DNA from: an uncultured bacterium
GTDB taxonomy: Bacteria > UBP6 > UBA1177
Direction of reading: 5' to 3'
DNA: 64,000 nucleotides
NCBI GenBank assembly: GCA_905235605.1
Contig: CAJOMF010000014.1
Span: forward strand, 4,662 to 68,661
Shown here: in pieces, positions 1-64,000 of the stretch
Layout of the letters: each line of letters starts with the position of its first letter
Position numbering within the stretch: position 1 is the stretch's first letter
The notes under the pieces: model-generated
The model's database searches: none
Seen by the model: only the letters and a program-made list of their open reading frames with translations
Told to the model about the DNA's origin: nothing
Translations under genes and position numbers: made by a program

Positions 1-2488
1 GCTTTTCCCAGAAGATTTTCGCCCACTGCGGTTCAACAATGCGCCACAGACGCGCATTTTTGATCTCAGGGAGGATCCTGAAATCATCTTCGGTATCATC
101 AGCCTCGAAAGAAGAAATGATCGTCTGGTAGCTTCTCTGCGCGATTTCGAAGAATCCGAGTTTTTCCATATATGCGGCGGACGAGAAAAGGAATGAATTC
201 ATCTTTTTGTCGACTATTCCGCCCAGATTGATGTAGCTGAGCAGCAGCCAGTGCCTGTTGATCGAAATGATGTCGCCCTGCGTTGCGGCAAGTTTGTCAA
301 CGATATTGCGGTAGAAATTGCGTTCCGGCTTACCGATTTTAACCATTTTTTTGAGTACGTTCATAACGGCTCTCGAAGCAAAGCGGATCGAATCGCCGTC
401 GGACACGATGTAGCCTTTTTTGATAAGCTCGTCAACGCATTCCGCGCCTGTCGTCGAAACAAGTGCGAAAAACTCTTTCGGAACTGAATAAAGGTTGAGG
501 AGCGTTATTTCCTTCAAAGTGAGCAGCAGGTCTTCGGAAAGCAGGGCAACACGCTTGTTTATCAGCTCGTCAATGTCTGCCGGGCAGACGAAATCGTCAG
601 GAAGTTTTGCAAAACGCCAGCTTCCCTTCATTTCGAAAATAAGTCCTAAATCTTTAAGATATTCAGTAAGCTGGATGGCAAAAAGCATGTTCCCGCCGGC
701 TTTTTCGCGCAGGAGTTTTTCCATATCGGCCGGGATCCTTTTCGTATCTAAAGCGGAAAAGATGGTTTCGGTAAGTTTTTCTTCGCCGAAACCTTTGAAA
801 TCATAAATATTTTCCTCTTCGGCGCTGGCAAGGACCGAAGCATCCGGATCTACCATGCAGATGACTGCCATCGGTGCGTAGTCGAAGAAAGAGCGGAGAT
901 TCGACAGGAATTTTACTGTCCTGACATTCAGTGCATTTGCGTTGTTTATTACCCAGAGAACCGGTTTGTTGCGGCTGAGGCAGTAAAGGATATATGAAAT
1001 AAGGTATTCCATATCGTGTTTCGGCAGCTTTGTCCTGAGCGGCACGAAATTGAGGCATATCAGTGCTGTGAGACACTCTTTTTTTCCGTCAGGAAGAGCG
1101 TCTCCGAAGAGAGAATCAAATCTTTCCGCAACAGCTTTAGAATCGGTACAGTCTTCGATTTTCATCAGTTTTTTGATGAGGTTGATGAAAATCATGAAGT
1201 CGAAATCAAAAATGTTGGCGTCGCTTGCAACGACTCTGAAAGTCTGGTTTTCCGAATTTTCCGTCTTTTCTGAAAAAGCGTTTACGCTGTTGAAAAAACG
1301 GCTTTTGCCTATGCCTGACTGTCCGCGCAGAAAAAATGTCCCGCCTTTGCATATTCTGAAATTCTGCTCGATTTTCCGCAGCATCGGGATGCACGACTCT
1401 TCAAATTCCGGTGTTACAGTGTCTCTGATAAGTTCATCAAAGGAAACATCATAAGTTTCGTTTACCTGACGCGGTTTAAGTTTGTATGCATCGGCGTTTT
1501 TTACCCACATTATTCCTGAAGCTGAGGCGGCGGACTGTCCCGTTTTCGTTTGTTCCGGCTGTGACAGCTCCTTCTTTGTTTCTTCAGGCTCTTCGGCAAA
1601 AAGTTCGTGCCCGATTTCTTCGTCGGGGTTCTGATTAGCTGAAGATGCCTGAGGTTCGATTTCAAGCATAAGCTCTTCAGGCTCTTCCGGCAGAACAGAG
1701 CGCTGTTCAGATCCGGCAGGCTGTTTTTTTACCGGCTCGAACAAATCGTCAGACTCGGTTTTTTCGTGTTTGTCCGGTGCCGCAGCTTCCTTTTCAACCT
1801 TTATGGTCAGGGTTGTGAGCTCTTCAAAAAGTGCGTCGAAACTGTCCGGAGCCTTTTTCGGTTTTTCGGTCTTTTTGGGTTCTTTAATCACTTCTTTAGG
1901 AGAATCCCATTTTGTGATGAAATCCGTAGCGCCTTTCTCGCTTTCGATCGATTCGAGCGTTGTTCTCCGGCGCTGTGCTCTTGATTCTCCGCCTTTTTTG
2001 CGCTGCTCGGCAACCTGCTTTTCAAAGTCGAGTTCAGGTCCGTCCTGATTTTTTTGGACGGGTTCGTCATCCATTTTTATTTCGATAGTGACGCGCGGTT
2101 TTCTTTCGGGTTCGGTTTGTATTTTGAGCGTTTTTTCTCCGGGATCTTCTTCAGGAGCAGCTTCGATACCGAGGTCTATTTCGAGAAAATCTTCTTTTTC
2201 CTTTTTTGCACGGTTGTCTTCAATATTGGTGGTGCCGCGCGGTATATCGTCGTCAAATTCGATTTTTATTCCGTCATCTTCGGCCTGTTTCGGAGCAGCA
2301 GGAGCCTCGCTTTCAGCCTTTCGGTCGGGAAGATCTTCGAGTTTGCCGCCGCATGACATGCAGAATTTCGCGTTTTTGTCGTATTTTATCCCGCAGACGG
2401 GGCATAGTCGCGCCAGTTCTTTTCCGCAGCCGTGACAAAAACCGGCGTCCTTGTTTTCATCAGTGCATGAACAGTAAAAACATTTCAT
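1..2488 (-). CDS. Zinc-ribbon + P-loop (AAA/STAND-like) ATPase domain protein, partial (C-terminus beyond window start)
   Basis: Minus-strand frame open from ATG at 2488 to position 1. N-terminus MKCFYCSCTD...CHGCGKEL...CPVCG...CMSCGG gives four CxxC pairs, a double zinc ribbon. Walker A is GQSGIGKS. Low-complexity acidic linker. Absent from the ORF track because no stop falls inside the window. Confidence 0.6.
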   Translation of the reverse strand, partial: MKCFYCSCTDENKDAGFCHGCGKELARLCPVCGIKYDKNAKFCMSCGGKLEDLPDRKAESEAPAAPKQAEDDGIKIEFDDDIPRGTTNIEDNRAKKEKEDFLEIDLGIEAAPEEDPGEKTLKIQTEPERKPRVTIEIKMDDEPVQKNQDGPELDFEKQVAEQRKKGGESRAQRRRTTLESIESEKGATDFITKWDSPKEVIKEPKKTEKPKKAPDSFDALFEELTTLTIKVEKEAAAPDKHEKTESDDLFEPVKKQPAGSEQRSVLPEEPEELMLEIEPQASSANQNPDEEIGHELFAEEPEETKKELSQPEQTKTGQSAASASGIMWVKNADAYKLKPRQVNETYDVSFDELIRDTVTPEFEESCIPMLRKIEQNFRICKGGTFFLRGQSGIGKSRFFNSVNAFSEKTENSENQTFRVVASDANIFDFDFMIFINLIKKLMKIEDCTDSKAVAERFDSLFGDALPDGKKECLTALICLNFVPLRTKLPKHDMEYLISYILYCLSRNKPVLWVINNANALNVRTVKFLSNLRSFFDYAPMAVICMVDPDASVLASAEEENIYDFKGFGEEKLTETIFSALDTKRIPADMEKLLREKAGGNMLFAIQLTEYLKDLGLIFEMKGSWRFAKLPDDFVCPADIDELINKRVALLSEDLLLTLKEITLLNLYSVPKEFFALVSTTGAECVDELIKKGYIVSDGDSIRFASRAVMNVLKKMVKIGKPERNFYRNIVDKLAATQGDIISINRHWLLLSYINLGGIVDKKMNSFLFSSAAYMEKLGFFEIAQRSYQTIISSFEADDTEDDFRILPEIKNARLWRIVEPQWAKIFWEK

Positions 2489-2513
2489 TTGGCACCCATT
2501 TTTTATATATTAT

Positions 2514-3483
2514 TCACCACTCTTTCAAGACCGAATCTTCACCGCTGAGAGTATATATTTTTACGCGGAATTTTTCCATAATTTTTTTAACGGTTTCTTT
2601 TTCGTGCAGAGCGACCGAAACGGCAGTTGCTGCGGCATCAGTCAAAGTCGCGTTTTCCCCGATTACGGTTACCGATCTCGCGTCTTTGACCGGTTTTCCC
2701 GTTTTAGGATCCATTATATGCGAAAAAGTCTGGCCCTCTATCACGAAAAAACGTTCGTAGTCGCCGCTTGTCGCAACTCCTTTGCAACCCGAAGTGCCGA
2801 GTTCCAGTTTTTTCAGTATTTCCGATGGTTTGTCAGGATTTTTTATTCCTATTGACCACGGTTTTCCTCCTTTGTTTCCGCAGAAAAGCATGTCTCCGCC
2901 GTAGTTCACGATGAAATTTTCAACGCCGTGTTTTTTCATTATTTCGGCGGCTCTGTCGATCGCATAGCCTTTGGCAACTCCGCCCAGATCGATTTTTACA
3001 CCCTTGCTGGCGAATTTTATTCTGTTTTCTGAGCAGTTGACCGAAAGTTTGTCTCTGCCTACAAAACGCTGTTTTTCTTCAATTTTTTTATCATCGGGGA
3101 TCTTGTTTCCGTTGTTTTCCCAGAGCTCGCCCGTGCTTTTGTAGGTGATGTCGAAAACTCCGCCGCTCATTTCGCCGAACTCAATACTTTTTTCAATGAG
3201 TCTGCAGACATGCCCGGGCACTTCAATCTCTTTTTCGTGCGCTTCGCGGTTGAGGAGTGAAACAAAACTTGAATCTTTATAATAACTTAACTCGTCTTCA
3301 ACGGTTTTTGCATCGTTTTTCACTGCATTTTCGAGAGCTTCGTTTTTTTCACCGGTGTAAATTATGCTGAGAACAGTTCCCATCCCTGAAAAAGTCAAAC
3401 TTTGGATTTCGGTCTGTTTTGTGCAGCCGCAGAAAAAGCCCGGCAGAAAAAGAAGAAAAAAGATTTTCGCCAAGCGTCTCATG
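2514..3483 (-). CDS. apbE: FAD:protein FMN transferase (ApbE family) lipoprotein
   Basis: Lipobox FFCGC after signal peptide. DLGGVAKGYAID motif typical of ApbE/Ftp. Start placed at MRRLAK (ATG at 3483) so it does not overlap the bamA stop. Confidence 0.75.
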
Positions 3484-3492
3484 CGTGCTCCG

Positions 3493-5826
3493 TCAGAATG
3501 AGTTTTTAATATTGAATTCAAACTGGAATTTAGGATCTCCCGGTCTACGGGTGAGCGGGAATCCCCATTCGAACGAAAGCGGAGCCATCGGTGTTACCCA
3601 GCGCAGACCGAATCCGGCGCTCCACAAAACGCCGAGCGGAAGGTCGTAGATGTCCTTGTCTTTCGAATTGATGTAGAAAAGATGCTCGTCTTTTGCCCAC
3701 GAGTTGCCGAGATCAACAAAACCGACGATGCTGATTCTCATCGATTTGACGACCGGAATTTCAAGCTCGTTGTTCATTATGAACTGCTTGTCGCCGCCGA
3801 TGATGTAGGGATAAGTCGAACTCGTCGGGTCTTTTCCGTCTGACGGGATGTTGTAGTCGGTGTCGCTGCGGTCGTGGTTGGGACCGATCGAATAGAACGG
3901 ATATCCTCGGACGCTGTACATTCCGCCGAGTTTGAATCTTTCGGCATAAGGCAGCGGCTTGTTCTGAAGGTGGATATTGTAACCGAGTTCGATATTTGTC
4001 CTGAAAACGACGCCAAGGAAAAGTTCCTGATACCATCTGAAGTTGAAGTCGAGGTTTAAAATATCCTCGTCACTTCCCATCCAGCGCGGGAAGTATTCGG
4101 CTCCGCCGATCACATAGATTCCTTTCGTCGCGTACATTCTGTCGTTTCTCATGTCGAGAGCGAGCCGCGCCGTGAGACCTGACGAGAAAATATCTCTGTA
4201 AAGATAGTTCATCTGGTGCTCTGTTGCGCCGTTGATATCAATTTTTTTCAGTTTGTAACCGACGTAAGCGCGCAGATACTTCGCGATCGGTATACCGAAC
4301 GTAACGCTGAAACCGAAGCTGTTCTGACTGTAGTCGGCGTAGTATTCGTAAATGTCCGAATCGTAGTTCAAATATCTGTAGTAAAACGAAAGATTGAATG
4401 AAACATTTGAATCGACGAACCACGGCTCATAGAAACTGAGACTTATTTCACGCCTCATTCTGCTGAGCTGGCCTGCGAGGCTGAGGCTCTGACCGTAGCC
4501 CAGGAAGTTGTTCTGCTCGACTTTTGCGTTGAAAAGGAAGCTCTCGAACGACGAGAAACCTGCGCCGACATTGAAAGTTCCGCTTTTGCGCTCTTTGACC
4601 GTGACGACCATCCTCGCCATGTTCGGAGAGGAACCTTTGACGACTTCGATCTTGACTTCATCGTAGAATCCGGTCCTTTTCAGGTTGAACTCGCTCTCTT
4701 TCTGCTGTGAATAGTTGAAAAGGTCGCCCTCGGAAATCTCCATTTCGCGGCGCATGACTTTGTCGCGCGTCCTGTCGTTGCCGGCAAAGGAAACCTCTTC
4801 AATAAAGCATTTCTCCCCTTTTCTGACGATAAAATTCATGTCTACAGTCTGTTTTTTGTCGTCAAGATGTCTGCCGGGAAGTATTTCAACAAAAGGATAG
4901 CCTTCGTTGCCGTAGATTTTCTTGAGATTTTCAAAATCACGTATTGTTTTTGAGTGCTGATACCACTCTCCCGGCTTTTGCGTGAACTTCATGTCAGGCA
5001 GTTTGCCGCTGTCGAGAGGATCGCCTTCGACCTCGTATTTGCCGACTTTGTAGCGTTTTCCTTCTTCAACGATGTATGAAATGTAGATGTCGCGCTTGTC
5101 TTTTGAAATCATGACAGTCGGTTTGGAAACTTTGACATCGACGAAACCGTTTTCGTTGTAAAGATAGGTTATCGCACCCATGCTCTCTTCGAGCGCGCTT
5201 TTCTTGTAGCCGCCGTCGCTGAAAATCGAGAAAAGCCCGTCCTCCTGAACGGACATGTACTTTTTGAGCTCGGCTTCTTCAAGGTATTTGTTTCCGACGA
5301 TCGTCACTTTTTTGACCCGGCTTTTTTTGCCTTCCGAAATCTTGAAGTCGATGTTGACCTCCTGCTTCTCCTTGTTTATCGCGACATCGGCATCAACTGT
5401 AGCCGAAAGGTATCCTTTGTCGTGGTAAAGACCTAGGATCGCTGAGGTATTTTTGGAAATTTTGTTCATGTCGAGAAGTTCGTTTTTCTTGACAGTGAGG
5501 ACTTCCTTGATGTCGTCGTTGTCGATTTTCTTGTTACCCGAGAATTTGACCGAGCGGATTATCGGAAACTCGACTACTTTGAATTTAAGAAGATTTTTCG
5601 CGTCATCGTAGTAGATCGAAACATCTTCAAAGATCTCGATCGCTATGATTTTTTCAAGGATCTCGTTGATTTCTTTCTCGCTGTAGTCGCGCTTTTCCTT
5701 GAAATACTGCGTCAGGATCGACTGCTCGGTCCTGATCGTCCCTTCGACTGCCACGTCATCGACCTGCAGAGAAAAAAGCGGCAGAAAAAGAAGAAATACA
5801 GCGAAAAAAGCAAAAAATTTATTCAT
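3493..5826 (-). CDS. bamA: Outer membrane protein assembly factor BamA (Omp85 family)
   Basis: 777 aa with signal peptide, POTRA-like repeats and a C-terminal beta-barrel ending in an aromatic residue (…FNIKNSF). Size and architecture fit BamA. Confidence 0.8.
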   Translation of the reverse strand: MNKFFAFFAVFLLFLPLFSLQVDDVAVEGTIRTEQSILTQYFKEKRDYSEKEINEILEKIIAIEIFEDVSIYYDDAKNLLKFKVVEFPIIRSVKFSGNKKIDNDDIKEVLTVKKNELLDMNKISKNTSAILGLYHDKGYLSATVDADVAINKEKQEVNIDFKISEGKKSRVKKVTIVGNKYLEEAELKKYMSVQEDGLFSIFSDGGYKKSALEESMGAITYLYNENGFVDVKVSKPTVMISKDKRDIYISYIVEEGKRYKVGKYEVEGDPLDSGKLPDMKFTQKPGEWYQHSKTIRDFENLKKIYGNEGYPFVEILPGRHLDDKKQTVDMNFIVRKGEKCFIEEVSFAGNDRTRDKVMRREMEISEGDLFNYSQQKESEFNLKRTGFYDEVKIEVVKGSSPNMARMVVTVKERKSGTFNVGAGFSSFESFLFNAKVEQNNFLGYGQSLSLAGQLSRMRREISLSFYEPWFVDSNVSFNLSFYYRYLNYDSDIYEYYADYSQNSFGFSVTFGIPIAKYLRAYVGYKLKKIDINGATEHQMNYLYRDIFSSGLTARLALDMRNDRMYATKGIYVIGGAEYFPRWMGSDEDILNLDFNFRWYQELFLGVVFRTNIELGYNIHLQNKPLPYAERFKLGGMYSVRGYPFYSIGPNHDRSDTDYNIPSDGKDPTSSTYPYIIGGDKQFIMNNELEIPVVKSMRISIVGFVDLGNSWAKDEHLFYINSKDKDIYDLPLGVLWSAGFGLRWVTPMAPLSFEWGFPLTRRPGDPKFQFEFNIKNSF

Positions 5827-6536
5827 ATACTGCGGATAACTCCTTCATTTATTTCAATAACTCTTCCCATTTCCGCAGCAAAATCCTGATTGTGCGTCAC
5901 GAAAAGAGTCGTCAAATTTCTTTCCTCAGCAATGGAAAGAATGAGTGCTATTATCATTTTTCCCGTCTCGTTGTCCAGATTTCCGGTAGGTTCGTCCATC
6001 AGAAGAAGCGAGGGCTCCGTGACAAGCGCCCTTGCAATGGCGACACGCTGCTGTTCTCCGCCTGAAAGTTCCGCCGGTTTGTGGTTCAAACGGTGCGTCA
6101 GAGCGACTCTTTCAAGCATTTTTTCCGCCTTTTCGAGAGCCGTTTTTTTCGACTGAGTGAGCATGAGCGGGATCGCGACGTTTTCAAGCGCCGTAAACTC
6201 GGGCAGGAGGTGATGGAACTGGAAAACTATGCCGATCTCGCGGTTTCTGAAAGCGCTCAGCTTCGAATCGGAAAATTTCGAGGGCTCTTCGCCTTTCAGC
6301 AGGATTTTTCCGCTGTCAGGTTTTTCCAAAGTCGCCATGATGTTGAGCAGAGTCGATTTTCCCGAGCCGCTTTTTCCGGTAAGAGAAAGTCTCTCGCCCT
6401 CTTTCATTTCCAGATCCACGCCGCGCAGAACGTCGATTCTGTGTCCTTCGACAAAGTACGATTTTTTTATGTTTTCCAAAGCAAGAATTGCATTGTCTGC
6501 AGGCGAGCCGCCCGCGCTCCGAAAAATTTCACTCAT
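5823..6536 (-). CDS. lolD: ABC transporter ATP-binding protein, LolD-like
   Basis: Walker A GKSGSGKST. ABC signature LSGGEQQRVAIARAL. Walker B LLLMDEPTGNLD. 4-nt ATGA overlap with bamA. Confidence 0.75.
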   Translation of the reverse strand: MSEIFRSAGGSPADNAILALENIKKSYFVEGHRIDVLRGVDLEMKEGERLSLTGKSGSGKSTLLNIMATLEKPDSGKILLKGEEPSKFSDSKLSAFRNREIGIVFQFHHLLPEFTALENVAIPLMLTQSKKTALEKAEKMLERVALTHRLNHKPAELSGGEQQRVAIARALVTEPSLLLMDEPTGNLDNETGKMIIALILSIAEERNLTTLFVTHNQDFAAEMGRVIEINEGVIRSI

Positions 6537-7827
6537 GTCTAAGCCCCTCTACCGGAGTGATTCCGGAAGCCTTGATACTCGGATAGAGCGTTGCCGCGAC
6601 CGAGATCAGAAGCGTTGAAAATATAACGACCGCAAATGTTCCGACCGACATCTGCACCGGCAGAGTCGAAAAAAAGTAAACCTCTTTGCTTATCTGAAAT
6701 TCGACATTTTTCAGCAGAAAACAGATCAGAACGGCGAAAACAGAACCGAGAAAAGTTCCCATAAGACCGATTATAAAGCCGTCGAACATGAAAATCCCGC
6801 GTATTACCCGTTTTTTCGCACCCAGCGAACGCAGGATCGAAACTTCCCGTGTTTTGTCGATAACCAGCATGATCAGCGTCGTAATTATTCCGAAAGACGC
6901 GACCACAGCGATAAAAACGAGGATTATGAACATTATCAGTTTCTGTAGATGGAAAAATTTTAAAGTCGTTTTGTGGAGGTCTCTCCAGTCCTGGACTGCA
7001 AAAGGAAAACCGCCGACGCGGTCTGTTATAAGCCCTTTGAATTCAAGTATTTTCCCTGGATCATCGACTTTTGTCGAAACAAAACTGACATTGTGCCCGA
7101 TGTCAAGCAGTTTCTGTGTCTCTTCAAGCCCGGCGTAGAGATAACGCGAGTCGTAGTCGTACATTCCCGATTCGAATATGCCCGCAACGACAAGATTTCC
7201 GCTTACCGGAACAGCGTCTTCACCGATGATTTTTCTGTTGCCGGAAGTTACGAGCGAAACGATGTCTCCCGGGGAAACCTGAAGTTTTGCGGCAAGATCA
7301 ACACCTAAAATTGCAGGAAAAAGCCGGGGTTTTTCACCGAGAAACTCATCCATTTCGCTCATTTCGAAAAGATTTTTCGCGACATATCCGCACTTTTCCC
7401 CTTTTGCCAGACACTCGTAGTTTCCCTTGACCACAAGTTCAGACAAATCTGAAATTTTTTTGTAGCCTTCGGGATCTATACCGTTCAAAAATGCGGTAGC
7501 GAGCCCTTTTTCCGACATCAGAAGCACTTCTCTGAAAACGACAGGAGTCGCTCCGAGAACGCCCGGTATTGACTCTGTCTGCTTCTCCACTTCGGTGTAA
7601 GTGTCGAAATTGCCGACCAGTCTGTAAATGTTGGCGTGAGTCGTTGATTTGAGAACGATTTCCTCGGTTTTCGCGATAAGACCGTCCATGACAGAAAGGA
7701 CGATTATCAAAGTTGCGACGCCGAGCGAAAGACCCAGGACCGAAATAAGCGAAATCAGGGAAAGAGTATGTTTTCTGTGACTTTGAGTGAAATATCTTAA
7801 AGCGATAAACCTTACAAATTCACTCAT
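6529..7827 (-). CDS. lolE: Lipoprotein-releasing system permease, LolC/E (FtsX-like) family
   Basis: 432 aa. N-terminal TM, large periplasmic loop, C-terminal FtsX-type 3-TM bundle. Overlaps lolD by 8 nt. Confidence 0.7.
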   Translation of the reverse strand: MSEFVRFIALRYFTQSHRKHTLSLISLISVLGLSLGVATLIIVLSVMDGLIAKTEEIVLKSTTHANIYRLVGNFDTYTEVEKQTESIPGVLGATPVVFREVLLMSEKGLATAFLNGIDPEGYKKISDLSELVVKGNYECLAKGEKCGYVAKNLFEMSEMDEFLGEKPRLFPAILGVDLAAKLQVSPGDIVSLVTSGNRKIIGEDAVPVSGNLVVAGIFESGMYDYDSRYLYAGLEETQKLLDIGHNVSFVSTKVDDPGKILEFKGLITDRVGGFPFAVQDWRDLHKTTLKFFHLQKLIMFIILVFIAVVASFGIITTLIMLVIDKTREVSILRSLGAKKRVIRGIFMFDGFIIGLMGTFLGSVFAVLICFLLKNVEFQISKEVYFFSTLPVQMSVGTFAVVIFSTLLISVAATLYPSIKASGITPVEGLRHE

Positions 7828-7861
7828 TCAGGTCTCTTAAACGGGAAAAACAGATGCGGAA

Positions 7862-8695
7862 CTATTTGGATTCTTCAGCCGGTTTTGCTTCTTCTTTTGC
7901 AGGCTGGGCTGCAGCAGGTTCCGGCTCTTCGGAAGTTTCGATTTCGACTTTTATCTCGTCTTCCGGTTTTTCCTGAACGTTTTCGTCAGGTTTTGCTTCC
8001 ATAGCTTCGTCAACAGGAGCCATGCTCTTGAAGCCGTCGTCGCCCGGCATCTTGGAAACATCGGGTTTGCCGTCTCTGTCGGTATCCTTTTCGATTTTTT
8101 CGATAACGCCGTTTCTGTAGTATTCCCAGTAATCGATCTTGCCGTCGCCGTTCTGGTCGAATTCTATTGCGATGAGCTGGCCTGTTTCATCATAATTTTT
8201 GATAATGTCGGCTTTTTCGTCAAACTGGAAATCGAATTCGCTTCTTACTACAAGACCGCCGATGAAGTAGTCTATCCGGTCAACTTTATTGTCAAAATCG
8301 AGATCGAGTTCTTCCTTGACGACAGCGCCTGTCTCTTCGTTGAAATAGCGCCAGACGTCGATTTTGGAATCGTGGTTGAGATCCATCATTTTGACAGAAA
8401 TCAACAGGTCGTTCCCGCCTTTTTCATTCGGAACTTTCTTGAAAACATTAATGATATCAGGCTTTTTGTCTTTGTTGACATCGTATTGTTTCAACTCATA
8501 GACATTGCCGTCAAACCTGATCTCGTCACCTTTTGAAGTGAGTTTATAACGTCCCTCCATTTCTTTTGCTGCAGCGGACGTTCTTACAGAAGAAGCGGAA
8601 GGCTGCCCGTCTTTTACGGAAGGTTCAGACGCACATGAACAAAAAATAGCCGAAAAAACCAAAAAAATCACCAACTTAATCATTTCAAACCTCAA
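7862..8695 (-). CDS. Secreted lipoprotein with four EF-hand-like Ca-binding loops and acidic C-terminal tail
   Basis: Signal peptide + Cys lipobox (FCSCAS). Repeated DxDxDGKID / DxNxDxKID loops: DLNHDSKIDVW, DFDNKVDRIDYF, DQNGDGKIDYWEY, DTDRDGKPD. Confidence 0.5.
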   Translation of the reverse strand: MRFEMIKLVIFLVFSAIFCSCASEPSVKDGQPSASSVRTSAAAKEMEGRYKLTSKGDEIRFDGNVYELKQYDVNKDKKPDIINVFKKVPNEKGGNDLLISVKMMDLNHDSKIDVWRYFNEETGAVVKEELDLDFDNKVDRIDYFIGGLVVRSEFDFQFDEKADIIKNYDETGQLIAIEFDQNGDGKIDYWEYYRNGVIEKIEKDTDRDGKPDVSKMPGDDGFKSMAPVDEAMEAKPDENVQEKPEDEIKVEIETSEEPEPAAAQPAKEEAKPAEESK

Positions 8696-8953
8696 ATATA
8701 TAACAAAGTTGCGCGCGATATTACATTAAAAAGGGAAAAAAGCAATTTTTTGAGGAATTAACACTTGTAAGGAAAAGGTTTTGTCCGGTTTTTACCATAA
8801 AGCCTCATTTTGTTGTCCACTTAGGGGTAGTGCACTATAGATTTTTCATTCTTTTAAAATTTGGAAATAAAATCCATTCAAAACCAGATCTTTATTGAAT
8901 TTTCTTTCAATTTTATTAAAATACCGCCCGAAATCTGTTTGAGGGGGTGAACC

Positions 8954-10204
8954 ATGAAATTTCTGTCAATGAGTGTTACAGACAAAGGTTTGATAAGAAA
9001 AAACAATGAAGATCACTTTCTTGAACTGCCTGAACTCGGACTTTTCGCGATCGCGGACGGCATGGGCGGCGAGCTTTGCGGGGAAATAGCTTCCGAAACA
9101 GCAGTAAACGCTCTCAGTGATTTTGTTACAGAAAACAGGGCTGTTATCGATGCTTTTCAGATGAACTCGAGCGCGGAGAACAAAACCCAGGTGCTTGATA
9201 TGCTTGCCGACGCTCTGCGCAACGCCAACGCAAAAGTTTTCAAGGAGGCCGGCAAGCGCGATATCGACGGCAAAATGGGAACGACTCTCACCGCTCTTCT
9301 CGTGATCGACAATACCGGTTTTATGGTTCACGCAGGCGATTCAAGGCTCTATATGATAAGGCACAGTGAAGTTACCCAACTTTCGACCGACCACACGCTG
9401 ATAAACGACTACAAAAAGCAGTTCGGCGACTATTTCGGCGTTTTTGACGCTAAATTCAGCGGAATTCTGACCAAAGCAGTCGGTATTCAGGAGTATGTCG
9501 AACCTGAAAAACTGACGTTCGCGATACTTCCGGAAGACAAATATCTTCTCTGCTCCGACGGGCTTTACAACGGTTTGGAGTGCGACACTCCCGGTTTCGG
9601 CGATATTTTTGACACACCTTTTGAAGATCCGCAGAAGGAGAAGGAACGGCTGAAAGAGGCAATGCGCAGCCTTACCGACGTCGTTTATAAAAACGGTGCC
9701 CCTGACAATGTTTCGATGATCCTTGTTTCAGCTTTCACCACGGACGAGGAAGAAGTAACGGGAACGCGCGAATTTATTAAGAAATTCGACAAGATACGTG
9801 CAATAGAACTTTTCAGGGATCTCGAATACCGTGAACTCCTTTCTGTCATGGCGCAGGTCGAAATCAGGACTTACAACAAATACGACGTCATTTCGAAAAT
9901 GTCGGCTTCAGACAGAGAACTTTTCATCATTCTTGACGGAAAAGTCTCCGCTTTGAAAGGAAGCAAACTGCTGAAAACCTTCCGCAGCGGCGATCACCTC
10001 GGTGACGTAGCCTTTTTAAGCGGAGAAATACCCTCATACAACCTTCTGCTTGACAAGACTTCATCGTTTCTTGTCATCAAAAAGTCAGCTTTTGACAAAA
10101 TCGTTGCCGAAGAACCGATAATAGGCGTGAAACTTCTTACCCGGCTCGCAACTGTCCTCGCAAAACAGGCTAATATCGCAGCCGACCTCATCAACGAACA
10201 ATGA
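8954..10204 (+). CDS. PP2C-family Ser/Thr phosphatase fused to a cyclic-nucleotide-binding domain
   Basis: N-terminal PP2C motifs (ADGMGGELCGEIAS; late DN motif). C-terminal cNMP-binding fold (FRSGDHLGDVAFLSGE…). RBS GAGGGGG upstream of ATG. Confidence 0.7.
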   Translation: MKFLSMSVTDKGLIRKNNEDHFLELPELGLFAIADGMGGELCGEIASETAVNALSDFVTENRAVIDAFQMNSSAENKTQVLDMLADALRNANAKVFKEAGKRDIDGKMGTTLTALLVIDNTGFMVHAGDSRLYMIRHSEVTQLSTDHTLINDYKKQFGDYFGVFDAKFSGILTKAVGIQEYVEPEKLTFAILPEDKYLLCSDGLYNGLECDTPGFGDIFDTPFEDPQKEKERLKEAMRSLTDVVYKNGAPDNVSMILVSAFTTDEEEVTGTREFIKKFDKIRAIELFRDLEYRELLSVMAQVEIRTYNKYDVISKMSASDRELFIILDGKVSALKGSKLLKTFRSGDHLGDVAFLSGEIPSYNLLLDKTSSFLVIKKSAFDKIVAEEPIIGVKLLTRLATVLAKQANIAADLINEQ

Positions 10205-12327
10205 TTTCTTCTTCGATTTTCATACTGCAGCTTTTGTTATCTTCTTTGGTTTTCGATTTTTCCGGAAGCGACATCGAGAAGCATGTTGAACAGAAGATCC
10301 AGTATTTTCAGCAGTTTACTCCGGAAGAAAAAGAAGATTTCTGCAAAAACGGAGACATTTTTTCGTGCCGGATCCTCTTTTTTGAGTCACTGAAATCTAA
10401 AGAAAACTCCAAAAATCCGGAAGATTACCTCTCTTTAATGAGCGACAGGGAAAAAAGTGCCGGGATATATCTTTACGCCACTGAAAGATGGGAAGATATT
10501 TCTTTGGAAAAACTAAAAAGTTACCTCGCGACTCTTCCTGAAAACTCAGCAAAAAGCCTTTATTCGGTCTATCTCAAAAAACTCTATCTTTCGGGCAGCG
10601 TGAAGCAGTTTATGGAAGATTACCGGCAGGAAAACAGCCCTGTTCTCACGCAGTTTTACGTCACCGAGCTTTTACGGCGCGATCCCGAAAGCGGTTTGTC
10701 TTACCTGCGGACCCTGAATATCTCTTTTCCCGAATCTTTTTACGACACTCTTTCAAAAATCGTTGAGCAGCATTCAAAGAAACTTGGGAACAAAGCCTAC
10801 AGTGAATTCAAAATCTGGAGCCTTGAATACAACTACCGCAAAGTGCGCTACAAACAGGTGATCCAGATGTCTACAGGCTGGTTCCCGAACAAAAATTACG
10901 CGAAACCTTACGACTGGAGAGCCCACCTGTACCGCGCAATGTCCTACACAAAAAGGCGCGAACATGCCCAGGCCGAGGCGATCTACGCGAAACTCGAACC
11001 ATACTGCTCAAACGAGGAGCTCACCGACAGCGATGTCTACAAATTTTACAGCGAATACGCCTACACAGAGGCGGCTTTGGGCAAAAATGAAAAGGCAATA
11101 GATCTCTATCTTGCGGCTTATGACCGCTTCAAATCAAAGGATGAAGATGCGGCCGGCGAATTTTTATATATGGCTGCAGATATGGCGAGACTTGCCGGAC
11201 TTTTGGAAGATGCTGAAAAATATTACAGAAATTTTATTGAATCTTATCCGCACTCGGGAAAAATCGAAATCGCGCGTTTTTTGAACTTCTGGATCGACTA
11301 CAAACGAGGAAAGTTCAAAGATGCACAGAAGATCCTTTCTTCAATAATTTCAGCCACCAATGAAATGAGTTACGACCACCAGCGGGCAACTTACTGGTTT
11401 GCAAGAGTTGCTGAAAAACTTGGTGAAAAAGAGGTCTCAAATGAAATTTACTGCGAACTTGCAGCAAAAATCCCGGCATCTTTCTACGGTTCTTTTGCAG
11501 CAGGCAGAGTCAAAACAGAAAATATAAAATGCGCCGAAAACAAAGTTCCGGCGAATGGCAAAACGAAATTTCACGATGACACGATGCTGCCCGAAACGGA
11601 ATGGATCATTGCGGCAATGGTGACAACCGACAAAAACATGACGGCGAAAGTGCTTAAAAACGCAGCGAAAACGATCGACAGCGAAGGAGATGAAATCGAC
11701 AGACTTGTCGCAAGCTATGCGGCAAAAACCGTGAACAACCACACACTTGCGGCAAATATTTTAAAGTCGATAAGCAACTTTTCCGCCCCTTCGAAAGAGT
11801 ATTTCAAACTGCGCTATACCGTCGCTTTTGAAGAAGAGATCCTCGCCCACTGCGACTTTTACGATGTCTCTCCGATTTTCGTTTTCTCGATAGCACGCCA
11901 GGAAAGCCTCTTTGACACATCGGCAATTTCCAGCAGTTACGCAATAGGACTTCTGCAGCTTCTTCCGGCCACAGCACAGACTCTGGCAACGAGAGAAGGC
12001 TACGGCAAAATCGAGACGAAAGATCTCCAGAAACCGCTCACAAATATCAGATTCGGAGTGAGATTTCTCGCCGATCTGGTAAAAAAATTCGACGGACAGA
12101 TCGCTCTGGCAGCAGCTTCATACAACGCAGGCCCCAACAGAATAAAAAAGTGGATCGAAAACGACCCCGGGCGCGAACTTGACGAATTTATTGAAGACAT
12201 TCCGATTTTCCAGACCAGGAACTACGTCAAGAAAGTTATGACGAACTACGCCGTTTATCACTACATTTTCTACGGAAAAGTCTACGACGGAATGAACTTC
12301 AAACTGCCGGTCAGTGCGGCAAACTGA
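10201..12327 (+). CDS. slt: Soluble lytic murein transglycosylase (Slt family) with N-terminal alpha-superhelical domain
   Basis: C-terminal SLT domain motifs ARQESLFD…AIGLLQLLPATA…AASYNAGPNRI. Long helical/TPR-like N-terminus. ATGA overlap with the upstream gene. Confidence 0.75.
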   Translation: MISSSIFILQLLLSSLVFDFSGSDIEKHVEQKIQYFQQFTPEEKEDFCKNGDIFSCRILFFESLKSKENSKNPEDYLSLMSDREKSAGIYLYATERWEDISLEKLKSYLATLPENSAKSLYSVYLKKLYLSGSVKQFMEDYRQENSPVLTQFYVTELLRRDPESGLSYLRTLNISFPESFYDTLSKIVEQHSKKLGNKAYSEFKIWSLEYNYRKVRYKQVIQMSTGWFPNKNYAKPYDWRAHLYRAMSYTKRREHAQAEAIYAKLEPYCSNEELTDSDVYKFYSEYAYTEAALGKNEKAIDLYLAAYDRFKSKDEDAAGEFLYMAADMARLAGLLEDAEKYYRNFIESYPHSGKIEIARFLNFWIDYKRGKFKDAQKILSSIISATNEMSYDHQRATYWFARVAEKLGEKEVSNEIYCELAAKIPASFYGSFAAGRVKTENIKCAENKVPANGKTKFHDDTMLPETEWIIAAMVTTDKNMTAKVLKNAAKTIDSEGDEIDRLVASYAAKTVNNHTLAANILKSISNFSAPSKEYFKLRYTVAFEEEILAHCDFYDVSPIFVFSIARQESLFDTSAISSSYAIGLLQLLPATAQTLATREGYGKIETKDLQKPLTNIRFGVRFLADLVKKFDGQIALAAASYNAGPNRIKKWIENDPGRELDEFIEDIPIFQTRNYVKKVMTNYAVYHYIFYGKVYDGMNFKLPVSAAN

Positions 12328-12353
12328 CCGGCCTTTCAGCAAAAATTTTCAGA

Positions 12354-12992
12354 CTAAAACCTATAAAAAGCGATGACCCTCTCCCCTTTTTCAAAGTCAT
12401 AGGTTTTTGTGTATTCAAGGTTCGAGTCCTGAAAAGGTTCCTGCTGGGAAGAATAGAAAACGACTAAACGTCCGCCCGGTTTGATGATCTTTCTGCAGTG
12501 CTCAAAAATTTCGTCATCGATTCTGACTGCTCTTGAAACGATGACGTCAAAATTTTCTTTAACATCGAAAAAGTTCCGGTTGATCCCTTCGGCGTTTGCT
12601 ATTCCGAGTTCCGCCGCCGTTAGGTTTATGAAGGAGATTTTCTTTCTGCTTTTATCCAGAAGCTTGAAGTCTGCATTCGGAAAGTAAAGTGCAAGCGGGA
12701 TTCCGGGAAATCCGCCGCCGGTTCCCAGATCGAGGATTTTCTCACCGTCAGAAAATATGTTTTTTTCACTTGCCGGAAACAAAGAGTCAACAAAATGCAG
12801 AAGCGCTGCTTCATGGAAATCAGTTACGGTCGTCAGGTTGTGGGTCTTGTTCCAGAAAACGAGTTTTTCCCAGAAAGAAAACATTTTTTCTGTGAGTTCT
12901 TCTGCGACACAAACACCGTATTTTTCAAGGTTTTTTGTCAGTATCTGCTGCAATGTTTCACGTGAAACATTTTCGGTTTTCTCTTTATTCAT
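12354..12992 (-). CDS. rsmG: 16S rRNA (guanine527-N7)-methyltransferase RsmG
   Basis: SAM-binding motif [17 protein letters not shown]. 212 aa. Sits downstream of mnmG as in the conserved mnmE-mnmG-rsmG cluster. Confidence 0.85.
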
Positions 12993-14850
12993 GGCTCTTT
13001 TTAAGGTGCATTATCAAAATTGAAATCGCCGCCGGAGTTATTCCCGGAATCGATGACGCTTCGGCTAAATTTGCCGGTCTCTGCTTTGTCAGTTTCTGCT
13101 TAACTTCGTTTGTAAGTCCGCTTAAGTTGCTGAAATCAAAATTTTCGGGGATCACAATCGTTGCCAGACTTTCAAATTTTTTGATTTCCTCTTTTTCTCT
13201 TTCGATGAATGAGGAATATTTTATTTCGACTTCAGCCCTGTCCCAGATCTCTGATGTTTCACGTGAAACAAAACCCGTTACAGCCTCTATCTGCGGGCGC
13301 GAGACGCAAGGCCTGCGAAGCAAAGTTGCAAGATTTCCCGCCTTCGAAAGCGGCGCCTCCCCCACTTCTTCAAGCCGCCTGTTTATTTCGGCTGTCGGAT
13401 AGATCGGGATCGAGTTTATCTCTTCGACCAGAGCCTGGACTCTTTCGCATTTTGCTTTTTCGATATCGTAGATTTTTTCGTCGATGAGTCCGGCAGCAAA
13501 CGATTTTTCGAGAAGTCTTTCTGCGGTGTTGTTGTCGCGGACTGAAAGTCTGAATTCGGCACGCGAAGTGAACATCCGGTAAGGCTCATCTACTCCTTTT
13601 GAAGTGATATCGCTGATCATGACTCCGGTGTAGGAATCGGAACGGTTGAGAATGAGTTCTTTTCCGCTTTCAGTTGCCGAAAATCCGGCATTTGCTCCGG
13701 CAACCAGACCCTGCGCTGCCGCCTCTTCGTAACCGCTCGTTCCGTTTACCTGACCTGCAAAGAAAAGTCCTTTCACAAATTTGCTTTCAAGCGTCATTGT
13801 CAGGTCTCTTGGATCGTAGGCATCGTATTCTATCGCATAAGCGGGGCGCGAGATTTCTGCATTTTCAAGCCCAGGGATCGATTCAAGCATCTCTTTCTGG
13901 ACGAAGACCGGAAGAGATGTCGAAATACCGTTCGGATAGTATTCGCGGCAGTCCCAGCCTTCGGGTTCGATGAAGATCTGGTGCGATTCCTTTTCGGGAA
14001 ATTTCATGAATTTGTCTTCGATCGAAGGGCAGTATCTCGGGCCGATTCCTTCGATTGATTTTGCGCTTCCGTACATCGGCGACAGGTCAAGATTGCTGAT
14101 CACGGCTTCTCTCGTTTTTTCGCTGGTGCGTGTCAAAAAGCACGGGATCTGTTTTGTCAGTATCCCTTCCGTTCTCACCGAAAACGGCGTGTAGTCGGTC
14201 TCGCCGGGTTGTATTTCCATCTTTGAAAAATCAATAGTTTTTCCGACGAGTCTCACAGGCGTTCCTGTTTTGAGGCGGAATTTTTTATGCCCTAAATCGA
14301 CTAGAAAATCGGATAATTTTTCAGAAGCCGGCTCCCCTAACCTGCCGCTTGAAAACATATCTCGGCCGATGTGGATTAAGCCGTTCAGGAATGTTCCGCT
14401 CGTGATCACGACTGACTTTGCCGAAAAAATAAATCCGTCCTTCGACTTAACTATAAAAGCGGAATCCTTATGCTCGAGCGAAACGACTTCGCCCTGAAAA
14501 ACGGTGAGATTTTCTACCTTGAAAACAAAAGCCTGCATGAAATTTTTATACAGATTTTTGTCGCACTGAGCGCGCAGAGCCTGAACAGCCGGTCCTTTTC
14601 TTCTGTTCAGAACTCGGTACTGGATCGCAGCAAAATCGGCCGCTCTTCCCATCGCACCGCCCAGCATATCGACTTCGCGCACGAGCTGGCCTTTCGCCTG
14701 ACCGCCGATCGACGGGTTGCACGACATCTCCCCTATTTTGTCGATCGAGATCGTGACGAGCAGAGTTTTCGCTTTCGTTCTCGCAGAAGCGTAAGCAGCT
14801 TCGATCCCGGCATGACCGCCGCCGATAACTATGACATCAAAATTTTTCAT
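12985..14850 (-). CDS. mnmG: tRNA uridine 5-carboxymethylaminomethyl modification enzyme MnmG (GidA)
   Basis: N-terminal FAD motif [15 protein letters not shown]. 621 aa. Matches MnmG along its length. Confidence 0.9.
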
Positions 14851-14991
14851 AAAGACCTCTGAAAAACGGCTTTCAAAATTGAGTTCTGACGCAAAAATCG
14901 GATCAAACCCGATTCGTTTGTCGCCCGGCAGAAAATCGTCGAATACGAGCCAAATGCGGCGTTATTTTGAAAATCAGACATTGTTCTCAAA

Positions 14992-16332
14992 TCATTTCCC
15001 CAGGCAGAAACCGCCGAAAATTTTGTCATACACATCATGGCTAGTCAGATCGCCGGCAAGATCACGGATTCCGTTGAAAATTTCCGAAACAAAGAAAAGT
15101 ATAATTTCTATTTGGTCTGAATCTAAATAAAGTTTGAGCTCTTCCAGTTTGTCCAGAATCTCTTCCGCTTTTTTTTTCTGCCAGTCGCTGAAAAAGATGG
15201 CTTCATTTTTATCAGGCATGCTTTTTTCGATATTTTCGCAGATCTTGTCAGTTAAAGTCCTGATTCCATTACCGTTTTTGCAACTTATCTCTATTGCGCC
15301 CATAAGTTCGGGATTTTCTGCCTGAGCAGAATCGCACTTGTTTTTGACGATAAGCCTAGATTTAATGCGGGTTTCACGCAATATTTCGCGGTCTTCTCCG
15401 TCAAGCGGTTTTGAGCCGTCAAAGACCAAAATGAGCAGATCCCCCTTCGCAAGCAGGTTCCGGCTCTTTTCGATCCCTTTTGCTTCGACTTCGGAATCGG
15501 CGATTCTTAAGCCTGCTGAATCAATCAAATTTGCCTGAAACCCCTTTGTGTAAAAGGTTTCAGAGATGTAGTCGCGTGTCGTGCCCGGAATGTCGGCAAC
15601 AATTGCTCTCTCCTGACCGACTAAGATATTGAAAAGAGAGGATTTTCCTACATTCGGCTTGCCCAAAATGATGATCTGATAGTCCAGAAACTTTTCTAAC
15701 GCCTTGGAATTTAAAAAAACCTTGTGAATATAGACCTTTGTGCGATTTATAAGATCGCTGAGTTTTTCAGAATCTATGTCTGTTGAGACCTGATCCGGGA
15801 AATCCACGACAGCAGTAGCCAAAGTGTGGAAATACTCCCACTCGGGAATAAGCTCTTTAAGCCTGTCGACGGTGTTTTTTTCGAACGCGGCCTTGCGTGA
15901 AAGCTCAGTAGCATAAGGGTTTTCCGAGGTTATGACCGTATTCAGCGCCAAGGCTTCGTCAACACTCATTTTTGAATTTATGACCGCTCTGAAAGAAAAC
16001 TCCCCTTTTAATGCGGGTATAGCGCCGTTTCTGACTATCAGAGCTAAAATCTGTTCGGCATTTTCAGCGGCGCCGTGGACGTGAAATTCGGTCACATCTT
16101 CACCTGTGAAGCTGAAAGGTGCATGAAAAGTAAGTATCAGGCACTTTTCAACGATTTTTTCGCCGTCAGAAATTTTAACGAAATCAGCTTTTCTGTGTTC
16201 GAATTTTGTTCTGCCGGTGAGTGTTGAGGCGATCTCAAACGCCTTTGTGCCGCTCACTCTGATTATGCCTATCGAGCTTCCTTTCGCAGTAGCGAGAGCG
16301 CATATTGTTGAATTTATCCTGTCGAAATACAT
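14992..16332 (-). CDS. mnmE: tRNA modification GTPase MnmE (TrmE)
   Basis: G1 motif GKPNVGKSSLFN. C-terminal C(L)GK motif. 446 aa. Confidence 0.9.
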   Translation of the reverse strand: MYFDRINSTICALATAKGSSIGIIRVSGTKAFEIASTLTGRTKFEHRKADFVKISDGEKIVEKCLILTFHAPFSFTGEDVTEFHVHGAAENAEQILALIVRNGAIPALKGEFSFRAVINSKMSVDEALALNTVITSENPYATELSRKAAFEKNTVDRLKELIPEWEYFHTLATAVVDFPDQVSTDIDSEKLSDLINRTKVYIHKVFLNSKALEKFLDYQIIILGKPNVGKSSLFNILVGQERAIVADIPGTTRDYISETFYTKGFQANLIDSAGLRIADSEVEAKGIEKSRNLLAKGDLLILVFDGSKPLDGEDREILRETRIKSRLIVKNKCDSAQAENPELMGAIEISCKNGNGIRTLTDKICENIEKSMPDKNEAIFFSDWQKKKAEEILDKLEELKLYLDSDQIEIILFFVSEIFNGIRDLAGDLTSHDVYDKIFGGFCLGK

Positions 16333-16341
16333 TTTTCGGAA

Positions 16342-17355
16342 CTATTTTGAGCAGAGCGGATATTTGAGGACTTCTTCGGGAACGGTCGTTTCTTCGTCGA
16401 GTCCCGGAACTTCGGTCGGATAGTAGAATTCTACATTGTTTGCAACGATTTCGACGCTTCCGCCTTCGTAAAGATCTGCGTTTTCAGGATAAACCGACGT
16501 AATGAAAACAGAGCCGGTGTATCCTATGCCCATGATGCATTCGCTGCCGTTCTGTCTGTCTACAAGTCTGTAACGGACAAGTTTCAGCATATTGTCAACC
16601 AAATCGAAAGTTTTGACTGCGTTTATTCTGTATTCCGCGCCGCTCTTTATAGAACCTGGTGAAAATTCGAGTTCGTGTCTCGGATAGCCGCCCGCCGGAT
16701 TCTGTTTGACGAAAAGCTGACGTCTGTTCGCACCCAAAGTGCCTGTGCAGTTGTCTGTAACCGCAAATGAAACAGAGCCGTCCCCGATTGTCGGGAAGTA
16801 TTGGGTCGTGTCACCGTAAAGCCCGTTGAATGCAGCGTAGGGAAGTGCACCCTGCGCGAAATAGTTTGAATCACCAGTTTTTGCATTGTCGAGAATATAT
16901 TTCGTCATGAAACGGACATTGAGAACACCCCACGCTTTTTTGTCGCATGTCGACATATCAAAAGCGGTGCAGTCGGGAAGGCATTTTGTCGCGCCGGTCA
17001 TAGCTGAATTAAGGTTCGAGCAGGTTATCGGGGCAGCAGAATCGCATCTTTCGCCGTATTCCACAGTCTCGTTGCCGCAGCCTTGGGGCAGGGTGTTTTC
17101 GTTGTCGGGAATTTCGTCCGAAATTCCGGGATCGGTCGGTTGAGGATCAGTGGCATCCTGACCGGGATCTGCCTGTTCTGTGTTGCTATTGTCGACCGGA
17201 GCTTCGGAATCATCTGCTTCGTCGTCACTTACGACATTGGAGTAATCCCAATCGGGAATATCCGAAAGTTCCTCCGAATCTTTTGCAGTCTCACTGCCGC
17301 AGGAAACAATGAAAAACAAGCTCAAAGAGAGCATGAAGACCAAAAACTCTTTCAT
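16342..17355 (-). CDS. Hypothetical secreted lipoprotein
   Basis: Start MKEFLVFML preceded by GGAGG. Lipobox IVSCGS. Acidic, Cys-containing, no recognisable catalytic motif. Confidence 0.5.
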   Translation of the reverse strand: MKEFLVFMLSLSLFFIVSCGSETAKDSEELSDIPDWDYSNVVSDDEADDSEAPVDNSNTEQADPGQDATDPQPTDPGISDEIPDNENTLPQGCGNETVEYGERCDSAAPITCSNLNSAMTGATKCLPDCTAFDMSTCDKKAWGVLNVRFMTKYILDNAKTGDSNYFAQGALPYAAFNGLYGDTTQYFPTIGDGSVSFAVTDNCTGTLGANRRQLFVKQNPAGGYPRHELEFSPGSIKSGAEYRINAVKTFDLVDNMLKLVRYRLVDRQNGSECIMGIGYTGSVFITSVYPENADLYEGGSVEIVANNVEFYYPTEVPGLDEETTVPEEVLKYPLCSK

Positions 17356-17511
17356 AAAGACCTCCATTTTTTGAGGAACACACGCCCCCGCCTTTCGGCA
17401 CCCCCTCTAACTTAGATGGGGAATAAAAACAGAGTATTATAGTAAAAACATTAAATTTTTCAATAATTTTTGATTTTTCTCTGTATAATTCAACAGTTTT
17501 TGAGTCAATGT

Positions 17512-18261
17512 TCAGTAAATGAACGGGAAAACTCTTTTTCTCGATTTGGGGTATTTATCTCCGAATTTTTCGATGTACCAGCGGCGGTTTGCATGCGCTC
17601 TCGGTACGAGGTTGGCCATTGAGAAGAAGACGAATGCTAGTCCCGGAACAGACCATGTGAGCACCGCCCAGCCTGCCCATTCGACGATCTCGCCGAAGTA
17701 GTTCGGACTTGCTACGAATCTGTGGAAACCTTTCATCGGGATGTGGTAGCCGGGGCCGTTTTCCTTACGCAGACTGCGGACGATGTGGTCGGATTGTATA
17801 TTGATGAACATTCCGCAGTAGAAGAGCAGGGTACCGATGATGAACTGCGGCGTTGCAAACCACGAAATTTCGTATTTCGAGAGGAAAAACAGCCAGTAGC
17901 CGTTGACAAAACCGTTCATGCAGTTGAAGAAAAGCGACATCGCGATGATCGAAAGAGGCATTTTGGCGCCGTTTTTGATGAGGAAAGGATAGATCAGATC
18001 GCGCTGGACGTAGTGCGAAAGCCAGATCCCGAGCATTACCGCTGTAACAGTTGTAACGTCACCAAGAAACGCGAAAACAATCGGAAGAACGACGACGGGA
18101 GACTCCATTATCAGCCAGCCGAGCTTCGGATTTACCGCGGGGCCCCATTTTTTACTGCCGTAGCGGCCGTAGCCCGCTGTCACGAAGTAGAGCGAGATCC
18201 ATGTGAAAACGCCGCTCACGAAGATGAAGACAAGTGTCCAGAAGTATAATTTTTCCATCAT
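17512..18261 (-). CDS. Steroid 5-alpha-reductase / DUF1295 family membrane oxidoreductase
   Basis: Polytopic membrane protein with the C-terminal NYFGEIVEWAGWA motif characteristic of 3-oxo-5-alpha-steroid 4-dehydrogenase-like enzymes. Confidence 0.65.
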   Translation of the reverse strand: MMEKLYFWTLVFIFVSGVFTWISLYFVTAGYGRYGSKKWGPAVNPKLGWLIMESPVVVLPIVFAFLGDVTTVTAVMLGIWLSHYVQRDLIYPFLIKNGAKMPLSIIAMSLFFNCMNGFVNGYWLFFLSKYEISWFATPQFIIGTLLFYCGMFINIQSDHIVRSLRKENGPGYHIPMKGFHRFVASPNYFGEIVEWAGWAVLTWSVPGLAFVFFSMANLVPRAHANRRWYIEKFGDKYPKSRKRVFPFIY

Positions 18262-19091
18262 TTTTTATCCTTTTTCGGCATAAGTTCGATCTCTTTGTTC
18301 TCAAAATGATAGATCATGATTCTTTTGTAACCCATAACACTGATCTCTACTTTGGTGTAGCCGCTCGTGAAGTGGAAAAACTGGCCGCCGTTGAAATCTT
18401 TCGCCTGATATTTGACGTAAAGATCCTTTTCGCCCATTCTTTTTTTGCCCGCTCTGCCTTCATTCTGCATGTATTCGAGGTTGTCGACCGAAATCCAGAC
18501 ATGTCCGACGAAGTGTTCGCCTTTCGGTTTTCTTGCAGTCATTTTGATCTTATAAGCCAATTTTCCGTTGAGTTTTTCGACTGCGACGAGCTCTCTGATG
18601 TACTCTTTCTCACCGTTTTTGTCGAAGTGGGGGATACCGGGCTTCGATTCGTGGGGATCGCATGCAATGACGCCCGGTCTTCTCGGTTTTCCGTCCGATT
18701 CGCAGGAATGGAGCTCGTATTTGAGGTCTTTATACCAGTAATCCCAGCGGGTGTAGACGTATTTTTCTGTCTCGAGCAGTTCATTAGTTTTGGGGTCGCG
18801 GTATTCGACAGTGACGTAGCGTTTGTTCTTCACGCCGGCGTAACTTTCATACATTTTCGAGTATTTCGCCGTGATCTTGTCGATTACTTCCTTCGAAAAT
18901 TCGGGGGTTATCGGCATTCCCGCGTAAACAGCCGGCTTTGCAGCAGCGGCTTTTTCAGCAGTCTGCACCGGAGCAGCCTCCTTTTTTCCGGTTGCCTGCG
19001 TTGCAGCATCGGTTTTCGGCTCAGTTTCTTCTGCTGACACACAGAAACTTAATAAAATCACAGAGATAAGTACTAAAAGATTCTTTTTCAT
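18258..19091 (-). CDS. Hypothetical secreted protein
   Basis: Cleavable signal peptide (MKKNLLVLISVILLSFCVSAEE). Ala/Pro-rich linker. ATGA overlap with the upstream gene. Confidence 0.5.
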   Translation of the reverse strand: MKKNLLVLISVILLSFCVSAEETEPKTDAATQATGKKEAAPVQTAEKAAAAKPAVYAGMPITPEFSKEVIDKITAKYSKMYESYAGVKNKRYVTVEYRDPKTNELLETEKYVYTRWDYWYKDLKYELHSCESDGKPRRPGVIACDPHESKPGIPHFDKNGEKEYIRELVAVEKLNGKLAYKIKMTARKPKGEHFVGHVWISVDNLEYMQNEGRAGKKRMGEKDLYVKYQAKDFNGGQFFHFTSGYTKVEISVMGYKRIMIYHFENKEIELMPKKDKK

Positions 19092-19307
19092 AGCTCCTCG
19101 ATCAATTCAACAATAAAACTTTCTTAAGACTGCTTTTTGTCATCCAGGTTTCACTCCATCTGAGTTTTCCCTTGAAAACCGGCAGATTATATTGAAGACG
19201 GATTTTTTATCAAACCGGCTCCCGGCTCAATATTTAATTGTGAAAAAATTATCAATGTTTATAATACCGCGTTACGTTTTCGGTTTATTGTTAATTTGGA
19301 GGTTTCA

Positions 19308-21875
19308 ATGAAGAAATTTTTGACACTTTTTGCTCTTCTGCTTTTTGTCTGCACACTGTCAGCAGCGCAGAAGAACAGCTTTTCCGCGGCTTCGGTAAAG
19401 AAGACCGGCGGAGTGACTTCTCTGGTTTCAGGGCTTGATATTCCGGTAAAAACGGATACAGATTCTCTGAAAAATTTCATTAAAAATGATTTTTACAAGG
19501 CTTTCAACATCGGTAAAAATGTTGAACCGGAACTTTTCCGCGCAGTAAAAATCGACGGCGCTTCGATTTACAAGTTCGTTCCTTTCTACAAAGGGATCAA
19601 GGTTGACGGCATTTACACCGTTCTCACAGTCAGAGACGGCAAAGTCGACAAAATCAGCAACGGTCTTTCCGACATCGACATTGACATTACGAAGATGATC
19701 CCGGAAAAACAGGCTCTCAAATCGGTCATGAAGGTCAGAAACATTAAAAACATGCCGAAAAACTACACAGCTGAAAAGATAATCACGCGTCATTTCGGCA
19801 AGTTCGTTCCGGCTTACAAAATCAGATTCGCGCCTGCTACGCTTGCAGACAGCCGCTATCACGTTGTCAACGCACTGACAGGCAAAGTCATCAAATCAAG
19901 TCATTCCACCTTTTTTGATGAGCCTACCACTCCGGCAGAACCTACAGAACCGACCGTACCGGTATGGGAATGCAAAGGCGACGAAACCGACACTGCGAAG
20001 ATCTGGAAGTTCAATCCGAACGTCACTCCGGATCTTGAAGAAGTCGAACTGCCGTGGGTCGCTCCGGTAGACGACAGCGAACTCACCCCTGAACTTCTCG
20101 GTTCGCTCATCACCGAAAAAGACGCAAAGGGCATCAGAAAAATCAAAGCGTACAACTGCCCCGATGACGGAACAAAAGTCAAGATCGATCCGGCTTCAAT
20201 GGGATTTGATCTCGGCGGCATGACATTTGATGTCCACGTATGTCATCCTATGCCGCTTGCAAACAAATGTGAGAAAGGCAGTTTCATTTACGACGACTGT
20301 GACAGCGGTCACGAATTTTCGGAAGAGGGGCTCGCTCCCGAAAAAATCGACAGATGCGCAGAAATTTCAATGTATTACCACGCTTCCAAGATTTATGACT
20401 ACATCCGTTCGCTCTATACCGGCATCGATTCCAAAAACGAGTTTTATCTCCAGCACAACGACAAAGACAAACCTCTCAATGTCATCAGCAATTTCGTAAT
20501 GCCTGATATGCAGGATTATCAGGGACTTTTTACCGGAACGAATAAACTTGCCGCTTTTGACAACGCGTTTTTCACCGAAGAACAGCCGATGCTGAACATG
20601 CTGCTCAAAGATTTCGGCGTAAACGGCGACCTTCTTGTTTTCGGACAGGGAACCAAAGCCGATTTCGGATACGACGGCGATGTCGTTTACCACGAATTCG
20701 GTCACGCTACGATCTACACTGCCGGCATCACCGGTCTTGAATACACCGACAAGTACGGTATGACGGTCGAGCCCGGTTCGCTCCACGAAGGTATGGCCGA
20801 CACATTCGCATTCATCATGACCGACAACACCTGTACCGGCGAATACGCTTCTGAAGGTTTTGTAAAGATCAGCCCGCTCTACGAGGCTCAGATGGATACC
20901 GAAGGCGAAGGCGACAACAAGATCTTCTGCATGAGAAGCGCTCTCAACAAGAGAAGAGTTTTTGAAGATTTCGTCGGCGAAGTCCACTGGGACGGTCAGC
21001 CGTTCCTTGCTTCAAACTGGGATATTTACCAGCTTATCAAAGGAAGTGATACCGATACGCAGAAACACCGCGACAATCTTGCAAAACTTTTCCTCAAAAC
21101 GCTCTATTCGATAGGCGATGCAAACGCTTCCTACAAACTTTGGGCAGAAACGCTTATGTCCGAAGTCGAAAAGGACGATAACTTCAAAGGCAAAGCGGCT
21201 GAAATCAGAAAAATCCTTGAAGACAGGAATTTCTTTGAAGAAGTCCGTGCACGCAGCGTAAACGAACTGATCAAAGACACGATGTATATTCCGGCAGGCG
21301 GCAGTAGCTCCGGCGAAGATGATCCTACGGGCGGTCTTATGGGATCAGGCGGCGGAATCGAGATCGAAGAGGGCAGTTCAACGATCCAGGTCGGTCCGGC
21401 TTACATCCAGCTTTACTACGATGTTCCAGCTGACGCAGAAAAAGACGCTCTCAAACTCAGTGCAGAAATCGCTGCCGACAGTTCAAGTTCGATGCTCGGC
21501 GACCTGGGCGGTATGGGCGGAACCCCGACGATCGAAGTTTTCTACAGAAAAGGTGCTCCGATAGAATATGTCGAAGGAGAAACAGCTATGAAAGCTGAAA
21601 AAGACGGAAAAGTTGCGGGAGATTCAAAGAAAGGCTGGATCATTCCTGAAGTCGAAAAAGGTGCAAGATACTATCTCCAGTTCGTAAGCACTACCGCAAG
21701 TTCCGCAACAGTTTCAGCGATCTCGGTCGAATCAGCTGACGCTCCTGCAGATTCCGAAATTTCAGACGAAGATACAGACGCAACTCCTGACGACGAAATG
21801 ACCTACAGCGACGACGATCCACAGGAAGAAAGCGGCAAAAAGAAGAAATCAAGCGGCTGCTCGCTTGTTCTTTAA
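19308..21875 (+). CDS. Secreted zinc metalloprotease (gluzincin, HEFGH…EGMAD; M4/M36-like) with C-terminal acidic extension
   Basis: ATG at 19308 after GGAGG (the ORF track's 19296 is a TTG). Signal peptide. HEFGHA zinc motif with a downstream EGMADTFA glutamate. Propeptide-like N-terminal region. Asp/Glu-rich C-terminus. Confidence 0.6.
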   Translation: MKKFLTLFALLLFVCTLSAAQKNSFSAASVKKTGGVTSLVSGLDIPVKTDTDSLKNFIKNDFYKAFNIGKNVEPELFRAVKIDGASIYKFVPFYKGIKVDGIYTVLTVRDGKVDKISNGLSDIDIDITKMIPEKQALKSVMKVRNIKNMPKNYTAEKIITRHFGKFVPAYKIRFAPATLADSRYHVVNALTGKVIKSSHSTFFDEPTTPAEPTEPTVPVWECKGDETDTAKIWKFNPNVTPDLEEVELPWVAPVDDSELTPELLGSLITEKDAKGIRKIKAYNCPDDGTKVKIDPASMGFDLGGMTFDVHVCHPMPLANKCEKGSFIYDDCDSGHEFSEEGLAPEKIDRCAEISMYYHASKIYDYIRSLYTGIDSKNEFYLQHNDKDKPLNVISNFVMPDMQDYQGLFTGTNKLAAFDNAFFTEEQPMLNMLLKDFGVNGDLLVFGQGTKADFGYDGDVVYHEFGHATIYTAGITGLEYTDKYGMTVEPGSLHEGMADTFAFIMTDNTCTGEYASEGFVKISPLYEAQMDTEGEGDNKIFCMRSALNKRRVFEDFVGEVHWDGQPFLASNWDIYQLIKGSDTDTQKHRDNLAKLFLKTLYSIGDANASYKLWAETLMSEVEKDDNFKGKAAEIRKILEDRNFFEEVRARSVNELIKDTMYIPAGGSSSGEDDPTGGLMGSGGGIEIEEGSSTIQVGPAYIQLYYDVPADAEKDALKLSAEIAADSSSSMLGDLGGMGGTPTIEVFYRKGAPIEYVEGETAMKAEKDGKVAGDSKKGWIIPEVEKGARYYLQFVSTTASSATVSAISVESADAPADSEISDEDTDATPDDEMTYSDDDPQEESGKKKKSSGCSLVL

Positions 21876-21967
21876 TTCCACGCTACTCACATTCACAAGT
21901 TTTTCAGTTTTTAAACACCACACTTAATTTAACCGGCTGAAATCAAAAAGGAATTTCTTAAAAACCC

Positions 21968-21995
21968 TTGACAAATAAAGAGTTTTGAGTATAAT
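21968..21995 (+). promoter_or_regulatory. Sigma70-type promoter TTGACA-N16-TATAAT driving the CarD-like gene
   Basis: Exact TTGACA at 21968-21973 and TATAAT at 21990-21995. About 36 nt upstream of the GGAGG/ATG of the CarD-like gene. Confidence 0.55.
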
Positions 21996-22030
21996 GCCAG
22001 CGTTTTTGTTCTTACTTGTCGGAGGTTTTT

Positions 22031-22549
22031 ATGAATCAGTTCAAACCCGAAGATCTGGCGGTTTATCCTAATTACGGAGTCGGGAAAGTCGTTTCCGTCG
22101 AATCGAGAATGATGGGAAATGCCGAAGTTTTCTGTTATGTCGTGAATATTCTTTCGGACAGTTCGAAAGTCGTTATCGTTCCTGTAGATTCTGCCGAGCA
22201 GATGGGACTCAGGACCTTGATCGGACCTGATGAAGTCCAGAATGTCTACGGTTGTTTCAAATACAAAGATCTCGACCTTCTGAAGATGAACTGGAACCGT
22301 CGTTACAGATCGCTTCAGGAAAAAATGAAAACCGGAAAAGTCACCGATGTTGCAACCGTCATTTCCGATCTGATGTTCCTCAAAAAGAAAAAAGGTTTGA
22401 GTTACGGCGAGGAAAGGCTTTTGAACGATGCGGAAGACATTCTTGCGACAGAACTTTCCATAATCGAAAAACTTCCGAAAGAAGAAATCGTCACAAAAAT
22501 CCACAACAGCTTCAAAAAGGAACCGAAAGAAGCAAAACCTGAATCTTAA
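22031..22549 (+). CDS. carD: CarD/CdnL-family RNA polymerase-binding transcription regulator
   Basis: N-terminal CarD_CdnL_TRCF-like motif (VYPNYGVGKVVSVE…). ATG at 22031 after GGAGG (the track's 22016 is a TTG). Confidence 0.7.
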   Translation: MNQFKPEDLAVYPNYGVGKVVSVESRMMGNAEVFCYVVNILSDSSKVVIVPVDSAEQMGLRTLIGPDEVQNVYGCFKYKDLDLLKMNWNRRYRSLQEKMKTGKVTDVATVISDLMFLKKKKGLSYGEERLLNDAEDILATELSIIEKLPKEEIVTKIHNSFKKEPKEAKPES

Positions 22550-22900
22550 ATGATTTCCGTTCAACCGGACACTCTGGTCACCGGTATCGACAGGTGGCAT
22601 CTCGAAAAACTGCTTGATTTTGATTTTTTCTGGTACGCAGATCCTTTTGAGCACTCAAAATCAAAAGGTTTTATTCTACCGCAGAAAGATTTCTCGATGA
22701 AAATCCCGATGAATCTGGTCGTTGACCTCAGTGAAACAGAAAAAGACACCCTCTTTTCGTTTGATCCTGCAAGCACTGTTTTTTACTCGGAAGAATGGCG
22801 GGGAAACGCTTCGGCTGTCGCCTCTTTTGTGAAAAATATCGTCAATTTTTCGGAAGACAGGGTCGATTTTGTGAAAAAGGATCACAGGATAGTCCGTTAA
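22550..22900 (+). CDS. Hypothetical small protein (possibly co-transcribed with carD)
   Basis: 116-aa ORF starting right after the carD stop. No strong RBS and no recognisable motif. Confidence 0.25.
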   Translation: MISVQPDTLVTGIDRWHLEKLLDFDFFWYADPFEHSKSKGFILPQKDFSMKIPMNLVVDLSETEKDTLFSFDPASTVFYSEEWRGNASAVASFVKNIVNFSEDRVDFVKKDHRIVR

Positions 22901-22921
22901 AAATGTAAAACGATTTTTATC

Positions 22922-25813
22922 CTATTTTACGTTGATGGAAACGACACCTTCCCAGCCGGCTGCGATGTAAACGGTTCCTTCGATGAGCTGCGGCTCTACA
23001 CCGTAATCACGCCAGTAGTCGCTGTAGGAGTAAGCTCTTGCTGAGGAAATGTCGAAATTACCTGATTTTTCCCCGCCGTCGGGAGCGATGTATGTCCAGC
23101 CTTCAGTCGTTGAAAGGATGACTCCGCCTTCATTTACATTCATTACGAAGTTGGCGTTTTCAAACGACTTTTTGTAGATCTCTTTGCCGTCAGATGCCGA
23201 AATGAGGCGGACTTCGGTAACTCCGCTCGATCTGTAAGAGCAGGTGTTCCACTCTTCGCCGGTCAAAGTTTTTACGAAGAAGACTTTGTCGTCTTTAGTG
23301 TAAACACTGTTTGAAACAGATTCGTAGGAATTCTGGTTGTAACCGTAGGAATCGGTCAAAGTCTCTTTTGCGACGACTGTTGCGGATGTTTTGTCCTCGT
23401 TGAGTTTCAAAATATTGATGTCGTAAGTGTTTTCGCTTGACCAGCAGTAGTAGTCACCGTCAGCGCAGTTGTCGTCATAGTTGTAGATCTGCGGCGTTTT
23501 TGTGTAGAGATACTTCGCATTTCCGCTGATTCCTACAAGTTCGCCGGGGATGTTCACCCTTTTGCCCGCTTTAGGATTTTTCGGATCGCCTGCGTCGAAG
23601 GGAAGGGCGTAGCAGAGATACTGGTCACCGTTTTCATCGGCTTTTTTGAGTTTGCAGCCGCTTGACCAGAATGTGCTGCCGACTGCGAAAATGTTCTTTT
23701 CACGGATCAGAGACTCATAGTCAAAATCAAAATCAGTAACTTTTATTCCTTTTTTAGGATCGTTCATGTCGATCAGTCTCATTTTTGCATTGTCTTCGGA
23801 ATGGTCGTCATACCATACTATATCGTAGGCAACAGCGGCAATGACATTGTTTTCCGAAGCGGTCTGGATCCAGGAAAGTTCTTTGTTCTCACCCAAAAAG
23901 AAATCGCCGACTTCTTTGACGGCTTCTCCGTCTTTGAATTGAACGACTTTGATCGCTCCTTCAGTATCGTTTGCTTCGCTATTGATCATTATGCGGTAAA
24001 TATATGCGAAGTTGCTGTTCTTCGTCAGGGTGACATCTGAATATGAATTCTGCGGCAGAGTTTTTGTCGACCAGAGAGTTTCCCCGTTAGTCTTGTCGTA
24101 GATGTTGAAATTGTAGTAACCGTCCAGTCCGCAGAGATACTGTCCGCATCTTGCCGTATTGCTGACGTAGGAGGCAAGGGTGAGTTCAGACAAAACTTTC
24201 GGATTGTCCCTGTCAGTCGCATCTGCAAGAACGACATGGTTTTCACCGATGCTGAAAATGAGATCCTGGATCGCGACACCGCGTCTGACATAGCTGTCGG
24301 AAGCGATATAACCGCGGGCTTTCAGGCCTTTGTCAAGGTCAAAATCGATGAGATAGAGTTTGTAGAGCGGCTCCCAGTAAGTGCCGTAATCAATGATCGG
24401 AAGGAGGATAAGACCGAGGTCGTCGAAGATCTTGAACGCTTTCCAGTCGTAGTTCGCTTCGCTGTAGCTGTATCCCGAACCGATCTCCACTGTGTTGATT
24501 TCTTTGGGATTTTCCGGATCTGCGACATCGTACATGCTGACCTTGGTTTTAGAACCGTCGCGGCCGACTGCAAGGATCGTTGTTCCTCTTACTTCGATGA
24601 AATCAGACCAGCCGGGAACTTCAAGTTCACCCAGCTGTTTGAGGTTCGACGGGTCGGAAATGTCAATGACATGCAGCGGATCCTGCTGGAAATAGGTGAC
24701 GGCATACATTCTGTCGCCTTCGAATTTCGTGCCGTAAAGCTGCTGGTTTGTCATGAATATGAGTTTGTCGAGTTTTTTGACGTTCGCAGGGTCGCTGACG
24801 TCAAAACTTTCGATCATACTGTCGCCGTTGCCCCAGCTTGTCGAGGAGCTTACTGCAAAGAAAGTGTTGCCGACCTCGTGCATTTTCCAGCGGTCGCTCA
24901 TGAAACCGTCAGTCCTGAACTCAGCTTTTTTGACGATTTTGCCATCGGGATCGCTGATATCGAACATCGTTACCGGATAGCCTTTGTCGTAGTCTTCAGT
25001 CCAGTAGTACGTGTCAGCTTCGGCAACGTAAATCGATTTCTGCGAAACGTAGAGCGTGTAGCTGTATCCTTCGACCGAAACTTTGTCGACCATTTTTATG
25101 TTTTTCGGATCTTTGACGTTGACCGACATGATCGATATCTGGTCTGCTCCCGAGTAGCCACCGTCACCGTCGCAGTCATACCAGTAGTATCTGTATTCAG
25201 TCGAAGCAACGTAAATGACGTCTCCGACCTGTCTCGAATCTGTGATCCAGCCTTCGATCTCGAATTCGCCGATAAGCGAAAGGTTTGCGGGATCTTCGGT
25301 GTTTACGACCATGAGTTTGGAATAAGTCTTGTTGGAATAGTAGATCTCGTCGTATTCGTAGCTGGAATTCGTGTAGCTTACGAGGATGTAAGCACGTCCT
25401 TCCTGAAGGTACATCTCGCCGACATATCCCTGGAATCTGAGGTTTCCGAGAATCTTTAGGTGTTCCGGATCTTTAATGTCGACTGCGATGAGTCCTTTGT
25501 ACTGGTTTGCGAGCCAGAGAACATTGCCGTCGAACTTGTAGATATCCGACTCAACTATCTCGCGTTCCGCGTCACCGTTTTCGCTGTCTTCGTTCGGTGC
25601 TGCTTCGGCATCGCCTGCATCGGCATCGACTTCATCCGCATAATCGCCGCCTTTGCCTGAATCACTTTCATAAGAATTTCCGACAGTTACGAATTCTTCC
25701 GTGCCGTCGCCCTCATACTCTGTTCTTCCGCCGTTCTGACTTGAATTGTCGCAAGAAGCGAAAAAACAAATCGACAGAACTAAAACTGCCAACAATTTAA
25801 AAAACTTACTCAT
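22922..25813 (-). CDS. LVIVD-repeat beta-propeller lipoprotein (large secreted)
   Basis: Start MSKFFKLL (ATG at 25813). Lipobox FFASC. Repeated LVIVD-like blades: VDIKDPEHLK, VNTEDPANLS, VNVKDPKNIK, FDISDPDGKI, FDVSDPANVK, IDISDPSNLKQLG. 963 aa. Confidence 0.6.
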   Translation of the reverse strand: MSKFFKLLAVLVLSICFFASCDNSSQNGGRTEYEGDGTEEFVTVGNSYESDSGKGGDYADEVDADAGDAEAAPNEDSENGDAEREIVESDIYKFDGNVLWLANQYKGLIAVDIKDPEHLKILGNLRFQGYVGEMYLQEGRAYILVSYTNSSYEYDEIYYSNKTYSKLMVVNTEDPANLSLIGEFEIEGWITDSRQVGDVIYVASTEYRYYWYDCDGDGGYSGADQISIMSVNVKDPKNIKMVDKVSVEGYSYTLYVSQKSIYVAEADTYYWTEDYDKGYPVTMFDISDPDGKIVKKAEFRTDGFMSDRWKMHEVGNTFFAVSSSTSWGNGDSMIESFDVSDPANVKKLDKLIFMTNQQLYGTKFEGDRMYAVTYFQQDPLHVIDISDPSNLKQLGELEVPGWSDFIEVRGTTILAVGRDGSKTKVSMYDVADPENPKEINTVEIGSGYSYSEANYDWKAFKIFDDLGLILLPIIDYGTYWEPLYKLYLIDFDLDKGLKARGYIASDSYVRRGVAIQDLIFSIGENHVVLADATDRDNPKVLSELTLASYVSNTARCGQYLCGLDGYYNFNIYDKTNGETLWSTKTLPQNSYSDVTLTKNSNFAYIYRIMINSEANDTEGAIKVVQFKDGEAVKEVGDFFLGENKELSWIQTASENNVIAAVAYDIVWYDDHSEDNAKMRLIDMNDPKKGIKVTDFDFDYESLIREKNIFAVGSTFWSSGCKLKKADENGDQYLCYALPFDAGDPKNPKAGKRVNIPGELVGISGNAKYLYTKTPQIYNYDDNCADGDYYCWSSENTYDINILKLNEDKTSATVVAKETLTDSYGYNQNSYESVSNSVYTKDDKVFFVKTLTGEEWNTCSYRSSGVTEVRLISASDGKEIYKKSFENANFVMNVNEGGVILSTTEGWTYIAPDGGEKSGNFDISSARAYSYSDYWRDYGVEPQLIEGTVYIAAGWEGVVSINVK

Positions 25814-25940
25814 CCCGACCTCCGTCAAAAAATACTCAAAAACATTCAATTTTCAGCAAATTGAACAAAAATACAATAGTTTAGTTCCATGTTGTGCCGA
25901 TTTTTCTGATAATTTTTTTAAAAAAAGTGATTTTTTCCGA

Positions 25941-28608
25941 TTATTTCACGTCGATCGTGACAATTCCGCTACCGTTTGTCGGAATATAAACTTTTTCACC
26001 GATGAGCTGTGAAGTGCCTGCAACGTTTGAAGCATCGGTGTCTTTGCTGAAAGTTCCGTTTTTTTCCTTGCCTTCCGGAGTTATGTAAGTCCAGTTTTGA
26101 TCTGTCAGAACCAAAAAACCTCCGTCACGGACATTGTTCCACTGTTTTTCCCCTTCAAAAGTTTTGTCGAAAACTTTTTTTCCTTTGTCCGAGATAACTT
26201 TGATCGAAGAAGGTGTCTCCTTTGTGTAGCGGCACTCTTTGACCGATGTCGAATTTGCATCGGAAACAAAAACCATTCCGCTGTTTTTCGGGTATGAATA
26301 GCCGTGCTTTTTCGTTGTTTTGGAAACACTGTCCTTTTCCGTGTTTTCGTAGGTGTAGTCTTCCACGGTTTCTTTTTTGATGACACATAGTCCTGTTTTT
26401 TCGGCATTGAGTTCGAGAATATATGAATAATGTACCGAATCAGACTTGCCGCGTCCCTGGATCTCAAATGTGTCCGTATGCAGATAGCGTCCGTTGTCAC
26501 TGATTCCGGAGAGCATTCCGGGAATATTTATTTTTTCTCCGGCTTTCGGGTTATTCGGGGCGCTGACATCAACCGGAGAAGCATAGCAGAGAAAAATGTC
26601 CTGATTCAGACTGTAGTCAACGCTCTGCTCTTCGCACCAGCTTACCCAGAATGTGCTGCCGTTTACAAGAATTCTGCTGATCCAGCCGAAATCAAAATGG
26701 TACGGAAGCTGTTTTATTCCGCTTCCCAAGTCATTCATATCGAAAAACGACAGTTGTTTCTCATCCCATGTCGTAACATAGGCGACGATATTGTTTTCAG
26801 AAACCGCCATCTTCTTCATTGTCTTGAACAGATCTTTTGATTTGAAATCGGTCTCTTTAAAAGAGCCGTCTTCTGAAAACTCTATAACCTTTAAAATTTC
26901 GTTGTAAGAGGTCTCCTTGCTGGAACTGTCACCGTAAATATATGCGCGGGAACCGTTTTTTCCAAAACAATTTCGGATATTACTTCAGGTTTGCCGTTTT
27001 TCGTGAAATTCACTGACAAAAGACTGGAACGGCTTATCGCCAAAACAGAATCTTTTAATGCAACTCCTCGTTTTAAGAGGCTTTCATCTTCTACAAAACC
27101 GTGTATTTCAAGTCCTTTTTCAATGTCAAAGCCGATAATGTACAACCTGTAGAAAGATTGCCATAACTCGTTGTATTCAGTAACCGGCACAAAGATAAAA
27201 TCATCTGACACTTGGAATATCGGTCTGGAATCTTCGGTCCAATAATTGATGCGGTTCGAGGCAAAAGTCAGGTATTTTATAGTTTTCACATATTTAGGAT
27301 CGGAAAGATCATACGCGGCAACTTCCCCGATATTGTCTCTCTTTCCCATTGCGATAAGACGGTTTCCCTTGACGGCGACTCCTTTAGACTGATTTGGAAG
27401 AGTTATGTTTTCGCCCAATTCCTTAAAATTTGAAGGATCTGAAATGTCGAAAATCTCAAGCCCGTAGACCTGATTATGAGTATAGAACACGGCATACAGT
27501 CTGTCTCCGTCAAAAATAGTGACATCGAGATCCCTGCCCCAGTCCAGCACAAATTGTGAGAGACTTTTTATATTTGTCGGATCGCTCACGTCGAAACTCT
27601 CAATTATATACATTTCGTCGGTTTCTTCATTCTGATAAGAAGTCACCGCATAAAAAGCATTGTCTTTTTCGTATATTCTCCGCAGGTCGCTTACTATTCC
27701 TTCTGCCTGAATTTCAGCTTTTTTGACTATTTTTCCGTCGCCGCTGCTGATATCCAGTACAGTTATCAGAGAACCTCCGCTTTCTGAAGTTTTATCCCTT
27801 GCGGTTTCAGCTACATATACCGATTTTTCAGAAATATGGACAGCGGGGTACGTGGGTCCTTCAACAAAATATTTGTCAATAATTTTCATAGCTTTAGGAT
27901 CTTTTATGTTTAAGGATACGGTCGTTGCTCCGTTTTTCGAAACTTCATATTCTCCGTTGTCGCATCCGTAACCGATATATGTGGAATCACGCAATGCAAA
28001 GTATAAAATATCGCCTGTGAGTTTTGATGAAACAGCAAGCCATCCTCTGATATTGATTTCACCTGAAACAGAAAGTTTTGAAGGATCGGAAATATCAACA
28101 GCGGTAATTTTTATGAAACCCATGTTGACAATGCCGATATCTCCGGTTTCTCCGTCGCCCTCGCCCGCCGATGTTTGGCTGACAACGAAAGCAGTTCCTT
28201 TATGGATATGCATTTCAATAATATCTTTCCCTTTGATTTTAATGCTTCCCAGCCTCTTCGGTTGTTTGGGATTGCTCACGTCAACGGAAACCAGACCGAG
28301 ATAACGGTTCGCAAGCCAGAGAATATCCCCCTCAAGTTTGTATATGTCGGGAGCATAAGTTTCTTCTTCATTCTTACGGCTGATACTGCGGAAAAGGCAT
28401 CCGCTTCCTCTGCAGCCTGCTTCCTCGTGTTTGGCATAGGTTAGAAATTCTTCCGAACCGTCGGCTTTGCAGTTTACTTTCTCCGGAGTCTGATTTTCCG
28501 GATCGCTATCGGAAATCTCCTGTTTCCCGGACTTTCCTTTGCCTCCGCACGCTGTGAAAATGAAAAGAAAAACTGCAAAAGCTGTGAAAAATCTGATGAA
28601 TTTTTTCA
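25941..28608 (-). pseudogene. Tandem paralog of the LVIVD beta-propeller lipoprotein, split into two ORFs by a 1-nt frameshift
   Basis: ORF 26891-28608 is homologous to the N-terminal two-thirds of the upstream paralog (APDIYKLEGDILWLANRYLGLVSVDVSNPK vs ESDIYKFDGNVLWLANQYKGLIAVDIKDPE). ORF 25941-26819 is homologous to the C-terminal third (both end …V(T/S)I(D/N)VK). Homology switches reading frame at the T6 run 26956-26961. Confidence 0.55.
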
Positions 28609-28757
28609 TGACGACCCCTCTAAAAAACCGAAAGATTTTATACAAAAAAACAAAAATACAATAGTTTAGTTTCACCTTGTGCCGGTTTTTCTGATAATTT
28701 TTTAAAAAAAGTAGTTTTCGCAGATCATACCCTGTTTACCTCGCAGTCTCGGATTCC

Positions 28758-28786
28758 TTGACACAAATTCCGCTAATTTATATAAC
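28758..28786 (+). promoter_or_regulatory. Sigma70-type promoter TTGACA-N17-TATAAC for the DUF1566 gene
   Basis: TTGACA 28758-28763, TATAAC 28781-28786, about 38 nt before GGAGGA/ATG. Confidence 0.45.
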
Positions 28787-28824
28787 GCGGCTGTTTTTGG
28801 TTTAATTAACTTTTGGAGGAAAAA

Positions 28825-29325
28825 ATGAAAAAAACCGCATTACTGCTGCTTGCAGTCGTTTTCAGCTGCTTCTTTGTTTCGGCTGAGACAAAACAACAGC
28901 CCGAACAGGCAAAAACAGCTCCCGCTGCTCCGGCAAAACAACTTCAGTGGGCAAAATATCCTGTGTTTATGGCAACTTGGGAAAAAGCCTACGAATACTG
29001 CGAAAATCTTGAAGAAAACGGATTCAAAGACTGGCGCCTTCCAACCATCGACGAACTCCGCTCGATAGTTAAAAAGTGCCCCGAGACCGCTACCGGCGGA
29101 AAATGCGCGATCAGCGACAAAAACGGCAAACTCAGCCTGAACGACTACGACAAACAGGACTGCCGCGGCTGCCGCAGAGGAGGATTCGACCTTCCCGGAA
29201 ACGGATGGTTCTGGTCTGCTTCACAGGTAACCGGCACTGACCACTTCTGGGTCATCAGCTTCAAAAACACAAGAGTTTCTCACGGCAAAAGAGTCGTTCC
29301 CTACAACGCTTACTGCGTCAGATAA
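28825..29325 (+). CDS. DUF1566 / Fibrobacter succinogenes major paralogous domain (Lcl C-terminal-like) secreted protein
   Basis: Signal peptide. …YEYCENLEENGFKDWRLPTIDELRSIV…WFWSAS…YNAYCVR, the DUF1566/Fib_succ_major signature. ATG 28825 after GGAGGA. Confidence 0.75.
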   Translation: MKKTALLLLAVVFSCFFVSAETKQQPEQAKTAPAAPAKQLQWAKYPVFMATWEKAYEYCENLEENGFKDWRLPTIDELRSIVKKCPETATGGKCAISDKNGKLSLNDYDKQDCRGCRRGGFDLPGNGWFWSASQVTGTDHFWVISFKNTRVSHGKRVVPYNAYCVR

Positions 29326-29347
29326 AATTTTGAAAATTTAAAAAATC

Positions 29348-31198
29348 TTAGAAAACCACTCCGAGATAAACATTCAGATAGTGGAAAAGCGATGTGTCAT
29401 GCTCGTCTGTGTCGAGACCGGAGAAGGGGATACCAATTTGGTATCTTGTCCCGAGGCGCATTCCGCTTTTGTTTGCGTAGTCAATGCCGATGAAGGGTTC
29501 GATCGCATTCGGAAGACCTTTGCCGCCTAAAGAATTGTTCTCTTTGAGTGCCATGGAGTAAGTCGTTCCGACGTACCCTTTGAGGTCGTCAAGAAAGAAG
29601 TATGTCAGGGTGAGACTTGCGTAGTAGCCGGCCGTGAATCTGCCGAGGAAATTGTTCCACAAAGCTGAGTTGAAGTTGTAGTCTTTGTTGAAACGGAAGT
29701 TTTCGACGGTGCGGTCGCCTTTTGTTGAGGAGTTGTTTATTGCGTTTCCCGGGGTGTTCCACGAATCGCCCTGAACATAGTCTGCATCATCCGGTGAGGC
29801 GATACCGGTAAGGAGACCGATGTGAAATTTTTTGGGAATTACGCGGAATCCGAGGTCTGCAGCCCAGCCGACCATCTGTGTTTTGACCGATTTGTCGCGG
29901 CCGTCTTCGAGGCGGATTTTTCCTATTGAACCTGTGAGAAAAGCAAGTTCGGTTTTGAGCGAGAAGAATTTGTAATGCAGATTGAGCCAAGCATCGAGTT
30001 TCCAGAGTTTCGCACTCTGTCCCGTGTAGGCGTAGACTTTGTCTGGATCGACGAAATGATCGGTAGCAGGCTCGACAGTACCGTCCTGTTCGTCAGATTT
30101 TACCCATTCGCCGGTAGTGTCGCCTTTCCAAGAGAACATGACCATCGCACCGACTTCGACGACAGTTTTTTCGTTGAGGATCTTGTTTTCGAGAACTGCC
30201 GGATCGTCTTCCTGCATGGTGAACATGAGGCTGACGTTGAAGCCGTCGTCTTTCTGTGACGCATCGATGAAGTAGTCGTGATATTTGTCCAGAAGTCCCG
30301 TGGAAGCGAGGTCGAAAGCGGGGATTATCTTGAATCCCATGACCGGGATCGTGAGCTGGATCCTGTCGAGATAGTTGCCGCTCGAAAGGGTGTTGAATTT
30401 GTTGCCGTCGCTGTAAAGGATCCCGAGGCCCCAGTGGAACGGCATCCTTCCGACTTTGAGCTGACCGATCGGAGTGTCGAAAACGCCCCACAAACCTTCG
30501 AAAACTATGTTGGCCGAGGTCGAAAGCTGGGCGTCACGCAGAAGTCCGTTCTCTTTTTTATCGAATTCGTAGTTGTCCGCTCCCATTGCCGTGTTGCCGA
30601 AAATCGAAAGTTTGGTGTGGATCTCCATTGTTTCGGCAATGTTGATGACCGGTTCAAGGTGGAGTTTGAGCCAAGCCCAGTTCAAAACATGTTCGTTTGT
30701 TGAGCGGGTAACCCTTTCGCCAGTCGTTTCATCCGTGACGACGTTGTTTATCGTATTTCTTGAAGCCATGTACGGGTTGTTGCCGCTCAGCTTCATGTTG
30801 TATGAGAAGGTGTTTGCTACGTTGAAATAACCGTAAAGTTCGAAGAATTTTACAGGTTTTCCCTGCTGGATCTTGACTAGAGGCGTATCTGTCGCAGATT
30901 CTTCTTCGGCGATAAATTCCTGACCGTCCTGAAGTTCCTCTTCTTGTTCGGGGGTTTCAGCGTTTTCAGCAGAAGATTCAGTTGTTTCCGGCGTATTGTT
31001 TTCGGGTCCTTTTTCAGGTTCCGGCTCTTTTTCCGGCACGGTTTCCGCTTCTGCCGGTTTTTCTTCTTCTGCAGCCTGTTCCTGTGCGGCTTCTTCTGCG
31101 GCTTTATCCGGTTCTGCATCTTCTGCCGGAGCTGTTTCCTGCGGCAAAAGGGCAAAACTGAAAATAAAAATAGTTAAAAATGCAAGAATTTTAGGCAT
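29348..31198 (-). CDS. Putative outer-membrane beta-barrel protein with Ala/Glu/Pro-rich N-terminal low-complexity region
   Basis: Signal peptide. Roughly 90-aa acidic low-complexity segment. Alternating amphipathic beta-strand pattern. C-terminal …YLNVYLGVVF ends on an aromatic residue. Confidence 0.45.
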   Translation of the reverse strand: MPKILAFLTIFIFSFALLPQETAPAEDAEPDKAAEEAAQEQAAEEEKPAEAETVPEKEPEPEKGPENNTPETTESSAENAETPEQEEELQDGQEFIAEEESATDTPLVKIQQGKPVKFFELYGYFNVANTFSYNMKLSGNNPYMASRNTINNVVTDETTGERVTRSTNEHVLNWAWLKLHLEPVINIAETMEIHTKLSIFGNTAMGADNYEFDKKENGLLRDAQLSTSANIVFEGLWGVFDTPIGQLKVGRMPFHWGLGILYSDGNKFNTLSSGNYLDRIQLTIPVMGFKIIPAFDLASTGLLDKYHDYFIDASQKDDGFNVSLMFTMQEDDPAVLENKILNEKTVVEVGAMVMFSWKGDTTGEWVKSDEQDGTVEPATDHFVDPDKVYAYTGQSAKLWKLDAWLNLHYKFFSLKTELAFLTGSIGKIRLEDGRDKSVKTQMVGWAADLGFRVIPKKFHIGLLTGIASPDDADYVQGDSWNTPGNAINNSSTKGDRTVENFRFNKDYNFNSALWNNFLGRFTAGYYASLTLTYFFLDDLKGYVGTTYSMALKENNSLGGKGLPNAIEPFIGIDYANKSGMRLGTRYQIGIPFSGLDTDEHDTSLFHYLNVYLGVVF

Positions 31199-31207
31199 AA
31201 ACCCCTC

Positions 31208-31633
31208 CTATTTTGCAAAATCTTCAAGGGTCACGATCTTTATTTTGTTGGCGAGCAGGATCTCTTCCGTCGCAGCCATGTCCCATGTTTTTATGGCGAT
31301 AAAAGCTGAATTTTTACCTGAAGCCAGCGTGTAGATGTAGTCGATGTTTATATCATTCTCGCTTAAGAGACGTGCAATTTCAAGCAATGCGCCGGGCTTG
31401 TCCTTGAGATCGACCACAATGATTTTTACAATATTGTGCGATAGATCCATTTTTTTCAGTATATCGCCGGTTTTTTTCGTGTCGCTTACGACAAGCCTGA
31501 GCTCGCCCAAAGACGCTGTTTCATTGATTGTCAGACCGAGAATATTGATATTGCCTTCGCTTATCGACTCAAGGATCTTTTTCAAAACGCCGGGTTCATT
31601 CCTTAAAAGCACCGAAATCTGCTCTACTCTCAT
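31208..31633 (-). CDS. Tandem ACT-domain protein
   Basis: Two ACT-like beta-alpha-beta-beta-alpha-beta units (VLLRNEPGVLKKILESI…; VVDLKDKPGALLEIARLL…). Start placed at MRVEQ. Confidence 0.6.
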   Translation of the reverse strand: MRVEQISVLLRNEPGVLKKILESISEGNINILGLTINETASLGELRLVVSDTKKTGDILKKMDLSHNIVKIIVVDLKDKPGALLEIARLLSENDINIDYIYTLASGKNSAFIAIKTWDMAATEEILLANKIKIVTLEDFAK

Positions 31634-31868
31634 TTTTGCCTCCAAACATAAAAAAACACCCGAAAACATATCATCTAAAAATGACTGATGTCAAAATATT
31701 TTATGGGTTATTCAGTCATTCTGAGTGTTCCCGCCGTTATTCTGAGTGAAACGAAGAATCTCAGAGATGTTTCGCTGACGGTACGAAAAGATGTTTCAAC
31801 ATTACAAAAAATTGCCGTATAGCCTTTTTTTCCTAAAATACGGCGTTTTTTTTGTTGGAGAATTGGAA

Positions 31869-32264
31869 ATGGAAGTGAATTTCAGTGACAGATGTTTTGT
31901 CTGCGGAAAAAACAATGTTGACGGGCTTCATCTCGACATACACCGCGACGATGAAAAGAAGGCGGCATGGGCAGAGATCGCTGTTCCGGATAAATTCTGC
32001 GGCTGGGAAGGGATAATCCACGGCGGGATAATCTCGACTCTGCTTGACGAGATAATGGCGTATTCGGCATTCACTCACAACGAAAAAGGGGTCACCGGCG
32101 AGATCAGTGTGCGCTTCAGAAAGCCGATGCCTTCGAACAGAAAGGTAAAAGTCGAAGGCTGTGTCGGATCGGAAAAGGGCAGAGTCCTCTGCACTACCGG
32201 AAAGATAACGCTTGACGGCGTTCTGATTGCGGAAGCCACGGCAAAAATGGTCAGACTGGACTGA
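31869..32264 (+). CDS. Hotdog-fold thioesterase (PaaI/YbgC-like) with N-terminal CxxC
   Basis: CFVCG…[14 protein letters not shown] motif typical of PaaI-type thioesterases. Start placed at MEVNFS. Confidence 0.6.
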
Positions 32265-32271
32265 GGAAAAC

Positions 32272-33210
32272 ATGATAAGAAAAACTGTTCTGGTCACCGG
32301 AGGAGCCGGTTTCGTCGGTTCCCACCTATGCAAAGCCCTGCTGGAGCGCGGAGATCACGTTGTCTGCATCGACAATTTCATCAGCGGCAGACTTTCGAAT
32401 ATCGAGCCGCTCAAGAAAAATCCTGAATTCGACCTTCTGATCCACGATGTGACGGAGCCTTACAATTTTTATGTTGACGAGATCTTCAATTTAGCGTGTC
32501 CGGCAAGCCCGATTTTTTATCAGAAAGATCCGATCGCGACTTACAAAACGACTGTTTTAGGCGCGATAAACGCCCTTGACCTCGCGCTCAGATGGAATGC
32601 GAAGATTTTTCAGGCTTCCACCAGCGAAGTTTACGGTGACGCGCTTGTTCATCCGCAGCCTGAAAGTTACTGGGGGAATGTCAATCCGCACGGTGTCAGG
32701 AGTTGCTACGACGAAGGTAAAAGAGGAGCCGAATCGCTCTTTTTCGATTATCGCAGAAAACACGGAATCAGAATTAAAGTTGCGAGAATATTCAATACTT
32801 ATGGTCCGAATATGAATGTTGACGACGGCAGGGTCGTAAGCAATTTCATAATTCAGGCACTCCAGAACCGCGACATCACGGTTTACGGTGACGGATTGCA
32901 GACGCGCAGTTTCTGCTATGTTGATGACCTGATCCGCGGAATGCTGGCACTCATGGATTCCGATGATTCTGTCACAGGTCCTGTAAACCTCGGAAATCCC
33001 GGCGAATTTACGATGCTGGAGCTTGCCGGAAAAGTTCTTGAACAGACCGGCAGCAAGTCAAAACTCGCATTCCTGCCGCTTCCGGGTGACGACCCGCGTG
33101 TCCGCCGCCCCGACATAACTCTTGCCGGAAAACTTCTCGGCTGGAAACCCGAGATCCCGCTTGACGAAGGTCTGCGCCGGACGATCGAATATTTCAAAGG
33201 TATACTCTGA
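32272..33210 (+). CDS. uxs: UDP-glucuronate decarboxylase (UDP-xylose synthase), SDR family
   Basis: [14 protein letters not shown] Rossmann motif. YDEGKR catalytic region. Matches UXS1/ArnA-decarboxylase-like proteins throughout. ATG 32272 after GAGGAAAA. Confidence 0.8.
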
Positions 33211-33231
33211 TTTTTCAGCAAAAATAAAAAA

Positions 33232-33256
33232 GGCCGGCTGACACCGGCCCCGTTTT
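33232..33256. terminator. Bidirectional rho-independent terminator between convergent genes
   Basis: GGCCGG-CTGACA-CCGGCC stem-loop, flanked by an A-tract upstream and CCGTTTT downstream. Confidence 0.5.
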
Positions 33257-33277
33257 GGTTGGCAAAGATGAAAAAAA

Positions 33278-33526
33278 TCACTTTTTACTTTTTTTAGGAG
33301 ATTCTTTTTTCTCTTTTGCACAGACTTTGCAGAATTTGTAGCCGTTTTCCAAAGCCTCTTCTTCTGATGCGAAAACTTTGGTGCACCCTTTGCAGTTGTA
33401 GTAACGACATGTTGATTTGTGACACGTTTTTGTGTCCGGGTTGCAGTGAATTTCTGCCGCAAATGCAATCGAAAATGAAAAAATCATTACTGACAAAACA
33501 AGAAATTTGGAAACAACTTTTTTCAT
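33278..33526 (-). CDS. Small secreted Cys-rich protein (8 Cys, Lys-rich tail)
   Basis: Signal peptide MKKVVSKFLVLSVMIFSFSIAFA. Mature region CNPDTKTCHKSTCRYYNCKGC…CKVC. GGAG RBS. Confidence 0.45.
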   Translation of the reverse strand: MKKVVSKFLVLSVMIFSFSIAFAAEIHCNPDTKTCHKSTCRYYNCKGCTKVFASEEEALENGYKFCKVCAKEKKESPKKSKK

Positions 33527-33763
33527 GATAAATACTCCAATTTAAAAAATTAACAAAAAACGGTGAATATCTAATATGCGATTTTAAATTTGTCAACAAA
33601 ATTTTAACAAAAATTTGAGAAAATTATTTAAATATGCGAAAATATTGAAAAATAAAAATCCTTTGTAATAAAATATTTTTATTTATAATGAAAAATAAAA
33701 AGTTGATTTTTTGTTGTGGTTGCAATTATATAATTTAGAAAATTTTTCTTTGAGGTTTGAGAC

Positions 33764-34603
33764 ATGAATCAAAATGACACAAGTTTGATAATGTATATTG
33801 CGGAAGACGGTGTTACGCGCATTCAGGCGACTTTTGACCGAGATACGGTATGGCTTTCAATCGACCAGATGGCCGAACTGTTTCAGAGAGACAAATCAAC
33901 AATTTCAAGGCATATAAAAAATGTATTTGATGAAAGAGAGCTTGACAAGAATCGAGTTGTTGCAAATTTTGCAACAACTGCCGCTGACGGAAAAACGTAT
34001 CAAGTCGATCATTACAATTTAGATGTAATAATTTCAGTTGGTTATCGTGTCAAATCAATTCGTGGTACACAGTTCAGAATATGGGCTAACGGCGTTTTGA
34101 AAGAATATTTGCTAAAAGGCTACGCCATCAATCAACGGATAGACAGGTTGGAACGTCGTGTTAGCAAGACAGAGGAAAAAATAGACTTTTTTGTCCGCAC
34201 ATCACTGCCTCCAGTAGAAGGTGTTTTCTTCCAAGGTCAAATCTTCGACGCCTATGCAAAATTCGAATCATTCATTCAAAGTGCTGAAAAAGAAATTTTT
34301 CTTATTGACAACTATATTGATTTATCGGTTCTGGAAAGGCTCACTAAAAAACAAAAAGATGTGAAAGTCACTATTTATACGGATCCGAAAACGAAACTAA
34401 GCGAGCAGGATGTTCAGAAATTCAACGAACAATATCCGCAGCTTACACTAAAACACACATCTAAAGCACATGACCGCTTTCTTATAATTGACGGCGTAAC
34501 TCTTTATCACATCGGCGCATCCCTAAAGGATCTCGGCAAAAAATGTTTTGCATTCGAAGTGCTTGATTCAGCGTGGATAAAAGAGATTTTGAAGAATTTG
34601 TGA
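33764..34603 (+). CDS. RhuM-family (virulence-associated, DNA-binding-like) protein
   Basis: Conserved RhuM core YQVDHYNLDVIISVGYRVKSIRGTQFRIWANGVLKEYLLKGYAINQ. Preceded by an AT-rich roughly 230-bp intergenic region holding a TTGATT-N18-TATATA promoter. Confidence 0.65.
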   Translation: MNQNDTSLIMYIAEDGVTRIQATFDRDTVWLSIDQMAELFQRDKSTISRHIKNVFDERELDKNRVVANFATTAADGKTYQVDHYNLDVIISVGYRVKSIRGTQFRIWANGVLKEYLLKGYAINQRIDRLERRVSKTEEKIDFFVRTSLPPVEGVFFQGQIFDAYAKFESFIQSAEKEIFLIDNYIDLSVLERLTKKQKDVKVTIYTDPKTKLSEQDVQKFNEQYPQLTLKHTSKAHDRFLIIDGVTLYHIGASLKDLGKKCFAFEVLDSAWIKEILKNL

Positions 34604-34724
34604 AAGAATGCCACGACCCGGAGAGACGTTCTGGAACGTCTTCAGAAAAGAACCATTGAATCCGTAAATGAGACGTATCATGATTCGTCTCTACAAAAAA
34701 ATTGCGGTCTCTGACGAACAACCT

Positions 34725-35740
34725 CTACCTGACACAACGGACACTATGTCTGTTGATGTTCTCCCTATACTGGTCGTACACGCGGCCGGAATAGAAATGC
34801 ACGCCCCACGCTTTGCGTGTTTTGCAGACGAAGGTAGAGGAAGACCAAAAATAGCTATCGATGCTTGGCATATCGGGAAAATCTGAAGCGGGGTTATATT
34901 TTTTATAATTTACAAGGGAAGCCAGTTCGTTTTTGTTCGGAAGCCTCCAGTCAGAATATCCGGCATAAGTCAGGGTTTCGCAGTAGGAAAGAGCCTCTTG
35001 CCAGATCTTATCGGTTACATAAGTTTTCTGCCAGATGAGTCCTGTTTCTCTGTCTGTCACAATGACATCTCCATGGACGGTCGAAGATTTAAATGAACCT
35101 GTCGGCAATGTAGCCCCCCTAACACACCTGACATAGACCCAGTACTGAATAGTCTTATCGTGGTAGTCCATGCGTCCGTCACCGAAATCCACACACCACG
35201 CGTAGTCCGTATAATCTACGTCTACGTTGGTAGAGGAAGACCAGAAATGGTAGTCTGGCGTATCCGGGAAATAACTCGTGTCGATTGCAGGATAATCTTT
35301 TGAGTTGTCAACGATAGTCAGAAGTTCCTGCGGTGTCGGCAGACGCCAGTCGGAATATCCCGCGTATTTAAGACTGTCGCAGTATGAAACGGCACCATCC
35401 CATTTATATTCGTCTGCTGCCACATCAGCCCCGTGTTGTTGTCAAGAACAACTGTCTGTGACGAAATTGTCTGAACAGTAAAATCCTGCGGTATGCATAC
35501 TCCCTGATACTGCACGTCCTGACCGAAGAAATCTTCTCCTTCTGCCGGGCACGTGATTTCGCTGTTCTCGTAGTCGTAGCATTTGTCCTGACCTGTGCAG
35601 ATGTTGCCAAAACACAGTTTTTGCGTCGAACAACCTTTTTCACCCGTGTCGGCGTTGTCGCTTGTTTTCGAACCGCCGCCGCAGCTTACGACGAAAATCA
35701 TCGCTGCGAAAAGTGCAAAAACAACCGAAAATTTCTTCAT
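34725..35740 (-). pseudogene. DUF1566-domain lipoprotein disrupted by a 1-nt frameshift (two overlapping ORFs 35318-35740 and 34725-35423)
   Basis: N-terminal ORF has signal peptide + lipobox and ends …NNTGLMWQQ. The DUF1566 continuation (ADEYKWDGAVSYC…SDWRLPT…) resumes in another frame. Consistent with a single-base deletion near 35416 (cagGca -> cagca). Confidence 0.5.
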
Positions 35741-35763
35741 TTTTTCCTCCTAATTTAAAATAC

Positions 35764-36783
35764 CTAGTCCAGTATTTCCCAATGACCGTTTTTGTCGGCA
35801 CCGATACGCTTTATGAGACCTTTTTCTTTCAAAGACGAAAAAATTCTTTCCGCCTGTCTCTGGCTGATGTTCAGACGAAGTGCAGCCGTTTTTGCCGATA
35901 TTTCAGGATTTTCTTTAATAAAATCAAGAATTTTAATTTCGCTCGCGCTGACATTTACACCGACATTTGCACCGACATTTGCACCGACATCTGATGTCGT
36001 TCTGTCGGCAAACCGGTGCCTTTTTATGGCATTGGCAATCATTTTCAGCATAAATTCTACAAAAACTCCCGAATCGGCATCATCGGTGCTCTGTTCGATC
36101 GCTTTGTAGTATCCTGCCTGATTTTCCCAGATCATGTTTTCAATGGGCAGGTGTGCGAAAACGGGATTCCACTCCGAGAGAAGTCTCGACTGCCAGAATC
36201 TTCCCATCCTGCCGTTGCCGTCTTCAAACGGATGGATGAACTCGAATTCGTAGTGAAAAACGCTGCTTTTGATGAGTATGTGGTCTTCAGCATTTTTCAG
36301 CCACTCGAAAAGATCGGATATGAGCCCTGAAACCATGTGTGCCGGAGGAGCGACATGCGAAATCCCGCTTCTGCCCATCACGCCGACTCCTCCGCGCCTG
36401 AAATGTCCGGGATTGTCTACTAAGCCCAAAGCCATGATCCCGTGCGCCTTGAGCAGGTCTTTAACGCTGAAAGGATCGAGATTCGGGAACTCTTCGTAAG
36501 CAAGGATCGCGTTTCTTACTTCCTGGATTTCTTTTATCGGCGCGATCACGTGTTTACCTTCGATCAGAGCTGTGACCTGCTCTTCAGAAAGTGAGTTCCC
36601 TTCGATTGCAAGAGAGCCGCGGATTGTTTTCATGCGGTTCACTTTGCGGAGCATGGGCCCGTCAGCCTGTTCGAGACGGATCGCAAAACGCTCAAGCAGA
36701 GCCGAGATTTCCGCCACCAGATTGACTGTTTCAGCCGTTATCGTAAAGGGCGGAGTGTGGATTTTTTTCTTTTTCTCGACCAT
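35764..36783 (-). CDS. fic: Fic-family protein (class II, auto-inhibited AMPylase type) with C-terminal winged HTH
   Basis: Canonical Fic motif HPFEDGNGRMGR. N-terminal inhibitory helix motif SLAIEGN (S/TxxxEG/N). C-terminal wHTH (…LRLNISQRQAERIFSSLKEKGLIKR). Confidence 0.8.
   Translation of the reverse strand: MVEKKKKIHTPPFTITAETVNLVAEISALLERFAIRLEQADGPMLRKVNRMKTIRGSLAIEGNSLSEEQVTALIEGKHVIAPIKEIQEVRNAILAYEEFPNLDPFSVKDLLKAHGIMALGLVDNPGHFRRGGVGVMGRSGISHVAPPAHMVSGLISDLFEWLKNAEDHILIKSSVFHYEFEFIHPFEDGNGRMGRFWQSRLLSEWNPVFAHLPIENMIWENQAGYYKAIEQSTDDADSGVFVEFMLKMIANAIKRHRFADRTTSDVGANVGANVGVNVSASEIKILDFIKENPEISAKTAALRLNISQRQAERIFSSLKEKGLIKRIGADKNGHWEILD
35951..35997. repeat. 12-bp tandem repeat (about 3.5 copies) inside the Fic coding region
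   Basis: acatttacaccg acatttgcaccg acatttgcaccg acatctg, encoding (VGAN)n in the Fic protein. Confidence 0.6.
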
Positions 36784-38156
36784 TACTTATTGAATTCGTT
36801 GAGCTTGTCTTCGAGAAGCTGTTTGATTTCAGCCATTCTTTCAGGCGTTTCGGCTTCGACTCTCATGACGATAACGTTCTGCGTGTTGCTCGGACGCATT
36901 AAGCCCCAGCCGTCTTTGAAAGTGACTCTGACGCCGTCGATATCGTTTACTTCGTAGCCGCCGTTTTTGAAGAAATTGACAACGTTTTCAACGATCTGGA
37001 ACTTTTTCGTCTCGTCGACTTCGATCCTGAGTTCGGGAGTAGAAAATGTTTCGGGGATCCCTTCAAGAAGTTTGTCGAAATCTGCTCCGTGTTTTCCTAT
37101 TATCTCAAGCATTCTGAACGCGGAATAGATTGCGCAGTCGTAGCCGAAGAAGCGGTGTTTAAAGAAGACGTGTCCGCTCATTTCTCCGCCGAAAGCGGCT
37201 CCGATCTCTTTCATTTTGACTTTGATGAGCGAGTGTCCTGCCTTCCACATTACCGGTTTGCCGCCGTGGGATGCAATGTCGTCGTAAAGAGTCTTGCTGC
37301 ACTTTACATCTCCTACGATTGCCGCGCCGGGAACTTCTTCGAGGACGCTTCTTGCGAAAATATTGAGGATCTTGTCGCCCCAGATGATTTTTCCGTTTCT
37401 GTCGACTATGCCGATTCTGTCGGCGTCGCCGTCAAAACCGATGCCGAGATCGGCTTTGTTCTCTTTTACCGCCGCGATCATCTTCTGGATGTAAGCCTCG
37501 ACCGTCGGATCGGGGTGATGGTTCGGGAATCTGCCGTCCGGCTCCTCGAAAATGCTGATGACGTTGAGCCCCATCTTGCGCATGATCGGAACTGCGACAA
37601 AGCCGCCGACACCGTTTCCCGCATCGACTACGAGTTTGATTTTTTCGGGATGATCGATGTGTATCGTCTTGAAAATGAACTTTTCAAAGTCGGGAATGAT
37701 GTTGTAAGTGGTGTTCGTTCCCTTTTTTTCAGGATTGATGAAGTCGTCAGCTTCCATGATATCCGCGATTTCCTGAATTCCGTCGCCGTAGACTGGAAGA
37801 TCGATGAGGTTTACTTTGAAACCGTTGTATTCAGGCGGATTGTGGCTGCCCGTGATCATTACCGCGCCCTGAACATCGATATTGAACATCGAAAAATAGC
37901 AGAGACCAGTCGGGATCATGCCGAGAAAGATCGTGTCGATACCGCTGTCGTTGAAACCTTTTATCATAGCCTGAGCAAAAGAAGGCGAGCTCAGTCTCGC
38001 ATCGTGACCGATCGAAACCGTCTTGAAAGAGGGGAGTTTTTTCTTGTAGAAACTTGCGCATCCGCGCGCCAGATTGTAGGCAAAATCATCAGTTAAATCG
38101 ATGTTTACATAGCCTCTGACATCATACTGTCTAAAAATCGTTCTGTTGATTTTCAT
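36783..38156 (-). CDS. Phosphomannomutase/phosphoglucomutase (alpha-D-phosphohexomutase family)
   Basis: Active-site loop TGSHNPPEYNGFK. Mg-binding DGDADR. 457 aa. Its stop overlaps the Fic start by 1 nt (TAATG). Confidence 0.8.
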   Translation of the reverse strand: MKINRTIFRQYDVRGYVNIDLTDDFAYNLARGCASFYKKKLPSFKTVSIGHDARLSSPSFAQAMIKGFNDSGIDTIFLGMIPTGLCYFSMFNIDVQGAVMITGSHNPPEYNGFKVNLIDLPVYGDGIQEIADIMEADDFINPEKKGTNTTYNIIPDFEKFIFKTIHIDHPEKIKLVVDAGNGVGGFVAVPIMRKMGLNVISIFEEPDGRFPNHHPDPTVEAYIQKMIAAVKENKADLGIGFDGDADRIGIVDRNGKIIWGDKILNIFARSVLEEVPGAAIVGDVKCSKTLYDDIASHGGKPVMWKAGHSLIKVKMKEIGAAFGGEMSGHVFFKHRFFGYDCAIYSAFRMLEIIGKHGADFDKLLEGIPETFSTPELRIEVDETKKFQIVENVVNFFKNGGYEVNDIDGVRVTFKDGWGLMRPSNTQNVIVMRVEAETPERMAEIKQLLEDKLNEFNK

Positions 38157-38268
38157 CTTTTTCTCCGCAAAAAGTCCTTAAAAAAACCGCGGCATTTTAG
38201 CAGAAATTATTTTTTTTGAAAGTTATAAGCGCTTGAAAATACGATTTTTATGAAAAGTTTTGAGCAGG

Positions 38269-39627
38269 TTACAGCACTGCCGCCATATAATACGGCAGGT
38301 AAATCACTTCGTTATCACGTTTTACATCACCGTCATACAGGACATACTGCAAGCCGACTTTGTTGGAAAACTTTGTTTTGAAATTCTGGAGTGATTTCAC
38401 TGCAAACTCTCTGCCTGATTTTACCTCGACCGGAACAACTTTTTTTTCGTTTCTGATCAGAAAATCGATTTCCATCACGGGTTTGCCCTTATTGTTGTAT
38501 TCAACATAAAAGAGGATTTTATGCCCGTTGCTGCGAAGGCACTGCGCGACCGCGTTTTCCACAAACATTCCCTCGTTTATATGCAGTTTGTCAGTGAGGA
38601 TTGTCTTATAAAACCCGTTATCCATAAATGTTCCGTCGCCGAAACTGAGGTTTATAAGCAAACCGGTATCAAGCAGGTAGCACTTGAAACGCCCGTTATC
38701 CATATTGAGGGTGAGAGCAGGGCTCGGATCGGTGACATTTCTCGCAACATTTACGATCATTGCTTCAGAAAGCCACGTGAGAGGGCTGCTGTATTCGCGG
38801 TATCTGGCGTTTTTATCCACATGAGAGAGCTGAAACGAACTGCTTTTTTCGTGTTTTGAGAGCTCGGAAGGAATATTATCCAGGATATTTCCCAAATAGG
38901 TGCTGTTTTCCTCTTTTTGATTCTTGATGTCGTTTCTGTAAAGAGCCAGAATTTCTTTCTTTGCAAAATCGACTTTTTCAAAATCTTTCGTCTGAATGTA
39001 TTTTACAACGGCCTGCGGCATTCCGCCGACACACATATATTCCCTGAATTTTCTGAAAATGTCTTTGTGAAGATTCCCGAGCGGTTTAATGTTTTCATAA
39101 CTGCTTTTTATGATAGGAAAAGTGAATTCGTCGCCCGCTGCCTGGAGAAATTCTTCAAAATCAAGCGGAAACATTTCAACGGCATATTCTTCAGAAGGAA
39201 TAAGGATTTCCGAACTCTCGGTCTTCTTTTTTATGCCAGCCAGTGATCCTGTTTCGATATAGTCGTATCTTCCGTCAGCCAACAGGGTTTTCAGAGCCTG
39301 GCGCGCCAGAGGGTAAAGCTGTATTTCATCTAAAATAATGAGCGAATCCCGCTTATAAAGCTTTTTCCCGTATTGCAGCTGAATTACGTTGAAAAAGTAA
39401 TCTAAGTCCAGAAGACTGTTCACGAAAAGGTCTCGGACAGTGTCGTTAGTTGATTGGAAGTTTATAGTTATGAAAGACTTATATTCGTTTTTCCCGAGTT
39501 CTTCCGCAATGGTTGTCTTTCCGACACGGCGTGCGCCTTTCAAAAATAAAGCATATTCCGGCGCATATTCTTTCTTCCATTTGAGTAATTCTTCATAAAC
39601 CTTTCTTTTCAGTACGATTTCTGCCAT
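38269..39627 (-). CDS. AAA_14 + DUF4143 family ATPase
   Basis: Walker A GARRVGKTT. About 450 aa, an architecture typical of DUF4143 ATPases. Start MAEIVLK (ATG 39627) after AGAGG. Confidence 0.65.
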   Translation of the reverse strand: MAEIVLKRKVYEELLKWKKEYAPEYALFLKGARRVGKTTIAEELGKNEYKSFITINFQSTNDTVRDLFVNSLLDLDYFFNVIQLQYGKKLYKRDSLIILDEIQLYPLARQALKTLLADGRYDYIETGSLAGIKKKTESSEILIPSEEYAVEMFPLDFEEFLQAAGDEFTFPIIKSSYENIKPLGNLHKDIFRKFREYMCVGGMPQAVVKYIQTKDFEKVDFAKKEILALYRNDIKNQKEENSTYLGNILDNIPSELSKHEKSSSFQLSHVDKNARYREYSSPLTWLSEAMIVNVARNVTDPSPALTLNMDNGRFKCYLLDTGLLINLSFGDGTFMDNGFYKTILTDKLHINEGMFVENAVAQCLRSNGHKILFYVEYNNKGKPVMEIDFLIRNEKKVVPVEVKSGREFAVKSLQNFKTKFSNKVGLQYVLYDGDVKRDNEVIYLPYYMAAVL

Positions 39628-39642
39628 TTGAGAACCTCTTTT

Positions 39643-39728
39643 CCACAAAATCTCCAATTTAAACCATGAAGATTTTCACAAAATCTCCAAATTTGTAATT
39701 GCCAGATATCACAAAATCTCTAATTTTT
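39643..39728. repeat. Three direct repeats CACAAAATCTC(C/T)AAtTT at about 33-bp spacing in the divergent promoter region upstream of the DUF4143 ATPase
   Basis: Copies at 39643-39660, 39676-39694 and 39709-39728. The proximal copy is 16 nt from the ATG. Confidence 0.55.
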
Positions 39729-39877
39729 CAATTTTTTAATGTAGATTTGTGATCTCTGCACACATCCTGAACATTTTCTGCCGCGCGGTTTCGTGATCCA
39801 AGCGCGTTCCGATTTTTCTTGATTTAAAATGCTTCAAAAGCATAATTAGGCGTTTTGTTGATGTTTAAAGGTGTGAT

Positions 39878-40822
39878 TTGGCTGAAAATTTCAAAAATAT
39901 TCTTGTTTTCGACGCTTCTTCTTCGAACATTTTTTTCGGCGGTGCTGACGGAAAGGGATCTGTTTTCCGGGCTGGGAATTTTGAAAAATCGAAGCTCAGC
40001 CGCTATCTTCCGGAAGAGTTCGGTAAAACTGTCGGAAACCTTGATCTGACGGAGCTTCCGCGGGTGATCATCGGCAACGGGCCGGGCGCTTTCACCGGAA
40101 TAAAAACGGGTACGGCGTTTTTTCTGGCGTATATCTATTCGCTCGGTGTCAAAACGGTCGAAACGGTAAGTTCGTTCTCGTTCATTTCGGCTCTTTCCGG
40201 GCCGTGCGCAGAAGATGCGAGGATCGTTCTCATTCCTTTCAACAAAGGGGAATATTTCGCGGCCGTTCTGGATAAAAACAACAAAATCCTGCGCGGCGAC
40301 ATCTTCATAAAGCCGCCTTACGAAAATATATCTTCTTTTTTTGCAGGTTTTGTAGGAAAGACAGCCGGCATCGTCGCTCCTATAGAGTGCGGAAGCGAAA
40401 TGATCCCTGAGCTTGAGAAGATTTTTTCAGTCAAAAATGTGCGTTTTGACGGTTTTTCTTTCGACAGAGGCCGCTTTGAGGCGCTGCCCGATACGAAAAT
40501 AGTTGATATCACTGCGGAACCTTACATCGTTAACCATGTGATTTTACCGGCGAATCTTGACAGTAACGGCAATTTTTATGTTGAAGTCAAACTTCAGGAG
40601 GCAAAAATGAGCCAGGATAATTTTTCGCGTGAAGAAATTCTTGCAAAGTTGGCACAGCTTAAAGAAGAACATGCGAAACTGAACGAAAAATCAGGTGAAC
40701 TCTCGTCGAAAAAGGTCTTTACTCCTGCTGACGAGGCTGAACTCAACATTGTCAGGAAGCAGAAACTCCGCGCGAAAGATATGATAGCCTACTTTGAAAA
40801 TCTTCTGAAAACCATGGAATAA
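39878..40822 (+). CDS. tsaB: tRNA threonylcarbamoyladenosine biosynthesis protein TsaB (YeaZ)-like with C-terminal coiled-coil extension
   Basis: N-terminal inactive-Kae1 pattern ILVFDASS…GNGPGAFTGIKTGTAFFLAY. Only in-frame start is a TTG at 39878. C-terminal roughly 100 aa are Lys/Glu-rich and helical. Confidence 0.55.
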   Translation: MAENFKNILVFDASSSNIFFGGADGKGSVFRAGNFEKSKLSRYLPEEFGKTVGNLDLTELPRVIIGNGPGAFTGIKTGTAFFLAYIYSLGVKTVETVSSFSFISALSGPCAEDARIVLIPFNKGEYFAAVLDKNNKILRGDIFIKPPYENISSFFAGFVGKTAGIVAPIECGSEMIPELEKIFSVKNVRFDGFSFDRGRFEALPDTKIVDITAEPYIVNHVILPANLDSNGNFYVEVKLQEAKMSQDNFSREEILAKLAQLKEEHAKLNEKSGELSSKKVFTPADEAELNIVRKQKLRAKDMIAYFENLLKTME

Positions 40823-40825
40823 CCG

Positions 40826-43096
40826 CTATTTTCTTTCAAAAACGAACTCGTTGTCACGGACGCAGCAGAGAAAATCACTGTGTTTGTCTGAATTTTTGTA
40901 GTATTCTTCGAGGAATGCACCTTCGAAAAATTTTCCGACGATCCTTTTGACAGCTCTTGCACCCATGAGTCTGTCGCGTGCAGTCATCTTCGAAACTATG
41001 AGTTCCTGAGCCGATTTCGGATCTTCTATTGAAAGCGAGCAGTTCTCCATTGTGTTGACTTTTTTAAGAGTTTCGTTGAATGCAGTTCCTGCAAGTTTCA
41101 CAAAATCTTCCTGAGAGAAAGGCTTGAAGAGCACTATGTCATCAACGCGGTTTACAAGCTCTTGGGAAAGGAAACCTTCGATTTTATTGATTATTTCGGC
41201 AGATTTTGCGCTTGTGTCAGCATCGCCGAATCCGACTCTGCCGGCTGAAAAAAGTTCTGCTCCCAGATTGGTCGTCATGATGACTATCGATTCGCTCATG
41301 TCGGCGGTGAAACCGCGCGTATCGGTAATTCTTCCTTCTTCAAGAATCTGCAGCAGGACGGTGAGGACTTTCGGATCGGCTTTTTCTATCTCGTCAAGCA
41401 GCAGAAGCTGGTAAGGTTCGCGCCTGAAAGCCTTGGTCAGCTTGCCGCCTTCGTCGTAACCGGAATATCCGGGAGGCGCGCCGATAAGTTTCGAGACGGA
41501 GTGCGATTCCTGAAATTCGCTCATGTCGAAAACCACCATTCTGTCGGGGCTTCCGAAAAGGAACGAAGCCAGTTTTTTCGCAGTTTCAGTCTTTCCCGTG
41601 CCGGTAGGACCTGCGAAAATCATCGATGCAAGCGGCTTTCCGACCGGTTTATTGCTGAATTTCCTCGCAAAAATCCTCGAAATTCGCTCTTTCGCACTTT
41701 TCTGCCCTACTATCGAGCGGTCGAGGACTTCCGGGAGCGTGTTCACGATTTTCGCCGTGTCGATAAGAAGATTTTCCTGCGGGATCCCCGTCCGGTTGGA
41801 AACTAACGATATGAGATCGTTTTTGTCTGCCTCGCTTTTCCTTTCACGTTTCAGGATGCTTCCCAAAGTGTCAAGCAGAGAAAGGACTTTGTCGGGCTGG
41901 CTTTTGCCCGAAATATACCGGTCGCTCAACGTTATTGCCGCTTTTATGAAATTTTCACCGCCGAAAGTTACACCATGGTAATTTTCAAGAGTTTTTGCTG
42001 CATTCGAGACGATTGCGAGAAGTTCTTCATTTTTAGGTTCTTCGACTTTCACGATCGAAAAACGTCTTTCCATTGCGGGATCTTTTGCGATGAATTTGTT
42101 GAATTCTTCGGTCGTCGTTGCTCCGATGAGCGGGAAGTTCCCGCGTGAAAGGGCAGGCTTGAGCATGTTTGCCACAGTATTGTCGCTTCCTGAAGAAGAG
42201 TAGAGAAGGTGGATCTCGTCAATGAAAACGATGATTTTCCCGCGGTTTTTTTCAACAAAATCAAGAAGTTCGGTAATTCTTTTTTCCAGAGAGCCGCGGT
42301 ATTCTGTTCCGCCGACAAGCGAAGAAAGGCGGAGTTCCCAGATTTCGATATCGGGCAGCAGACCTTCCTTCTGCCTGAGCGCGACAGCTTCCACGATCGC
42401 TGTTTTTCCGCTTCCTGCAGGGCCGATGATCATCGGGTTGTTGCTGTTTTTCCTGCCCAGAATGTCGATTATTGCTTCGATTTCGCGGTTTCGCCCGAAG
42501 ACAGGGTCGATTTTTCTTTCAAACGCTTCCCGCGTAAGGTTCCTTCCGAAAAGTGAAATGGCGCTTGCGTCGATCGGACGGTTTTGATCGCTCCTGGTTT
42601 CGCTGTCGAAAGAAGGATAGACTTTCGTTGATTCCTGCAGCATTTCGTTTGCGCGGTTCGTGGCCTTTTTTGTCGGAGCGTCTATGTGTGCCAGTGCAGA
42701 GGTTCGGATGTTGGATACGGTCCCCATTGCATCAAGTATCCTGTATGCGAGAGTGTCGCGGATGCTGGTCAAAGCTGCGAGAAAATGTGTCGGATTGACT
42801 GGCTGACCCTTGTTGGAACAGTATGAAGCGGCACTTTTTTCCAGTAATTGAATGACCCCCTTTTTTTCTTCCATGTTTGTGCCGGAAAGTTTTGCATCTT
42901 TCAGCATGGAATTGTATGTCTTTGCGACAGTCTGATATGATATTTGAAGATTTTCCAATATTGCTGCTGCTTCGCTCGGAGCGGAAAAATAAGCGAGAAG
43001 AAAATGGAGCGATGTCAGGGGTGTCTGCATCCTTTCTGCAAAATCAATAGCTTCACCGTAGAGCGAAACAAGAGCCTCATCCTGGATTTCGGACAA
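40826..43096 (-). CDS. Clp/Hsp100 ATPase (ClpA/ClpC family), two AAA+ modules
   Basis: Clp_N-like N-terminus. Walker A1 GPAGSGKTAIVEAVA. Walker A2 GPTGTGKTETAKKLA. Sensor/arginine-finger regions. 756 aa. Confidence 0.8.
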   Translation of the reverse strand: MSEIQDEALVSLYGEAIDFAERMQTPLTSLHFLLAYFSAPSEAAAILENLQISYQTVAKTYNSMLKDAKLSGTNMEEKKGVIQLLEKSAASYCSNKGQPVNPTHFLAALTSIRDTLAYRILDAMGTVSNIRTSALAHIDAPTKKATNRANEMLQESTKVYPSFDSETRSDQNRPIDASAISLFGRNLTREAFERKIDPVFGRNREIEAIIDILGRKNSNNPMIIGPAGSGKTAIVEAVALRQKEGLLPDIEIWELRLSSLVGGTEYRGSLEKRITELLDFVEKNRGKIIVFIDEIHLLYSSSGSDNTVANMLKPALSRGNFPLIGATTTEEFNKFIAKDPAMERRFSIVKVEEPKNEELLAIVSNAAKTLENYHGVTFGGENFIKAAITLSDRYISGKSQPDKVLSLLDTLGSILKRERKSEADKNDLISLVSNRTGIPQENLLIDTAKIVNTLPEVLDRSIVGQKSAKERISRIFARKFSNKPVGKPLASMIFAGPTGTGKTETAKKLASFLFGSPDRMVVFDMSEFQESHSVSKLIGAPPGYSGYDEGGKLTKAFRREPYQLLLLDEIEKADPKVLTVLLQILEEGRITDTRGFTADMSESIVIMTTNLGAELFSAGRVGFGDADTSAKSAEIINKIEGFLSQELVNRVDDIVLFKPFSQEDFVKLAGTAFNETLKKVNTMENCSLSIEDPKSAQELIVSKMTARDRLMGARAVKRIVGKFFEGAFLEEYYKNSDKHSDFLCCVRDNEFVFERK

Positions 43097-43182
43097 AATT
43101 GCCTCCCAAAAATCAAAAGCGGCGCAGTTTAAAGCAAACGGTGTCTTTTTTCAACAAATATCTGAGTTTAAAATAGTGAAAC

Positions 43183-43210
43183 TTGACTGTTTAATCATTT
43201 TAAATAAAAT
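43183..43210 (+). promoter_or_regulatory. Sigma70-type promoter TTGACT-N16-TAAAAT for the LPP20 gene
   Basis: TTGACT 43183-43188. TAAAAT 43205-43210. AGGAGG RBS before ATG 43244. Confidence 0.4.
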
Positions 43211-43243
43211 ATATGCGTTTTTGTTTAATAAGGAGGTTAAATT

Positions 43244-43822
43244 ATGAAAAAATCGTTGGTTTCCATCGTTTCTATCATTTTTCTTATGGTTTTGGCTGCA
43301 TGCGGAAGCGCTGACAAAAAGGACACCGGCAATGCTGTAAAAAATGAATTTGACGGTGCTCCGGAATGGGTTCTCGGCAGCTCCAGCACGGCTTCTCAGA
43401 TTTGCGGCGTAGGAAGTGCGGCAGGTTCAAGAAACGTTTCTATGATGCGTACCGCTGCGATGGGCAGAGGCAGGACCGAAATCGCAAGAATGCTTGAACT
43501 CAAAGTTCAGTCGATGTTGAAGGACTATCAGTCGACGACGACCGGCGGAGAGGATTTCGGAACGGCGGCAAATGACGAACAGCACATCGTTGACGTTGCA
43601 AAACAGATCACGGATCTTACGCTTTCGGGCACCGAGCAGAAGGAAAGCTGGATCTCCGATTCGGGAACGCTATACGTTCTTATGTGTGCGGATCTCGAGA
43701 AATTCAAAAATACAGTCAACAGCATGAGCCAGCTCAGCGAAAGCGTCAGAAAAGCAGTCACCGAAAGAGCCGACAAGGCTTTCGAAGAACTTTCAAAAGA
43801 GATCGAAGCTCAGAAAAAATAA
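43244..43822 (+). CDS. LPP20-family lipoprotein
   Basis: Signal + lipobox LAACGS. Central region resembles the LPP20 lipoprotein family. Lys/Glu-rich C-terminus. Confidence 0.55.
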   Translation: MKKSLVSIVSIIFLMVLAACGSADKKDTGNAVKNEFDGAPEWVLGSSSTASQICGVGSAAGSRNVSMMRTAAMGRGRTEIARMLELKVQSMLKDYQSTTTGGEDFGTAANDEQHIVDVAKQITDLTLSGTEQKESWISDSGTLYVLMCADLEKFKNTVNSMSQLSESVRKAVTERADKAFEELSKEIEAQKK

Positions 43823-43846
43823 GTTCTTTCATTTTTCAAAGTTTTA

Positions 43847-44647
43847 ATGAAACTCTTTTTCCTTTTATTTATTCTGTTTCCTTTTTTTGCTTCGGCGTCT
43901 GACGATACAGAATCGGCTGAATCTTTGACGGAAGGACGCGAAATAGCACCTCTGCCGAAGACTGACGAAAGGATCAACGGTTATCGCGAAGACTATAAAA
44001 AACCGAAGGAAAATCTGATCGAACTCCCGAAAAAATACAGGAAAAAGGAGAAATCCAAAAAGGAAAAAACAGTGCTCCGGGAAGAAAATCCGAAATTGCC
44101 GGAAACTGCGCCTAAACCCTCCGAAGAAGCTGAAAAAACTGAAGAAAACAAAAATGTTTCACATGAAACACTGCCGCCGAAAGCTGAGCCGAAACCTGAA
44201 CAGAAACCGGCGGAAAAACCGAAACCTAAGCCCGGATATTACGGCGAAACCTTTGACGGTCTGCGCGACGGAAAAGGAAAACTGGTTCTCGAAAACGGCG
44301 ATATCTACGAAGGATACTGGAGAGAAGGGCAGAAGGACGGGCACGGAATTTACGTCTACGCAAACGGAATAAAGTACAACGGGACCTGGAAAAACGACAG
44401 AATGGACGGCTACGGTTCGCTGATCTTTCCCGACGGAAGTTCATACTACGGCGAATTCGAAGACGGTGCGATATCCGGCACGGGCACTTTCAAATACGCA
44501 GATAAAGCCGAATATTCAGGCGAATGGAAAAACGGAAAATGGCACGGACGCGGCCGATTCAGACTTGCCAACGGCAGGGAAATCAACGCGGTATTCTGCG
44601 ATCAGCAGATAGTCGAATTCATCAAAACCGAAGAAGATTCGGAATAG
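43847..44647 (+). CDS. MORN-repeat secreted protein
   Basis: Signal peptide. Lys/Glu/Pro-rich linker. At least six MORN repeats (YEGYWREGQKDGHG, YNGTWKNDRMDGYG, YYGEFEDGAISGTG, YSGEWKNGKWHGRG). Confidence 0.7.
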   Translation: MKLFFLLFILFPFFASASDDTESAESLTEGREIAPLPKTDERINGYREDYKKPKENLIELPKKYRKKEKSKKEKTVLREENPKLPETAPKPSEEAEKTEENKNVSHETLPPKAEPKPEQKPAEKPKPKPGYYGETFDGLRDGKGKLVLENGDIYEGYWREGQKDGHGIYVYANGIKYNGTWKNDRMDGYGSLIFPDGSSYYGEFEDGAISGTGTFKYADKAEYSGEWKNGKWHGRGRFRLANGREINAVFCDQQIVEFIKTEEDSE

Positions 44648-44667
44648 AAATTAAGATCTGCAGCGGA

Positions 44668-45480
44668 TCAAAAATTTTTCAGAGATTCTTTAAAAGGTTC
44701 AAAAAAACGGGAGAGTTTTTTGCTCGCCGCAGATTTTGTCAATCCGTATTTTTGGGCGATTTCCGTAAAATCGGGTCTGTAATCATGATCTGCTGAATAA
44801 GCGTCCAAAAGTTCCTTATCTATGAAAGTGTAATTCACCAAAATCTCAGGGTTAAGACCATACAACAACAAGTTTTGGAGTGTGGCCCGATAAAGTCTGT
44901 GATAAACCTCTGTAAGATCAAACTCCATTTTCAGAAGTAAGACTGTAAGGATCTCGGAGAGCATCTGATCAGGATTCTTTTTCCACTCTTCCTGGATCTT
45001 CGGGATGAGTTTCTGCAGATCTTTTTTCATAAGGCTTTTTTCCAATGGATCGGTGTCGTTATCTTCCAAAAGAGTGTCCAAAATGGAGAAAGTTTCTCCT
45101 TCATCATTCGTCTTTTCGAGTTCGGTGGTGTTTGCATGTTCTTGAATTTCTTCGCCTTTTGCGGTGTTTATCGCCTTTTTCAATGAATTGAAAAGATATT
45201 TGCTGAAAGGAGCACCATTTTTGCGTGTTTCTGACTCGGGAAACCATTTTAGGCAATCTATGACCACTTTACGAACTTCATCAACATATTCCCCGTAAGC
45301 TGATTTTTTGATCTCTTTGACTTTCAGGTCTGAATTCTGGGAGGCTCCTTTTGGGGTTAATGCTGCCAGAACGATTTTCCATGTAAAGCCTTTTATCGCG
45401 ACTTCGATGTTTTCACCACGATCAAGGGCGTTTTGATATCCTTCGTAAAGTTCGTTAATCTTTTCAAAAATTTTTTCCAT
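44668..45480 (-). CDS. Hypothetical protein with sigma-70-like region 2.2 and region 4 (HTH) signatures
   Basis: …NGAPFSKYLFNSLKKAINTAKGEE… resembles sigma region 2.2 (FSTYxxxxIRxAI). C-terminal …FTEIAQKYGLTKSAASKKLSRF resembles the region-4 HTH. First gene on the low-GC island side. Weak by-eye assignment. Confidence 0.35.
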   Translation of the reverse strand: MEKIFEKINELYEGYQNALDRGENIEVAIKGFTWKIVLAALTPKGASQNSDLKVKEIKKSAYGEYVDEVRKVVIDCLKWFPESETRKNGAPFSKYLFNSLKKAINTAKGEEIQEHANTTELEKTNDEGETFSILDTLLEDNDTDPLEKSLMKKDLQKLIPKIQEEWKKNPDQMLSEILTVLLLKMEFDLTEVYHRLYRATLQNLLLYGLNPEILVNYTFIDKELLDAYSADHDYRPDFTEIAQKYGLTKSAASKKLSRFFEPFKESLKNF

Positions 45481-45482
45481 GG

Positions 45483-46103
45483 TCAGTCCTCGAACAATGC
45501 GTTAATTGTCTTTATTGCTCGTTCACTGCTTGAAGTCTCGATCATGTTGGTAAAGTTCTGCATAAGATAGAGCGGGGTGATGTCGTAGATCATAGGTGAA
45601 CCTTCTACGATTTCGTTGTTTTTGAATTCAACTTTGGAATAAACAATGTAGCCGACGGAACAATCGAAAAATTTCTCTGCAAACTGGCACACTGTGAAAA
45701 GCAAAAATGCCAATGGTTTCGGGCCATAAGTAGTGTCGGCATAGATTTCGGCATCATGCTCGAGTTCTTTGAGGATGGCTTTGAACATAAACTGAAAATT
45801 TGTTTTCGACATATCGAACGCGCTCGGAAGTATTTTATAAGTGATTTTTGCTCCGACTTTGTTGAAATGATCGAGTTCTTCCTCAAAAAGTTTCGCGTTG
45901 TCGCTTCCAGCGTTTTCACCCCCTTTTGTCTCGAGAAGGAGAACTTTGACATCATCATCCGCTTTAAGCGAGTTTGCAAGAGCAGCTGTCGCAGCAAACA
46001 GAATAGGTTCTTTAATCTCAAGCAGAGCGTTGCCGTCAACGGGATAGACGCATTTTTTTAAATTCTTTTTAAGCGGAAGTGTTACGAATAGGATTTTTTT
46101 CAT
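45483..46103 (-). CDS. Hypothetical protein (possible Rossmann-like fold; DTTYGP motif)
   Basis: 206 aa with a 2-nt gap to the downstream sigma-like gene, so an operon. No recognisable family. Preceded by island motif copy 1. Confidence 0.4.
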   Translation of the reverse strand: MKKILFVTLPLKKNLKKCVYPVDGNALLEIKEPILFAATAALANSLKADDDVKVLLLETKGGENAGSDNAKLFEEELDHFNKVGAKITYKILPSAFDMSKTNFQFMFKAILKELEHDAEIYADTTYGPKPLAFLLFTVCQFAEKFFDCSVGYIVYSKVEFKNNEIVEGSPMIYDITPLYLMQNFTNMIETSSSERAIKTINALFED

Positions 46104-46145
46104 TTTTTTTACCTCAATTATTCACAAAAAAACATTTCACACTGT

Positions 46146-46178
46146 ATATAATCGGTGAAAAACGGATAAGTTGACAAA
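46146..46178. promoter_or_regulatory. Island-specific conserved motif, copy 1 (TATAAtCGGTGAAAAA-N8-GTTGACAAAA)
   Basis: 43 nt 5' of the 206-aa gene start, on the template of minus-strand genes. Four more copies elsewhere in the island. Confidence 0.5.
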
Positions 46179-46209
46179 ATTTTTTCAAAAATTTCATAAT
46201 ATGCCTGTT

Positions 46210-47730
46210 TTATTGATGTTTTTCTTCACGTTTATCCATTTTCGCCAGCTCGAAAGTGAGATATATCAGGTAGATCTGAATCGCAAAAGCGTGCTTTTCA
46301 AAGAAATCGACCTCTTCGTTTTCGGAGCAGTAGAGAAAACTCATGAATTTTTTCAGATGAGCGCGTTCGTCTTCATCCAAAACATTATTATTATAGATAT
46401 TGGTTTTGTCGAGTTCCTCTTTGGGAAACTTGAGATAGCCGTCTTTATTGAAGACTTTACGCCATAATTCTTTATTGTTTGCCGCGTTGATGTTCAAAGG
46501 AGCCGTGATCTTTTTAAAATAATGCTCCAGAATTACGAGAAGTTTTTCCGCATTTTCTTTTTGAGCCGGATTTTTCTTAAGTTCACAGAGATATTGGTAA
46601 GAATCAAAAAAAGCGTAAAGGAGCAGCTTTTCCCAATACAATATTTGAAAATCGTTGAACATTTGGAAGTCGATATATTTGTCGAACAGTTTATAGACAG
46701 CGACATTCGCTCCCAAGTGGGTTATCCTGTTGCGTTCGGGATACAAAAACTTGTGATTCAGCGCACTTCTATTTGTAAAGCGGTCGTTTTTATTAGCTTT
46801 GATCGTTTGCCCGTCGAGCGAAGGATGTCCGTCCTGCCATTCCATTTCGGATTCTTCAAAGAATTTGCAGGTTATTTCCCTGCAGAATTTTTCATTTCCG
46901 GCAAAAAATGTCTGTGTAAAGCACTGATCCTTGAAACCGAAATCCAGTGTCTTGAGTGTTTTGAGATTAGTCAATACCTTTGTTATTTCTTCATTAGCTT
47001 CTGTATCGGTATAATTCGATTTTTTTCTGTTCGGGAAGATTTTAAGAATAGATTCCTGATGTTCCCTTACAAAATTCACCACATTTATGAGTTTTTCCCT
47101 CGGAACGGCTTCGTTTTCCGGCGGCATGAAATTAGCAAGGATGCGGAGAACGCCTTCATTCGCCTTGAAATAATTTCCTTCGAATTTCGTAAAATCGATA
47201 TCCGTGAATGGAGCTTTTTTTAAAAAACCGAGATCTTTGCTGATTTTATTAAGGATTTCACTCTGTTTTTCAGGCAGATACCAGGATTTTTCTTCCAAGG
47301 CCGAATCAAAAAGCTTCTTGATTTTCAATTTCCGTTCATCGGAAGCGAAAAATGTTCCGACTTCGCAGATGTCACGCAGCAGAAAGAAGAAAACTCCCTG
47401 CAGAAGCCGCATATCTTTTTCGAAAAGTTCAGGATCGATATTTTTGATCTTATCAGGTCTGGCAAGCGATATAACAGCAAAAGCCTTTTCCGCGATAGTT
47501 GTTCCAGCTATGATTCCGCTCGTTGCATTAAAAATATTTTGTTCGACTATGCTTTGGGGAGCAGAAAATACCTTTTTTAGAGAATCAATATTCAAGCCAC
47601 TTAAAGAGTTATAAAAAGCGAGAACCTTGTTCGGTTTTTCACTGAAACCACCGCGCAGGACCTCTTTGTTTTTCTTTATTTCTGCAATAATTTTATCAAG
47701 TTCTTCTTTTGATCTCATGGCATTCTCCAT
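46210..47730 (-). CDS. Hypothetical 506-aa protein (contains an Rx4H HEPN-like motif, RNRITH)
   Basis: Long ORF in the low-GC island with no recognisable catalytic family. The HEPN-like assignment is weak. Confidence 0.4.
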   Translation of the reverse strand: MENAMRSKEELDKIIAEIKKNKEVLRGGFSEKPNKVLAFYNSLSGLNIDSLKKVFSAPQSIVEQNIFNATSGIIAGTTIAEKAFAVISLARPDKIKNIDPELFEKDMRLLQGVFFFLLRDICEVGTFFASDERKLKIKKLFDSALEEKSWYLPEKQSEILNKISKDLGFLKKAPFTDIDFTKFEGNYFKANEGVLRILANFMPPENEAVPREKLINVVNFVREHQESILKIFPNRKKSNYTDTEANEEITKVLTNLKTLKTLDFGFKDQCFTQTFFAGNEKFCREITCKFFEESEMEWQDGHPSLDGQTIKANKNDRFTNRSALNHKFLYPERNRITHLGANVAVYKLFDKYIDFQMFNDFQILYWEKLLLYAFFDSYQYLCELKKNPAQKENAEKLLVILEHYFKKITAPLNINAANNKELWRKVFNKDGYLKFPKEELDKTNIYNNNVLDEDERAHLKKFMSFLYCSENEEVDFFEKHAFAIQIYLIYLTFELAKMDKREEKHQ

Positions 47731-47764
47731 TCAAAACAGCAATCCAATGATTCTGCTGATAAGA

Positions 47765-47797
47765 TATAAGCGGTGAAAAGAAGGGCGGTTGACAATT
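47765..47797. promoter_or_regulatory. Island-specific conserved motif, copy 2
   Basis: TATAAGCGGTGAAAAGAAGGGCGGTTGACAATT, 35 nt 5' of the 506-aa gene start. Confidence 0.5.
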
Positions 47798-48326
47798 ATT
47801 TTAACTTTTGTTGTTCTTTTTTTGTCGCATCATAGGCTTTTTTGACGCTTTTTTTGACTCCGTTGAAAGGGTTTAAAACGGAGTTTTTTGTCGAGTCTAC
47901 ATCCTCGTCATACCTTGCTGATGCGACCACATTATTTTCGAGATCGGTAAAAATAATGTAAAGAGTCCAGTTCCTCTGGTTGTCTTTGTCAATTTCCTCA
48001 TCAAAGTTTTTGAAAACAGTTCTATAATTCGTCAGGAAATTTTTCGAGTCAGTCTCAATTTTCTCCTTGTCTTTTTTATAACTGAGAACAAAACAGTGGA
48101 TCGGACTGTTCTGATAATAAGAACCAGTGTAATTGTCTCCTTCAAAATCACTGTTGATTTTTTGTCCGTTTATGCAACGCCTGTAATCATTGTTGCTTTG
48201 TCCATATGAGGTGGTGTATACATATGGAAAATCTGCAGTGGATTGCTTTTGCAGAGAAATCTTCTCAGCCCAAACGGCAGTAAAAACGAACAAAATGGCA
48301 AAAACAGCCAAAAATTTCTTTAACAT
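47796..48326 (-). CDS. Small secreted hypothetical protein
   Basis: Start placed at MLKKFLAVFAILFVFTAVWA (signal peptide). Asn/Tyr-rich. Lies between the 276-aa and 506-aa genes. Confidence 0.4.
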   Translation of the reverse strand: MLKKFLAVFAILFVFTAVWAEKISLQKQSTADFPYVYTTSYGQSNNDYRRCINGQKINSDFEGDNYTGSYYQNSPIHCFVLSYKKDKEKIETDSKNFLTNYRTVFKNFDEEIDKDNQRNWTLYIIFTDLENNVVASARYDEDVDSTKNSVLNPFNGVKKSVKKAYDATKKEQQKLK

Positions 48327-48403
48327 TTTTTCCTCCCTTAAGTTTAGATCCGTAATCAACCAAAATTCGAGTCAGAATAGTTAAAAATAGAGATTTGTAA
48401 ATA

Positions 48404-49234
48404 TTATGCGGCTTTGTCGAAAGCCAATATTTTATTGATCAATTTCGACAGTGATTCTTCTTTGAGTAATTTGCCGGTGAACTTTTTTATTGTTTTATGG
48501 TACTGACGTATATCGTATATGACCTCATCTTGCTGCTCTTTGTTTCTGAACCTCAATATCATAAAACGGATGTGTCTCTGGTATGCTTTGAAATCGGAAT
48601 TCACGAAATCATAAAATGTCTTTTCAGGGAAGCGTGTATGGTAAAATATTGCAAATTCGCTTCTTGCTTCCGTCAGATCGGAATAAGACGGCTTGTCACT
48701 GTGTTGGATATCTACTATTTCGTTGTTTATTTTTCTTTGGTTTGATTGAATGAGATCGTAACCTGGGAATTTTTTTGTTTTATCGGAACTCCAGTCTCTG
48801 TCGATGGGTTTTGACGGATCAAAAAACTCTCCCGAAAGGTCGTTGATGTAAAATTCCAGATCTTCGATCCCGATCTGCTTTATTTTGTGCTTTTTCTCCA
48901 TAAACTTCCGGCCTTCAAATGTGATTTCATAACTTTCGCCGTTTTCTTTCAGCAGCTCGTTCTTTATCAGGAAATTGAATTGCATATTCAGAAAACTGTT
49001 GCTGTCTATGCCCAGGAAAGAGCATATTTTCGAATATTCGGTAATACCGTTGTCGACAAGTTTCAGGATCACCATGCTGAAACGGTCGATTTCTCTTTCA
49101 GTTTCAAAAGCGACTTTCTGTTTGCATTTCCAGAACGGGAGATCAATTTCGAAAATGTCTTCCAGCTGGAATCCTTCCGTTGAGTATTCGTCCTTGTAAA
49201 GTTCCCAGATCCTCTGTTTAAGTTCTCTATCCAT
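48404..49234 (-). CDS. Hypothetical 276-aa protein (possible wHTH), translationally coupled to the upstream helicase
   Basis: 8-nt overlap with the helicase stop (…ATGGATAG…). Central segment resembles a winged helix. Confidence 0.45.
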   Translation of the reverse strand: MDRELKQRIWELYKDEYSTEGFQLEDIFEIDLPFWKCKQKVAFETEREIDRFSMVILKLVDNGITEYSKICSFLGIDSNSFLNMQFNFLIKNELLKENGESYEITFEGRKFMEKKHKIKQIGIEDLEFYINDLSGEFFDPSKPIDRDWSSDKTKKFPGYDLIQSNQRKINNEIVDIQHSDKPSYSDLTEARSEFAIFYHTRFPEKTFYDFVNSDFKAYQRHIRFMILRFRNKEQQDEVIYDIRQYHKTIKKFTGKLLKEESLSKLINKILAFDKAA

Positions 49235-52214
49235 TGAAAACCTCCTCCAAACTGTTGAATATAAGACCTTCTTTCTGAAGTTTTTCTGCTATTTTCTGCA
49301 ATTTGAATTCCGGAAAATCCTCCGACGGGGTGAATGTCGCCCTGTTCAGGAGGTAATCGCTGTCTCCGACTACGAACAGCAGGCGTTTCGCTCTCGAAAA
49401 TGCGACGTTGATCCTTCGGTAATCGGCTAAAAATCCGATGTTGTCCTGCCCCTGAGCACTTCTGACGATGTCGTAGATTATGATATCGCGTTCGGCTCCC
49501 TGAAATTTGTCGACAGTCTTTATTTCTATGAGGGGCTCACCCTTTTCCGTTACGAAATTACGGTATTTTTTCAGATTGATCTTCTGCTTCAGAAGCTCCA
49601 CCTGACCTTTGTAGGCGGCTATAACACCAATAGTGAGCGGCTTCTCTTTTTTCGTATTGGACGGATAAAGCGAGTTGAGTTTTTCAAGCAGTTCTTTTAT
49701 GGCTTCGACATTGCACTGGTTCTGGCGGAAGAATTTGTTGCCGTTGTCGTAAGGCTGAGGTCTTTGGGAAGTGCTCAAAAACGCTATGGATGTCGGTTTT
49801 TTCAAATTCAGACCATGTGCCTTGTCGGCATCGAAGCCGGGAATATCAGGGTTTTTGAGTTTGCCGTCGTAAAAGAATTCCGAGATCAGGCTCCCGATCT
49901 GTTTAGGCATCCGGTACTGGATATCGAGCATTCTTATGAAACGCTCGTTCGGAGTTCCCTGAAATCCTTTTTTTATTTTTTCGAAAAGACTGACTCCGTA
50001 GGTTTTGTCTATATCGAGACCGTCGTCTTCCATTTTTTCTCTGACATTCTTTCTTACAGCTTCTTCTCTTGTGATAACTGGCGGAAGCTGCCTGTCATCT
50101 CCTATCATTATGATGTTTTTCCCCATGCTCAAAGGGACAAGCGATTCTGCAGGGGTGGCTTTGCTGCTTTCATCCATTATTACATAGTCGAATTCAAAAT
50201 GTATATTCCGATATTTGCTGCTTGCGATATGGATGCATGTCGCTCCGACAACATTCGTGTTGTTAAGCATCGCGCTCAGGAGATCTATCTTTTCGCTTCC
50301 GTTGTCCAGCAGTGCTTTGTTTTTGAGCAGACCGTTGCCTATAAATGCAAGCCAATCTTTATTTATCTCAAGCAATATCCCGTTTTGGTCTTTGTCCGCG
50401 AACTCTTTTGAAAAATTTTCCGATGATGTTTTTGCCGTGTCGTTTATGTATTTTTCCAGCTTTTTTTCGAAGCAGTGCTGTTTCATCAGAATCGAAACAT
50501 TGTCCTTTTCCAAAGCGTTGTCACTTGCCAGCCGCATGAATGTCACATCTTTTTCTCCAGCAAGTTTTTCCAGGACGTTGTCCACTGCCAGATTCGACTG
50601 GGATGTCAGCAGGATCCTGACGTTTTTATTCTGTTTGATCAATTGGAGTATGATCTCAAGGATAACTGTCGTCTTGCCTGTTCCGGGAGGGCCTTGAATG
50701 AGGTATATCGGTTTGTAGTTGATCGCATCGACAACAGCTTCCAATTGAGATTCATCGTTTTCCAGCTTAGGATTGAAAAGATCATTCAGAATGTCGGCAT
50801 GATCCGATGGATGGATTCTGCAAGGTATTTCGCTTTCAGGCGTGGTTACTATGTCACACAGTTGTTTATTCACAATATCGCGCTGTTGAAATTGCTGACA
50901 GGCCTCTATCTGCTTTTTAAACTGGCTCGTTTTTTGATTGGTGTCTTCTGTAATGGTCCATGATTCAGGGATTTCTTCAATATTCCGTTTTGGATCTTTT
51001 ATCGTTATAGTTCCATCTTCCGGGCCGTAGTCGAGGATCTCACCGATCAGCGGAAGCGGAGGTTTTTTGCTCTGTAAAAACACTTTCGTTTGTTCATTTT
51101 TCAGTTCTTTGATCTTGCCCCAGTTGATCCCAGTATAGTCCTTTAAATAGAAGATCAAATCACCGTTGTCGCTTTCTTCTACCTTGTCATACTTTACTGC
51201 AAAGGCATTTTCTTCGATGTAGCGTTTTTCCGACTGAGGCAGTTCCTTCCAAATCTCCAATTCATTTTGTTGAGTCCGGTTCAATTCAGACAGCCTGTTG
51301 CTTTTCACTGCTGAGCGGAAATGGCGGCTCAATGGTGGCAGTTTTTTCAGCAGATCTATCAGATCTGCATACTTAGAAAAACGTTCGGTGCGTTCCTCTG
51401 CCAATGACCCAGACAGTATCAGATCGATGGTCTCCTTATGGTCTTCAGTCGCATAATTCTCTCTGATAAAATCCTCGAAAGTCTTTATGAGAGAGTAGAT
51501 ATCATCCTGAAAATTTATCCGGCCGTTTCTGCTAGAAAGATATCTTTTTGCTCCAGCAGAAAGATAATTTTGATCAAGCAGTCCTTCATCGGCGAAGATG
51601 TCGAAAAGTTTTGCGAAAAGGAGTTCTGCACGTCCCTCATCGTCAATTTTGATGTATTTTGGTGATATTATGAATTTCTCTGAATTCTCGTTTTTCTTGA
51701 ACCAATCGAGGCCGAGAGCAATATTGGTAACATCGGTGATATCAACTTTTTCGGCGGATTCTTCAAGCATGTTGTCTCCGAAATTCTCATAAACTATGTA
51801 ATAAAAATGCTGATTTTCATCGTATCCTGTATCCATGATCTTTACAAATCCAGGGATCTCTTTGTCAATCAAAGGCTTTATTTCGTAATCAAGGATCCTT
51901 TTTATCTTTCTGGCGTTTGTTTCCGTTTCTTTTATCATCAGAATGTCAAAGATTTCGCCTTCACGGTTTTCGCACCCTTCGAAAAAACGGAGGTTGGAAC
52001 TTAATTCTTTCGAAGCTGAGATAACGGTGTAATTTCCTATCGTTTCTGTGCCCGATATGTCATTTGCTGCACTCTCTTCCTCTTCTTCAAAGACCTCTTC
52101 GGAATCAAAATCCATGCTTAATGATTCATAAGAAAAGAAACGGTCGGATCTCCCCGAATAGGTGAGTTCTTCGATCGGTTCTCCGAGATAGAATAAATTC
52201 GAGTTTTTTTTCAT
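49227..52214 (-). CDS. Upf1-like SF1B helicase (DNA2/NAM7, AAA_11/AAA_12-type) with roughly 480-aa uncharacterised N-terminal domain
   Basis: Walker A GPPGTGKTT. Motif II VIMDESSKA. Motif III/IV region. Motif VI KFQGAERDIIIYDIVRS. Start placed at MKKNSNLF (ATG 52214) after GGAGG. N-terminal half has no clear family but shows a kinase-like beta3-K / hinge pattern. Confidence 0.7.
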   Translation of the reverse strand: MKKNSNLFYLGEPIEELTYSGRSDRFFSYESLSMDFDSEEVFEEEEESAANDISGTETIGNYTVISASKELSSNLRFFEGCENREGEIFDILMIKETETNARKIKRILDYEIKPLIDKEIPGFVKIMDTGYDENQHFYYIVYENFGDNMLEESAEKVDITDVTNIALGLDWFKKNENSEKFIISPKYIKIDDEGRAELLFAKLFDIFADEGLLDQNYLSAGAKRYLSSRNGRINFQDDIYSLIKTFEDFIRENYATEDHKETIDLILSGSLAEERTERFSKYADLIDLLKKLPPLSRHFRSAVKSNRLSELNRTQQNELEIWKELPQSEKRYIEENAFAVKYDKVEESDNGDLIFYLKDYTGINWGKIKELKNEQTKVFLQSKKPPLPLIGEILDYGPEDGTITIKDPKRNIEEIPESWTITEDTNQKTSQFKKQIEACQQFQQRDIVNKQLCDIVTTPESEIPCRIHPSDHADILNDLFNPKLENDESQLEAVVDAINYKPIYLIQGPPGTGKTTVILEIILQLIKQNKNVRILLTSQSNLAVDNVLEKLAGEKDVTFMRLASDNALEKDNVSILMKQHCFEKKLEKYINDTAKTSSENFSKEFADKDQNGILLEINKDWLAFIGNGLLKNKALLDNGSEKIDLLSAMLNNTNVVGATCIHIASSKYRNIHFEFDYVIMDESSKATPAESLVPLSMGKNIIMIGDDRQLPPVITREEAVRKNVREKMEDDGLDIDKTYGVSLFEKIKKGFQGTPNERFIRMLDIQYRMPKQIGSLISEFFYDGKLKNPDIPGFDADKAHGLNLKKPTSIAFLSTSQRPQPYDNGNKFFRQNQCNVEAIKELLEKLNSLYPSNTKKEKPLTIGVIAAYKGQVELLKQKINLKKYRNFVTEKGEPLIEIKTVDKFQGAERDIIIYDIVRSAQGQDNIGFLADYRRINVAFSRAKRLLFVVGDSDYLLNRATFTPSEDFPEFKLQKIAEKLQKEGLIFNSLEEVFNG

Positions 52215-52251
52215 TTTTTCCTCCTTGAGAAGCGTTACATCCAACACCACT

Positions 52252-52284
52252 TATAAGCGGTGAAAAATCCCTGAGTTGACAAAA
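52252..52284. promoter_or_regulatory. Island-specific conserved motif, copy 3
   Basis: TATAAGCGGTGAAAAATCCCTGAGTTGACAAAA, 38 nt 5' of the helicase start. Confidence 0.5.
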
Positions 52285-52314
52285 AATCTGTGCAAAAAGC
52301 TTAAGGCTGTTAAA

Positions 52315-54048
52315 TTATTGGTTGTTTCTCACACACACAACTTTGAGTTTATAGTCGAGAATGTAGGGAAAATCTGCCGAATGTGCTCCTCCGCGATTGT
52401 ATGCGTCAATAAGCATCGTCATGTGGCCGACTCTGGCGTTCATAAAGTCAACGCCCCATGCTTCTTTAGTGTTTTCCGGGTCGAGAGTTGATGACCAGAA
52501 GGCCTCAATTGAGCCGGTTTTGCTGAATTTGGGATCGTTTATTTCTTCCAAAAGTTGTTTTTGGGTTTCTTCTCCGAGCTCATAGTATTCCGTTTTTGCC
52601 GTCAGAGTGTTGATTTTACCGCACCCGTTGCAGTCTTTGCTCCAGCATTTTTCATTAAGGCACTGTCTGTTTTCGCTGATTCTGCACCTGCCTCCCAATT
52701 TGGTTTTGTCGCAGTTGTGAATAAGCGTGCGCAATTCGTCTATGTTTGGCAGGTGCCAGTCGGAATTGTTGTTTTCTGTAAGGTTTGAGCAGTAATTCTG
52801 TGCTTCTTCCCATGTCATCGGATCGGCTGCAACGGACGACCACTTCAAAGACTTGGGATTTGGCAATGATTTCACAGGTTTCCTTTTAGGTTTAACCTTG
52901 AAATCGTCATCTTTTCTGTCGCGGACGCAGATCACATCTGTATCGTGGTTTATCACCGGCACATAAAGAGCGAGGTCGAGCACCGGACTGTATGTCCAGC
53001 CGAACCGGTCTGGCCTTGCATGAGAGCCGTCCCAGATACTGTTTGCCGTGAGAGCCCTTATCCCGTGAGTTCTTCTTGCAGCAAGGAAAAAACTTTCATC
53101 TGCATCTTTTTCCGGCTTTTTATATCTGCCGTGCAGCGATTTTAATTCTTCTATTGTCGGCTGGCGCCAGTCGCTGAAACCTCCTTCTCTTAAAGATTCA
53201 CAGTATGCATAGGCATCATGCACCCCGAAAGTATTGTTCACGCAGTCACGATACAGGTATCCGCAGGGAATTTCCCGTTCTTCGTTTTCTTCGCAGATCC
53301 AGCTTTCATCGCAAAGTCCTTTTGCTGCGGTGTACATGATGTGCCGATCTGCAAGCAGCGCTGCTGTGTAGTTTTTCTTTTTCGACACCGTGCTTTCAGA
53401 CCACTGCAGTTTGTCAGGATCGATGGTTTTTTCTATTTCAATTTTTTTCTCTGCGGCAAAGTCTTTCGGGTAAGATTCCCTGACGCACGCAACATTGCAG
53501 AGATCCCGCATACACGGGCGGCACGGATGCCAGTCAGGATCGGCAAGGCAGCTTTTTCCGCTAACCATCCCGTAACCGTTAAACCAGTTCTGGTCATTTT
53601 CCTTTTCGTTGAAAGACCAGAAACAGCTGTCGTAAAGGTAAAATCCGTTGACATAAGTCCGCAATGTGTCAGCCTCTTTTTCTGTGTAGAATATGCCGCT
53701 TCCCTCCTTGAATACTGAACAATCTTTCATTATTGATTTCAATTCCTCGGTTGTCGGCGGTCTCCAGTCGGAAAAACCGTCTTCGCGCAGCTCTTCGCAG
53801 TATTCTGCGATGGTGTCGTAATACATCGGTCCGGGAGAGGGCTGCGACCACATAAGATTTGGAGCGACATCGGTTTTTACAGTGGACTGCTTCTCACGGC
53901 GTATGGCAGGATCGGGATCATTTTCAGTGTCTTGAAGCAGAATTATGTCTTCGTTTTTTGGTTTCTGAACCTCTTCTTTTGAAGAACAGCCGGACATCAA
54001 GCAGAGTGTAATCATGCAAAGGTGTAAGATCATTGAGATATTTTTCAT
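52315..54048 (-). CDS. Secreted lipoprotein with three DUF1566 / Fib_succ_major domains
   Basis: Lipobox LMSGCSS. Three copies of the YCEELREDGFSDWRPPTTEELKSI / YCESLREGGFSDWRQPTIEELKSL / YCSNLTENNNSDWHLPNIDELRTL signature. Confidence 0.7.
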   Translation of the reverse strand: MKNISMILHLCMITLCLMSGCSSKEEVQKPKNEDIILLQDTENDPDPAIRREKQSTVKTDVAPNLMWSQPSPGPMYYDTIAEYCEELREDGFSDWRPPTTEELKSIMKDCSVFKEGSGIFYTEKEADTLRTYVNGFYLYDSCFWSFNEKENDQNWFNGYGMVSGKSCLADPDWHPCRPCMRDLCNVACVRESYPKDFAAEKKIEIEKTIDPDKLQWSESTVSKKKNYTAALLADRHIMYTAAKGLCDESWICEENEEREIPCGYLYRDCVNNTFGVHDAYAYCESLREGGFSDWRQPTIEELKSLHGRYKKPEKDADESFFLAARRTHGIRALTANSIWDGSHARPDRFGWTYSPVLDLALYVPVINHDTDVICVRDRKDDDFKVKPKRKPVKSLPNPKSLKWSSVAADPMTWEEAQNYCSNLTENNNSDWHLPNIDELRTLIHNCDKTKLGGRCRISENRQCLNEKCWSKDCNGCGKINTLTAKTEYYELGEETQKQLLEEINDPKFSKTGSIEAFWSSTLDPENTKEAWGVDFMNARVGHMTMLIDAYNRGGAHSADFPYILDYKLKVVCVRNNQ

Positions 54049-54073
54049 CGTTTCCCTCCGTTATGTGGTTGTT

Positions 54074-54364
54074 TTAGGCAACGCAAAGAAGACGGTATTC
54101 TTCGTGCCATGTTCTGTCGTCTTCAAAAGCGATAATGTTTCTGAGTTTTCGTCTGAATTCGCGCTGAGGTTTGTCACTTTTGTAGAAGGAATAGTGCGTA
54201 AGGTGGTAACAGCCGCATTTTGAGCAGTAATATTTCCTTTTCGGGATCTCGTTCGCGTGTCCGCATTTTTTTGCTCCGTTGAGAGCGTTTCCCGCTTCTC
54301 TTTCAGTGTAGCAGATCTTTCCCGTGCTTTTGCATCTCAAATCTCTTCCGAAATCGTCTTTCAT
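54074..54364 (-). CDS. Small zinc-ribbon protein (CxxxxxxC … CSKCGC)
   Basis: 96 aa, basic, two Cys clusters. GGAGGG RBS. Island motif copy 4 lies 44 nt upstream. Confidence 0.4.
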   Translation of the reverse strand: MKDDFGRDLRCKSTGKICYTEREAGNALNGAKKCGHANEIPKRKYYCSKCGCYHLTHYSFYKSDKPQREFRRKLRNIIAFEDDRTWHEEYRLLCVA

Positions 54365-54407
54365 CTTTTCCCTCCATTTGTCTTGTCAATCAAACGCCTA
54401 CACGACA

Positions 54408-54440
54408 TGTAAGGGGTGGAAAATGAGAGAGTTGACAAAA
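54408..54440. promoter_or_regulatory. Island-specific conserved motif, copy 4 (degenerate 5' half)
   Basis: TGTAAGGGGTGGAAAATGAGAGAGTTGACAAAA. Confidence 0.45.
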
Positions 54441-54454
54441 TTTGCCTCCTTTTT

Positions 54455-55012
54455 TCATACTAAAGTGTTAAAAAGCCTGTCCCCAGTGTCTGGTCCTATG
54501 CCGTTTTTTTGAGTCAAAACTTTTTGACCGACAAAAGAATTATTTGAAACTCTGACTGTAAAAACTTCATAATCGTTGAATTTTTTAATAGATTTCTCGC
54601 ACAAAACATTCGTGACAATTTTAATTTTATCTTTTGGAATCTCAGATTTTTCGATTGCACTCAAAATGCCCTTTCCTGAATTGATAACTGCATCTACGAA
54701 AATAACGTCTTTGTTGAAAAGCAGCAGTTTGTTTTTCTCAAAAAAATCCTTGTCTGTTTTGTCATCGTAAAATGTTACGGCACAATCCAGACAATCTGCA
54801 AAACCTAAAGCCATTGGAATCCCAGCCCTTATTAAAGCTATGATTATGGAATCTTTTGTGAAGTGATTTTTAAAATATTTCCCTAATGCAAATCCCAAAT
54901 CAATATGAGCATGTCTCAATTCAGCTCCAGTTTTTTGAGAGTCACTTTTGCAAATACTGATTGCGTCAACAATTTTATCTGTTGAAAAATTTTCGCTTAA
55001 AACATACAGCAT
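54455..55012 (-). CDS. Uracil phosphoribosyltransferase-like PRTase (Upp family)
   Basis: PRPP-binding loop VIFVDAVINSGKG. C-terminal GIGPDTGDRLFNT matches the Upp tail (GLGDAGDRLFGT). GAGGAG RBS. 2-nt gap to the upstream gene. Confidence 0.65.
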   Translation of the reverse strand: MLYVLSENFSTDKIVDAISICKSDSQKTGAELRHAHIDLGFALGKYFKNHFTKDSIIIALIRAGIPMALGFADCLDCAVTFYDDKTDKDFFEKNKLLLFNKDVIFVDAVINSGKGILSAIEKSEIPKDKIKIVTNVLCEKSIKKFNDYEVFTVRVSNNSFVGQKVLTQKNGIGPDTGDRLFNTLV

Positions 55013-55014
55013 TA

Positions 55015-56220
55015 CTATTCTCCTCTGATTCCTTTATATTGATTTTCATTCCCTGCAAACTGTCGTATTGCGGTGTTTCTATGATTATCAATGTATGTTT
55101 GTACAGCAGGTCTTATTTTCCCTGGAGCCCAGAGGTAGCCGCTTGACATTTCAAGCATATAAATGTCGCACATGCTGTCTCCGGCACTAAAAACTTCGTA
55201 ATTTTGTAACAGAAGCAATTCTACGACATAACCTTTGACAAAATCCGAGATAAGATTCTTTGAGTTTTGGTTGAGATCGTTGCCTATTACCATTTCAAAT
55301 AAATGATGCTCTGCATTGAATTGATTCCAAAATTTATATATTCCAGAGGTGAGTCCAAACACGTGATACCCAGAAGTTTTTAAAGATTTTAGTTTTTCGA
55401 TGACGATATTATTGGCATGAAATAAAGAGGTCTTAGGGTGTTTTTTGAAGTTCTTGTATAATTCCTTTTGTCGCCAAAACTGATATACAGAATAGATATC
55501 GTCTGTAAAAATGGTTTTTAATATTGCAGGATCGGTGTTGTTGAGTTCAAAAAACGGAATAGTCGAATCCTCTTTAATGATGGTCTTGTCACAATCAAAT
55601 ATGGCGATTTTTTTAAATTTGTTTGGGTCGGAGCGTGTGTTCTCAATTTGAGAAACAATTCTTTGAGCTATGTTCATAGGTGTTAATTCAGGGAAACAAT
55701 CCATGTATTCATGCAAAAACTTCATGTCCAGATCAAAATCAGCATCCAGAACAATGAATTCTTTACGAGATTTGAAGCATATATCTCTAAGTTCCGAAAT
55801 CTCTTTTAATTGCCAATCTTTTATTTGTTGTTCCGTAAGATTTCTAAATTTTTGATTTTTCTGGCTTAAATTTATTCTTTCTTTTGCAATAGATGGATTG
55901 ACGTGCAGGTACAAAAATATGTCGTACAACTTACAATCGTTTTCTGTGCAAACAATTTTAAAACTTTGAGAATCAGGAAAACAATAGTGACCATCGACAA
56001 TAAAATCCTGTTGATTTTTTAATTCTTCTGCGAAAATAGTTCTTGTCCTTTTTTGAAGTTCGGAATCTAATTCCTGAAAATTTTTGCAATATATCCTGTT
56101 AGATATGATGTTTAATTGCTCAGATCCTTTCTTGTGGCAGTATTGCGGAAAATGACGAAGAAATTTTTCTATAAACGTGTCTTTCCCGGCACAGGAAATT
56201 CCATATACAGCAATCTTCAT
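55015..56220 (-). CDS. Fusion of a P-loop nucleoside/nucleotide kinase-like domain (Udk/NRK-like) and a HAD-superfamily phosphatase domain
   Basis: N-terminal KIAVYGISCAGKDT P-loop. C-terminal HAD motif I IAIFDCDKTII (DxDxT) and motif IV GDSMCD. ATGA overlap with the radical SAM gene. Confidence 0.6.
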   Translation of the reverse strand: MKIAVYGISCAGKDTFIEKFLRHFPQYCHKKGSEQLNIISNRIYCKNFQELDSELQKRTRTIFAEELKNQQDFIVDGHYCFPDSQSFKIVCTENDCKLYDIFLYLHVNPSIAKERINLSQKNQKFRNLTEQQIKDWQLKEISELRDICFKSRKEFIVLDADFDLDMKFLHEYMDCFPELTPMNIAQRIVSQIENTRSDPNKFKKIAIFDCDKTIIKEDSTIPFFELNNTDPAILKTIFTDDIYSVYQFWRQKELYKNFKKHPKTSLFHANNIVIEKLKSLKTSGYHVFGLTSGIYKFWNQFNAEHHLFEMVIGNDLNQNSKNLISDFVKGYVVELLLLQNYEVFSAGDSMCDIYMLEMSSGYLWAPGKIRPAVQTYIDNHRNTAIRQFAGNENQYKGIRGE

Positions 56221-57128
56221 TTTATATCCCCTATATATTTGTCAAAATAGCATTCCCCGTCATTAAGCTGCTTAAATCGTTGCATGGATTTTTCTACCGA
56301 TATTAACGAATCTGACGCCTTGCCTATTTCATATTCAGGTAGTCCGATGAATCTGCCGCAAGGGTATATTTTATTGTTCGCATAAAAAATGTTTGTTTTT
56401 CCGACCCCGCATAACTGACCATACATCGTGCAGTCGTATCGTTTGGGTTTGCGCAACTGTCTCAGTAACAGTTTTTTTTGAGAGGCCTCCTCTATAAATT
56501 TAATAAAATCGCCTTTGGATATGTATAAATCCGGAGATTTTTCATCCACAAGTCTGGAAAAGCAGACTTCGGAAAAATTCTGCTCAAAAAATCTAAGAGT
56601 TTCTGTTTCGCTGCTCAGTGTTCCTTTGTGAACAGTTGCATTTACGGAAGGTGTTTCCTGAAAGATTTTTTTATATAGATTTATAGAGTTCATTACAATG
56701 TCAAAGGAGCCTTTTCCGTAGGCAAGTGTTCTGCATGAATCATGTAGATTTTTATCGCCGTCTATGGAAAAACATAGTTTTATTAAATCCCGATTGTTGT
56801 GGAACCACCGGATAATATTTTCTGTGGCAGAGATCCCGTTGGTTATGGTGTAAAAAGACAGCAGTTTATGTTTGGCGATCAGCCTGGTATACGAGACAGC
56901 TTCTTGTATTAAATCAAACCGGATTAACGGTTCCCCTGCGCCGACAAGTCCGATTTTGAAATTTATCTTGTTCTCTTCTGAATAAGCAACAATGTTGGAT
57001 ATAATATTGAGCAGAACTTCTGTAGAAATGTCATTGCAAGACTGCTTTGAAACATGCTTGTCAAAGTGGCAGTATCTGCAGCGAAGTTGGCATTTGCCTG
57101 TTATGGAAATACAAGCTCTGTCAATCAT
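56217..57128 (-). CDS. Radical SAM enzyme, MoaA/viperin-like (CxxxCxxC near N-terminus, GAGEPL)
   Basis: ISITGKCQLRCRYC (CX3CX2C) resembles the MoaA N-terminus (ISVTDRCNLRCTYC). …NKINFKIGLVGAGEPL… resembles viperin/MoaA (EKINFSGGEPF). C-terminal Cys pair. Start at MIDRAC (ATG 57128) after GAGG. Confidence 0.7.
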   Translation of the reverse strand: MIDRACISITGKCQLRCRYCHFDKHVSKQSCNDISTEVLLNIISNIVAYSEENKINFKIGLVGAGEPLIRFDLIQEAVSYTRLIAKHKLLSFYTITNGISATENIIRWFHNNRDLIKLCFSIDGDKNLHDSCRTLAYGKGSFDIVMNSINLYKKIFQETPSVNATVHKGTLSSETETLRFFEQNFSEVCFSRLVDEKSPDLYISKGDFIKFIEEASQKKLLLRQLRKPKRYDCTMYGQLCGVGKTNIFYANNKIYPCGRFIGLPEYEIGKASDSLISVEKSMQRFKQLNDGECYFDKYIGDIK

Positions 57129-57129
57129 T

Positions 57130-58389
57130 TCAGACCTCATTGTTTTCAGTTTTTGCAAATTTTTTATTAATTTCAGGATCGTTGATTTGGAGGGCATAAT
57201 CTTTGGCGGTTTTGTTTTCGTAACGACTGTGAATATTTAAGTCTGTTTTATCAACAAGATAGTTTGCAACATCAGAACACTTTCTAATGCAAGCTTTTAT
57301 TAAAGGCGTAAAACCGTTGGAATCCTGTTGGTTGCAGCAAGCTCCCTGTTCAACAAGATATTTTACTATCTCAAGTTCTCCATGCCATGCAGCGATCATC
57401 AAAGCAGTGTTTCCGTAATTATCGCCTTGCGAACCTTTGTCTATGTCAGCCCCGTTTTGCAATAGGATTTTTATAAATTCTAAATTTTTTATTTGAACCG
57501 CATGGCTAATTGGTGGAAGTCTGTATTTTGCATCGTCGCATTTATTTATATCTGTTCCCGGCAGGGAAATAAGGTATTCGAGCATTTTTTTGTCTCTATT
57601 TCTGATTGCTTGAATGCAAGGGGTATATCCCGTTTTGGGGTCAGTATGATTTATGTCGGGATTTCCCTTTTTTACTTTCTCTGCATCCAAAATATTTCCG
57701 TTTTTAACAGCATTGTAAAAATTGCCGGTGTCTCTGGGGCTAAAATCTTCATCCGATAGAGAGAATTCTCTTTCGTAATCCTCAAGATTTAACACTTTGA
57801 AATTTAGAGTTGATGCAGCTTTCAAAGGGAAATAAACATCTTCAGCAAGAAGAAAAACGGTTAGTGATGAGTCTTTTTTGGCTTCACGCAGAGCAGCATT
57901 TATGATTTTATTGTCGTTGAAATTCTCATTTTTATTAACAACATCTTCGAGAACTAAAAATCTTTTTTCATCTTTTTTCTGCAAATCAACAAAAGACTTC
58001 ATAGCTAGCCAAGCCTGTTGCTTTCGTTTTCCACGATCTTTTTGGTAATTCATTTCATCAAGAACTGTTTCGGTAATGCAGATATAGTTAATGGCTTTTT
58101 TTCCATTCATTTCTTCCAAAATTCTTGGTCTGCGGCACAATATGGATGAATCCACGATCAGCATGATTTTTTTTGATTTTTTCAATCCTAACAATTCGTC
58201 AATGCTCACACAAAATGTTTGAGCTATTTGAATTAGCTGGTCGGTTGTCGGAAGACTTTTCGCTTGTTCCCAATTCGACACTGTAGGTCTTGAAACATTG
58301 AGCTTGTTTGCAAACTCTTCTTGTTTTAGCCCTTTGGAATTTCTTAACTCTTCAATGTTTTTAGCAATTTCGTCTTTTGAGTAATTCAT
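57130..58389 (-). CDS. XRE-family HTH + PIN-like domain + ankyrin-repeat protein
   Basis: HTH_XRE (LKQEEFANKLNVSRPTVSNWEQ). PIN-like acidic motifs (KIMLIVDSSIL…ITETVLDEM). At least two ankyrin repeats (GNTALMIAAWHGELEIVKYLVEQGA…). AGGAG RBS. Confidence 0.6.
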   Translation of the reverse strand: MNYSKDEIAKNIEELRNSKGLKQEEFANKLNVSRPTVSNWEQAKSLPTTDQLIQIAQTFCVSIDELLGLKKSKKIMLIVDSSILCRRPRILEEMNGKKAINYICITETVLDEMNYQKDRGKRKQQAWLAMKSFVDLQKKDEKRFLVLEDVVNKNENFNDNKIINAALREAKKDSSLTVFLLAEDVYFPLKAASTLNFKVLNLEDYEREFSLSDEDFSPRDTGNFYNAVKNGNILDAEKVKKGNPDINHTDPKTGYTPCIQAIRNRDKKMLEYLISLPGTDINKCDDAKYRLPPISHAVQIKNLEFIKILLQNGADIDKGSQGDNYGNTALMIAAWHGELEIVKYLVEQGACCNQQDSNGFTPLIKACIRKCSDVANYLVDKTDLNIHSRYENKTAKDYALQINDPEINKKFAKTENNEV

Positions 58390-58590
58390 TTTTTTCTCCT
58401 TTCAAGTGGTTCTGTTTCTCAAAAAAACAATCAACGAAAAGTATTTTAAGCAAGAATTTTTAATGTCAATATCAATTACTTGTATTTTGACCAATGTTAA
58501 ATCTTCTTACATTTGTAAAAAATCCTGACATCGCAATAAATAGAACAATGTATCCTTTTTTCACTTATCAAAGAACCTTTCTGCTCTACC

Positions 58591-58624
58591 TATAAGCGTC
58601 AAAAACTTTCTGAGTTGACAAATA
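58591..58624. promoter_or_regulatory. Island-specific conserved motif, copy 5
   Basis: TATAAGCGTCAAAAACTTTCTGAGTTGACAAATA, about 200 nt 5' of the XRE-PIN-ANK gene. Confidence 0.45.
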
Positions 58625-58695
58625 AGAGAGATTTTTTGAGAAAAAATTTAGCTGATGAAGGAAAAGATCAATATATTAAGTGGTTTGCTTTGAGC

Positions 58696-59553
58696 TTAGT
58701 ACAACTTTTCCTTGTGTTCCAATTCGAGTTTTTTATCGTCGATGGAAGCCTTGAGGATTTCGTAGTATTTCTGGCGTGTAAATATGTTTGCTTTGTATTG
58801 TGCGTGCTGTTTGCCGTCCAGTTTGCTCTCAACTGCATGCCGTTTCAGAATCTCTTCGACAAAACGGTTCGGGATCGCGTAGTCGATAAGCAGACAGTCG
58901 ATGAGATCGACTTTGCTCCTGCCGTTCAGGAAAGCGCAGGTTTTGAGAACATGGACGATTCTTTTCCAGCGGGAGTCACTTACATAGAACTCGAAGCACT
59001 TTCTTCTGATTTCTGAAATGACACTTTTGGCTTCTTCGCTCAGTTCGACCCTGTCGATTACCGGCTGCCACTCTTTTACTTCCTTTATTGTAAGCAGTGC
59101 GGCTTTTTGTTCTTTATCGGGATGCGGGATTGTCTCGAAGCTGGGACTGTTTACGAAGTTAAAAAAATTGTCGTCATCCGCAATCGGTTTTACCTCGACA
59201 GTAATGACCCAATCTTCATTATTTTCCGCAGCTTTATAGGGATCTGCTTCCGACGAGTTTTCCATACGGAATAAAGAATCAATGCCGTATTCTGACGACC
59301 GGGGGGCAAACTGATCATGGCTGTAATAATCTTTAAACGCACTTTGGATAGAGAACTGAATAAGTTTTTTGTCGTTGTCGGATCTTCCGGAAAGAATAAT
59401 GTCTTCCGCAGCAACAGCCGAAAGCAGCGAAAGGTTGATTACTTCCTCTCTGCCTCGCAGATTACGGTTTAAAAAGGCAAGAACAGTTTCAATACGGTCA
59501 CGCATTTCCTTGCCGGAAAAAATCTTTTTTTCTCCCGAATTGTTGTCGCTCAT
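58696..59553 (-). CDS. Hypothetical protein (island edge, adjacent to tRNA-Leu)
   Basis: ATG 59553 after GAGG. No recognisable family. A partial motif-like TTTTTGACAATTTT lies at 59603-59616 upstream. Confidence 0.4.
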   Translation of the reverse strand: MSDNNSGEKKIFSGKEMRDRIETVLAFLNRNLRGREEVINLSLLSAVAAEDIILSGRSDNDKKLIQFSIQSAFKDYYSHDQFAPRSSEYGIDSLFRMENSSEADPYKAAENNEDWVITVEVKPIADDDNFFNFVNSPSFETIPHPDKEQKAALLTIKEVKEWQPVIDRVELSEEAKSVISEIRRKCFEFYVSDSRWKRIVHVLKTCAFLNGRSKVDLIDCLLIDYAIPNRFVEEILKRHAVESKLDGKQHAQYKANIFTRQKYYEILKASIDDKKLELEHKEKLY

Positions 59554-59680
59554 CTTCAACCTCGTAAAAAGTGATTAAAAAACTGCGTAATTTTAAAGAA
59601 GAAGAGATTTTTGACAATTTTTTGCGGGAAACGGTTTTTCAGCTTTTCTATTTGCTGCAAAGCTTGGATTGTTCTAAAAA

Positions 59681-59768
59681 TGGTGCCGGAGACCGGGCTC
59701 GAACCGGTACAGGAGGTTATCCCGAGGGATTTTAAGTCCCTTGCGTCTACCAATTCCGCCACTCCGGC
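59681..59768 (-). tRNA. tRNA-Leu (anticodon UAA), CCA encoded
   Basis: Minus-strand read: GCCGGAGTGGCGGAATTGGTAGACGC…AGGGACTTAAAATCCCT…GGTTCGAGCCCGGTCTCCGGCACCA. Long variable arm. Anticodon loop CTTAAAA. Confidence 0.85.
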
Positions 59769-59785
59769 GGTTATAAGTTTGAAAA

Positions 59786-59859
59786 TGGAGGCACCTTCCG
59801 GATTCGAACCGGAGATGGAGATTTTGCAGACCTCTGCCTTACCTCTTGGCTAAGGTGCC
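59786..59859 (-). tRNA. tRNA-Cys (anticodon GCA), CCA encoded
   Basis: GGCACCTTAGCCAAGAGGTAAGGCAGAGGTCTGCAAAATCTCC…GGTTCGAATCCGGAAGGTGCCTCCA. Anticodon loop CTGCAAA. Confidence 0.85.
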
Positions 59860-59897
59860 GACCAAAAAGAATTTCGATTGAAAAAGGACATAAAAAA

Positions 59898-59973
59898 ATG
59901 GAGCGGGAAACGGGATTCGGACCCGCGACGTCTACCTTGGCAAGGTAGCACTCTACCACTGAGTTATTCCCGC
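59898..59973 (-). tRNA. tRNA-Gly (anticodon GCC), CCA encoded
   Basis: GCGGGAATAACTCAGTGGTAGAGTGCTACCTTGCCAAGGTAGACGTCGCGGGTCCGAATCCCGTTTCCCGCTCCA. Anticodon loop TTGCCAA. Confidence 0.85.
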
Positions 59974-60074
59974 TCTGGCAGGCGACAAGATAGTCAGAAA
60001 CTTTTGAATGTCAAGTTTTTTTTGCAGGTTTTTGAAAAAATCTGCTTTTTCCTGCGCGCTCCCGCCTTGTATCT

Positions 60075-60170
60075 GAGAAAATTTTGCGGAAAGTGCGTTT
60101 TTTGGCGAAAAAAATTTTGCGAAAAGTGCAGTTTTGAGCAAAAAAAATTTTGCGATTCCTGCAAAGCCAT
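60075..60170. repeat. Three tandem imperfect copies of AAAATTTTGCG(G/A)AAAGTGC(A)GTTTT; a related copy at 59619-59645 and a 45-bp near-duplicate at 63074-63118
   Basis: Direct comparison: 60117-60160 ttttgcgaaaagtgcagttttgagcaaaaaaaattttgcgattc versus 63074-63118 ttttgcggaaagcgcagttttgagcaaaaaaattttgcgattc. Confidence 0.55.
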
Positions 60171-60411
60171 TAAAATCATTATTCTTTTTAGTTGTCCGGT
60201 TACAAAACTCATAAGTCGCTGGATTTATTCTGTGAAAAGTTTTCTTCGCGAATCGGAGAAAAAATTCTGCTTTACACTAAAGATTATCAGAAAGACGGCG
60301 AAGTTCAGTGCATTCCCGCTTATTTCACATGGCTTTTGTGATTTTTTTGCCAAAACAAAGAATTTTTATAAAATACTGCGGTTTAAAAATCGAGGCTCTC
60401 CGAGGTCGCAA

Positions 60412-61449
60412 ATGAGGAAAATCACGACGCTTTTTGCTCTGGCAATTTTGGTGTTTTTTATTCTGATGACCGGTTGCAGTAAGTTTCCGGAATGCAGCCC
60501 GACAAGCAAAACTCCGTGCAAAGATTCATCAACCGGTCTTATCTGGTCATCAAAATCACACGGCATAATGTATGATTCTGATGCCAAATATTATTGCAGC
60601 CACCTTCAGGAAGGCGGTTATTCCGACTGGCGTCTGCCGTTGATTGATGAACTCAGAACATTGATAGAAAATTGCCGGAAAACGGAAACTGGCGGGGAAT
60701 GCAGAGCTTCCGAGGAGTGTCGCGATAGCTGTTGCGAAAATGATGCCTGTGCGGGATGTCCTTTCAATTCAAGCGGTTATTACAGCAAGTTAGGTGACAG
60801 CGAAACACTTTGGTCTTATTCCTGGCCTACTGACGGTGGGGCAGATTGCAGCTGGTCTGTAAATTTCAGCGAAGGCGCGGTTCACATTGACAACGAATAC
60901 CTTTACACCCGCTGTGTAAGGGGTGCTTCCCAAGATGATGAAGAAGGAGACGGGGAAGATGAAGAGGATGAAGAAGACGAGGAAGAAGAGGAAGAAGAAA
61001 ACGGCAACCGTTTAAACGGTGCGTGTTTCAAAGTTGACGGCAGAGAGTGGTCGAATCTTTCTTCCATAAAATTTATCTGGTCTGATGCAGTGAAGTACTG
61101 CGACAAGTTGAATCAATGCGGACATTCCGACTGGCATCTGCCCACAATCAGCGAGCTCCGTACTTTGATTCAAAACAATCCGGGAACAGAATCCGGCGGA
61201 ACATGCGGTGTTACCGACACTTGTCTTAGTGATGAGGATTGTTATGATTTAGACAATTGCTGGTCTGTGGGGCTTTATGGTGACGGCCCATACAGCAAAC
61301 TCGGTGACGAGGAGTGGTTCTGGTCTTCTTCTGATTTGTCCGATGAGCCGGACTATGCGTGGGGCGTTGATTTTTACGACGGCACTATCAGTGAGTATGA
61401 GAAAAATGTTTACGATTCCGAGGGATGCAATGTCCGTTGCGTGAGGTGA
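60412..61449 (+). CDS. Lipoprotein with two DUF1566 / Fib_succ_major domains and an acidic (DEEDEEEEE) linker
   Basis: Start MRKITTLF (ATG 60412). The ORF track's upstream extension overlaps the tRNAs and is spurious. Lipobox LMTGCS. YCSHLQEGGYSDWRLPLIDELRTL and YCDKLNQCGHSDWHLPTISELRTL. Confidence 0.7.
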   Translation: MRKITTLFALAILVFFILMTGCSKFPECSPTSKTPCKDSSTGLIWSSKSHGIMYDSDAKYYCSHLQEGGYSDWRLPLIDELRTLIENCRKTETGGECRASEECRDSCCENDACAGCPFNSSGYYSKLGDSETLWSYSWPTDGGADCSWSVNFSEGAVHIDNEYLYTRCVRGASQDDEEGDGEDEEDEEDEEEEEEENGNRLNGACFKVDGREWSNLSSIKFIWSDAVKYCDKLNQCGHSDWHLPTISELRTLIQNNPGTESGGTCGVTDTCLSDEDCYDLDNCWSVGLYGDGPYSKLGDEEWFWSSSDLSDEPDYAWGVDFYDGTISEYEKNVYDSEGCNVRCVR

Positions 61450-61565
61450 CTACTTTTTGCAGGCTTCGTAGATACAGTTTTTCGATTTATATCTTGGCAA
61501 ACATTTTTCGTAAAGTACGGTTTTTCTGTTTGTGAAAGCAGTCTTGCAGACAATCAAAAAAGCGC

Positions 61566-62918
61566 CTACTTTTTAGACGCGATTTTTGTCTCAAAAATCC
61601 ATTTTTTCAGCAAAAAGGCACAGAAATGAGGGAAGGTGTAGAATTTTCCGTTGAATCCGATGTTTCCGCCGCAGAATTTTATGCCGTATTTTATGTCGTG
61701 ATACTTTTCTTTTTCAATGAGTTTGTTGAGCGAAGCGGTCGCGCTGTCCTGCGCTTTGACTTCGACCGGAACAAGGGAATCGGCATCGCGCACGAAGAAA
61801 TCCATCTCGACAGTCGATTTTTCGTCTTTGTAGTAAAAAAGTTCGTATCCCTGCTTTACGAGCATGTCGCCGATGACATTTTCATAAACTGCACCTTTAT
61901 AGATATTGAAATTTTTGTTCCGGCGCAGATCCTCCTGGGCTTCCTCGTCAAGAGATGCGATCAAAAGCCCCGTGTCACGGAAATAAATTTTGAAATCGTT
62001 TGCCTTATAGTTGCCTTTCAGCGGCAGTTCCGGTGTTTCAAGACAGTGGCAGACATTGATTATTCCGGCATCTCGGAGCCATTCGACCGTTCCGGCATAC
62101 TCGCGGTTTCTTGCTCCCGTTGCGATTTTCGACACCTGATATTTTTTGTTCTCTTTTGCTAGAAAAACAGATATGTTGTCGTAAACATTGGTGATTTTTC
62201 CTTTGTCAAGACCTGCTGCATATTTTGTTATATCCTCTTTGTAGGCGGCAAGTATCTGCCTTTGCGCATCTAAAGTTCCCGAAAAGTTTTTCTGCTCCGC
62301 AAACATCCTGACAACCGCCGGCATACCTCCGAGAGTCATATATTCAGTAAAGTTTTCCTGCCACACCGCGTATTCGTTCTGATTGAAAGGCTCAATATTT
62401 TTCATGTGTTGGAAAATCGTTGCAATCTGATCTTTTCCGAAGCCTTTCGCCCAAAGAAATTCCTCGAAATCGAGAGAATGCATCTCTAAATCCTTTTTGT
62501 AGCCGACACTGACGGAAGTCACTTCATTGTAGTTTATTCCGAGCATTGATCCCGAGCAGATCACGTCATAACGCCCGTCGATCTTAAAGAATTTCAGACA
62601 TGTCGCACAGTCTGGGCAGGCCTGCATCTCGTCGAAAAAAATCAAAGTCTCTTTCGGAACGAATTTGAAAGAAGGGTTAATGAAGCTTATCTCCTTTATG
62701 ACCGAATCGGGCGAATAGCCGCCCGCAAAAATATTTTTGTACTTCGGCTCCTCGATAAAATTTATCTCGACAAAGTATTTATAAGTTTCGGCAAAACGTC
62801 TGATCGAGAAAGTTTTTCCTACCTGACGCGCTCCCTTTACAATAAGCGGAAGCCTTTCCGGATTCTTTTTCCACTCAAGAAGAAAATCATCAATTTTTCT
62901 ATGAAGTATTTCGGGCAT
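61566..62918 (-). CDS. AAA_14 + DUF4143 family ATPase (second copy)
   Basis: Walker A GARQVGKTF. Same architecture and length class as the 38269-39627 gene. Confidence 0.65.
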   Translation of the reverse strand: MPEILHRKIDDFLLEWKKNPERLPLIVKGARQVGKTFSIRRFAETYKYFVEINFIEEPKYKNIFAGGYSPDSVIKEISFINPSFKFVPKETLIFFDEMQACPDCATCLKFFKIDGRYDVICSGSMLGINYNEVTSVSVGYKKDLEMHSLDFEEFLWAKGFGKDQIATIFQHMKNIEPFNQNEYAVWQENFTEYMTLGGMPAVVRMFAEQKNFSGTLDAQRQILAAYKEDITKYAAGLDKGKITNVYDNISVFLAKENKKYQVSKIATGARNREYAGTVEWLRDAGIINVCHCLETPELPLKGNYKANDFKIYFRDTGLLIASLDEEAQEDLRRNKNFNIYKGAVYENVIGDMLVKQGYELFYYKDEKSTVEMDFFVRDADSLVPVEVKAQDSATASLNKLIEKEKYHDIKYGIKFCGGNIGFNGKFYTFPHFCAFLLKKWIFETKIASKK

Positions 62919-62930
62919 TTATGCAACTCC

Positions 62931-63054
62931 ATCACAAAATTCCGGTGTATTTTGCCACAATTTTTCACAAAATTCCAGTTGTTTTTTGCTGTTTTTTCAC
63001 AAAATTCCGGATGTTTCAGTGATATTTTTCACAAAAATCTGATTTTAGGACTGT
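62931..63054. repeat. Four direct repeats TCACAAAATTCC(G/A)G at about 33-bp spacing upstream of the second DUF4143 ATPase
   Basis: Copies at 62931, 62963, 62997 and 63038. The proximal copy is about 15 nt from the ATG, mirroring the 39643-39728 arrangement. Confidence 0.55.
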
Positions 63055-63070
63055 AAAAAAGGACTAACAG

Positions 63071-63120
63071 ACAAACATTTTGCGGAAAGCGCAGTTTTGA
63101 GCAAAAAAATTTTGCGATTC
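63071..63120. repeat. Distal copy of the TTTTGCGGAAAGCGCAGTTTTGAGCAAAAAAATTTTGCGATTC element (direct repeat of 60117-60160)
   Basis: Near-identical 45-mer in the same orientation. Brackets the 60.4-62.9 kb two-gene segment. Confidence 0.5.
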
Positions 63121-63132
63121 TAAAAGGATTTT

Positions 63133-63200
63133 CTTGACACGGCATTCTTTATGATTAGATAAATGACAAGATATTTGACAAGATAAATGACAAGATAAAT
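63133..63200 (+). promoter_or_regulatory. Promoter TTGACA-N16-TAGATA followed by 3.6 tandem copies of a 12-bp repeat GATA(A/T)(A/T)TGACAA in the 5' leader
   Basis: TTGACA 63133-63138. TAGATA 63155-63160. Repeats at 63157-63200. RBS AAGAGGT. ATG 63220. Confidence 0.45.
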
Positions 63201-63219
63201 TAAAAGAGGTCTTGAAAGT

Positions 63220-64000
63220 ATGAGACGCAGGGAATCAGAAACTCTTGAATTCAAAAAAACAACAGCCCAGTTGAAGGAGGCAGTTATTTCTATTTGTGCA
63301 ATGCTGAACAAACACAATGTCGGTATTGTCTATTTCGGAATCAAAGACGATGGTTCCGTGTTTGGCCAGGATATAGGCAGAAAAACACTTTCCGACATAT
63401 CGCATGAATTGAGAAATAACCTGAAACCTACTCCGGGCATTTCGATAACATCAGAAACTATAGATGAAAAAAATGTTATTAAAGTCTTTGCTACAGGTGA
63501 CGACACGCCGTATTCCGCCTACGGACGCTACTACATAAGGATACATGATGTCGATGTTTTCATGGATTCGGGACTTTTGTGGAAATATTTCGAATCGAAA
63601 GAAAAAACCTATTCCAAGTGGGAGGAAAAAACGACATCTTTCAATATTGATCATGTAAACGAAGATCTTTTGATTCACTATATAAGAAGTGCGAATGATA
63701 CCGGCAGACTAAACTATATTTACAGGAATCCGGAAGAGGCTTTGAGAAAATTGAATCTTATAGATGAAGATGGGTTTCTGAATAATGCCGGATATTTTTT
63801 GTTCGGGAACGACGGTCCTGTGCTCCTGAAGGAAGTGATTTATCCGACAGACGAACGGAACTCTTTTACCGATTTGAAGCAATTCAGGGGAAATATTATC
63901 GAGTGCATCGGCGAAGGGTTGAAATATATACAGAACAACATTCACTATCTTTCCGAGATTGTCGGAACAAGGCGCGTGGAAACGCCCGAAATTCCGTTGG
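63220..64000 (+). CDS. AlbA_2 (Schlafen-like) DNA-binding-domain protein, partial (continues past window end)
   Basis: N-terminal ESETLEFKKTT…GIVYFGIKDDGSVFG matches the AlbA_2 putative DNA-binding domain found in ATP-dependent regulator-like proteins. The frame stays open to 64000. Track ORFs 63451-63678 and 63709-63945 are antisense to it. Confidence 0.55.
   Translation, partial: MRRRESETLEFKKTTAQLKEAVISICAMLNKHNVGIVYFGIKDDGSVFGQDIGRKTLSDISHELRNNLKPTPGISITSETIDEKNVIKVFATGDDTPYSAYGRYYIRIHDVDVFMDSGLLWKYFESKEKTYSKWEEKTTSFNIDHVNEDLLIHYIRSANDTGRLNYIYRNPEEALRKLNLIDEDGFLNNAGYFLFGNDGPVLLKEVIYPTDERNSFTDLKQFRGNIIECIGEGLKYIQNNIHYLSEIVGTRRVETPEIPL

Follow-up and report, generated by a model that had tools for sequence, protein, structure and literature searches.

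A variable island with a CARF-sigma gene pair and a promoter-like motif ahead of each of its operons in an uncultured bacterium

The window, that is, the whole stretch of 64,000 nucleotides of DNA that was analysed, contains a segment of accessory genes flanked by a MORN gene on one side and by the gene g13 and a tRNA cluster on the other. All ORFs from 44668 to 59559 lie on the minus strand, in agreement with the layout described in an earlier annotation made without database searches (the sequence-only reading). The features of the region are the following.

44655..44669, no strand assigned: terminator-like hairpin between the convergent stop codons of the MORN gene and g1 (consensus scan only)
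44668..45480, minus: g1, divergent sigma-70-family protein by family profile matches, short form without region 3
45483..46103, minus: g2, protein with a stand-alone CARF domain, separated by 2 nt from g1 downstream (PADLOC CARF2 1.7e-72)
46144..46179, minus: motif P5, upstream of the g2-g1 operon, in an autoregulatory position (PWM 42.9 bits)
46210..47730, minus: g3, 506-aa protein of no recognisable family (homologue comparison)
47762..47797, minus: motif P4, upstream of g3 (PWM 41.0 bits)
47796..48359, minus: g4, 187 aa, hydrophobic at its N-terminus, without a family (profile searches)
48404..49234, minus: g5, wHTH protein whose similarity to MkoB is confined to the N-terminal part of the latter (Pfam HTH_45 1.2e-6)
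49227..52250, minus: g6, MkoA-like SF1B (Upf1-type) helicase (PADLOC MkoA 4e-137; AAA_11 3e-39, AAA_12 5e-45)
52249..52284, minus: motif P3, upstream of the g6-g5(-g4) operon (PWM 49.1 bits)
52315..54048, minus: g7, protein with three Lcl_C/DUF1566 domains (Pfam Lcl_C 3e-32, three stretches)
54074..54364, minus: g8, 96-aa four-Cys zinc-ribbon protein (HMM of g8 homologues)
54405..54440, minus: motif P2, upstream of the g8-g7 operon (PWM 45.0 bits; equivalents in loci L083 and L101)
54455..55012, minus: g9, UPRTase-like phosphoribosyltransferase (Pfam UPRTase 5e-11)
55015..56220, minus: g10, P-loop kinase (AAA_17) fused to a HAD phosphatase (AAA_17 1.8e-9, HAD 2.4e-3, HAD-IB 3.8e-5)
56217..57197, minus: g11, radical SAM/SPASM-type enzyme (Radical_SAM 4e-10)
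57130..58389, minus: g12, HTH(XRE)-PIN-ankyrin protein, opening a four-gene cassette (HTH_3 6e-14, PIN_4 7e-8, Ank_2 6e-44)
58588..58623, minus: motif P1, 200 nt upstream of g12 (PWM 41.5 bits)
58696..59559, minus: g13, AAA_lid_8-only protein, RavA/MoxR-like (AAA_lid_8 6.8e-14)
59681..59973, minus: tRNA-Leu(taa), tRNA-Cys(gca) and tRNA-Gly(gcc), conserved flank (ARAGORN and Rfam)

The borders of the segment are revealed by the closest other species, L003, from which it is missing. In a blastn comparison of L003 with the window, positions 39802-44649 and 58698-60026 align, at 88-90% nucleotide identity, with stretches of L003 that adjoin each other save for 2 nt. In L003, only 2 nt separate the MORN gene from the g13 homologue, and the variable island therefore corresponds to window positions 44650-58697 (minus strand, 14,048 bp), its right end coinciding with the stop codon of g13. 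The presence/absence comparison between the MORN gene and the tRNAs suggested by the sequence-only reading corrects that reading's right border from 59680 to 58697. The hypothetical gene counted there as part of the island, g13, is on sequence comparison a flanking core gene outside the indel, with a GC content of 0.438 and an L003 homologue that is 86% identical and adjoins tRNAs in the same Leu/Cys/Gly order. Given this flank-like GC and its place beside the L003 tRNAs, g13 stands between the island and tRNA-Leu, which are about 1 kb apart, and the island does not abut the cluster as had been proposed. The Walker A region of g13 is not recognisable, and in locus L088 a g13 homologue is placed inside a motif-headed operon. 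The terminator-like hairpin at the left border falls within island-specific DNA.

The GC content of the island (44650-58697) is 0.392, compared with 0.454 in the left flank (1-44647), and the island genes are lower in per-gene GC (p=5e-5) and GC3 (p=3e-4, Mann-Whitney), which confirms the AT-richness described in the sequence-only reading. The description of the segment as AT-rich holds for the island as a whole but not throughout, as it is a mosaic of 0.380 (44.6-49.2 kb), 0.437 (49.2-54.0 kb) and 0.357 (54.0-58.7 kb), the middle stretch being near the level of the flanks.

The contents reported previously, namely an SF1B helicase, a UPRTase-like/kinase-HAD/radical-SAM cassette, a triple Lcl_C/DUF1566 protein and ORFs without a family, were recovered by profile searches. 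The gene order g12-g11-g10-g9 is kept in the unrelated contigs L093/94, L095/96 and L098, and the free-standing cassettes found elsewhere lack the motif described below. The ankyrin part of g12 matches PADLOC PDC-M72A (1.3e-19). The best NCBIfam match of g11 is a PapB-like rSAM/SPASM model (3e-32, below that model's cutoff), and its true start is probably internal, near 57128-57140, homologues elsewhere being 298-307 aa long. The g7 protein is 87% identical to homologues in the L083 and L101 islands, while an HMM identified g8 homologues in 14 close-clade loci, usually as the first gene directly downstream of the motif. The helicase g6, which measures 995 aa in the metagenome gene call and has a probable true start at 52214, shows no Pkinase match at E<=0.01. 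Its neighbour g5 matches PADLOC MkoB (1e-6) across profile positions 5-132 of 610, without the PLD domain or the HxKx4D motif, the latter being present in the 445-aa MkoB of L083; with a Mokosh-like module that lacks its nuclease, at least some of the cargo may be non-functional. The remaining proteins are g4, with homologues in L083 and L103 (47% and 49% identical, respectively), and g3, which has no match in Pfam, PADLOC, NCBIfam or PHROGs and shares 76% identity with the L083 homologue and 64% with that of L103.

The two genes at the left end form a conserved unit. On profile evidence, g1 belongs to a divergent sigma-70 family: profiles of its family match SigA/RpoD/RpoS/SigF in the PDB with E-values of 2.7e-11 and, when a strict alignment is used, 1e-8, and Pfam matches among family members comprise 11 to Sigma70_r3 and 4 to Sigma70_r4, together with r2 and ECF models. 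By itself, g1 matches no Pfam sigma model, and it lacks an insert carried by longer homologues. A profile search of 1.84 billion representatives returned 136 relatives. The g2 protein has the CARF fold, as demonstrated by an AF2 model with a pLDDT of 93, the best Foldseek matches of which are cA4/cA6-binding CARF domains; the residues D123, T125 and G127 do not vary across the family alignment. Among the metagenome loci with enough sequence downstream of the CARF gene (n=68), a g1 homologue follows immediately in 67, Treponema sp. OMZ 788 being among the paired loci, and the distance between the CARF stop codon and the start of the sigma-like ORF ranges from -37 to +29 nt. As gene order attests, the pairing is strict. 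Neither Cas10 nor any other cOA synthase was detected, and just 1 of 86 loci has a CRISPR array within 10 kb.

Each minus-strand operon of the island is preceded by one copy of a 36-nt element, TTTTGTCAAC-N8-TTTTCACCGCTTATA, the five copies being the only ones in the window. This private motif, already noticed in the sequence-only reading, scores 41-49 bits at the five sites compared with 9.6 bits for the next best site when a PWM is applied to the whole window (128 kb, both strands). It consists of an xxAAC -35-like box, a T-rich spacer and, some 40 nt ahead of the start codon, a CGCTTATA -10-like box. Downstream of P5 the start codon follows after 43 nt, and over 26 sites the gap between the motif and the next start codon in the same orientation has a median of 41 nt. 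Judged from these elements, the layout is that of an alternative-sigma promoter, and the motif is a candidate promoter that is probably recognised by the island-encoded divergent sigma factor g1. As the motif is longer than a minimal promoter, the element could also hold an operator.

The same element recurs in related islands with different cargo. Equivalents of P3 precede MkoA of a complete Mokosh system in L083 and L099, that of P4 stands ahead of the g3 homologue in L083, and that of P5 is kept upstream of CARF in L083, L085, L088, L099, L101 and L102. In other cases, the motif heads an NrdG-NrdD-dNK-MTase operon (L085), g8-g13-like genes (L088), a MoxR/DUF2201 operon (L091) or DUF2357 clusters. 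In a scan of 98 loci (3.8 Mb, both strands), the motif is confined to those with the CARF-sigma pair, scoring at least 31.8 bits against a background maximum of 8.4, and it is missing from the island-less relatives L003, L004, L009 and L010. Of the motif matches in the metagenome loci, 17 share the strand of CARF and 1 does not. No proteins other than CARF and sigma are common to all motif-bearing islands, and the CARF-sigma operon is always headed by the motif. In the sequences surveyed, the motif co-occurs exclusively with the CARF-sigma pair, ahead of varied cargo. Two aspects escaped the sequence-only reading: the five copies represent one promoter-like element per operon, and the sigma-like gene with its CARF neighbour is a conserved pair travelling with the motif.

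These observations can be combined into a model that we regard as rather likely, in which the segment is a modular island of anti-phage defence genes transcribed from the promoters of its own sigma factor and, as we infer, gated by a CARF sensor. The island, situated between two convergent core genes, comprises five operons of one orientation: the self-contained HTH-PIN-ankyrin/radical-SAM/kinase-HAD/PRTase cassette g12-g9, the zinc-ribbon and DUF1566 genes g8-g7, the Mokosh-like helicase module without PLD nuclease g6-g5-g4, g3 alone, and the CARF-sigma pair g2-g1. The two-domain sigma-70-family protein g1 would guide RNA polymerase to the motif promoters, its own included, while g2, presumably translationally coupled to g1, would bind a cyclic oligoadenylate or related nucleotide signal made upon infection and thereby release or activate g1, so that a single signal would switch on the whole island. 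New defence cassettes may enter the regulon by gaining the promoter element. The CARF protein could also be a ring nuclease or a co-regulated component rather than the switch.

It is also conceivable, though unlikely, that the 36-nt element acts chiefly as an operator, serving a repressor or activator that is not g1 (the g8-like zinc-ribbon protein, for instance, or a factor of the host), with transcription by the housekeeping sigma and a different role for g1. The length of the element, the conservation of bases throughout it, the presence of g8-like genes in nearly all close-clade islands, usually first after the motif, and the failure of g1 alone to match a Pfam sigma model are in line with this view. 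However, the sigma-family homology of g1 is significant, a sigma-70-type consensus scan revealed no enrichment within the island, and the TTGTCA-to-TATA spacing of about 21 nt does not suit a housekeeping promoter. Furthermore, motif-headed cargo in L085/86/87 has no g8-like gene in the 20 kb covered, the locus being cut off upstream, and distant clades, where no g8 homologue was found, retain a GTCAAC box upstream of the CARF-sigma operon.

With regard to the history of the island, arrival or exchange by homologous recombination, not site-specific integration, is most likely, and the presence/absence between close relatives fits the recombination-acquired defence island that had been one suggestion of the sequence-only reading. 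Its other suggestion, an old or degraded integrative element aimed at the tRNA-Leu/Cys/Gly cluster whose integrase was later lost, would account for tRNAs within 1 kb, low GC, accessory content and co-oriented genes, but is very improbable: the conserved g13 separates the segment from tRNA-Leu, the recommended search for a repeat of the tRNA-Leu 3' end found none, no terminal direct or att repeat is present at the island ends, and domain profile searches of the window proteins detected no integrase, recombinase or transposase, as had been noted. Related islands also occupy non-tRNA positions, next to ABC and MFS transporter genes in L083 and on the other side of g13 in L088. Vertical inheritance of an ancestral segment deleted in L003, with low GC reflecting fast-evolving defence genes rather than import, is improbable as well; this reading bears solely on the island's past and does not conflict with the regulatory model. 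The pair adjoins the same MORN-LPP20-Clp genes in L085 and lies one gene away in L088, and the hosts of both loci have Clp proteins 86% identical to that of the window; because these loci carry the pair at or near the same position, L003 may have lost it. Nevertheless, sigma is just 34% identical between species with 86% identical Clp proteins, whereas L083, in a different chromosomal context, shows 96% identity for CARF and 87% for g7; the cargo differs completely between islands, and the g9-g12 block, with a GC3 of 0.29-0.34, occurs as an independent cassette in unrelated contigs, Kiritimatiellae included.

Several known systems resemble parts of the island. Prokaryotic viperins with a kinase likewise place a radical-SAM enzyme beside a nucleotide kinase in a defence context, but the pVip match of g11 is weak (just 2.4e-9), g11 is far closer to SPASM-type peptide or protein maturases, and the present cassette further encodes a HAD phosphatase, a UPRTase-like enzyme and an HTH-PIN-ankyrin protein. 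Type I Mokosh (MkoA, MkoB), in which the PLD active site is reported to be needed for defence (bioRxiv 10.1101/2022.05.11.491447), shares the Upf1-type helicase core of g6 and the MkoB N-terminal wHTH part represented by g5, while the PLD nuclease domain and a Ser/Thr kinase domain in g6 were not detected here; the related island L083 has the complete MkoA-MkoB pair.

For the regulatory pair, Csa3 is a CARF-wHTH transcription factor that binds cA4 and controls defence-gene transcription (PDB 6w11; PMC4012209). It is among the structural matches to g2, but its CARF domain is fused to its own DNA-binding domain, whereas g2 has none and is paired with a separate sigma-family protein. In Myxococcus xanthus, the ECF sigma DdvS and the anti-sigma DdvA control a CBASS-CRISPR-Cas defence island (PMC11506125); similarly, an island-encoded alternative sigma would here drive several defence operons, curbed by a co-encoded partner. 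DdvA spans the membrane and combines a CHAT-like domain in the periplasm with a zinc-bound bundle in the cytoplasm (PMC11506125), while the partner in the present island is a soluble stand-alone CARF domain, with no membrane anti-sigma, and g1 falls in a separate, very divergent sigma family. The type III CRISPR system CalpL-CalpT-CalpS comprises a SAVED-Lon protease, an anti-sigma and an ECF sigma, the SAVED sensor being fused to the Lon protease that cuts the separate anti-sigma (PMC11229360, PMC12751052). Common to both would be a cyclic-oligoadenylate sensor coupled to sigma release and hence a transcriptional response to infection; here, however, CARF and sigma occur without a protease or anti-sigma gene, at loci not linked to CRISPR, and the candidate regulon of the island is readable from its conserved motif.

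As an island the segment is ordinary; the point of interest is its architecture, in which a stand-alone CARF gene (g2), a divergent sigma-like gene (g1), and a repeated upstream motif occur together. The extent of the island was established with relatives found in a scan for the flanking Clp ATPase, run on a single genome of each species, which led to rumen metagenome-assembled genomes. The closest relative, a buffalo abomasum genome (L003) whose Clp protein is 92% identical to that of the window, has the order Clp-LPP20-MORN, directly convergent with a homologue of g13 (86% identity) that is followed by tRNA-Leu, Cys, and Gly. In blastn, window positions 39802-44649 and 58698-60026 match an L003 stretch that is contiguous save 2 nt, and because both flanks adjoin there, the variable segment comprises 14,048 bp. 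This insertion or deletion and its borders are practically certain.

Variable segment and its right-hand neighbours
44650-58697, genes on the minus strand: variable segment
58696-59559, minus strand: g13
59681-59973: tRNA-Leu(taa), tRNA-Cys, and tRNA-Gly

The sequence-only reading had described an AT-rich, entirely minus-strand island of about 15 kb abutting the tRNA cluster. Its left border was exact; its right border falls at 58697, leaving about 1 kb to the tRNA, and the abutment does not hold, with the conserved g13 (GC 0.438), a core gene outside the variable segment, lying in between. The strand claim is correct, as every ORF from 44668 to 59559 lies on the minus strand. The composition claim is also borne out at the level of genes, with island genes averaging 0.384 in GC and 0.413 in GC3 vs 0.457 and 0.516 for the other 35 genes (Mann-Whitney p=5e-5 and 3e-4, respectively). 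A uniformly low GC applies in part: against a window mean of about 0.45, the 45-49 and 54-59 kb bins drop to 0.34-0.41, with 49-54 kb at 0.41-0.475. A second low-GC patch (0.37-0.41) was observed at 33000-36800, containing a RhuM-like gene (33764-34603, GC 0.383) and a Fic/HTH gene (35764-36783) and accompanied by a DUF4143 ATPase at 38269-39657; a further small patch of accessory or defence genes may be present here. Beyond the tRNAs on the right-hand side, intergenic tandem repeats of 32-33 nt in 2.4-2.5 copies (60078-60155 and 62932-63036) flank DUF1566 and DUF4143 genes.

How the segment was acquired was considered in terms of integration at a tRNA, phage origin, and recombination. Insertion at the 3' end of a tRNA, flanked by an att repeat, is not supported, given the border at 58697, the intervening g13, and the lack of any tRNA-derived repeat; a search for tRNA-derived att sites and terminal direct repeats returned chance matches of 10-13 nt only. 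As had been noted for integrase and transposase, no integrase, recombinase, or transposase was detected in the island with Pfam, NCBIfam, PADLOC, or PHROGs, and Rfam returned the three tRNAs and nothing else. A phage origin was rejected, CARF homologues not having been found in IMG/VR viral contigs. The island fills the space separating the stop codons of two convergent genes, a position that fits homologous recombination exchange through the flanks. Another relative, L010, retains the MORN gene in a different neighbourhood (PPDK, M48 peptidase) and is uninformative on the empty site.

The five copies of a private motif proposed from the sequence were recovered as a 36-nt element, read on the coding strand as TTTTGTCAAC-N8-TTTTCACCGCTTATA, each copy being intergenic and upstream of one minus-strand operon: five sites for the five operons g2-g1, g3, g6-g5-g4, g8-g7, and g12-g11-g10-g9.

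Copies of the motif (P1-P5)
46144-46179, minus strand: motif copy
47762-47797, minus strand: motif copy
52249-52284, minus strand: motif copy
54405-54440, minus strand: motif copy
58588-58623, minus strand: motif copy P1, ahead of g12

With a position weight matrix (PWM), the five copies score 41-49 bits and the next best site on either strand of the whole window 9.6. The layout is GTCAAC-N16-GCTTATA, composed of a -35-like AAC-type box, a T-rich spacer, and a CGCTTATA -10-like box, and this arrangement recalls ECF promoters, for which an AAC-type -35 box and a CGT-type -10 box are typical. A scan of the island for the sigma-70 consensus and terminators yielded the same counts as shuffled sequence. 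In related genomes and metagenomes, the motif precedes the CARF-sigma operon in every close-clade locus and is confined to loci with the pair, scoring at least 31.8 bits there vs a background maximum of 8.4 in 3.8 Mb, and none was found in the island-less relatives L003, L004, L009, and L010. In the metagenome loci, 17 matches share the strand of CARF and 1 is on the opposite strand, and a separate count of 26 sites (11 loci) puts the next start codon a median of 41 nt away from the TTATA box. In distant clades, the operon is still preceded by a (T/C)GTCAAC box; in Treponema, the PWM gave no match, and one GTCAAC...TATA site with different spacing was seen by eye upstream of the operon.

The protein encoded by g2 consists of 206 aa forming a stand-alone CARF domain (PADLOC CARF2, 1.7e-72), and its AF2 model has a pLDDT of 93. 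The top 28 Foldseek matches in the PDB are CARF proteins (Csx1-Crn2, Csm6, Cam1, Can2, Csa3, and ring nucleases), and all strong matches are cA4- or cA6-binding CARF domains. Across 42 homologues, D123, T125, and G127 of the D-x-T-x-G loop are invariant and T8 is nearly so; the loop residues are presumably the ligand contacts, as in CARF domains generally. No CRISPR array was found in the window, and among 86 loci a CRISPR-like array lies within 10 kb of the pair in one, L134 (28-754, 12 repeats). No cas gene domains were seen among the listed neighbours of the CARF loci, nor was a cyclase or Cas10.

The identity of g1 (270 aa) emerged from its family. On its own, g1 matched no sigma model in Pfam, and a narrow profile of 16 sequences found no match in the PDB; the sigma link surfaced after the family was widened from the 16 clusters of a word-indexed search to the 136 relatives of an exhaustive profile search. 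Family profiles cover SigA regions 2.2-3, with E values of 2.7e-11 for alignment A2 and 1e-8 for A4, the latter built from hits with E below about 1e-15 alone. Among 108 relatives searched against Pfam, Sigma70_r3 was matched in 11, r4 in 4, r4_2 in 2, and ECF and r2 in 1 each. The family alignment displays a sigma-like layout with an insert in the longer homologues; this region-3 insert, which matches Sigma70_r3, is present in most of the family (293-370 aa) and absent from g1 and its relatives of 265-270 aa. Since most members have region 3, the family is probably not ECF by descent, and g1 would be ECF-like in form only. Where a region-4 HTH would lie, the C-terminus of g1 matches only Myb_DNA-bind_8 (2.7e-5, below cutoff), and AF2 places helices there at pLDDT 70-81. 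On these profile comparisons, g1 is very probably a sigma-70-family protein.

The association of the two genes is close to invariable. In every long contig, a g1 homologue lies directly downstream of the 206-aa CARF gene, and in Treponema sp. OMZ 788 and a 970-kb contig the protein downstream of CARF matches the g1 profile with 99.6-99.7% probability. Scanning metagenomes with the CARF alignment recovered 80 loci, and for 67 of the 68 CARF genes followed by 900 nt or more of sequence, a sigma-like ORF starts between -37 and +29 nt relative to the CARF stop. Even in L085 and L088, whose sigma proteins are only 34% identical to that of the window, the motif is unchanged. CARF and sigma are the only proteins common to all motif-bearing islands, which makes g1 the most economical candidate reader of the motif. 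In the clades of 44-52% identity (L113-L116, L121-L125, and L133-L148), a conserved ORF ending in ...KKHSLRN.YN.DP.YE.YKN..Y.DYY.A. precedes CARF in its operon, at a distance of about 170 nt, and may be a third conserved component.

In the mechanism that we propose, g1 would direct RNA polymerase to P1-P5, its own operon included, and the CARF protein, translationally coupled to g1, would gate g1 on a nucleotide signal. That the motif is a promoter dependent on g1 appears probable. We infer with less assurance, in near balance with its opposite, that the CARF protein may gate the sigma factor through a ligand. More tentative still is the complete scheme, rather less likely to be right than wrong, in which the CARF protein could serve as a nucleotide-gated anti-sigma or co-sigma of an unrecognised sigma-70 family, a cyclic-oligoadenylate (or related) signal of infection, produced in some other part of the cell, freeing the sigma factor and switching on an interchangeable set of defence operons, each with a portable 36-nt promoter.

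The cargo following the motif varies among islands: a complete Mokosh system (kinase-helicase and PLD) in L083 and L099, an NrdG-NrdD-metallophosphatase-dNK-type III methyltransferase operon in L085 and L101, a MoxR/DUF2201 operon in L091, and g8-like and g13-like genes in L088. In the window, domain scans agreed with the contents previously listed, namely an AAA_11/AAA_12 helicase, a protein with three Lcl_C/DUF1566 domains (g7, 87% identical to copies in L083 and L101), and the g9-g12 cassette; g3, g4, and g8 belong to no recognised family and recur in related islands. The helicase g6 is MkoA-like (PADLOC MkoA, 4e-137; AAA_11 and AAA_12) with no Pkinase match at E<=0.01, a domain that is present in the L083 homologue. 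Its partner g5 (276 aa) retains only the MkoB N-terminal wHTH region, with neither a PLDc match nor an HxKx4D motif. Since Mokosh defence is reported to depend on the PLD active site (bioRxiv 10.1101/2022.05.11.491447), g6-g5 represents an incomplete or variant Mokosh. A recurrent four-gene cargo upstream of the CARF-sigma pair (L088 1-9231, L091 1-9602, and L102 48-9869), encoding a 1120-1130-aa MkoA-like helicase, a ~690-aa protein with the MkoB N-terminal domain, a ~970-1010-aa protein matching PDC-M26A, and a ~1200-aa DUF2357 protein, resembles an enlarged Mokosh-type system with another component in place of the PLD nuclease.

The lowest-GC block of the island (GC3 0.29-0.34) is g9-g12, in which scans identified a UPRTase-like protein (g9), an AAA_17 kinase fused to a HAD domain (g10), a radical-SAM protein (g11), and an HTH-PIN-ankyrin protein (g12). 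An assignment of g11 as viperin was rejected in favour of a SPASM-like enzyme, pVip models scoring 2.4e-9 vs 3e-32 for PapB-type SPASM maturases. Intact copies of the four-gene operon recur in unrelated contigs (a Kiritimatiellae genome among them), with toxin-antitoxin and nuclease genes nearby, and these copies outside the island have no motif. The operon has the look of a separate and uncharacterised candidate defence cassette that the island has captured. Between P1 and g12 lies an AT-rich leader of about 200 nt (58390-58587), the other four motifs being about 35-45 nt from start codons, and it may contain the captured cassette's own promoter or an operator for the g12 HTH. As for g13, which is core in the window and L003, it keeps AAA_lid_8 alone, reads ...ILSGRSDNDKK... 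at the RavA/MoxR Walker A position, and looks like a degenerate ATPase; its L088 homologue (11350-12279) belongs, together with a g8-like gene, to an operon headed by the motif, and further g13-type entries occur at L103 4875-6575 and 8619-9854.

CARF and SAVED effectors act for the most part by destroying nucleic acids or membranes, and to our knowledge few transcriptional outputs of cyclic-oligoadenylate signalling exist (Csa3 and CalpL/T/S). If the proposal is correct, a second messenger would act directly on a sigma factor at this locus, with no protease in between, and the regulon would be readable from sequence. As a two-gene sensor-sigma module with candidate target promoters comparable across dozens of islands of differing cargo, it allows one to ask if sigma factors can be gated by a nucleotide second messenger with no proteolytic step, if defence islands as a whole stay silent until they are induced, and if cassettes new to the regulon enter it by gaining a promoter "socket". 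Additionally, g3, g4, g8, and the g9-g12 cassette become uncharacterised candidate defence genes of one putative regulon.

No description of a CARF and sigma-70-family pair was found in the literature searched. Of the closest known systems, which are DdvS/DdvA, CalpL/T/S, and Csa3, DdvS/DdvA (PMC11506125) exemplifies sigma/anti-sigma control of a CBASS-CRISPR island, whereas the present island has no membrane anti-sigma, and CalpL/T/S (PMC11229360) uses a protease, of which there is none here. Compared with all three, the putative system described here is distinguished by a sensor that is a free CARF domain, a distinct sigma family, and a regulon identifiable directly from sequence.

Follow-up and report, generated by a model that had tools for sequence, protein, structure and literature searches.

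The window, by which we mean the whole 64-kb stretch of DNA analysed, contains a tRNA-flanked defence island in which a copy of one 31-bp motif is present at every transcription unit (Table 1). The island carries an operon for a 206-aa CARF protein and a 270-aa sigma-like protein together with several cargo units, and domain searches found no integrase or recombinase among its genes. The preliminary description of this DNA had overlooked both that the 206-aa gene encodes a CARF domain protein and that the cargo belongs to anti-phage defence.

Table 1. Features of the island, in window coordinates.
Feature	Coordinates	Strand	Remarks
270-aa divergent sigma-70-family protein (deep-profile assignment)	44668..45480	-	Proposed cognate factor of the motif
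206-aa stand-alone CARF protein	45483..46103	-	CARF2/Csx1-type; same operon as sigma-like gene
Motif copy 1	46147..46177	-	43 nt 5' of CARF and sigma operon; autoregulatory position; PWM 62 bits
506-aa (or 502-aa) cargo protein	46210..47730	-	No detectable family
Motif copy 2	47765..47795	-	34 or 46 nt 5' of 506/502-aa gene; stop codon of preceding gene directly adjoins; PWM 43.9 bits
187/176-aa protein	47796..48359	-	Signal-peptide-like N-terminal segment; last gene of helicase unit
276-aa winged-helix protein	48404..49234	-	HTH_45; helicase partner
SF1 helicase, Mokosh MkoA-like	49227..52250	-	Likely ATG 52214, 995 aa; AAA_11/AAA_12
Motif copy 3	52252..52282	-	37 nt 5' of ATG 52214, helicase operon; PWM 49.5 bits
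577-aa Lcl_C-domain protein	52315..54048	-	
96-aa Cys-rich protein	54074..54364	-	Zinc-ribbon-like; most recurrent cargo
Motif copy 4	54408..54438	-	43 nt 5' of 96-aa gene, then Lcl_C gene; PWM 46.7 bits
Four-gene operon	54455..58389	-	PADLOC PDC-M72A match; weak pVip match
Phosphoribosyltransferase	54455-55012	-	In four-gene operon
AAA_17 kinase-HAD	55015-56220	-	In four-gene operon
Radical SAM	56217-57197	-	In four-gene operon
XRE-PIN-ankyrin	57130-58389	-	In four-gene operon
Motif copy 5	58591..58621	-	201 nt 5' of four-gene operon; PWM 45.5 bits
tRNA-Leu, tRNA-Cys, tRNA-Gly	59681..59973	-	Cluster bounding the island

A pattern scan and a position weight matrix (PWM) scan of the window both recovered the five co-oriented copies of the motif reported earlier. 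A repeated pattern thus exists, but its layout on the plus strand is TATAAGCGGTGAAAA-N8-GTTGACAA, 31 bp in all; the layout of 16 nt, N8 and 8 nt first given for it has no match because it is one base too long, and the first copy starts at 46147 rather than 46146. Taken along the gene strand, the motif has the sequence TTGTCAACT-N7-TTTTYC..CGCTTATA-N4-GTGT, which displays a -35/-10 geometry with a 17-bp spacer. That GTTGACAA had seemed to lie on the strand opposite the genes is merely a reading-frame effect, since the gene strand carries TGTCAAC 17 bp 5' of CTTATA, an ordinary arrangement for a promoter. When GTCAAC-N17-CTTATA was searched with at most one mismatch, the matches were exactly the five motif sites, all on the minus strand, compared with a chance expectation of 0.23, and at least five matches were reached in none of 100 shuffles. 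The PWM was derived from 37 sites that a regex had selected across the loci, a set that includes the five window copies and about five off-target sites; it scores the five copies at 44-62 bits, and no further match of at least 12 bits was found on either strand of the window (128 kb). The aligned copies are alike over about 33 bp only; the 7-nt core of the spacer varies, the flanks are unalignable and dyad symmetry is absent. The distances between the end of the motif and the start codon, measured at 34-46 nt and 201 nt, agree with the 35-44 nt and about 200 nt of the preliminary description. The leader downstream of copy 5 also holds a sigma-70-like site (58469-58440).

The 206-aa protein matches the PADLOC model CARF2--CARF PDLC01820 with E = 1.7e-72 (residues 1-205 versus 1-204 of 205), Csx1 PDLC01431 with E = 6e-38 and TIGR02221 with E = 3e-13 and 50 bits, under the 76-bit cut-off of that model. 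Its Treponema and Fibrobacter homologues are named TM1812 family by NCBI, and Pfam gives weak hints of Csa3_N. Residues D122-x-T124-x-G126 are invariant across 23 diverse homologues and form a DxTHG-like motif, which, following the established CARF literature, we take to be the ligand site. Neither the window nor the 20-kb neighbourhoods of related loci showed any cas gene (cas10 included), CRISPR array or cyclase.

The stop codon of the CARF gene lies 2 nt before the start codon of the sigma-like gene, whose product can be assigned to the sigma-70 family at the level of deep profiles only. The 270-aa protein itself matches no sigma model of Pfam or NCBIfam at E <= 0.01, a weak Myb-like HTH being all that is detected directly, and a 10-sequence profile of its family has no match in the PDB. 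A profile of 71 relatives aligns to RpoS, SigA, RpoD, SigF and FliA chains in the PDB (E = 6e-10 to 1e-8), and the alignment, which extends to dozens of solved sigma factors, spans regions 2.2-2.4 and region 3. Among these relatives, curated models detect Sigma70_r3 in 10, Sigma70_r4 in one and r4_2 in one. The WW dyad of region 2.3 is missing from the family.

The CARF-sigma pair also occurs in rumen MAGs, Treponema and Fibrobacter, including the complete genome of Treponema sp. OMZ 788 (CP051199.1), and a site equivalent to motif copy 1 lies upstream of it in all related loci. In four of these (L003, L005, L008 and L009), the motif is present in 2-7 copies per locus and precedes both the pair, with sigma proteins 29-75% identical, and differing cargo. 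The cargo operons behind the motif vary by genome, with Mokosh-like, MoxR-VWA and NrdD/methylase cassettes among them. For example, the helicase of the window matches PADLOC MkoA with E = 4e-137 and its 276-aa partner has a weak N-terminal match to MkoB and no PLD domain; at the same slot, L003 encodes a kinase-MkoA helicase and a PLDc_2 protein. Orthologues of the 506-aa protein lie downstream of an equal motif and leader in L003 and L009, and the leader of copy 4 is kept in relatives. On the related contigs all 30 non-redundant sites are co-directional with the next ORF, at 29-58 nt from the start codon for cargo and 43-85 nt for the CARF operon, and the start codons have a Shine-Dalgarno sequence; longer leaders follow two sites, one in L067 (135 nt) and the one 5' of the XRE-PIN-ankyrin gene (201 nt). 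GTCAAC and CTTA are invariant in the count matrix, which also contains the T-tract and the downstream GTGT. In a metagenome-wide scan, full-motif sites occurred only on contigs with islands of the pair type, the remaining matches (about 40) being chance-like singletons that lack the extended features, and the CARF and sigma-like genes are absent from control and chance loci. The motif, once described as private, is restricted to the island within the 64-kb window but is not private to one genome, as it accompanies the CARF-sigma pair across lineages.

In distant lineages the geometry is retained with variant sites, namely GTCAAC-N17-CTATAT in a Fibrobacter MAG (L090), GTCAAC-N18-CTTATA in a Treponema MAG (L091), CTGTCAACTT-N17-GTATwT at three sites in L094 and GTGTTAAG-N17-CTATwT at five sites in L087 and L092. 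The putative sigma HTH of L087 and L092 reads ASRTL, not SKKL, and that of L094 is altered (AAKHKWDRF) although GTCAAC is kept; the co-variation of HTH and motif rests on one evolutionary event.

We propose, with a probability of roughly 65%, that the 31-bp element is a promoter for RNA polymerase carrying the island's own divergent sigma-70-family factor. An alternative-sigma promoter served by the sigma-like protein had already been suggested and is the best reading of the data, with the sigma-70 homology resting on deep profiles. A putative C-terminal helix-turn-helix (...TKSAASKKLSRF) of the 270-aa protein would recognize the -35-like box TGTCAACT, and sigma region 2 the -10-like box CTTATA, 17 bp downstream; transcription would likely start around the conserved GTGT, 4-8 nt past CTTATA. 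Under the 17-bp alignment, CTTATA lacks an A at the canonical -11 position; this speaks against the proposed sigma promoter, as do the missing WW dyad, the failure of the 270-aa protein to match curated sigma models, the lack of a PDB match for the 10-sequence profile, the single-event co-variation and the lack of a cas10 gene, CRISPR array or cyclase in the window and the 20-kb neighbourhoods. The motif copy before the CARF-sigma operon itself could provide positive autoregulation. By analogy with sigma/anti-sigma pairs and CARF sensors, the co-translated CARF protein may serve as a gate that holds or licenses the sigma factor depending on a nucleotide second messenger, and a single signal would fire all cassettes together. 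If the motif is indeed the promoter of the island sigma factor, several unrelated anti-phage cassettes could thus be switched on at once. We infer from the sequences that the sigma-like protein binds RNA polymerase and recognizes the motif directly, and likewise that CARF has a ligand and in which direction control runs. More tentatively, the stand-alone CARF protein might gate its private sigma factor directly, with no protease relay, such that a messenger made elsewhere releases a self-amplifying sigma factor and fires exchangeable cassettes, each with a portable 31-bp promoter; this alarm, leading from signal to regulon, would be shared by Spirochaetota, Fibrobacterota and uncultured rumen bacteria.

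The 270-aa protein could instead be a conventional two-domain activator or repressor and the motif an operator overlapping a host-sigma promoter, which we consider unlikely. The missing direct sigma match in Pfam and NCBIfam, the weak Myb-like HTH and the weak support from fold searches would fit such a protein, and TTGTCA agrees with five of the six -35 consensus positions. However, the family profile aligns to the core-binding and -10 regions of sigma factors (2.2-2.4) and to region 3 with E ~1e-9, and the motif, an asymmetric two-part element, has a fixed spacer of 17-18 bp and lies as far from the Shine-Dalgarno sequence and ATG as a promoter would. Moreover, a loose 9/12 scan for TTGACA-N16-18-TATAAT is passed by copy 1 and failed by the other four, which bears out the earlier view against a housekeeping promoter; promoter-like matches in the island number 32, compared with 31.9 expected from shuffles. 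The partial resemblance of the boxes to TTGACA and TATAAT also invites the reading as a housekeeping variant, a dispersed repeat (MITE) or chance similarity, which is scarcely credible and has been largely refuted: the window's 50 kb of core DNA contain no copy, the shuffles did not reach five matches, the spacing-shifted pattern searched over 596 Gb yielded merely singletons in unrelated taxa, and conservation over about 33 bp between unalignable flanks, in which terminal inverted repeats are absent, does not describe a MITE.

Exchange of defence modules at one slot behind an equal motif, as with the MkoA and winged-helix genes of the window versus the kinase-MkoA and PLD genes of L003, together with the stop codon that adjoins copy 2, might suggest a cassette boundary or recombination site whose promoter look is incidental. 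This is very unlikely given an island that lacks an integrase or recombinase, a motif without inverted repeats whose orientation and start-codon distance are strictly fixed, and its presence before the conserved regulator operon itself. An operator of the XRE-PIN-ankyrin protein, the other cognate factor considered in the preliminary description, or of the 276-aa winged-helix protein is extremely unlikely. Both are island-encoded and have DNA-binding domains, but their genes are missing from L003, L005, L008 and L009 despite the motif copies there, while the CARF-sigma pair is never missing; dyad symmetry is absent from the motif, and it is the copy next to the XRE gene that lies farthest from its start codon. 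Not being conserved with the motif, the XRE protein is rejected as the cognate factor.

It is not settled how bacteria silence toxic immune systems and then trigger them in concert; in this island, the DNA itself lets one read the wiring as one regulator pair, one promoter and many swappable cassettes. If our promoter model is correct, the known outputs of cyclic-nucleotide signalling would gain a direct CARF-to-sigma route, and a sigma-70 subfamily that current domain models miss would be defined. The model would also allow regulon-guided discovery of defence genes with the promoter as a sequence tag, candidates being the XRE-PIN-ankyrin/radical-SAM/kinase-HAD/PRTase operon and the 506-aa and 96-aa proteins. 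Since the pair is found in a named strain, Treponema sp. OMZ 788, experiments may be feasible.

ECF sigma promoters are of the AAC-N16/17-CGT type, and the system described here resembles them in a -35 box ending in AAC, a rigid spacer and a putatively autoregulated sigma operon. It differs from them in its -10 box, CTTATA instead of a CGT type, and in the 270-aa protein, which exceeds ECF sigma factors in length and has region 3 in its relatives. Csa3 (a fusion of CARF and a winged HTH), CapH/CapP, CapK/CapS and BrxR likewise combine a sensor with transcriptional control of adjoining immune operons, but act as operator-binding repressors or activators, whereas here a homologue of sigma regions 2 and 3, and putatively of region 4, is paired with a -35/-10 site. 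The closest precedents are CalpL-CalpT-CalpS and DdvS/DdvA. In the former, as outlined in the published account, a type III CRISPR-associated, cA4-activated Lon protease releases an ECF-like sigma factor, so that there too a CARF/SAVED-type nucleotide sensor and a dedicated sigma factor are linked genetically for antiviral transcription (PMC11229360). The island described here has no Lon protease, no CalpT-like anti-sigma factor and no type III CRISPR locus nearby, and domain and PADLOC searches found no Lon or SAVED domain in any neighbouring gene of the sigma-like gene. Its sensor consists of nothing but a 206-aa CARF2 domain, its sigma factor is not ECF-like, with region 3 in relatives and a sequence that misses all curated models, and its target promoters and a regulon of multiple defence cassettes are readable from sequence. 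DdvS/DdvA of Myxococcus xanthus, an ECF sigma factor and a transmembrane anti-sigma factor that are described as controlling a CBASS and type III-B CRISPR island, similarly places a multi-system defence island under a dedicated sigma factor (PMC11506125). Compared with that description, the sigma family is different here and its partner is a cytoplasmic CARF protein, not a membrane anti-sigma factor; moreover, cargo differs from genome to genome, and every cassette has its own copy of the proposed promoter.

The island lies between core genes and a tRNA cluster and contains five co-directional units with one motif copy ahead of each; where it is richest in A+T, its G+C content drops to about 0.36-0.40, versus 0.44 window-wide. 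On the + strand the motif is laid out as TATAAGCGGTGAAAA-N8-GTTGACAA; the genes of the island lie without exception on the - strand, and read in that sense the motif becomes TTGTCAACT-N7-TTTTYC..CGCTTATA. All five copies of the 33-bp motif claimed in the preliminary description could be located, and the pattern as written there contains one spacer base too many and has no literal match. The core GTCAAC-N17-CTTATA, allowing at most one mismatch, occurs exactly five times in the window, always on the - strand, against an expectation of 0.23. A PWM derived from 37 regex-selected sites across loci, about five of them off-target and the five window copies among them, scores these copies at 44-62 bits and nowhere reaches 12 bits in the rest of the window (128 kb, both strands). 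No Rfam family was found at the motif sites, and viral contigs contained no match to the motif or to the CARF gene.

Coordinates of motif copies, units and neighbouring features (L-numbers are loci on related contigs or genomes; distances are those between the 3' end of CTTATA and the start codon)
Feature	Position	Strand	Details
Fic/HTH_24 gene	35764-36783
AAA_14/DUF4143 ATPase	38269-39657	-	flanks region; assigned solely from the Pfam annotation of the corresponding L001 gene
MORN/LPP20/Clp-type ATPase core genes	40.8-44.6 kb		island boundary
Unit i, 270-aa gene	44668-45480	-	starts 2 nt past the CARF stop codon
Unit i, 206-aa (CARF) gene	45483-46103	-
Motif copy	46147-46177	written on +	CARF gene, 43 nt
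Unit ii, 506/502-aa gene	46210-47730	-	no detectable family
Motif copy	47765-47795	written on +	506/502-aa gene, 34 or 46 nt
Unit iii	48404-52250	-	SF1 helicase (PADLOC MkoA, E = 4e-137), 276-aa winged-helix protein; also small signal-peptide protein at 47796-48359
Motif copy	52252-52282	written on +	helicase (ATG at 52214), 37 nt
Unit iv, 96-aa Cys-rich (zinc-ribbon-like) gene	54074-54364	-	with Lcl_C protein
Leader of 96-aa gene	54365-54407; L003:255-330; L064:2551-2625; L068		GTGTAGGCAGTTTGATTGACAACAA..GGAGG, near-identical across islands
Motif copy	54408-54438	written on +	96-aa gene, 43 nt
Unit v	54455-58590	-	XRE-PIN-ankyrin, radical SAM (weak pVip match), AAA_17 kinase-HAD, phosphoribosyltransferase
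Sigma-70-like site	58469-58440		inside the unit v leader
Motif copy	58591-58621	written on +	XRE-PIN-ankyrin gene, 201 nt
287-aa AAA_lid_8 gene	58696-59559	-	inside island; ordinary TTGTCA-N16-TAAAAT promoter, not the motif
tRNA-Leu/Cys/Gly cluster	59681-59973		island boundary
Intergenic tandem repeat	60078-60155		33 bp x 2.4 copies, near tRNA cluster
AAA_14/DUF4143 ATPase	61566-62918	-	flanks region; PADLOC candidate PDC-S01, E = 3e-150
Intergenic tandem repeat	62932-63036		32 bp x 2.5 copies, upstream of DUF4143 ATPase gene
Helicase slot equivalent to unit iii	L003:2500-7027
Repeat block	L088:16860-16968 and 19556-19664		27-nt unit GGGAAGGTTTTAAGTGCACTTAACGAC x 3, 41-nt spacing; duplicated 2.7 kb apart inside a related genome's island
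72-nt (24-codon) repeat arrays	L087:10800-12500 and 15190-16843		long arrays within genes beside the pair (Spirochaetia MAG), probably encoding repeat proteins

A count matrix of 30 non-redundant motif sites from related contigs opens with an A/T-rich upstream stretch, an invariant G-T-C-A-A-C and a T, passes through a variable segment of 6-7 nt and a T-tract, and closes with C-(A/G)-(C/A)-C-G-C-T-T-A-T-A, with a conserved GTGT 4-8 nt further downstream; a leader of 25-50 nt with a Shine-Dalgarno sequence lies 3' of the motif. Judged by sequence, the element is built like a bacterial promoter: a -35-like and a -10-like box stand either side of a 17-bp spacer, and a start region comes after them. 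We consider it probable (roughly 0.65) that the motif is the promoter of a sigma factor private to the island.

The candidate for this factor is the 270-aa protein, which has only 16 close homologues and about 300 representatives in an exhaustive profile search for its family. A profile of 71 family members matches the solved RpoS, SigA, RpoD, SigF and FliA chains with E-values of 6e-10 to 1e-8, the alignment spanning regions 2.2-2.4 and 3; for example, the family segment "ClksFd..g.eFlkYlnsslkkaI" stands opposite a 24-letter segment of RpoS. Mainly from this match we conclude that the protein is, as far as its sequence tells, a very divergent member of the sigma-70 family. Its 206-aa partner is a stand-alone CARF domain, an assignment settled by PADLOC, a CARF profile run against PDB sequences being uninformative: it matches CARF2--CARF over its full length (E = 1.7e-72), the Csx1 profile (6e-38) and, under the model's cut-off, TIGR02221 (cas_TM1812; 3e-13), and the residues D122-x-T124-x-G126 are invariant among 23 homologues. 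The Treponema and Fibrobacter homologues are named "TM1812 family CRISPR-associated protein" at NCBI. In Csx1(TM1812) a Rossmann-fold domain, now termed CARF, is reported to be fused to HEPN (PMC3710099); the 206-aa protein lacks the HEPN part. The window and the 20-kb neighbourhoods examined show no sign of a cyclase or of a type III CRISPR locus.

Exact-protein look-ups found the CARF and sigma genes adjacent in every case. On several rumen contigs the pair occupies the same chromosomal slot beside LPP20 and the Clp-type ATPase with different cargo, and at L003 (kinase-fused helicase and PLD nuclease), L005 (NrdG/NrdD, metallophosphatase, dNK and LRR-methyltransferase), L008 (helicase and DUF2357 giant proteins) and L009 (radical SAM, MoxR-VWA-MoxR, DnaJ protein and glycosyltransferase-rSAM) the motif stands on the coding strand ahead of the pair and of unrelated cargo operons. 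The corrected pattern picked out 51 stretches among 241 million metagenome records, and these include 10 full extended-motif sites on six rumen-type contigs. Three of the six carry the pair or probably do so: it is present in the examined stretch of L037 and L064, and L062 and L072 appear to stem from a P0014 contig; in the full-motif contigs L067 and L068 it is not within the stretch examined. The remaining matches lack the flanking features, and neither protein is encoded at them or at the control loci; the shifted-spacing control, a pattern one base longer, gave 22 singleton matches from unrelated taxa in reference genomes.

The pair also occurs in Treponema sp. OMZ 788 (CP051199.1), in Treponema and Fibrobacter MAGs, in a Spirochaetia MAG and in others, and in these distant lineages the gene paired with the CARF gene gave a match to the sigma-like profile in every case (1e-26 to 7e-75). 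There the motif geometry is retained and the boxes have drifted: GTCAAC-N17-CTATAT ahead of the CARF gene in Fibrobacter (L090), GTCAAC-N18-CTTATA and CTTAAT ahead of the pair's unit and a VWA-PP2C-kinase-helicase operon in Treponema (L091), CTGTCAACTT-N17-GTATwT at three sites in L094, and, in L087 and L092, AAAAAGTGTTAAG-N17-CTATwT at five sites. The recognition helix of the sigma HTH reads ASRTL in L087 and L092 as against SKKL, and L094 has an altered helix and retains GTCAAC. With this single co-variation event and the L094 counter-case, we therefore count co-variation of helix and -35-like box as suggestive only.

These observations have to be weighed against other readings of the motif and of the 270-aa protein. 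Neither Pfam nor NCBIfam has a sigma model that matches this protein, a profile of 10 sequences found no match in the PDB, and among the 71 family members Sigma70_r3 is recognized in 10, Sigma70_r4 in one and r4_2 in one. An AlphaFold2 model built with the family alignment (pLDDT 82) favours sigma factors weakly, the top twelve Foldseek matches being all SigA chains with E > 0.1. That it is instead an ordinary activator or repressor acting on an operator is a minority reading, which we hold unlikely beside the profile match to sigma factors. The preliminary description had proposed an operator or alternative-sigma promoter, with the sigma-like or the XRE protein as the cognate factor; the former candidate is upheld by the deep profile match and by the link of the pair to the motif, and the latter falls away. 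An operator of the XRE or winged-helix protein is highly improbable, as both genes are missing from the motif-bearing islands at L003, L005, L008 and L009. Its recurrence ahead of differing cargo could also mark the motif as a site for cassette recombination, to which, given its fixed orientation and distance to start codons, we attach little credence.

A housekeeping promoter, a repeat or chance similarity we regard as the most far-fetched identities of the motif, and we reject them. A loose TTGACA/TATAAT scan is passed by one of the five copies, and the number of such matches in the island is that expected from shuffles, bearing out the earlier view that a housekeeping promoter is the less likely reading. 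When the five intergenic regions are aligned, identity is limited to about 33 bp, the 7-nt spacer core is variable and the flanks are unalignable; the motif is therefore neither a MITE nor a duplicated intergenic region, and the check for a dispersed repeat raised with the original claim revealed no extended shared body around the copies. Five matches to the bipartite core were reached in none of 100 shuffles.

Within the cargo, the 96-aa gene is the commonest recurring member. Its product, as a small zinc protein expressed from the island promoter, might have a regulatory role, for instance that of an anti-sigma factor; neither this protein nor the 506-aa one has detectable relatives in the PDB. 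Unit v has the look of a defence system not yet catalogued: PADLOC matched it only to the candidate family PDC-M72A, weakly to pVip, and to generic HTH families; with the sigma-70-like site in its leader, it may therefore have two promoters. The same promoter and slot serve an MkoA-like helicase with the winged-helix protein in the window and the kinase-fused helicase with the PLD nuclease in L003, as if Mokosh variants had been exchanged as cassettes. In L008 the homologue of the AAA_lid_8 gene belongs to an operon that follows a motif copy and the 96-aa gene. The source genome seems to be of rumen-MAG origin and encodes BamA.

If the private sigma factor does use the motif as its promoter, expression of the CARF-sigma operon would be self-amplifying, because this operon carries its own motif copy and would be fired from it. 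Self-amplifying circuits normally need a co-expressed brake, and the translationally coupled CARF protein would be the first to suggest itself for that part. From the parallel with CARF sensors and with CalpL-CalpT-CalpS, we infer that it may gate the sigma factor upon a nucleotide messenger. We found no description of the pair in the literature searched, which did not take in the 2020 CARF classification paper.

Sigma-controlled defence islands and cyclic-nucleotide-to-sigma signalling are already known. The former are exemplified by DdvS/DdvA (PMC11506125), which the present island would resemble in being a defence island under sigma control, and the latter by CalpL-CalpT-CalpS, in which cA4 frees a sigma factor (PMC11229360) and which the nucleotide-to-sigma signalling proposed here would resemble; CapK/CapS is another regulator of defence islands. 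The system in the window departs from DdvS/DdvA and Calp in that it employs a sigma subfamily invisible to curated models, that a bare CARF domain is the partner of this sigma factor, there being neither the protease of Calp nor the membrane anti-sigma factor of DdvS/DdvA, and that every exchangeable cassette bears its own copy of the promoter.

Follow-up and report, generated by a model that had tools for sequence, protein, structure and literature searches.

A helicase gene is coupled to a smaller partner gene

The window, by which we mean the whole 64,000-nucleotide stretch of DNA analysed here, carries two adjoining genes on its minus strand (Table 1), and an ORF check of the window confirmed that both reading frames are present. 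The first gene encodes a large helicase. Its start is the ATG at 52214, located 6 nt after AAGGAGG; the protein is therefore 995 aa long instead of 1007, a length that public gene calls also assign on near-identical contigs. The second gene encodes the partner protein. The overlap of 8 nt between the two genes, proposed in the initial annotation, can be read directly in the sequence: the TAG of the helicase gene lies inside the partner start ATGGATAG, and the partner ATG is preceded by the ribosome-binding site GGAGGAGG. The partner gene is translationally coupled to the helicase gene. A consensus scan also returned a hairpin resembling a terminator at the partner gene's 3' end, with a 7-bp stem followed by CATAATATTT. 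As this tail is weak, the hairpin gives only a hint that the operon ends after the partner gene.

Table 1. Features of the helicase and partner locus, in window positions.
Feature	Position	Strand	Description or basis
MkoA-like helicase gene	49227..52214	-	995 aa and stop codon; acidic tail, predicted pseudokinase, linker, SF1B helicase
Acidic N-terminal extension, aa 1-55	52050..52214	-	alignment A3 and composition
Protein-kinase-like domain, aa about 56-300, predicted pseudokinase	51315..52049	-	profile search, residue counts
Upf1-like SF1B helicase core, aa 481-995	49230..50774	-	motifs, PDB matches
Helicase Walker A	50670-50693	-	motif reading
Helicase Walker B	50163-50174	-	motif reading
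Partner gene, MkoB-like without PLD	48404..49234	-	276 aa and stop codon
MkoB-type N-terminal module, aa 1-131	48842..49234	-	beta-hairpin, winged helix-turn-helix (aa about 50-115), further strand
Partner C-terminal domain, aa 132-276 (145 aa)	48407..48841	-	structure model, residue conservation
Promoter- or operator-like island motif	52252..52282	-	its end lies 37 nt before the helicase ATG
Terminator-like hairpin, partner gene 3' end	48409..48426	-	consensus scan

The helicase combines an intact motor with a kinase-like domain lacking catalytic residues

The motor has two RecA domains and contains the motifs GPPGTGKT (508-515), DESS (681-684), GDDRQLPP (705-712), QGAERD (905-910) and RINVAFSRA (934-942). 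Its ATPase and helicase motifs, among them Walker A, Walker B and motifs III, V and VI, are all intact and do not vary among 22 homologues. The Pfam search matched AAA_11 (2.9e-39) and AAA_12 (5.4e-45) and found no nuclease domain fused to the helicase. In a phmmer search against the PDB, the solved structures nearest to the motor were Upf1 (1.3e-35), IGHMBP2 (1.6e-34) and Sen1 (1.2e-33), while the IGHMBP2 family model TIGR00376 matched at 1.3e-72, below its curated cut-off. The motifs and the nearest structures together bear out the Upf1-like SF1B assignment made at first reading. The wider placement in the Mokosh/Hna/Nhi class could be narrowed to Mokosh: the PADLOC MkoA profile (PDLC03920) matches the protein at E=4e-137, and neither an Nhi nor an Hna model was among the 18 families that PADLOC listed at E<=0.1.

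The N-terminal 480 residues had been taken for a single domain of unknown nature with a faint kinase-like pattern. The pattern is real, while the single domain resolves into an acidic tail, a kinase-like domain and an MkoA-type linker. The first 60 residues of the protein include 16 Asp/Glu, and in alignment A3 the tail is confined to the window protein and the two proteins nearest to it (P0023 and P0024). When a profile of the N-terminal domain was compared with PDB sequences, 19 of the 21 matches were Ser/Thr kinases, the best being StkP (E=0.006). None of the loci of the window clade (0/44) has the beta3 Lys, catalytic Asp or DFG Asp, whereas per-column counts show the same three residues kept in 17-19 of the 19 PLD-partnered MkoA relatives, and the canonical MkoA of locus L059 has a bona fide, PknB-like kinase domain (3e-36). 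Judged by these residues, the kinase-like domain of the window helicase is a pseudokinase.

Compared with its family, the window helicase also shows two internal deletions. One, of ~118 alignment columns, corresponds to a beta-rich segment between kinase and helicase, and the other, of ~63 columns, lies inside a helicase insertion. The deleted version is also kept in relatives at 85% identity.

The partner is related to MkoB but ends before the PLD

The initial annotation recognised no PLD or other nuclease domain at the locus, and our searches agree: there is no PLDc Pfam match in the partner, and the HxK(x)4D motif, which canonical MkoB carries at about residues 380-430, is present in no gene between 44.6 and 52.3 kb. 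The description of the partner as non-canonical, however, had to be revised with respect to its origin. The PADLOC MkoB profile (PDLC03922) matches the partner at 1e-6, over only positions 5-132 of its 610, and hhalign aligned the partner family with 22 canonical MkoB sequences at a probability of 99.5% (E=8e-23), mainly from the N-terminal 130 aa. On this sequence evidence, the partner is an MkoB that lacks a PLD domain.

Within the N-terminal module, the winged-helix region forms a three-helix bundle with a beta-wing that can be superposed on wHTH DNA-binding domains (MarR-like); outside the wHTH, the partner matched no structure among the solved or viral structure sets. The same module is found in other proteins, where it precedes PLD, PLD+TIR, PLD+Ppx/GppA or Ppx/GppA alone. 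The structure of the C-terminal domain is predicted with confidence. Conserved positions include D145 (37/41), Y159 (42/43), H178 (34/42), D209 (40/43), R243 (34/42) and E259 (41/43), together with the stretch F207-Y208-D209-F210, and the best conserved ones are mostly aromatic or aliphatic (F156, F194, F197, F207, F210, I222, F224 and F252). The domain is also weakly similar, in collinear order, to the middle part of canonical MkoB (P=0.017 and 0.032; reversed control 0.61).

These features bear on a possible, though rather unlikely, explanation, in which the 145-aa C-terminal domain is a new effector, for example a nuclease of unrecognised fold, that has replaced the PLD, so that the helicase senses and the partner cleaves. 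Such partners are modular at their C-termini, and this domain is conserved wherever the clade occurs and folds confidently with no PDB or viral counterpart. Moreover, its near-invariant polar residues (D145, H178, D209, R243 and E259) might make up an active site, in which case there would be no need to invoke a mechanism without cleavage. In contrast, the domain contains no known catalytic motif, its predominantly aromatic and aliphatic conservation is as expected of a structural core or interface, and its resemblance to the MkoB middle region, which is non-catalytic, suggests that the PLD was lost rather than replaced.

The locus shares an upstream motif with neighbouring operons

The window pair is located in a stretch of low GC content that borders a tRNA cluster, with a CARF protein, a radical-SAM/PRTase operon and an HTH-PIN-ankyrin gene as neighbours. 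The low-GC island noted previously holds for the 46-49 kb stretch, which is clearly low (0.36-0.38), but not for the helicase gene, whose GC content (0.41-0.44) is near the window mean. The motif copy reported upstream of the helicase gene is indeed there, and is one of the window's five copies of TTGTCAAC-N8-TTTTCACCGCTTATA, each of them on the minus strand and between 46 and 58.6 kb, with 0 expected by chance. The motif is common to the helicase operon and four neighbouring operons, including a CARF-protein operon, which suggests that the five operons are co-regulated. Among 94 loci, it is confined to those of the same organism; thus, it is a feature of the island and not of the gene pair. 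The small protein encoded downstream carries a signal peptide, as expected for the secreted protein originally described, although its ORF is more likely to be 176 aa (start MLKKF) than 187 aa.

The shared motif would fit a scheme in which the pair is only a sensor and the effector acts in trans, being either one of the neighbouring 187-aa and 506-aa proteins or a recruited host RNase or nuclease. Eukaryotic Upf1, which works by recruiting separate decay factors, offers a precedent. We consider this scheme improbable. The 187-aa and 506-aa proteins, both initially listed as candidate partners, accompany the pair only in near-identical contigs, and other loci differ downstream; in addition, the signal peptide would place the 187-aa protein outside the cytoplasm. 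No third gene is conserved beside the pair across the roughly 36 genomes, where the flanks vary.

The pair is rare, strictly linked and widely scattered

We scanned 185,579 species genomes for the pair. Its occurrence is sporadic, with ~40 hits in unrelated phyla, and it forms a strictly linked two-gene unit in about 35-36 species genomes, whose hosts include Bacteroidota, Fibrobacterota, Proteobacteria, Balneolaceae and Nitrospinales. The two-domain partner adjoins the helicase at every locus that has downstream DNA, which upholds the initial choice of the 276-aa gene as the partner. At 43-61% identity, the two genes have stayed together in several phyla, more than 30 lineages have arisen within the clade, and one Kordia contig carries two copies of the pair (L033 and L037).

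A neighbour-joining tree built from the helicase core, without support values, shows the window-type helicases as monophyletic, with a sister clade of PLD-partnered proteins that keep the kinase-catalytic residues. The joint loss of kinase catalysis and of the PLD was probably a single event, and a single event provides no statistical evidence that the two losses are coupled.

The initial annotation had left room for a housekeeping RNA-decay or replication complex. Consistent with this option, the locus has neither of the two catalytic activities that mark the defence system, the helicases of known structure closest to it (Upf1, Sen1 and IGHMBP2) have housekeeping roles on RNA or R-loops, and dnaK adjoins the pair in several Bacteroidia loci. 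The pair might then be an accessory RNA/DNA helicase with a winged-helix regulator, serving host RNA turnover, transcription termination or repair rather than immunity. Against this stand the sporadic spread, the duplicated pair in Kordia and the low-GC, tRNA-flanked position of the window locus, as well as the fact that the closest relatives are validated defence proteins. Furthermore, RM, GmrSD and Abi-type genes are over-represented in the variable flanks. Type I RM methylases, GmrSD, ResIII/DEAD helicases, mad2, SspE, Schlafen-AlbA_2 and AbiEii-like ATPases occur there most often, with small counts for any one family (at most 4-6 of 110 neighbours). A housekeeping role appears quite unlikely. 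It is more improbable still that the pair is a decaying, non-functional remnant of Mokosh type I, as the lost kinase residues, the lost PLD and the two helicase deletions might suggest, since the ORFs are intact, the helicase motifs are invariant, and the coupling across phyla, the diversification and the conservation of the deleted version indicate a persistence unlike that of a relic.

A helicase-driven conflict module is the favoured explanation

Of the explanations weighed here, we favour, with a fair degree of confidence, that of a two-protein helicase module that arose from Mokosh type I, lost both accessory catalytic activities and operates as a helicase-driven conflict system. The window pair is probably a long-lived Mokosh type I derivative, and its conflict function is most likely driven by the helicase ATPase.

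In our model, the conflict or anti-phage role of the pair would be retained. The pseudokinase may serve as a scaffold or sensor. The domain architecture suggests that the MkoB-type N-module attaches to the helicase, binds nucleic acid with its wHTH or does both, as this module is the sole part common to the PLD, PLD+TIR, PLD+Ppx/GppA, Ppx/GppA and domainless partners. The output would come from the helicase using ATP to move 5' to 3' along phage RNA or ssDNA, a movement that could push off polymerases or ribonucleoprotein complexes, or else open up replication intermediates, in a Sen1- or Upf1-like manner. The partner would set the specificity of the helicase or gate its activity, and the module itself would not cleave.

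In canonical Mokosh, protection requires ATP binding by the helicase as well as an intact PLD active site, and mutation of the latter abolished defence (10.1101/2022.05.11.491447). Consequently, the PLD-less version is left without a demonstrated way to act and, with kinase catalysis lost as well, any remaining defence must work in a way not yet described. We also put forward, as a speculative and rather doubtful extension, that this widespread sister clade of Mokosh type I confers immunity without kinase catalysis or PLD and, in the window organism, is switched on together with the four neighbouring operons. In a motor-only version, phage polymerases would be evicted or replication intermediates unwound under the control of the pseudokinase and the wHTH subunit; in an effector version, the C-terminal domain of the partner would have a fold not yet seen. 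In either case, the shared promoter or operator motif would switch on the pair and the four operons in the window organism.

In this clade, Mokosh type I is naturally reduced to the helicase, the kinase scaffold and the MkoB N-terminus. Should the pair defend, the Mokosh lineage would have an output besides nuclease cleavage, and the retained parts would define its core machinery for sensing and motor action. Otherwise, the clade would exemplify the stripping down and reuse of an immune module. Annotation tools that need a PLD-bearing MkoB would probably report only an orphan MkoA at such loci. The pair also offers a compact two-gene construct for probing MkoA on its own, and some of its hosts, such as Riemerella and Flavobacterium, can be cultured.

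Comparison with known systems

Mokosh type I, composed of MkoA and MkoB, was described by Millman et al. in 2022 (10.1101/2022.05.11.491447), and an attempt to purify it failed (10.1101/2025.07.10.664194). The window pair has the same gene order and coupling, its helicase is homologous to MkoA over the full length (kinase fold, linker and Upf1-like COG1112 helicase), and its partner contains the winged-helix module of the MkoB N-terminus. It differs in that the kinase domain is without the beta3 Lys, catalytic Asp and DFG Asp, the partner ends before the PLD (276 aa versus 433-511 aa), and the helicase has an acidic tail and is without the ~118 and ~63 columns. With Mokosh type II (MkoC), the window pair shares the Upf1-like helicase, the PADLOC MkoC model matching at 2.6e-35 on the C-terminal helicase part only. 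However, MkoC is one polypeptide with a C-terminal PLD and no kinase, whereas the window has two genes and no PLD.

Gabija, Hachiman, Nhi-like and Hna are nuclease-NTPase systems in which two proteins form a complex (10.1101/2025.07.10.664194). They resemble the window pair in encoding a large NTPase or helicase with a smaller partner, but have a recognisable nuclease in the small partner or in a fused domain, and none is recognisable in the window pair.

Among solved structures, the nearest motors are Upf1/Nam7, Sen1, IGHMBP2, MOV10L1 and ZNFX1 (1e-35 to 1e-18). Unlike the eukaryotic Upf1-like proteins, the window helicase has no CH domain or eukaryotic accessory domains, and both its pseudokinase N-terminus and its wHTH partner are bacterial features specific to the Mokosh lineage. 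Upf1 and Sen1 have no nuclease of their own, and their 5'-to-3' translocation remodels RNPs or dislodges RNA polymerase. Since they act without a nuclease, these helicases provide the best functional analogy for a PLD-less module.

A coupled helicase and partner gene

The helicase ORF opens with a GTG, and its likely start is an ATG 6 nt past AAGGAGG that gives a protein of 995 aa, the length also found in public gene calls for near-identical contigs. The partner gene follows directly. The helicase TAG lies within ATGGATAG, which makes an 8-nt overlap, as the initial annotation had read. A ribosome-binding site, GGAGGAGG, precedes the partner start, and the extreme end of the partner gene holds a weak terminator-like hairpin. 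The public names of the source organism's proteins are 'AAA family ATPase' and 'hypothetical protein'.

Features of the window and divisions of the two proteins
Feature	Position	Strand	Remarks
Helicase ORF (GTG)	52250..49227	-	
Helicase, likely start (ATG)	52214	-	
Helicase acidic tail	aa 1-55		From alignment; window protein and two closest relatives only
Helicase conserved domain	aa about 56-300		From alignment
Helicase linker			From alignment; third piece of N-terminal part
Helicase motor	aa 481-995		Upf1-like SF1B; Pfam AAA_11 and AAA_12
Partner ORF	49234..48404	-	276 aa
Partner winged helix	aa 54-120		HTH_45, the only Pfam match
Island motif, 31 nt	46147-46177, 47765-47795, 52252-52282, 54408-54438, 58591-58621	-	TTGTCAAC-N8-TTTTCACCGCTTATA
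CARF and 270-aa genes	44668-46103	-	
506-aa and 176/187-aa genes	46210-48359	-	Adjoining
PRTase operon	54455-58389	-	
tRNA-Leu, tRNA-Cys, tRNA-Gly	59681-59973	-	
Lower-GC stretch	~45-59 kb		

The helicase joins an MkoA-like motor to a kinase-like domain

The motor contains the full set of motifs, and its nearest solved structures in a PDB search are Upf1, IGHMBP2, Sen1, Nam7, Dna2, Aquarius and ZNFX1. Among PADLOC defence models, the whole helicase is MkoA, the kinase-helicase of the Mokosh type I anti-phage system (PDLC03920, E=4e-137), with profile positions 334-1096 of 1112 covering residues 232-990. Thus, of the initial placement in the DNA2/NAM7 class with Mokosh, Hna and Nhi helicases, the Upf1-like motor and the Mokosh affinity held; Hna and Nhi membership was rejected, as neither model is among the PADLOC families listed for the protein. 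The distant helicase match P0082 was rejected as Mokosh, its locus not being a Mokosh one.

The N-terminal divisions were read from an alignment with 21 homologues. The window helicase and the same two closest relatives that carry the acidic tail also lack ~118 alignment columns between the conserved domain and the helicase, and ~63 columns inside the helicase insertion. Pfam returned nothing useful on the N-terminal 480 aa alone. When the profile of the conserved domain was searched against the PDB, 19 of the 21 matches were Ser/Thr protein kinases (StkP best, E=0.006, then CDK12/13, CaMKK2 and CDK6); the faint kinase-like pattern noticed at first reading is therefore real, as a call made from sequence profiles. 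The beta3 Lys position is a Leu in 'DILMIK', invariant across the family, and in the window helicase HRDLKPxN is replaced by 'IISPKYI' and DFG by 'LLFAKLF'. These residues identify the domain as a predicted pseudokinase, a kinase fold that would be catalytically dead.

The partner keeps the MkoB N-terminus without a PLD domain

The PADLOC model of MkoB, the PLD nuclease partner of MkoA, matched the partner weakly and at the N-terminus only (positions 5-132 of 610). An exhaustive profile search with the partner returned 94 representative clusters, about 30 of which are full-length two-domain proteins of the window type (270-310 aa), while the more distant clusters share the first ~130 residues only. 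Distant relatives of 433-491 aa are genuine MkoB proteins, matching the PADLOC model at 1e-27 to 1e-66 with the PLD region included and carrying the HxK(x)4D motif at residues ~380-430. The remaining distant matches carry PLD plus TIR, PLD plus Ppx/GppA, or Ppx/GppA alone. In P0172, P0164 and P0177, this N-terminal module is fused to a Ppx/GppA phosphatase, with or without PLD, or to PLD with a ThsB-like TIR domain; such fusions could be effector variants of Mokosh type I that have yet to be described. A protein search with an alignment of the module yielded 2 proteins only. A further set of short MkoB-like proteins, more distant again (246-283 aa; P0128, P0139, P0140, P0153, P0158, P0160 and others), has neither PLD nor a recognisable C-terminal domain, and its similarity to the C-domain of the window type, the partner's last 145 aa, is weak (E 2e-8 to 0.02).

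Compared profile to profile with 22 canonical MkoB sequences, the partner family matched with a probability of 99.5% (E=8e-23). When only the C-terminal 145 residues were compared, their resemblance to the middle region of MkoB was weak and collinear (P=0.017 and P=0.032; reversed control 0.61). Between 44.6 and 52.3 kb no gene has an HKD motif, and the initial remark that no nuclease could be recognised thus stands for PLD. Whether the domain was lost or replaced, the partner, judged by its residues, is a protein without PLD. An AF2 model from a 43-sequence alignment (pLDDT 89.9, pTM 0.75) predicts a winged helix inserted in a long beta-sheet scaffold; with 19 close homologues pLDDT was 56 and residues 116-221 were unmodelled. 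The partner had no match in plasmid or phage collections.

Kinase catalytic residues and PLD are absent from the same loci

A metagenome scan with a canonical MkoB subfamily yielded 37 loci, in which an MkoA of 1100-1170 aa is followed by a PLD-bearing MkoB (HRKLVIKD). These MkoA proteins align full-length with the window helicase family, and a more distant canonical MkoA, that of L059 (Caldilineaceae), reads plainly as a PknB-like kinase (E=3e-36). We scored the kinase catalytic columns in every helicase with a complete N-terminus. Among 19 loci with PLD-partnered helicases, the beta3 Lys was present in 18, the catalytic Asp in 17, the catalytic-loop Asn in 18 and the DFG Asp in 19, whereas the beta3 Lys, catalytic Asp and DFG Asp were each found in 0 of the 44 loci (about 33 distinct) with a short, PLD-less partner. 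When the helicase core was placed in a neighbour-joining tree, drawn without support values, the 32 short-partner helicases formed a single clade with 17 PLD-partnered ones as sister. The simplest history is that one ancestral change took away PLD together with kinase catalysis, and that the clade then persisted for long and spread among phyla.

Distribution and neighbourhood of the pair

When each species was represented by one genome, about 40 of the genomes scanned carried a full-length helicase of the window family (43-61% identity). Many are Flavobacteriaceae (Kordia, Lacinutrix, Bizionia, Dokdonia, Flavicella); others belong to Paludibacteraceae, Chitinophagales, Aureispira, Roseivirga, Fibrobacterota and Balneolaceae, or are MAGs of Gamma- and Alphaproteobacteria and Nitrospinales. 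The helicase family is present too in isolates of Flavobacterium and of Riemerella anatipestifer, whose orthologue is locus L011 of CP072190. Wherever downstream DNA was available, the gene after the helicase encoded a two-domain protein of the partner family, the two genes abutting or overlapping. The 506-aa protein, which has no family match and its own motif copy, and the adjoining 187-aa protein, more likely 176 aa, were found on near-identical contigs only and were rejected as components. Of the co-occurrence proposed initially, the link between helicase and 276-aa partner thus holds, and that to the other two does not; the small protein after the pair, called secreted at first reading, does have a signal peptide.

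There is no third conserved gene: the 110 genes that flank the pair include no family more than 4 (Pfam) or 6 (PADLOC) times, the commonest being type I RM methylases, GmrSD, ResIII/DEAD helicases, mad2, SspE, Schlafen-AlbA_2 and AbiEii-like ATPases. In some Bacteroidia dnaK adjoins the pair; at L007, L013/L049, L017 and L032 (Bacteroidia, Balneolaceae) the pair lies immediately 3' of a full-length dnaK (Pfam HSP70, ~1e-261), which is probably a recurrent insertion site rather than a functional link. On the metagenomic contig of L005 (783-4563) a second helicase copy begins immediately past the partner gene, and on Kordia contig NZ_CANMEZ010000001.1 the pair occurs twice, at separate places (L033 and L037). 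Both duplications suggest diversifying accessory genes.

A shared motif and other candidate conflict genes surround the pair

The island motif occurs five times, against 0 expected by chance, and nowhere else in the 64 kb. The copy reported upstream of the helicase was recovered and ends 37 nt before its start. Four copies end 34-43 nt upstream of operon-first genes (the CARF operon, the 506-aa gene, the helicase and a 96-aa ORF heading the PRTase operon); the fifth lies ~200 nt upstream of an HTH-PIN-ankyrin gene. Of 94 loci compared, only those of the same organism carry the motif, which resembles a promoter or operator that these genes have in common.

After the CARF-only protein (206 aa; PADLOC CARF2, 1.7e-72) comes one of 270 aa whose C-terminal part includes an HTH-like stretch, and the two may be paired regulators that respond to cyclic oligoadenylate. 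For the 270-aa protein, NCBIfam and the PDB gave no match, and the Pfam hits were weak and below threshold; that it could be a sigma-like factor which recognises the island motif was a guess to which these sequence searches lent no support. The products of the PRTase operon are a PRTase-like protein (185 aa), a P-loop kinase-HAD phosphatase fusion (401 aa) and an enzyme of the radical SAM/SPASM type (326 aa). An XRE-HTH, PIN and ankyrin protein (419 aa) is encoded upstream, and the operon resembles a nucleotide-modifying conflict system. The tRNA cluster marks the edge of the lower-GC stretch, a usual site of integrated islands.

A proposed helicase-centred variant of Mokosh type I

The motor is intact, the partner has a winged-helix module and lacks PLD, and the genes are strictly coupled. 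With moderate confidence, we read the pair from its sequence as a Mokosh-derived, helicase-centred conflict module, and within this reading a cleavage-free mechanism takes roughly half of the weight. The N-terminal module is the best candidate for docking on MkoA and/or binding nucleic acid because it is the sole part common to all partner types, and the pseudokinase could serve as scaffold or ligand sensor. Since there is no nuclease, the most economical output would be the helicase's own ATP-driven 5'-to-3' translocation. Sen1 and Upf1 evict or unwind by such translocation; by analogy, the helicase may act on polymerases or RNPs, which it would evict, or on intermediates of phage replication or transcription, which it would unwind.

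The main rival to this cleavage-free mechanism is that the partner's C-domain is an unrecognised effector. Its conserved positions are for the most part aromatic or aliphatic, and its conserved polar residues are D145, Y159, H178, D209, R243 and E259. A housekeeping RNA-decay or replication complex, named at the outset as the alternative to defence, is not what we found: the pair is sporadically distributed in variable, defence-rich neighbourhoods, and it is not housekeeping.

If the functional inferences for the Mokosh-derived module hold, the clade would be useful as nature's own dissection of a defence system that is poorly understood. In the searchable literature we came upon no account of a Mokosh without PLD or with a dead kinase. 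Two features that define Mokosh type I, kinase activity and a partner with PLD, are both lacking in the window pair, which is therefore not filed as a member; the short-partner pair is instead a sister clade and variant of Mokosh type I.
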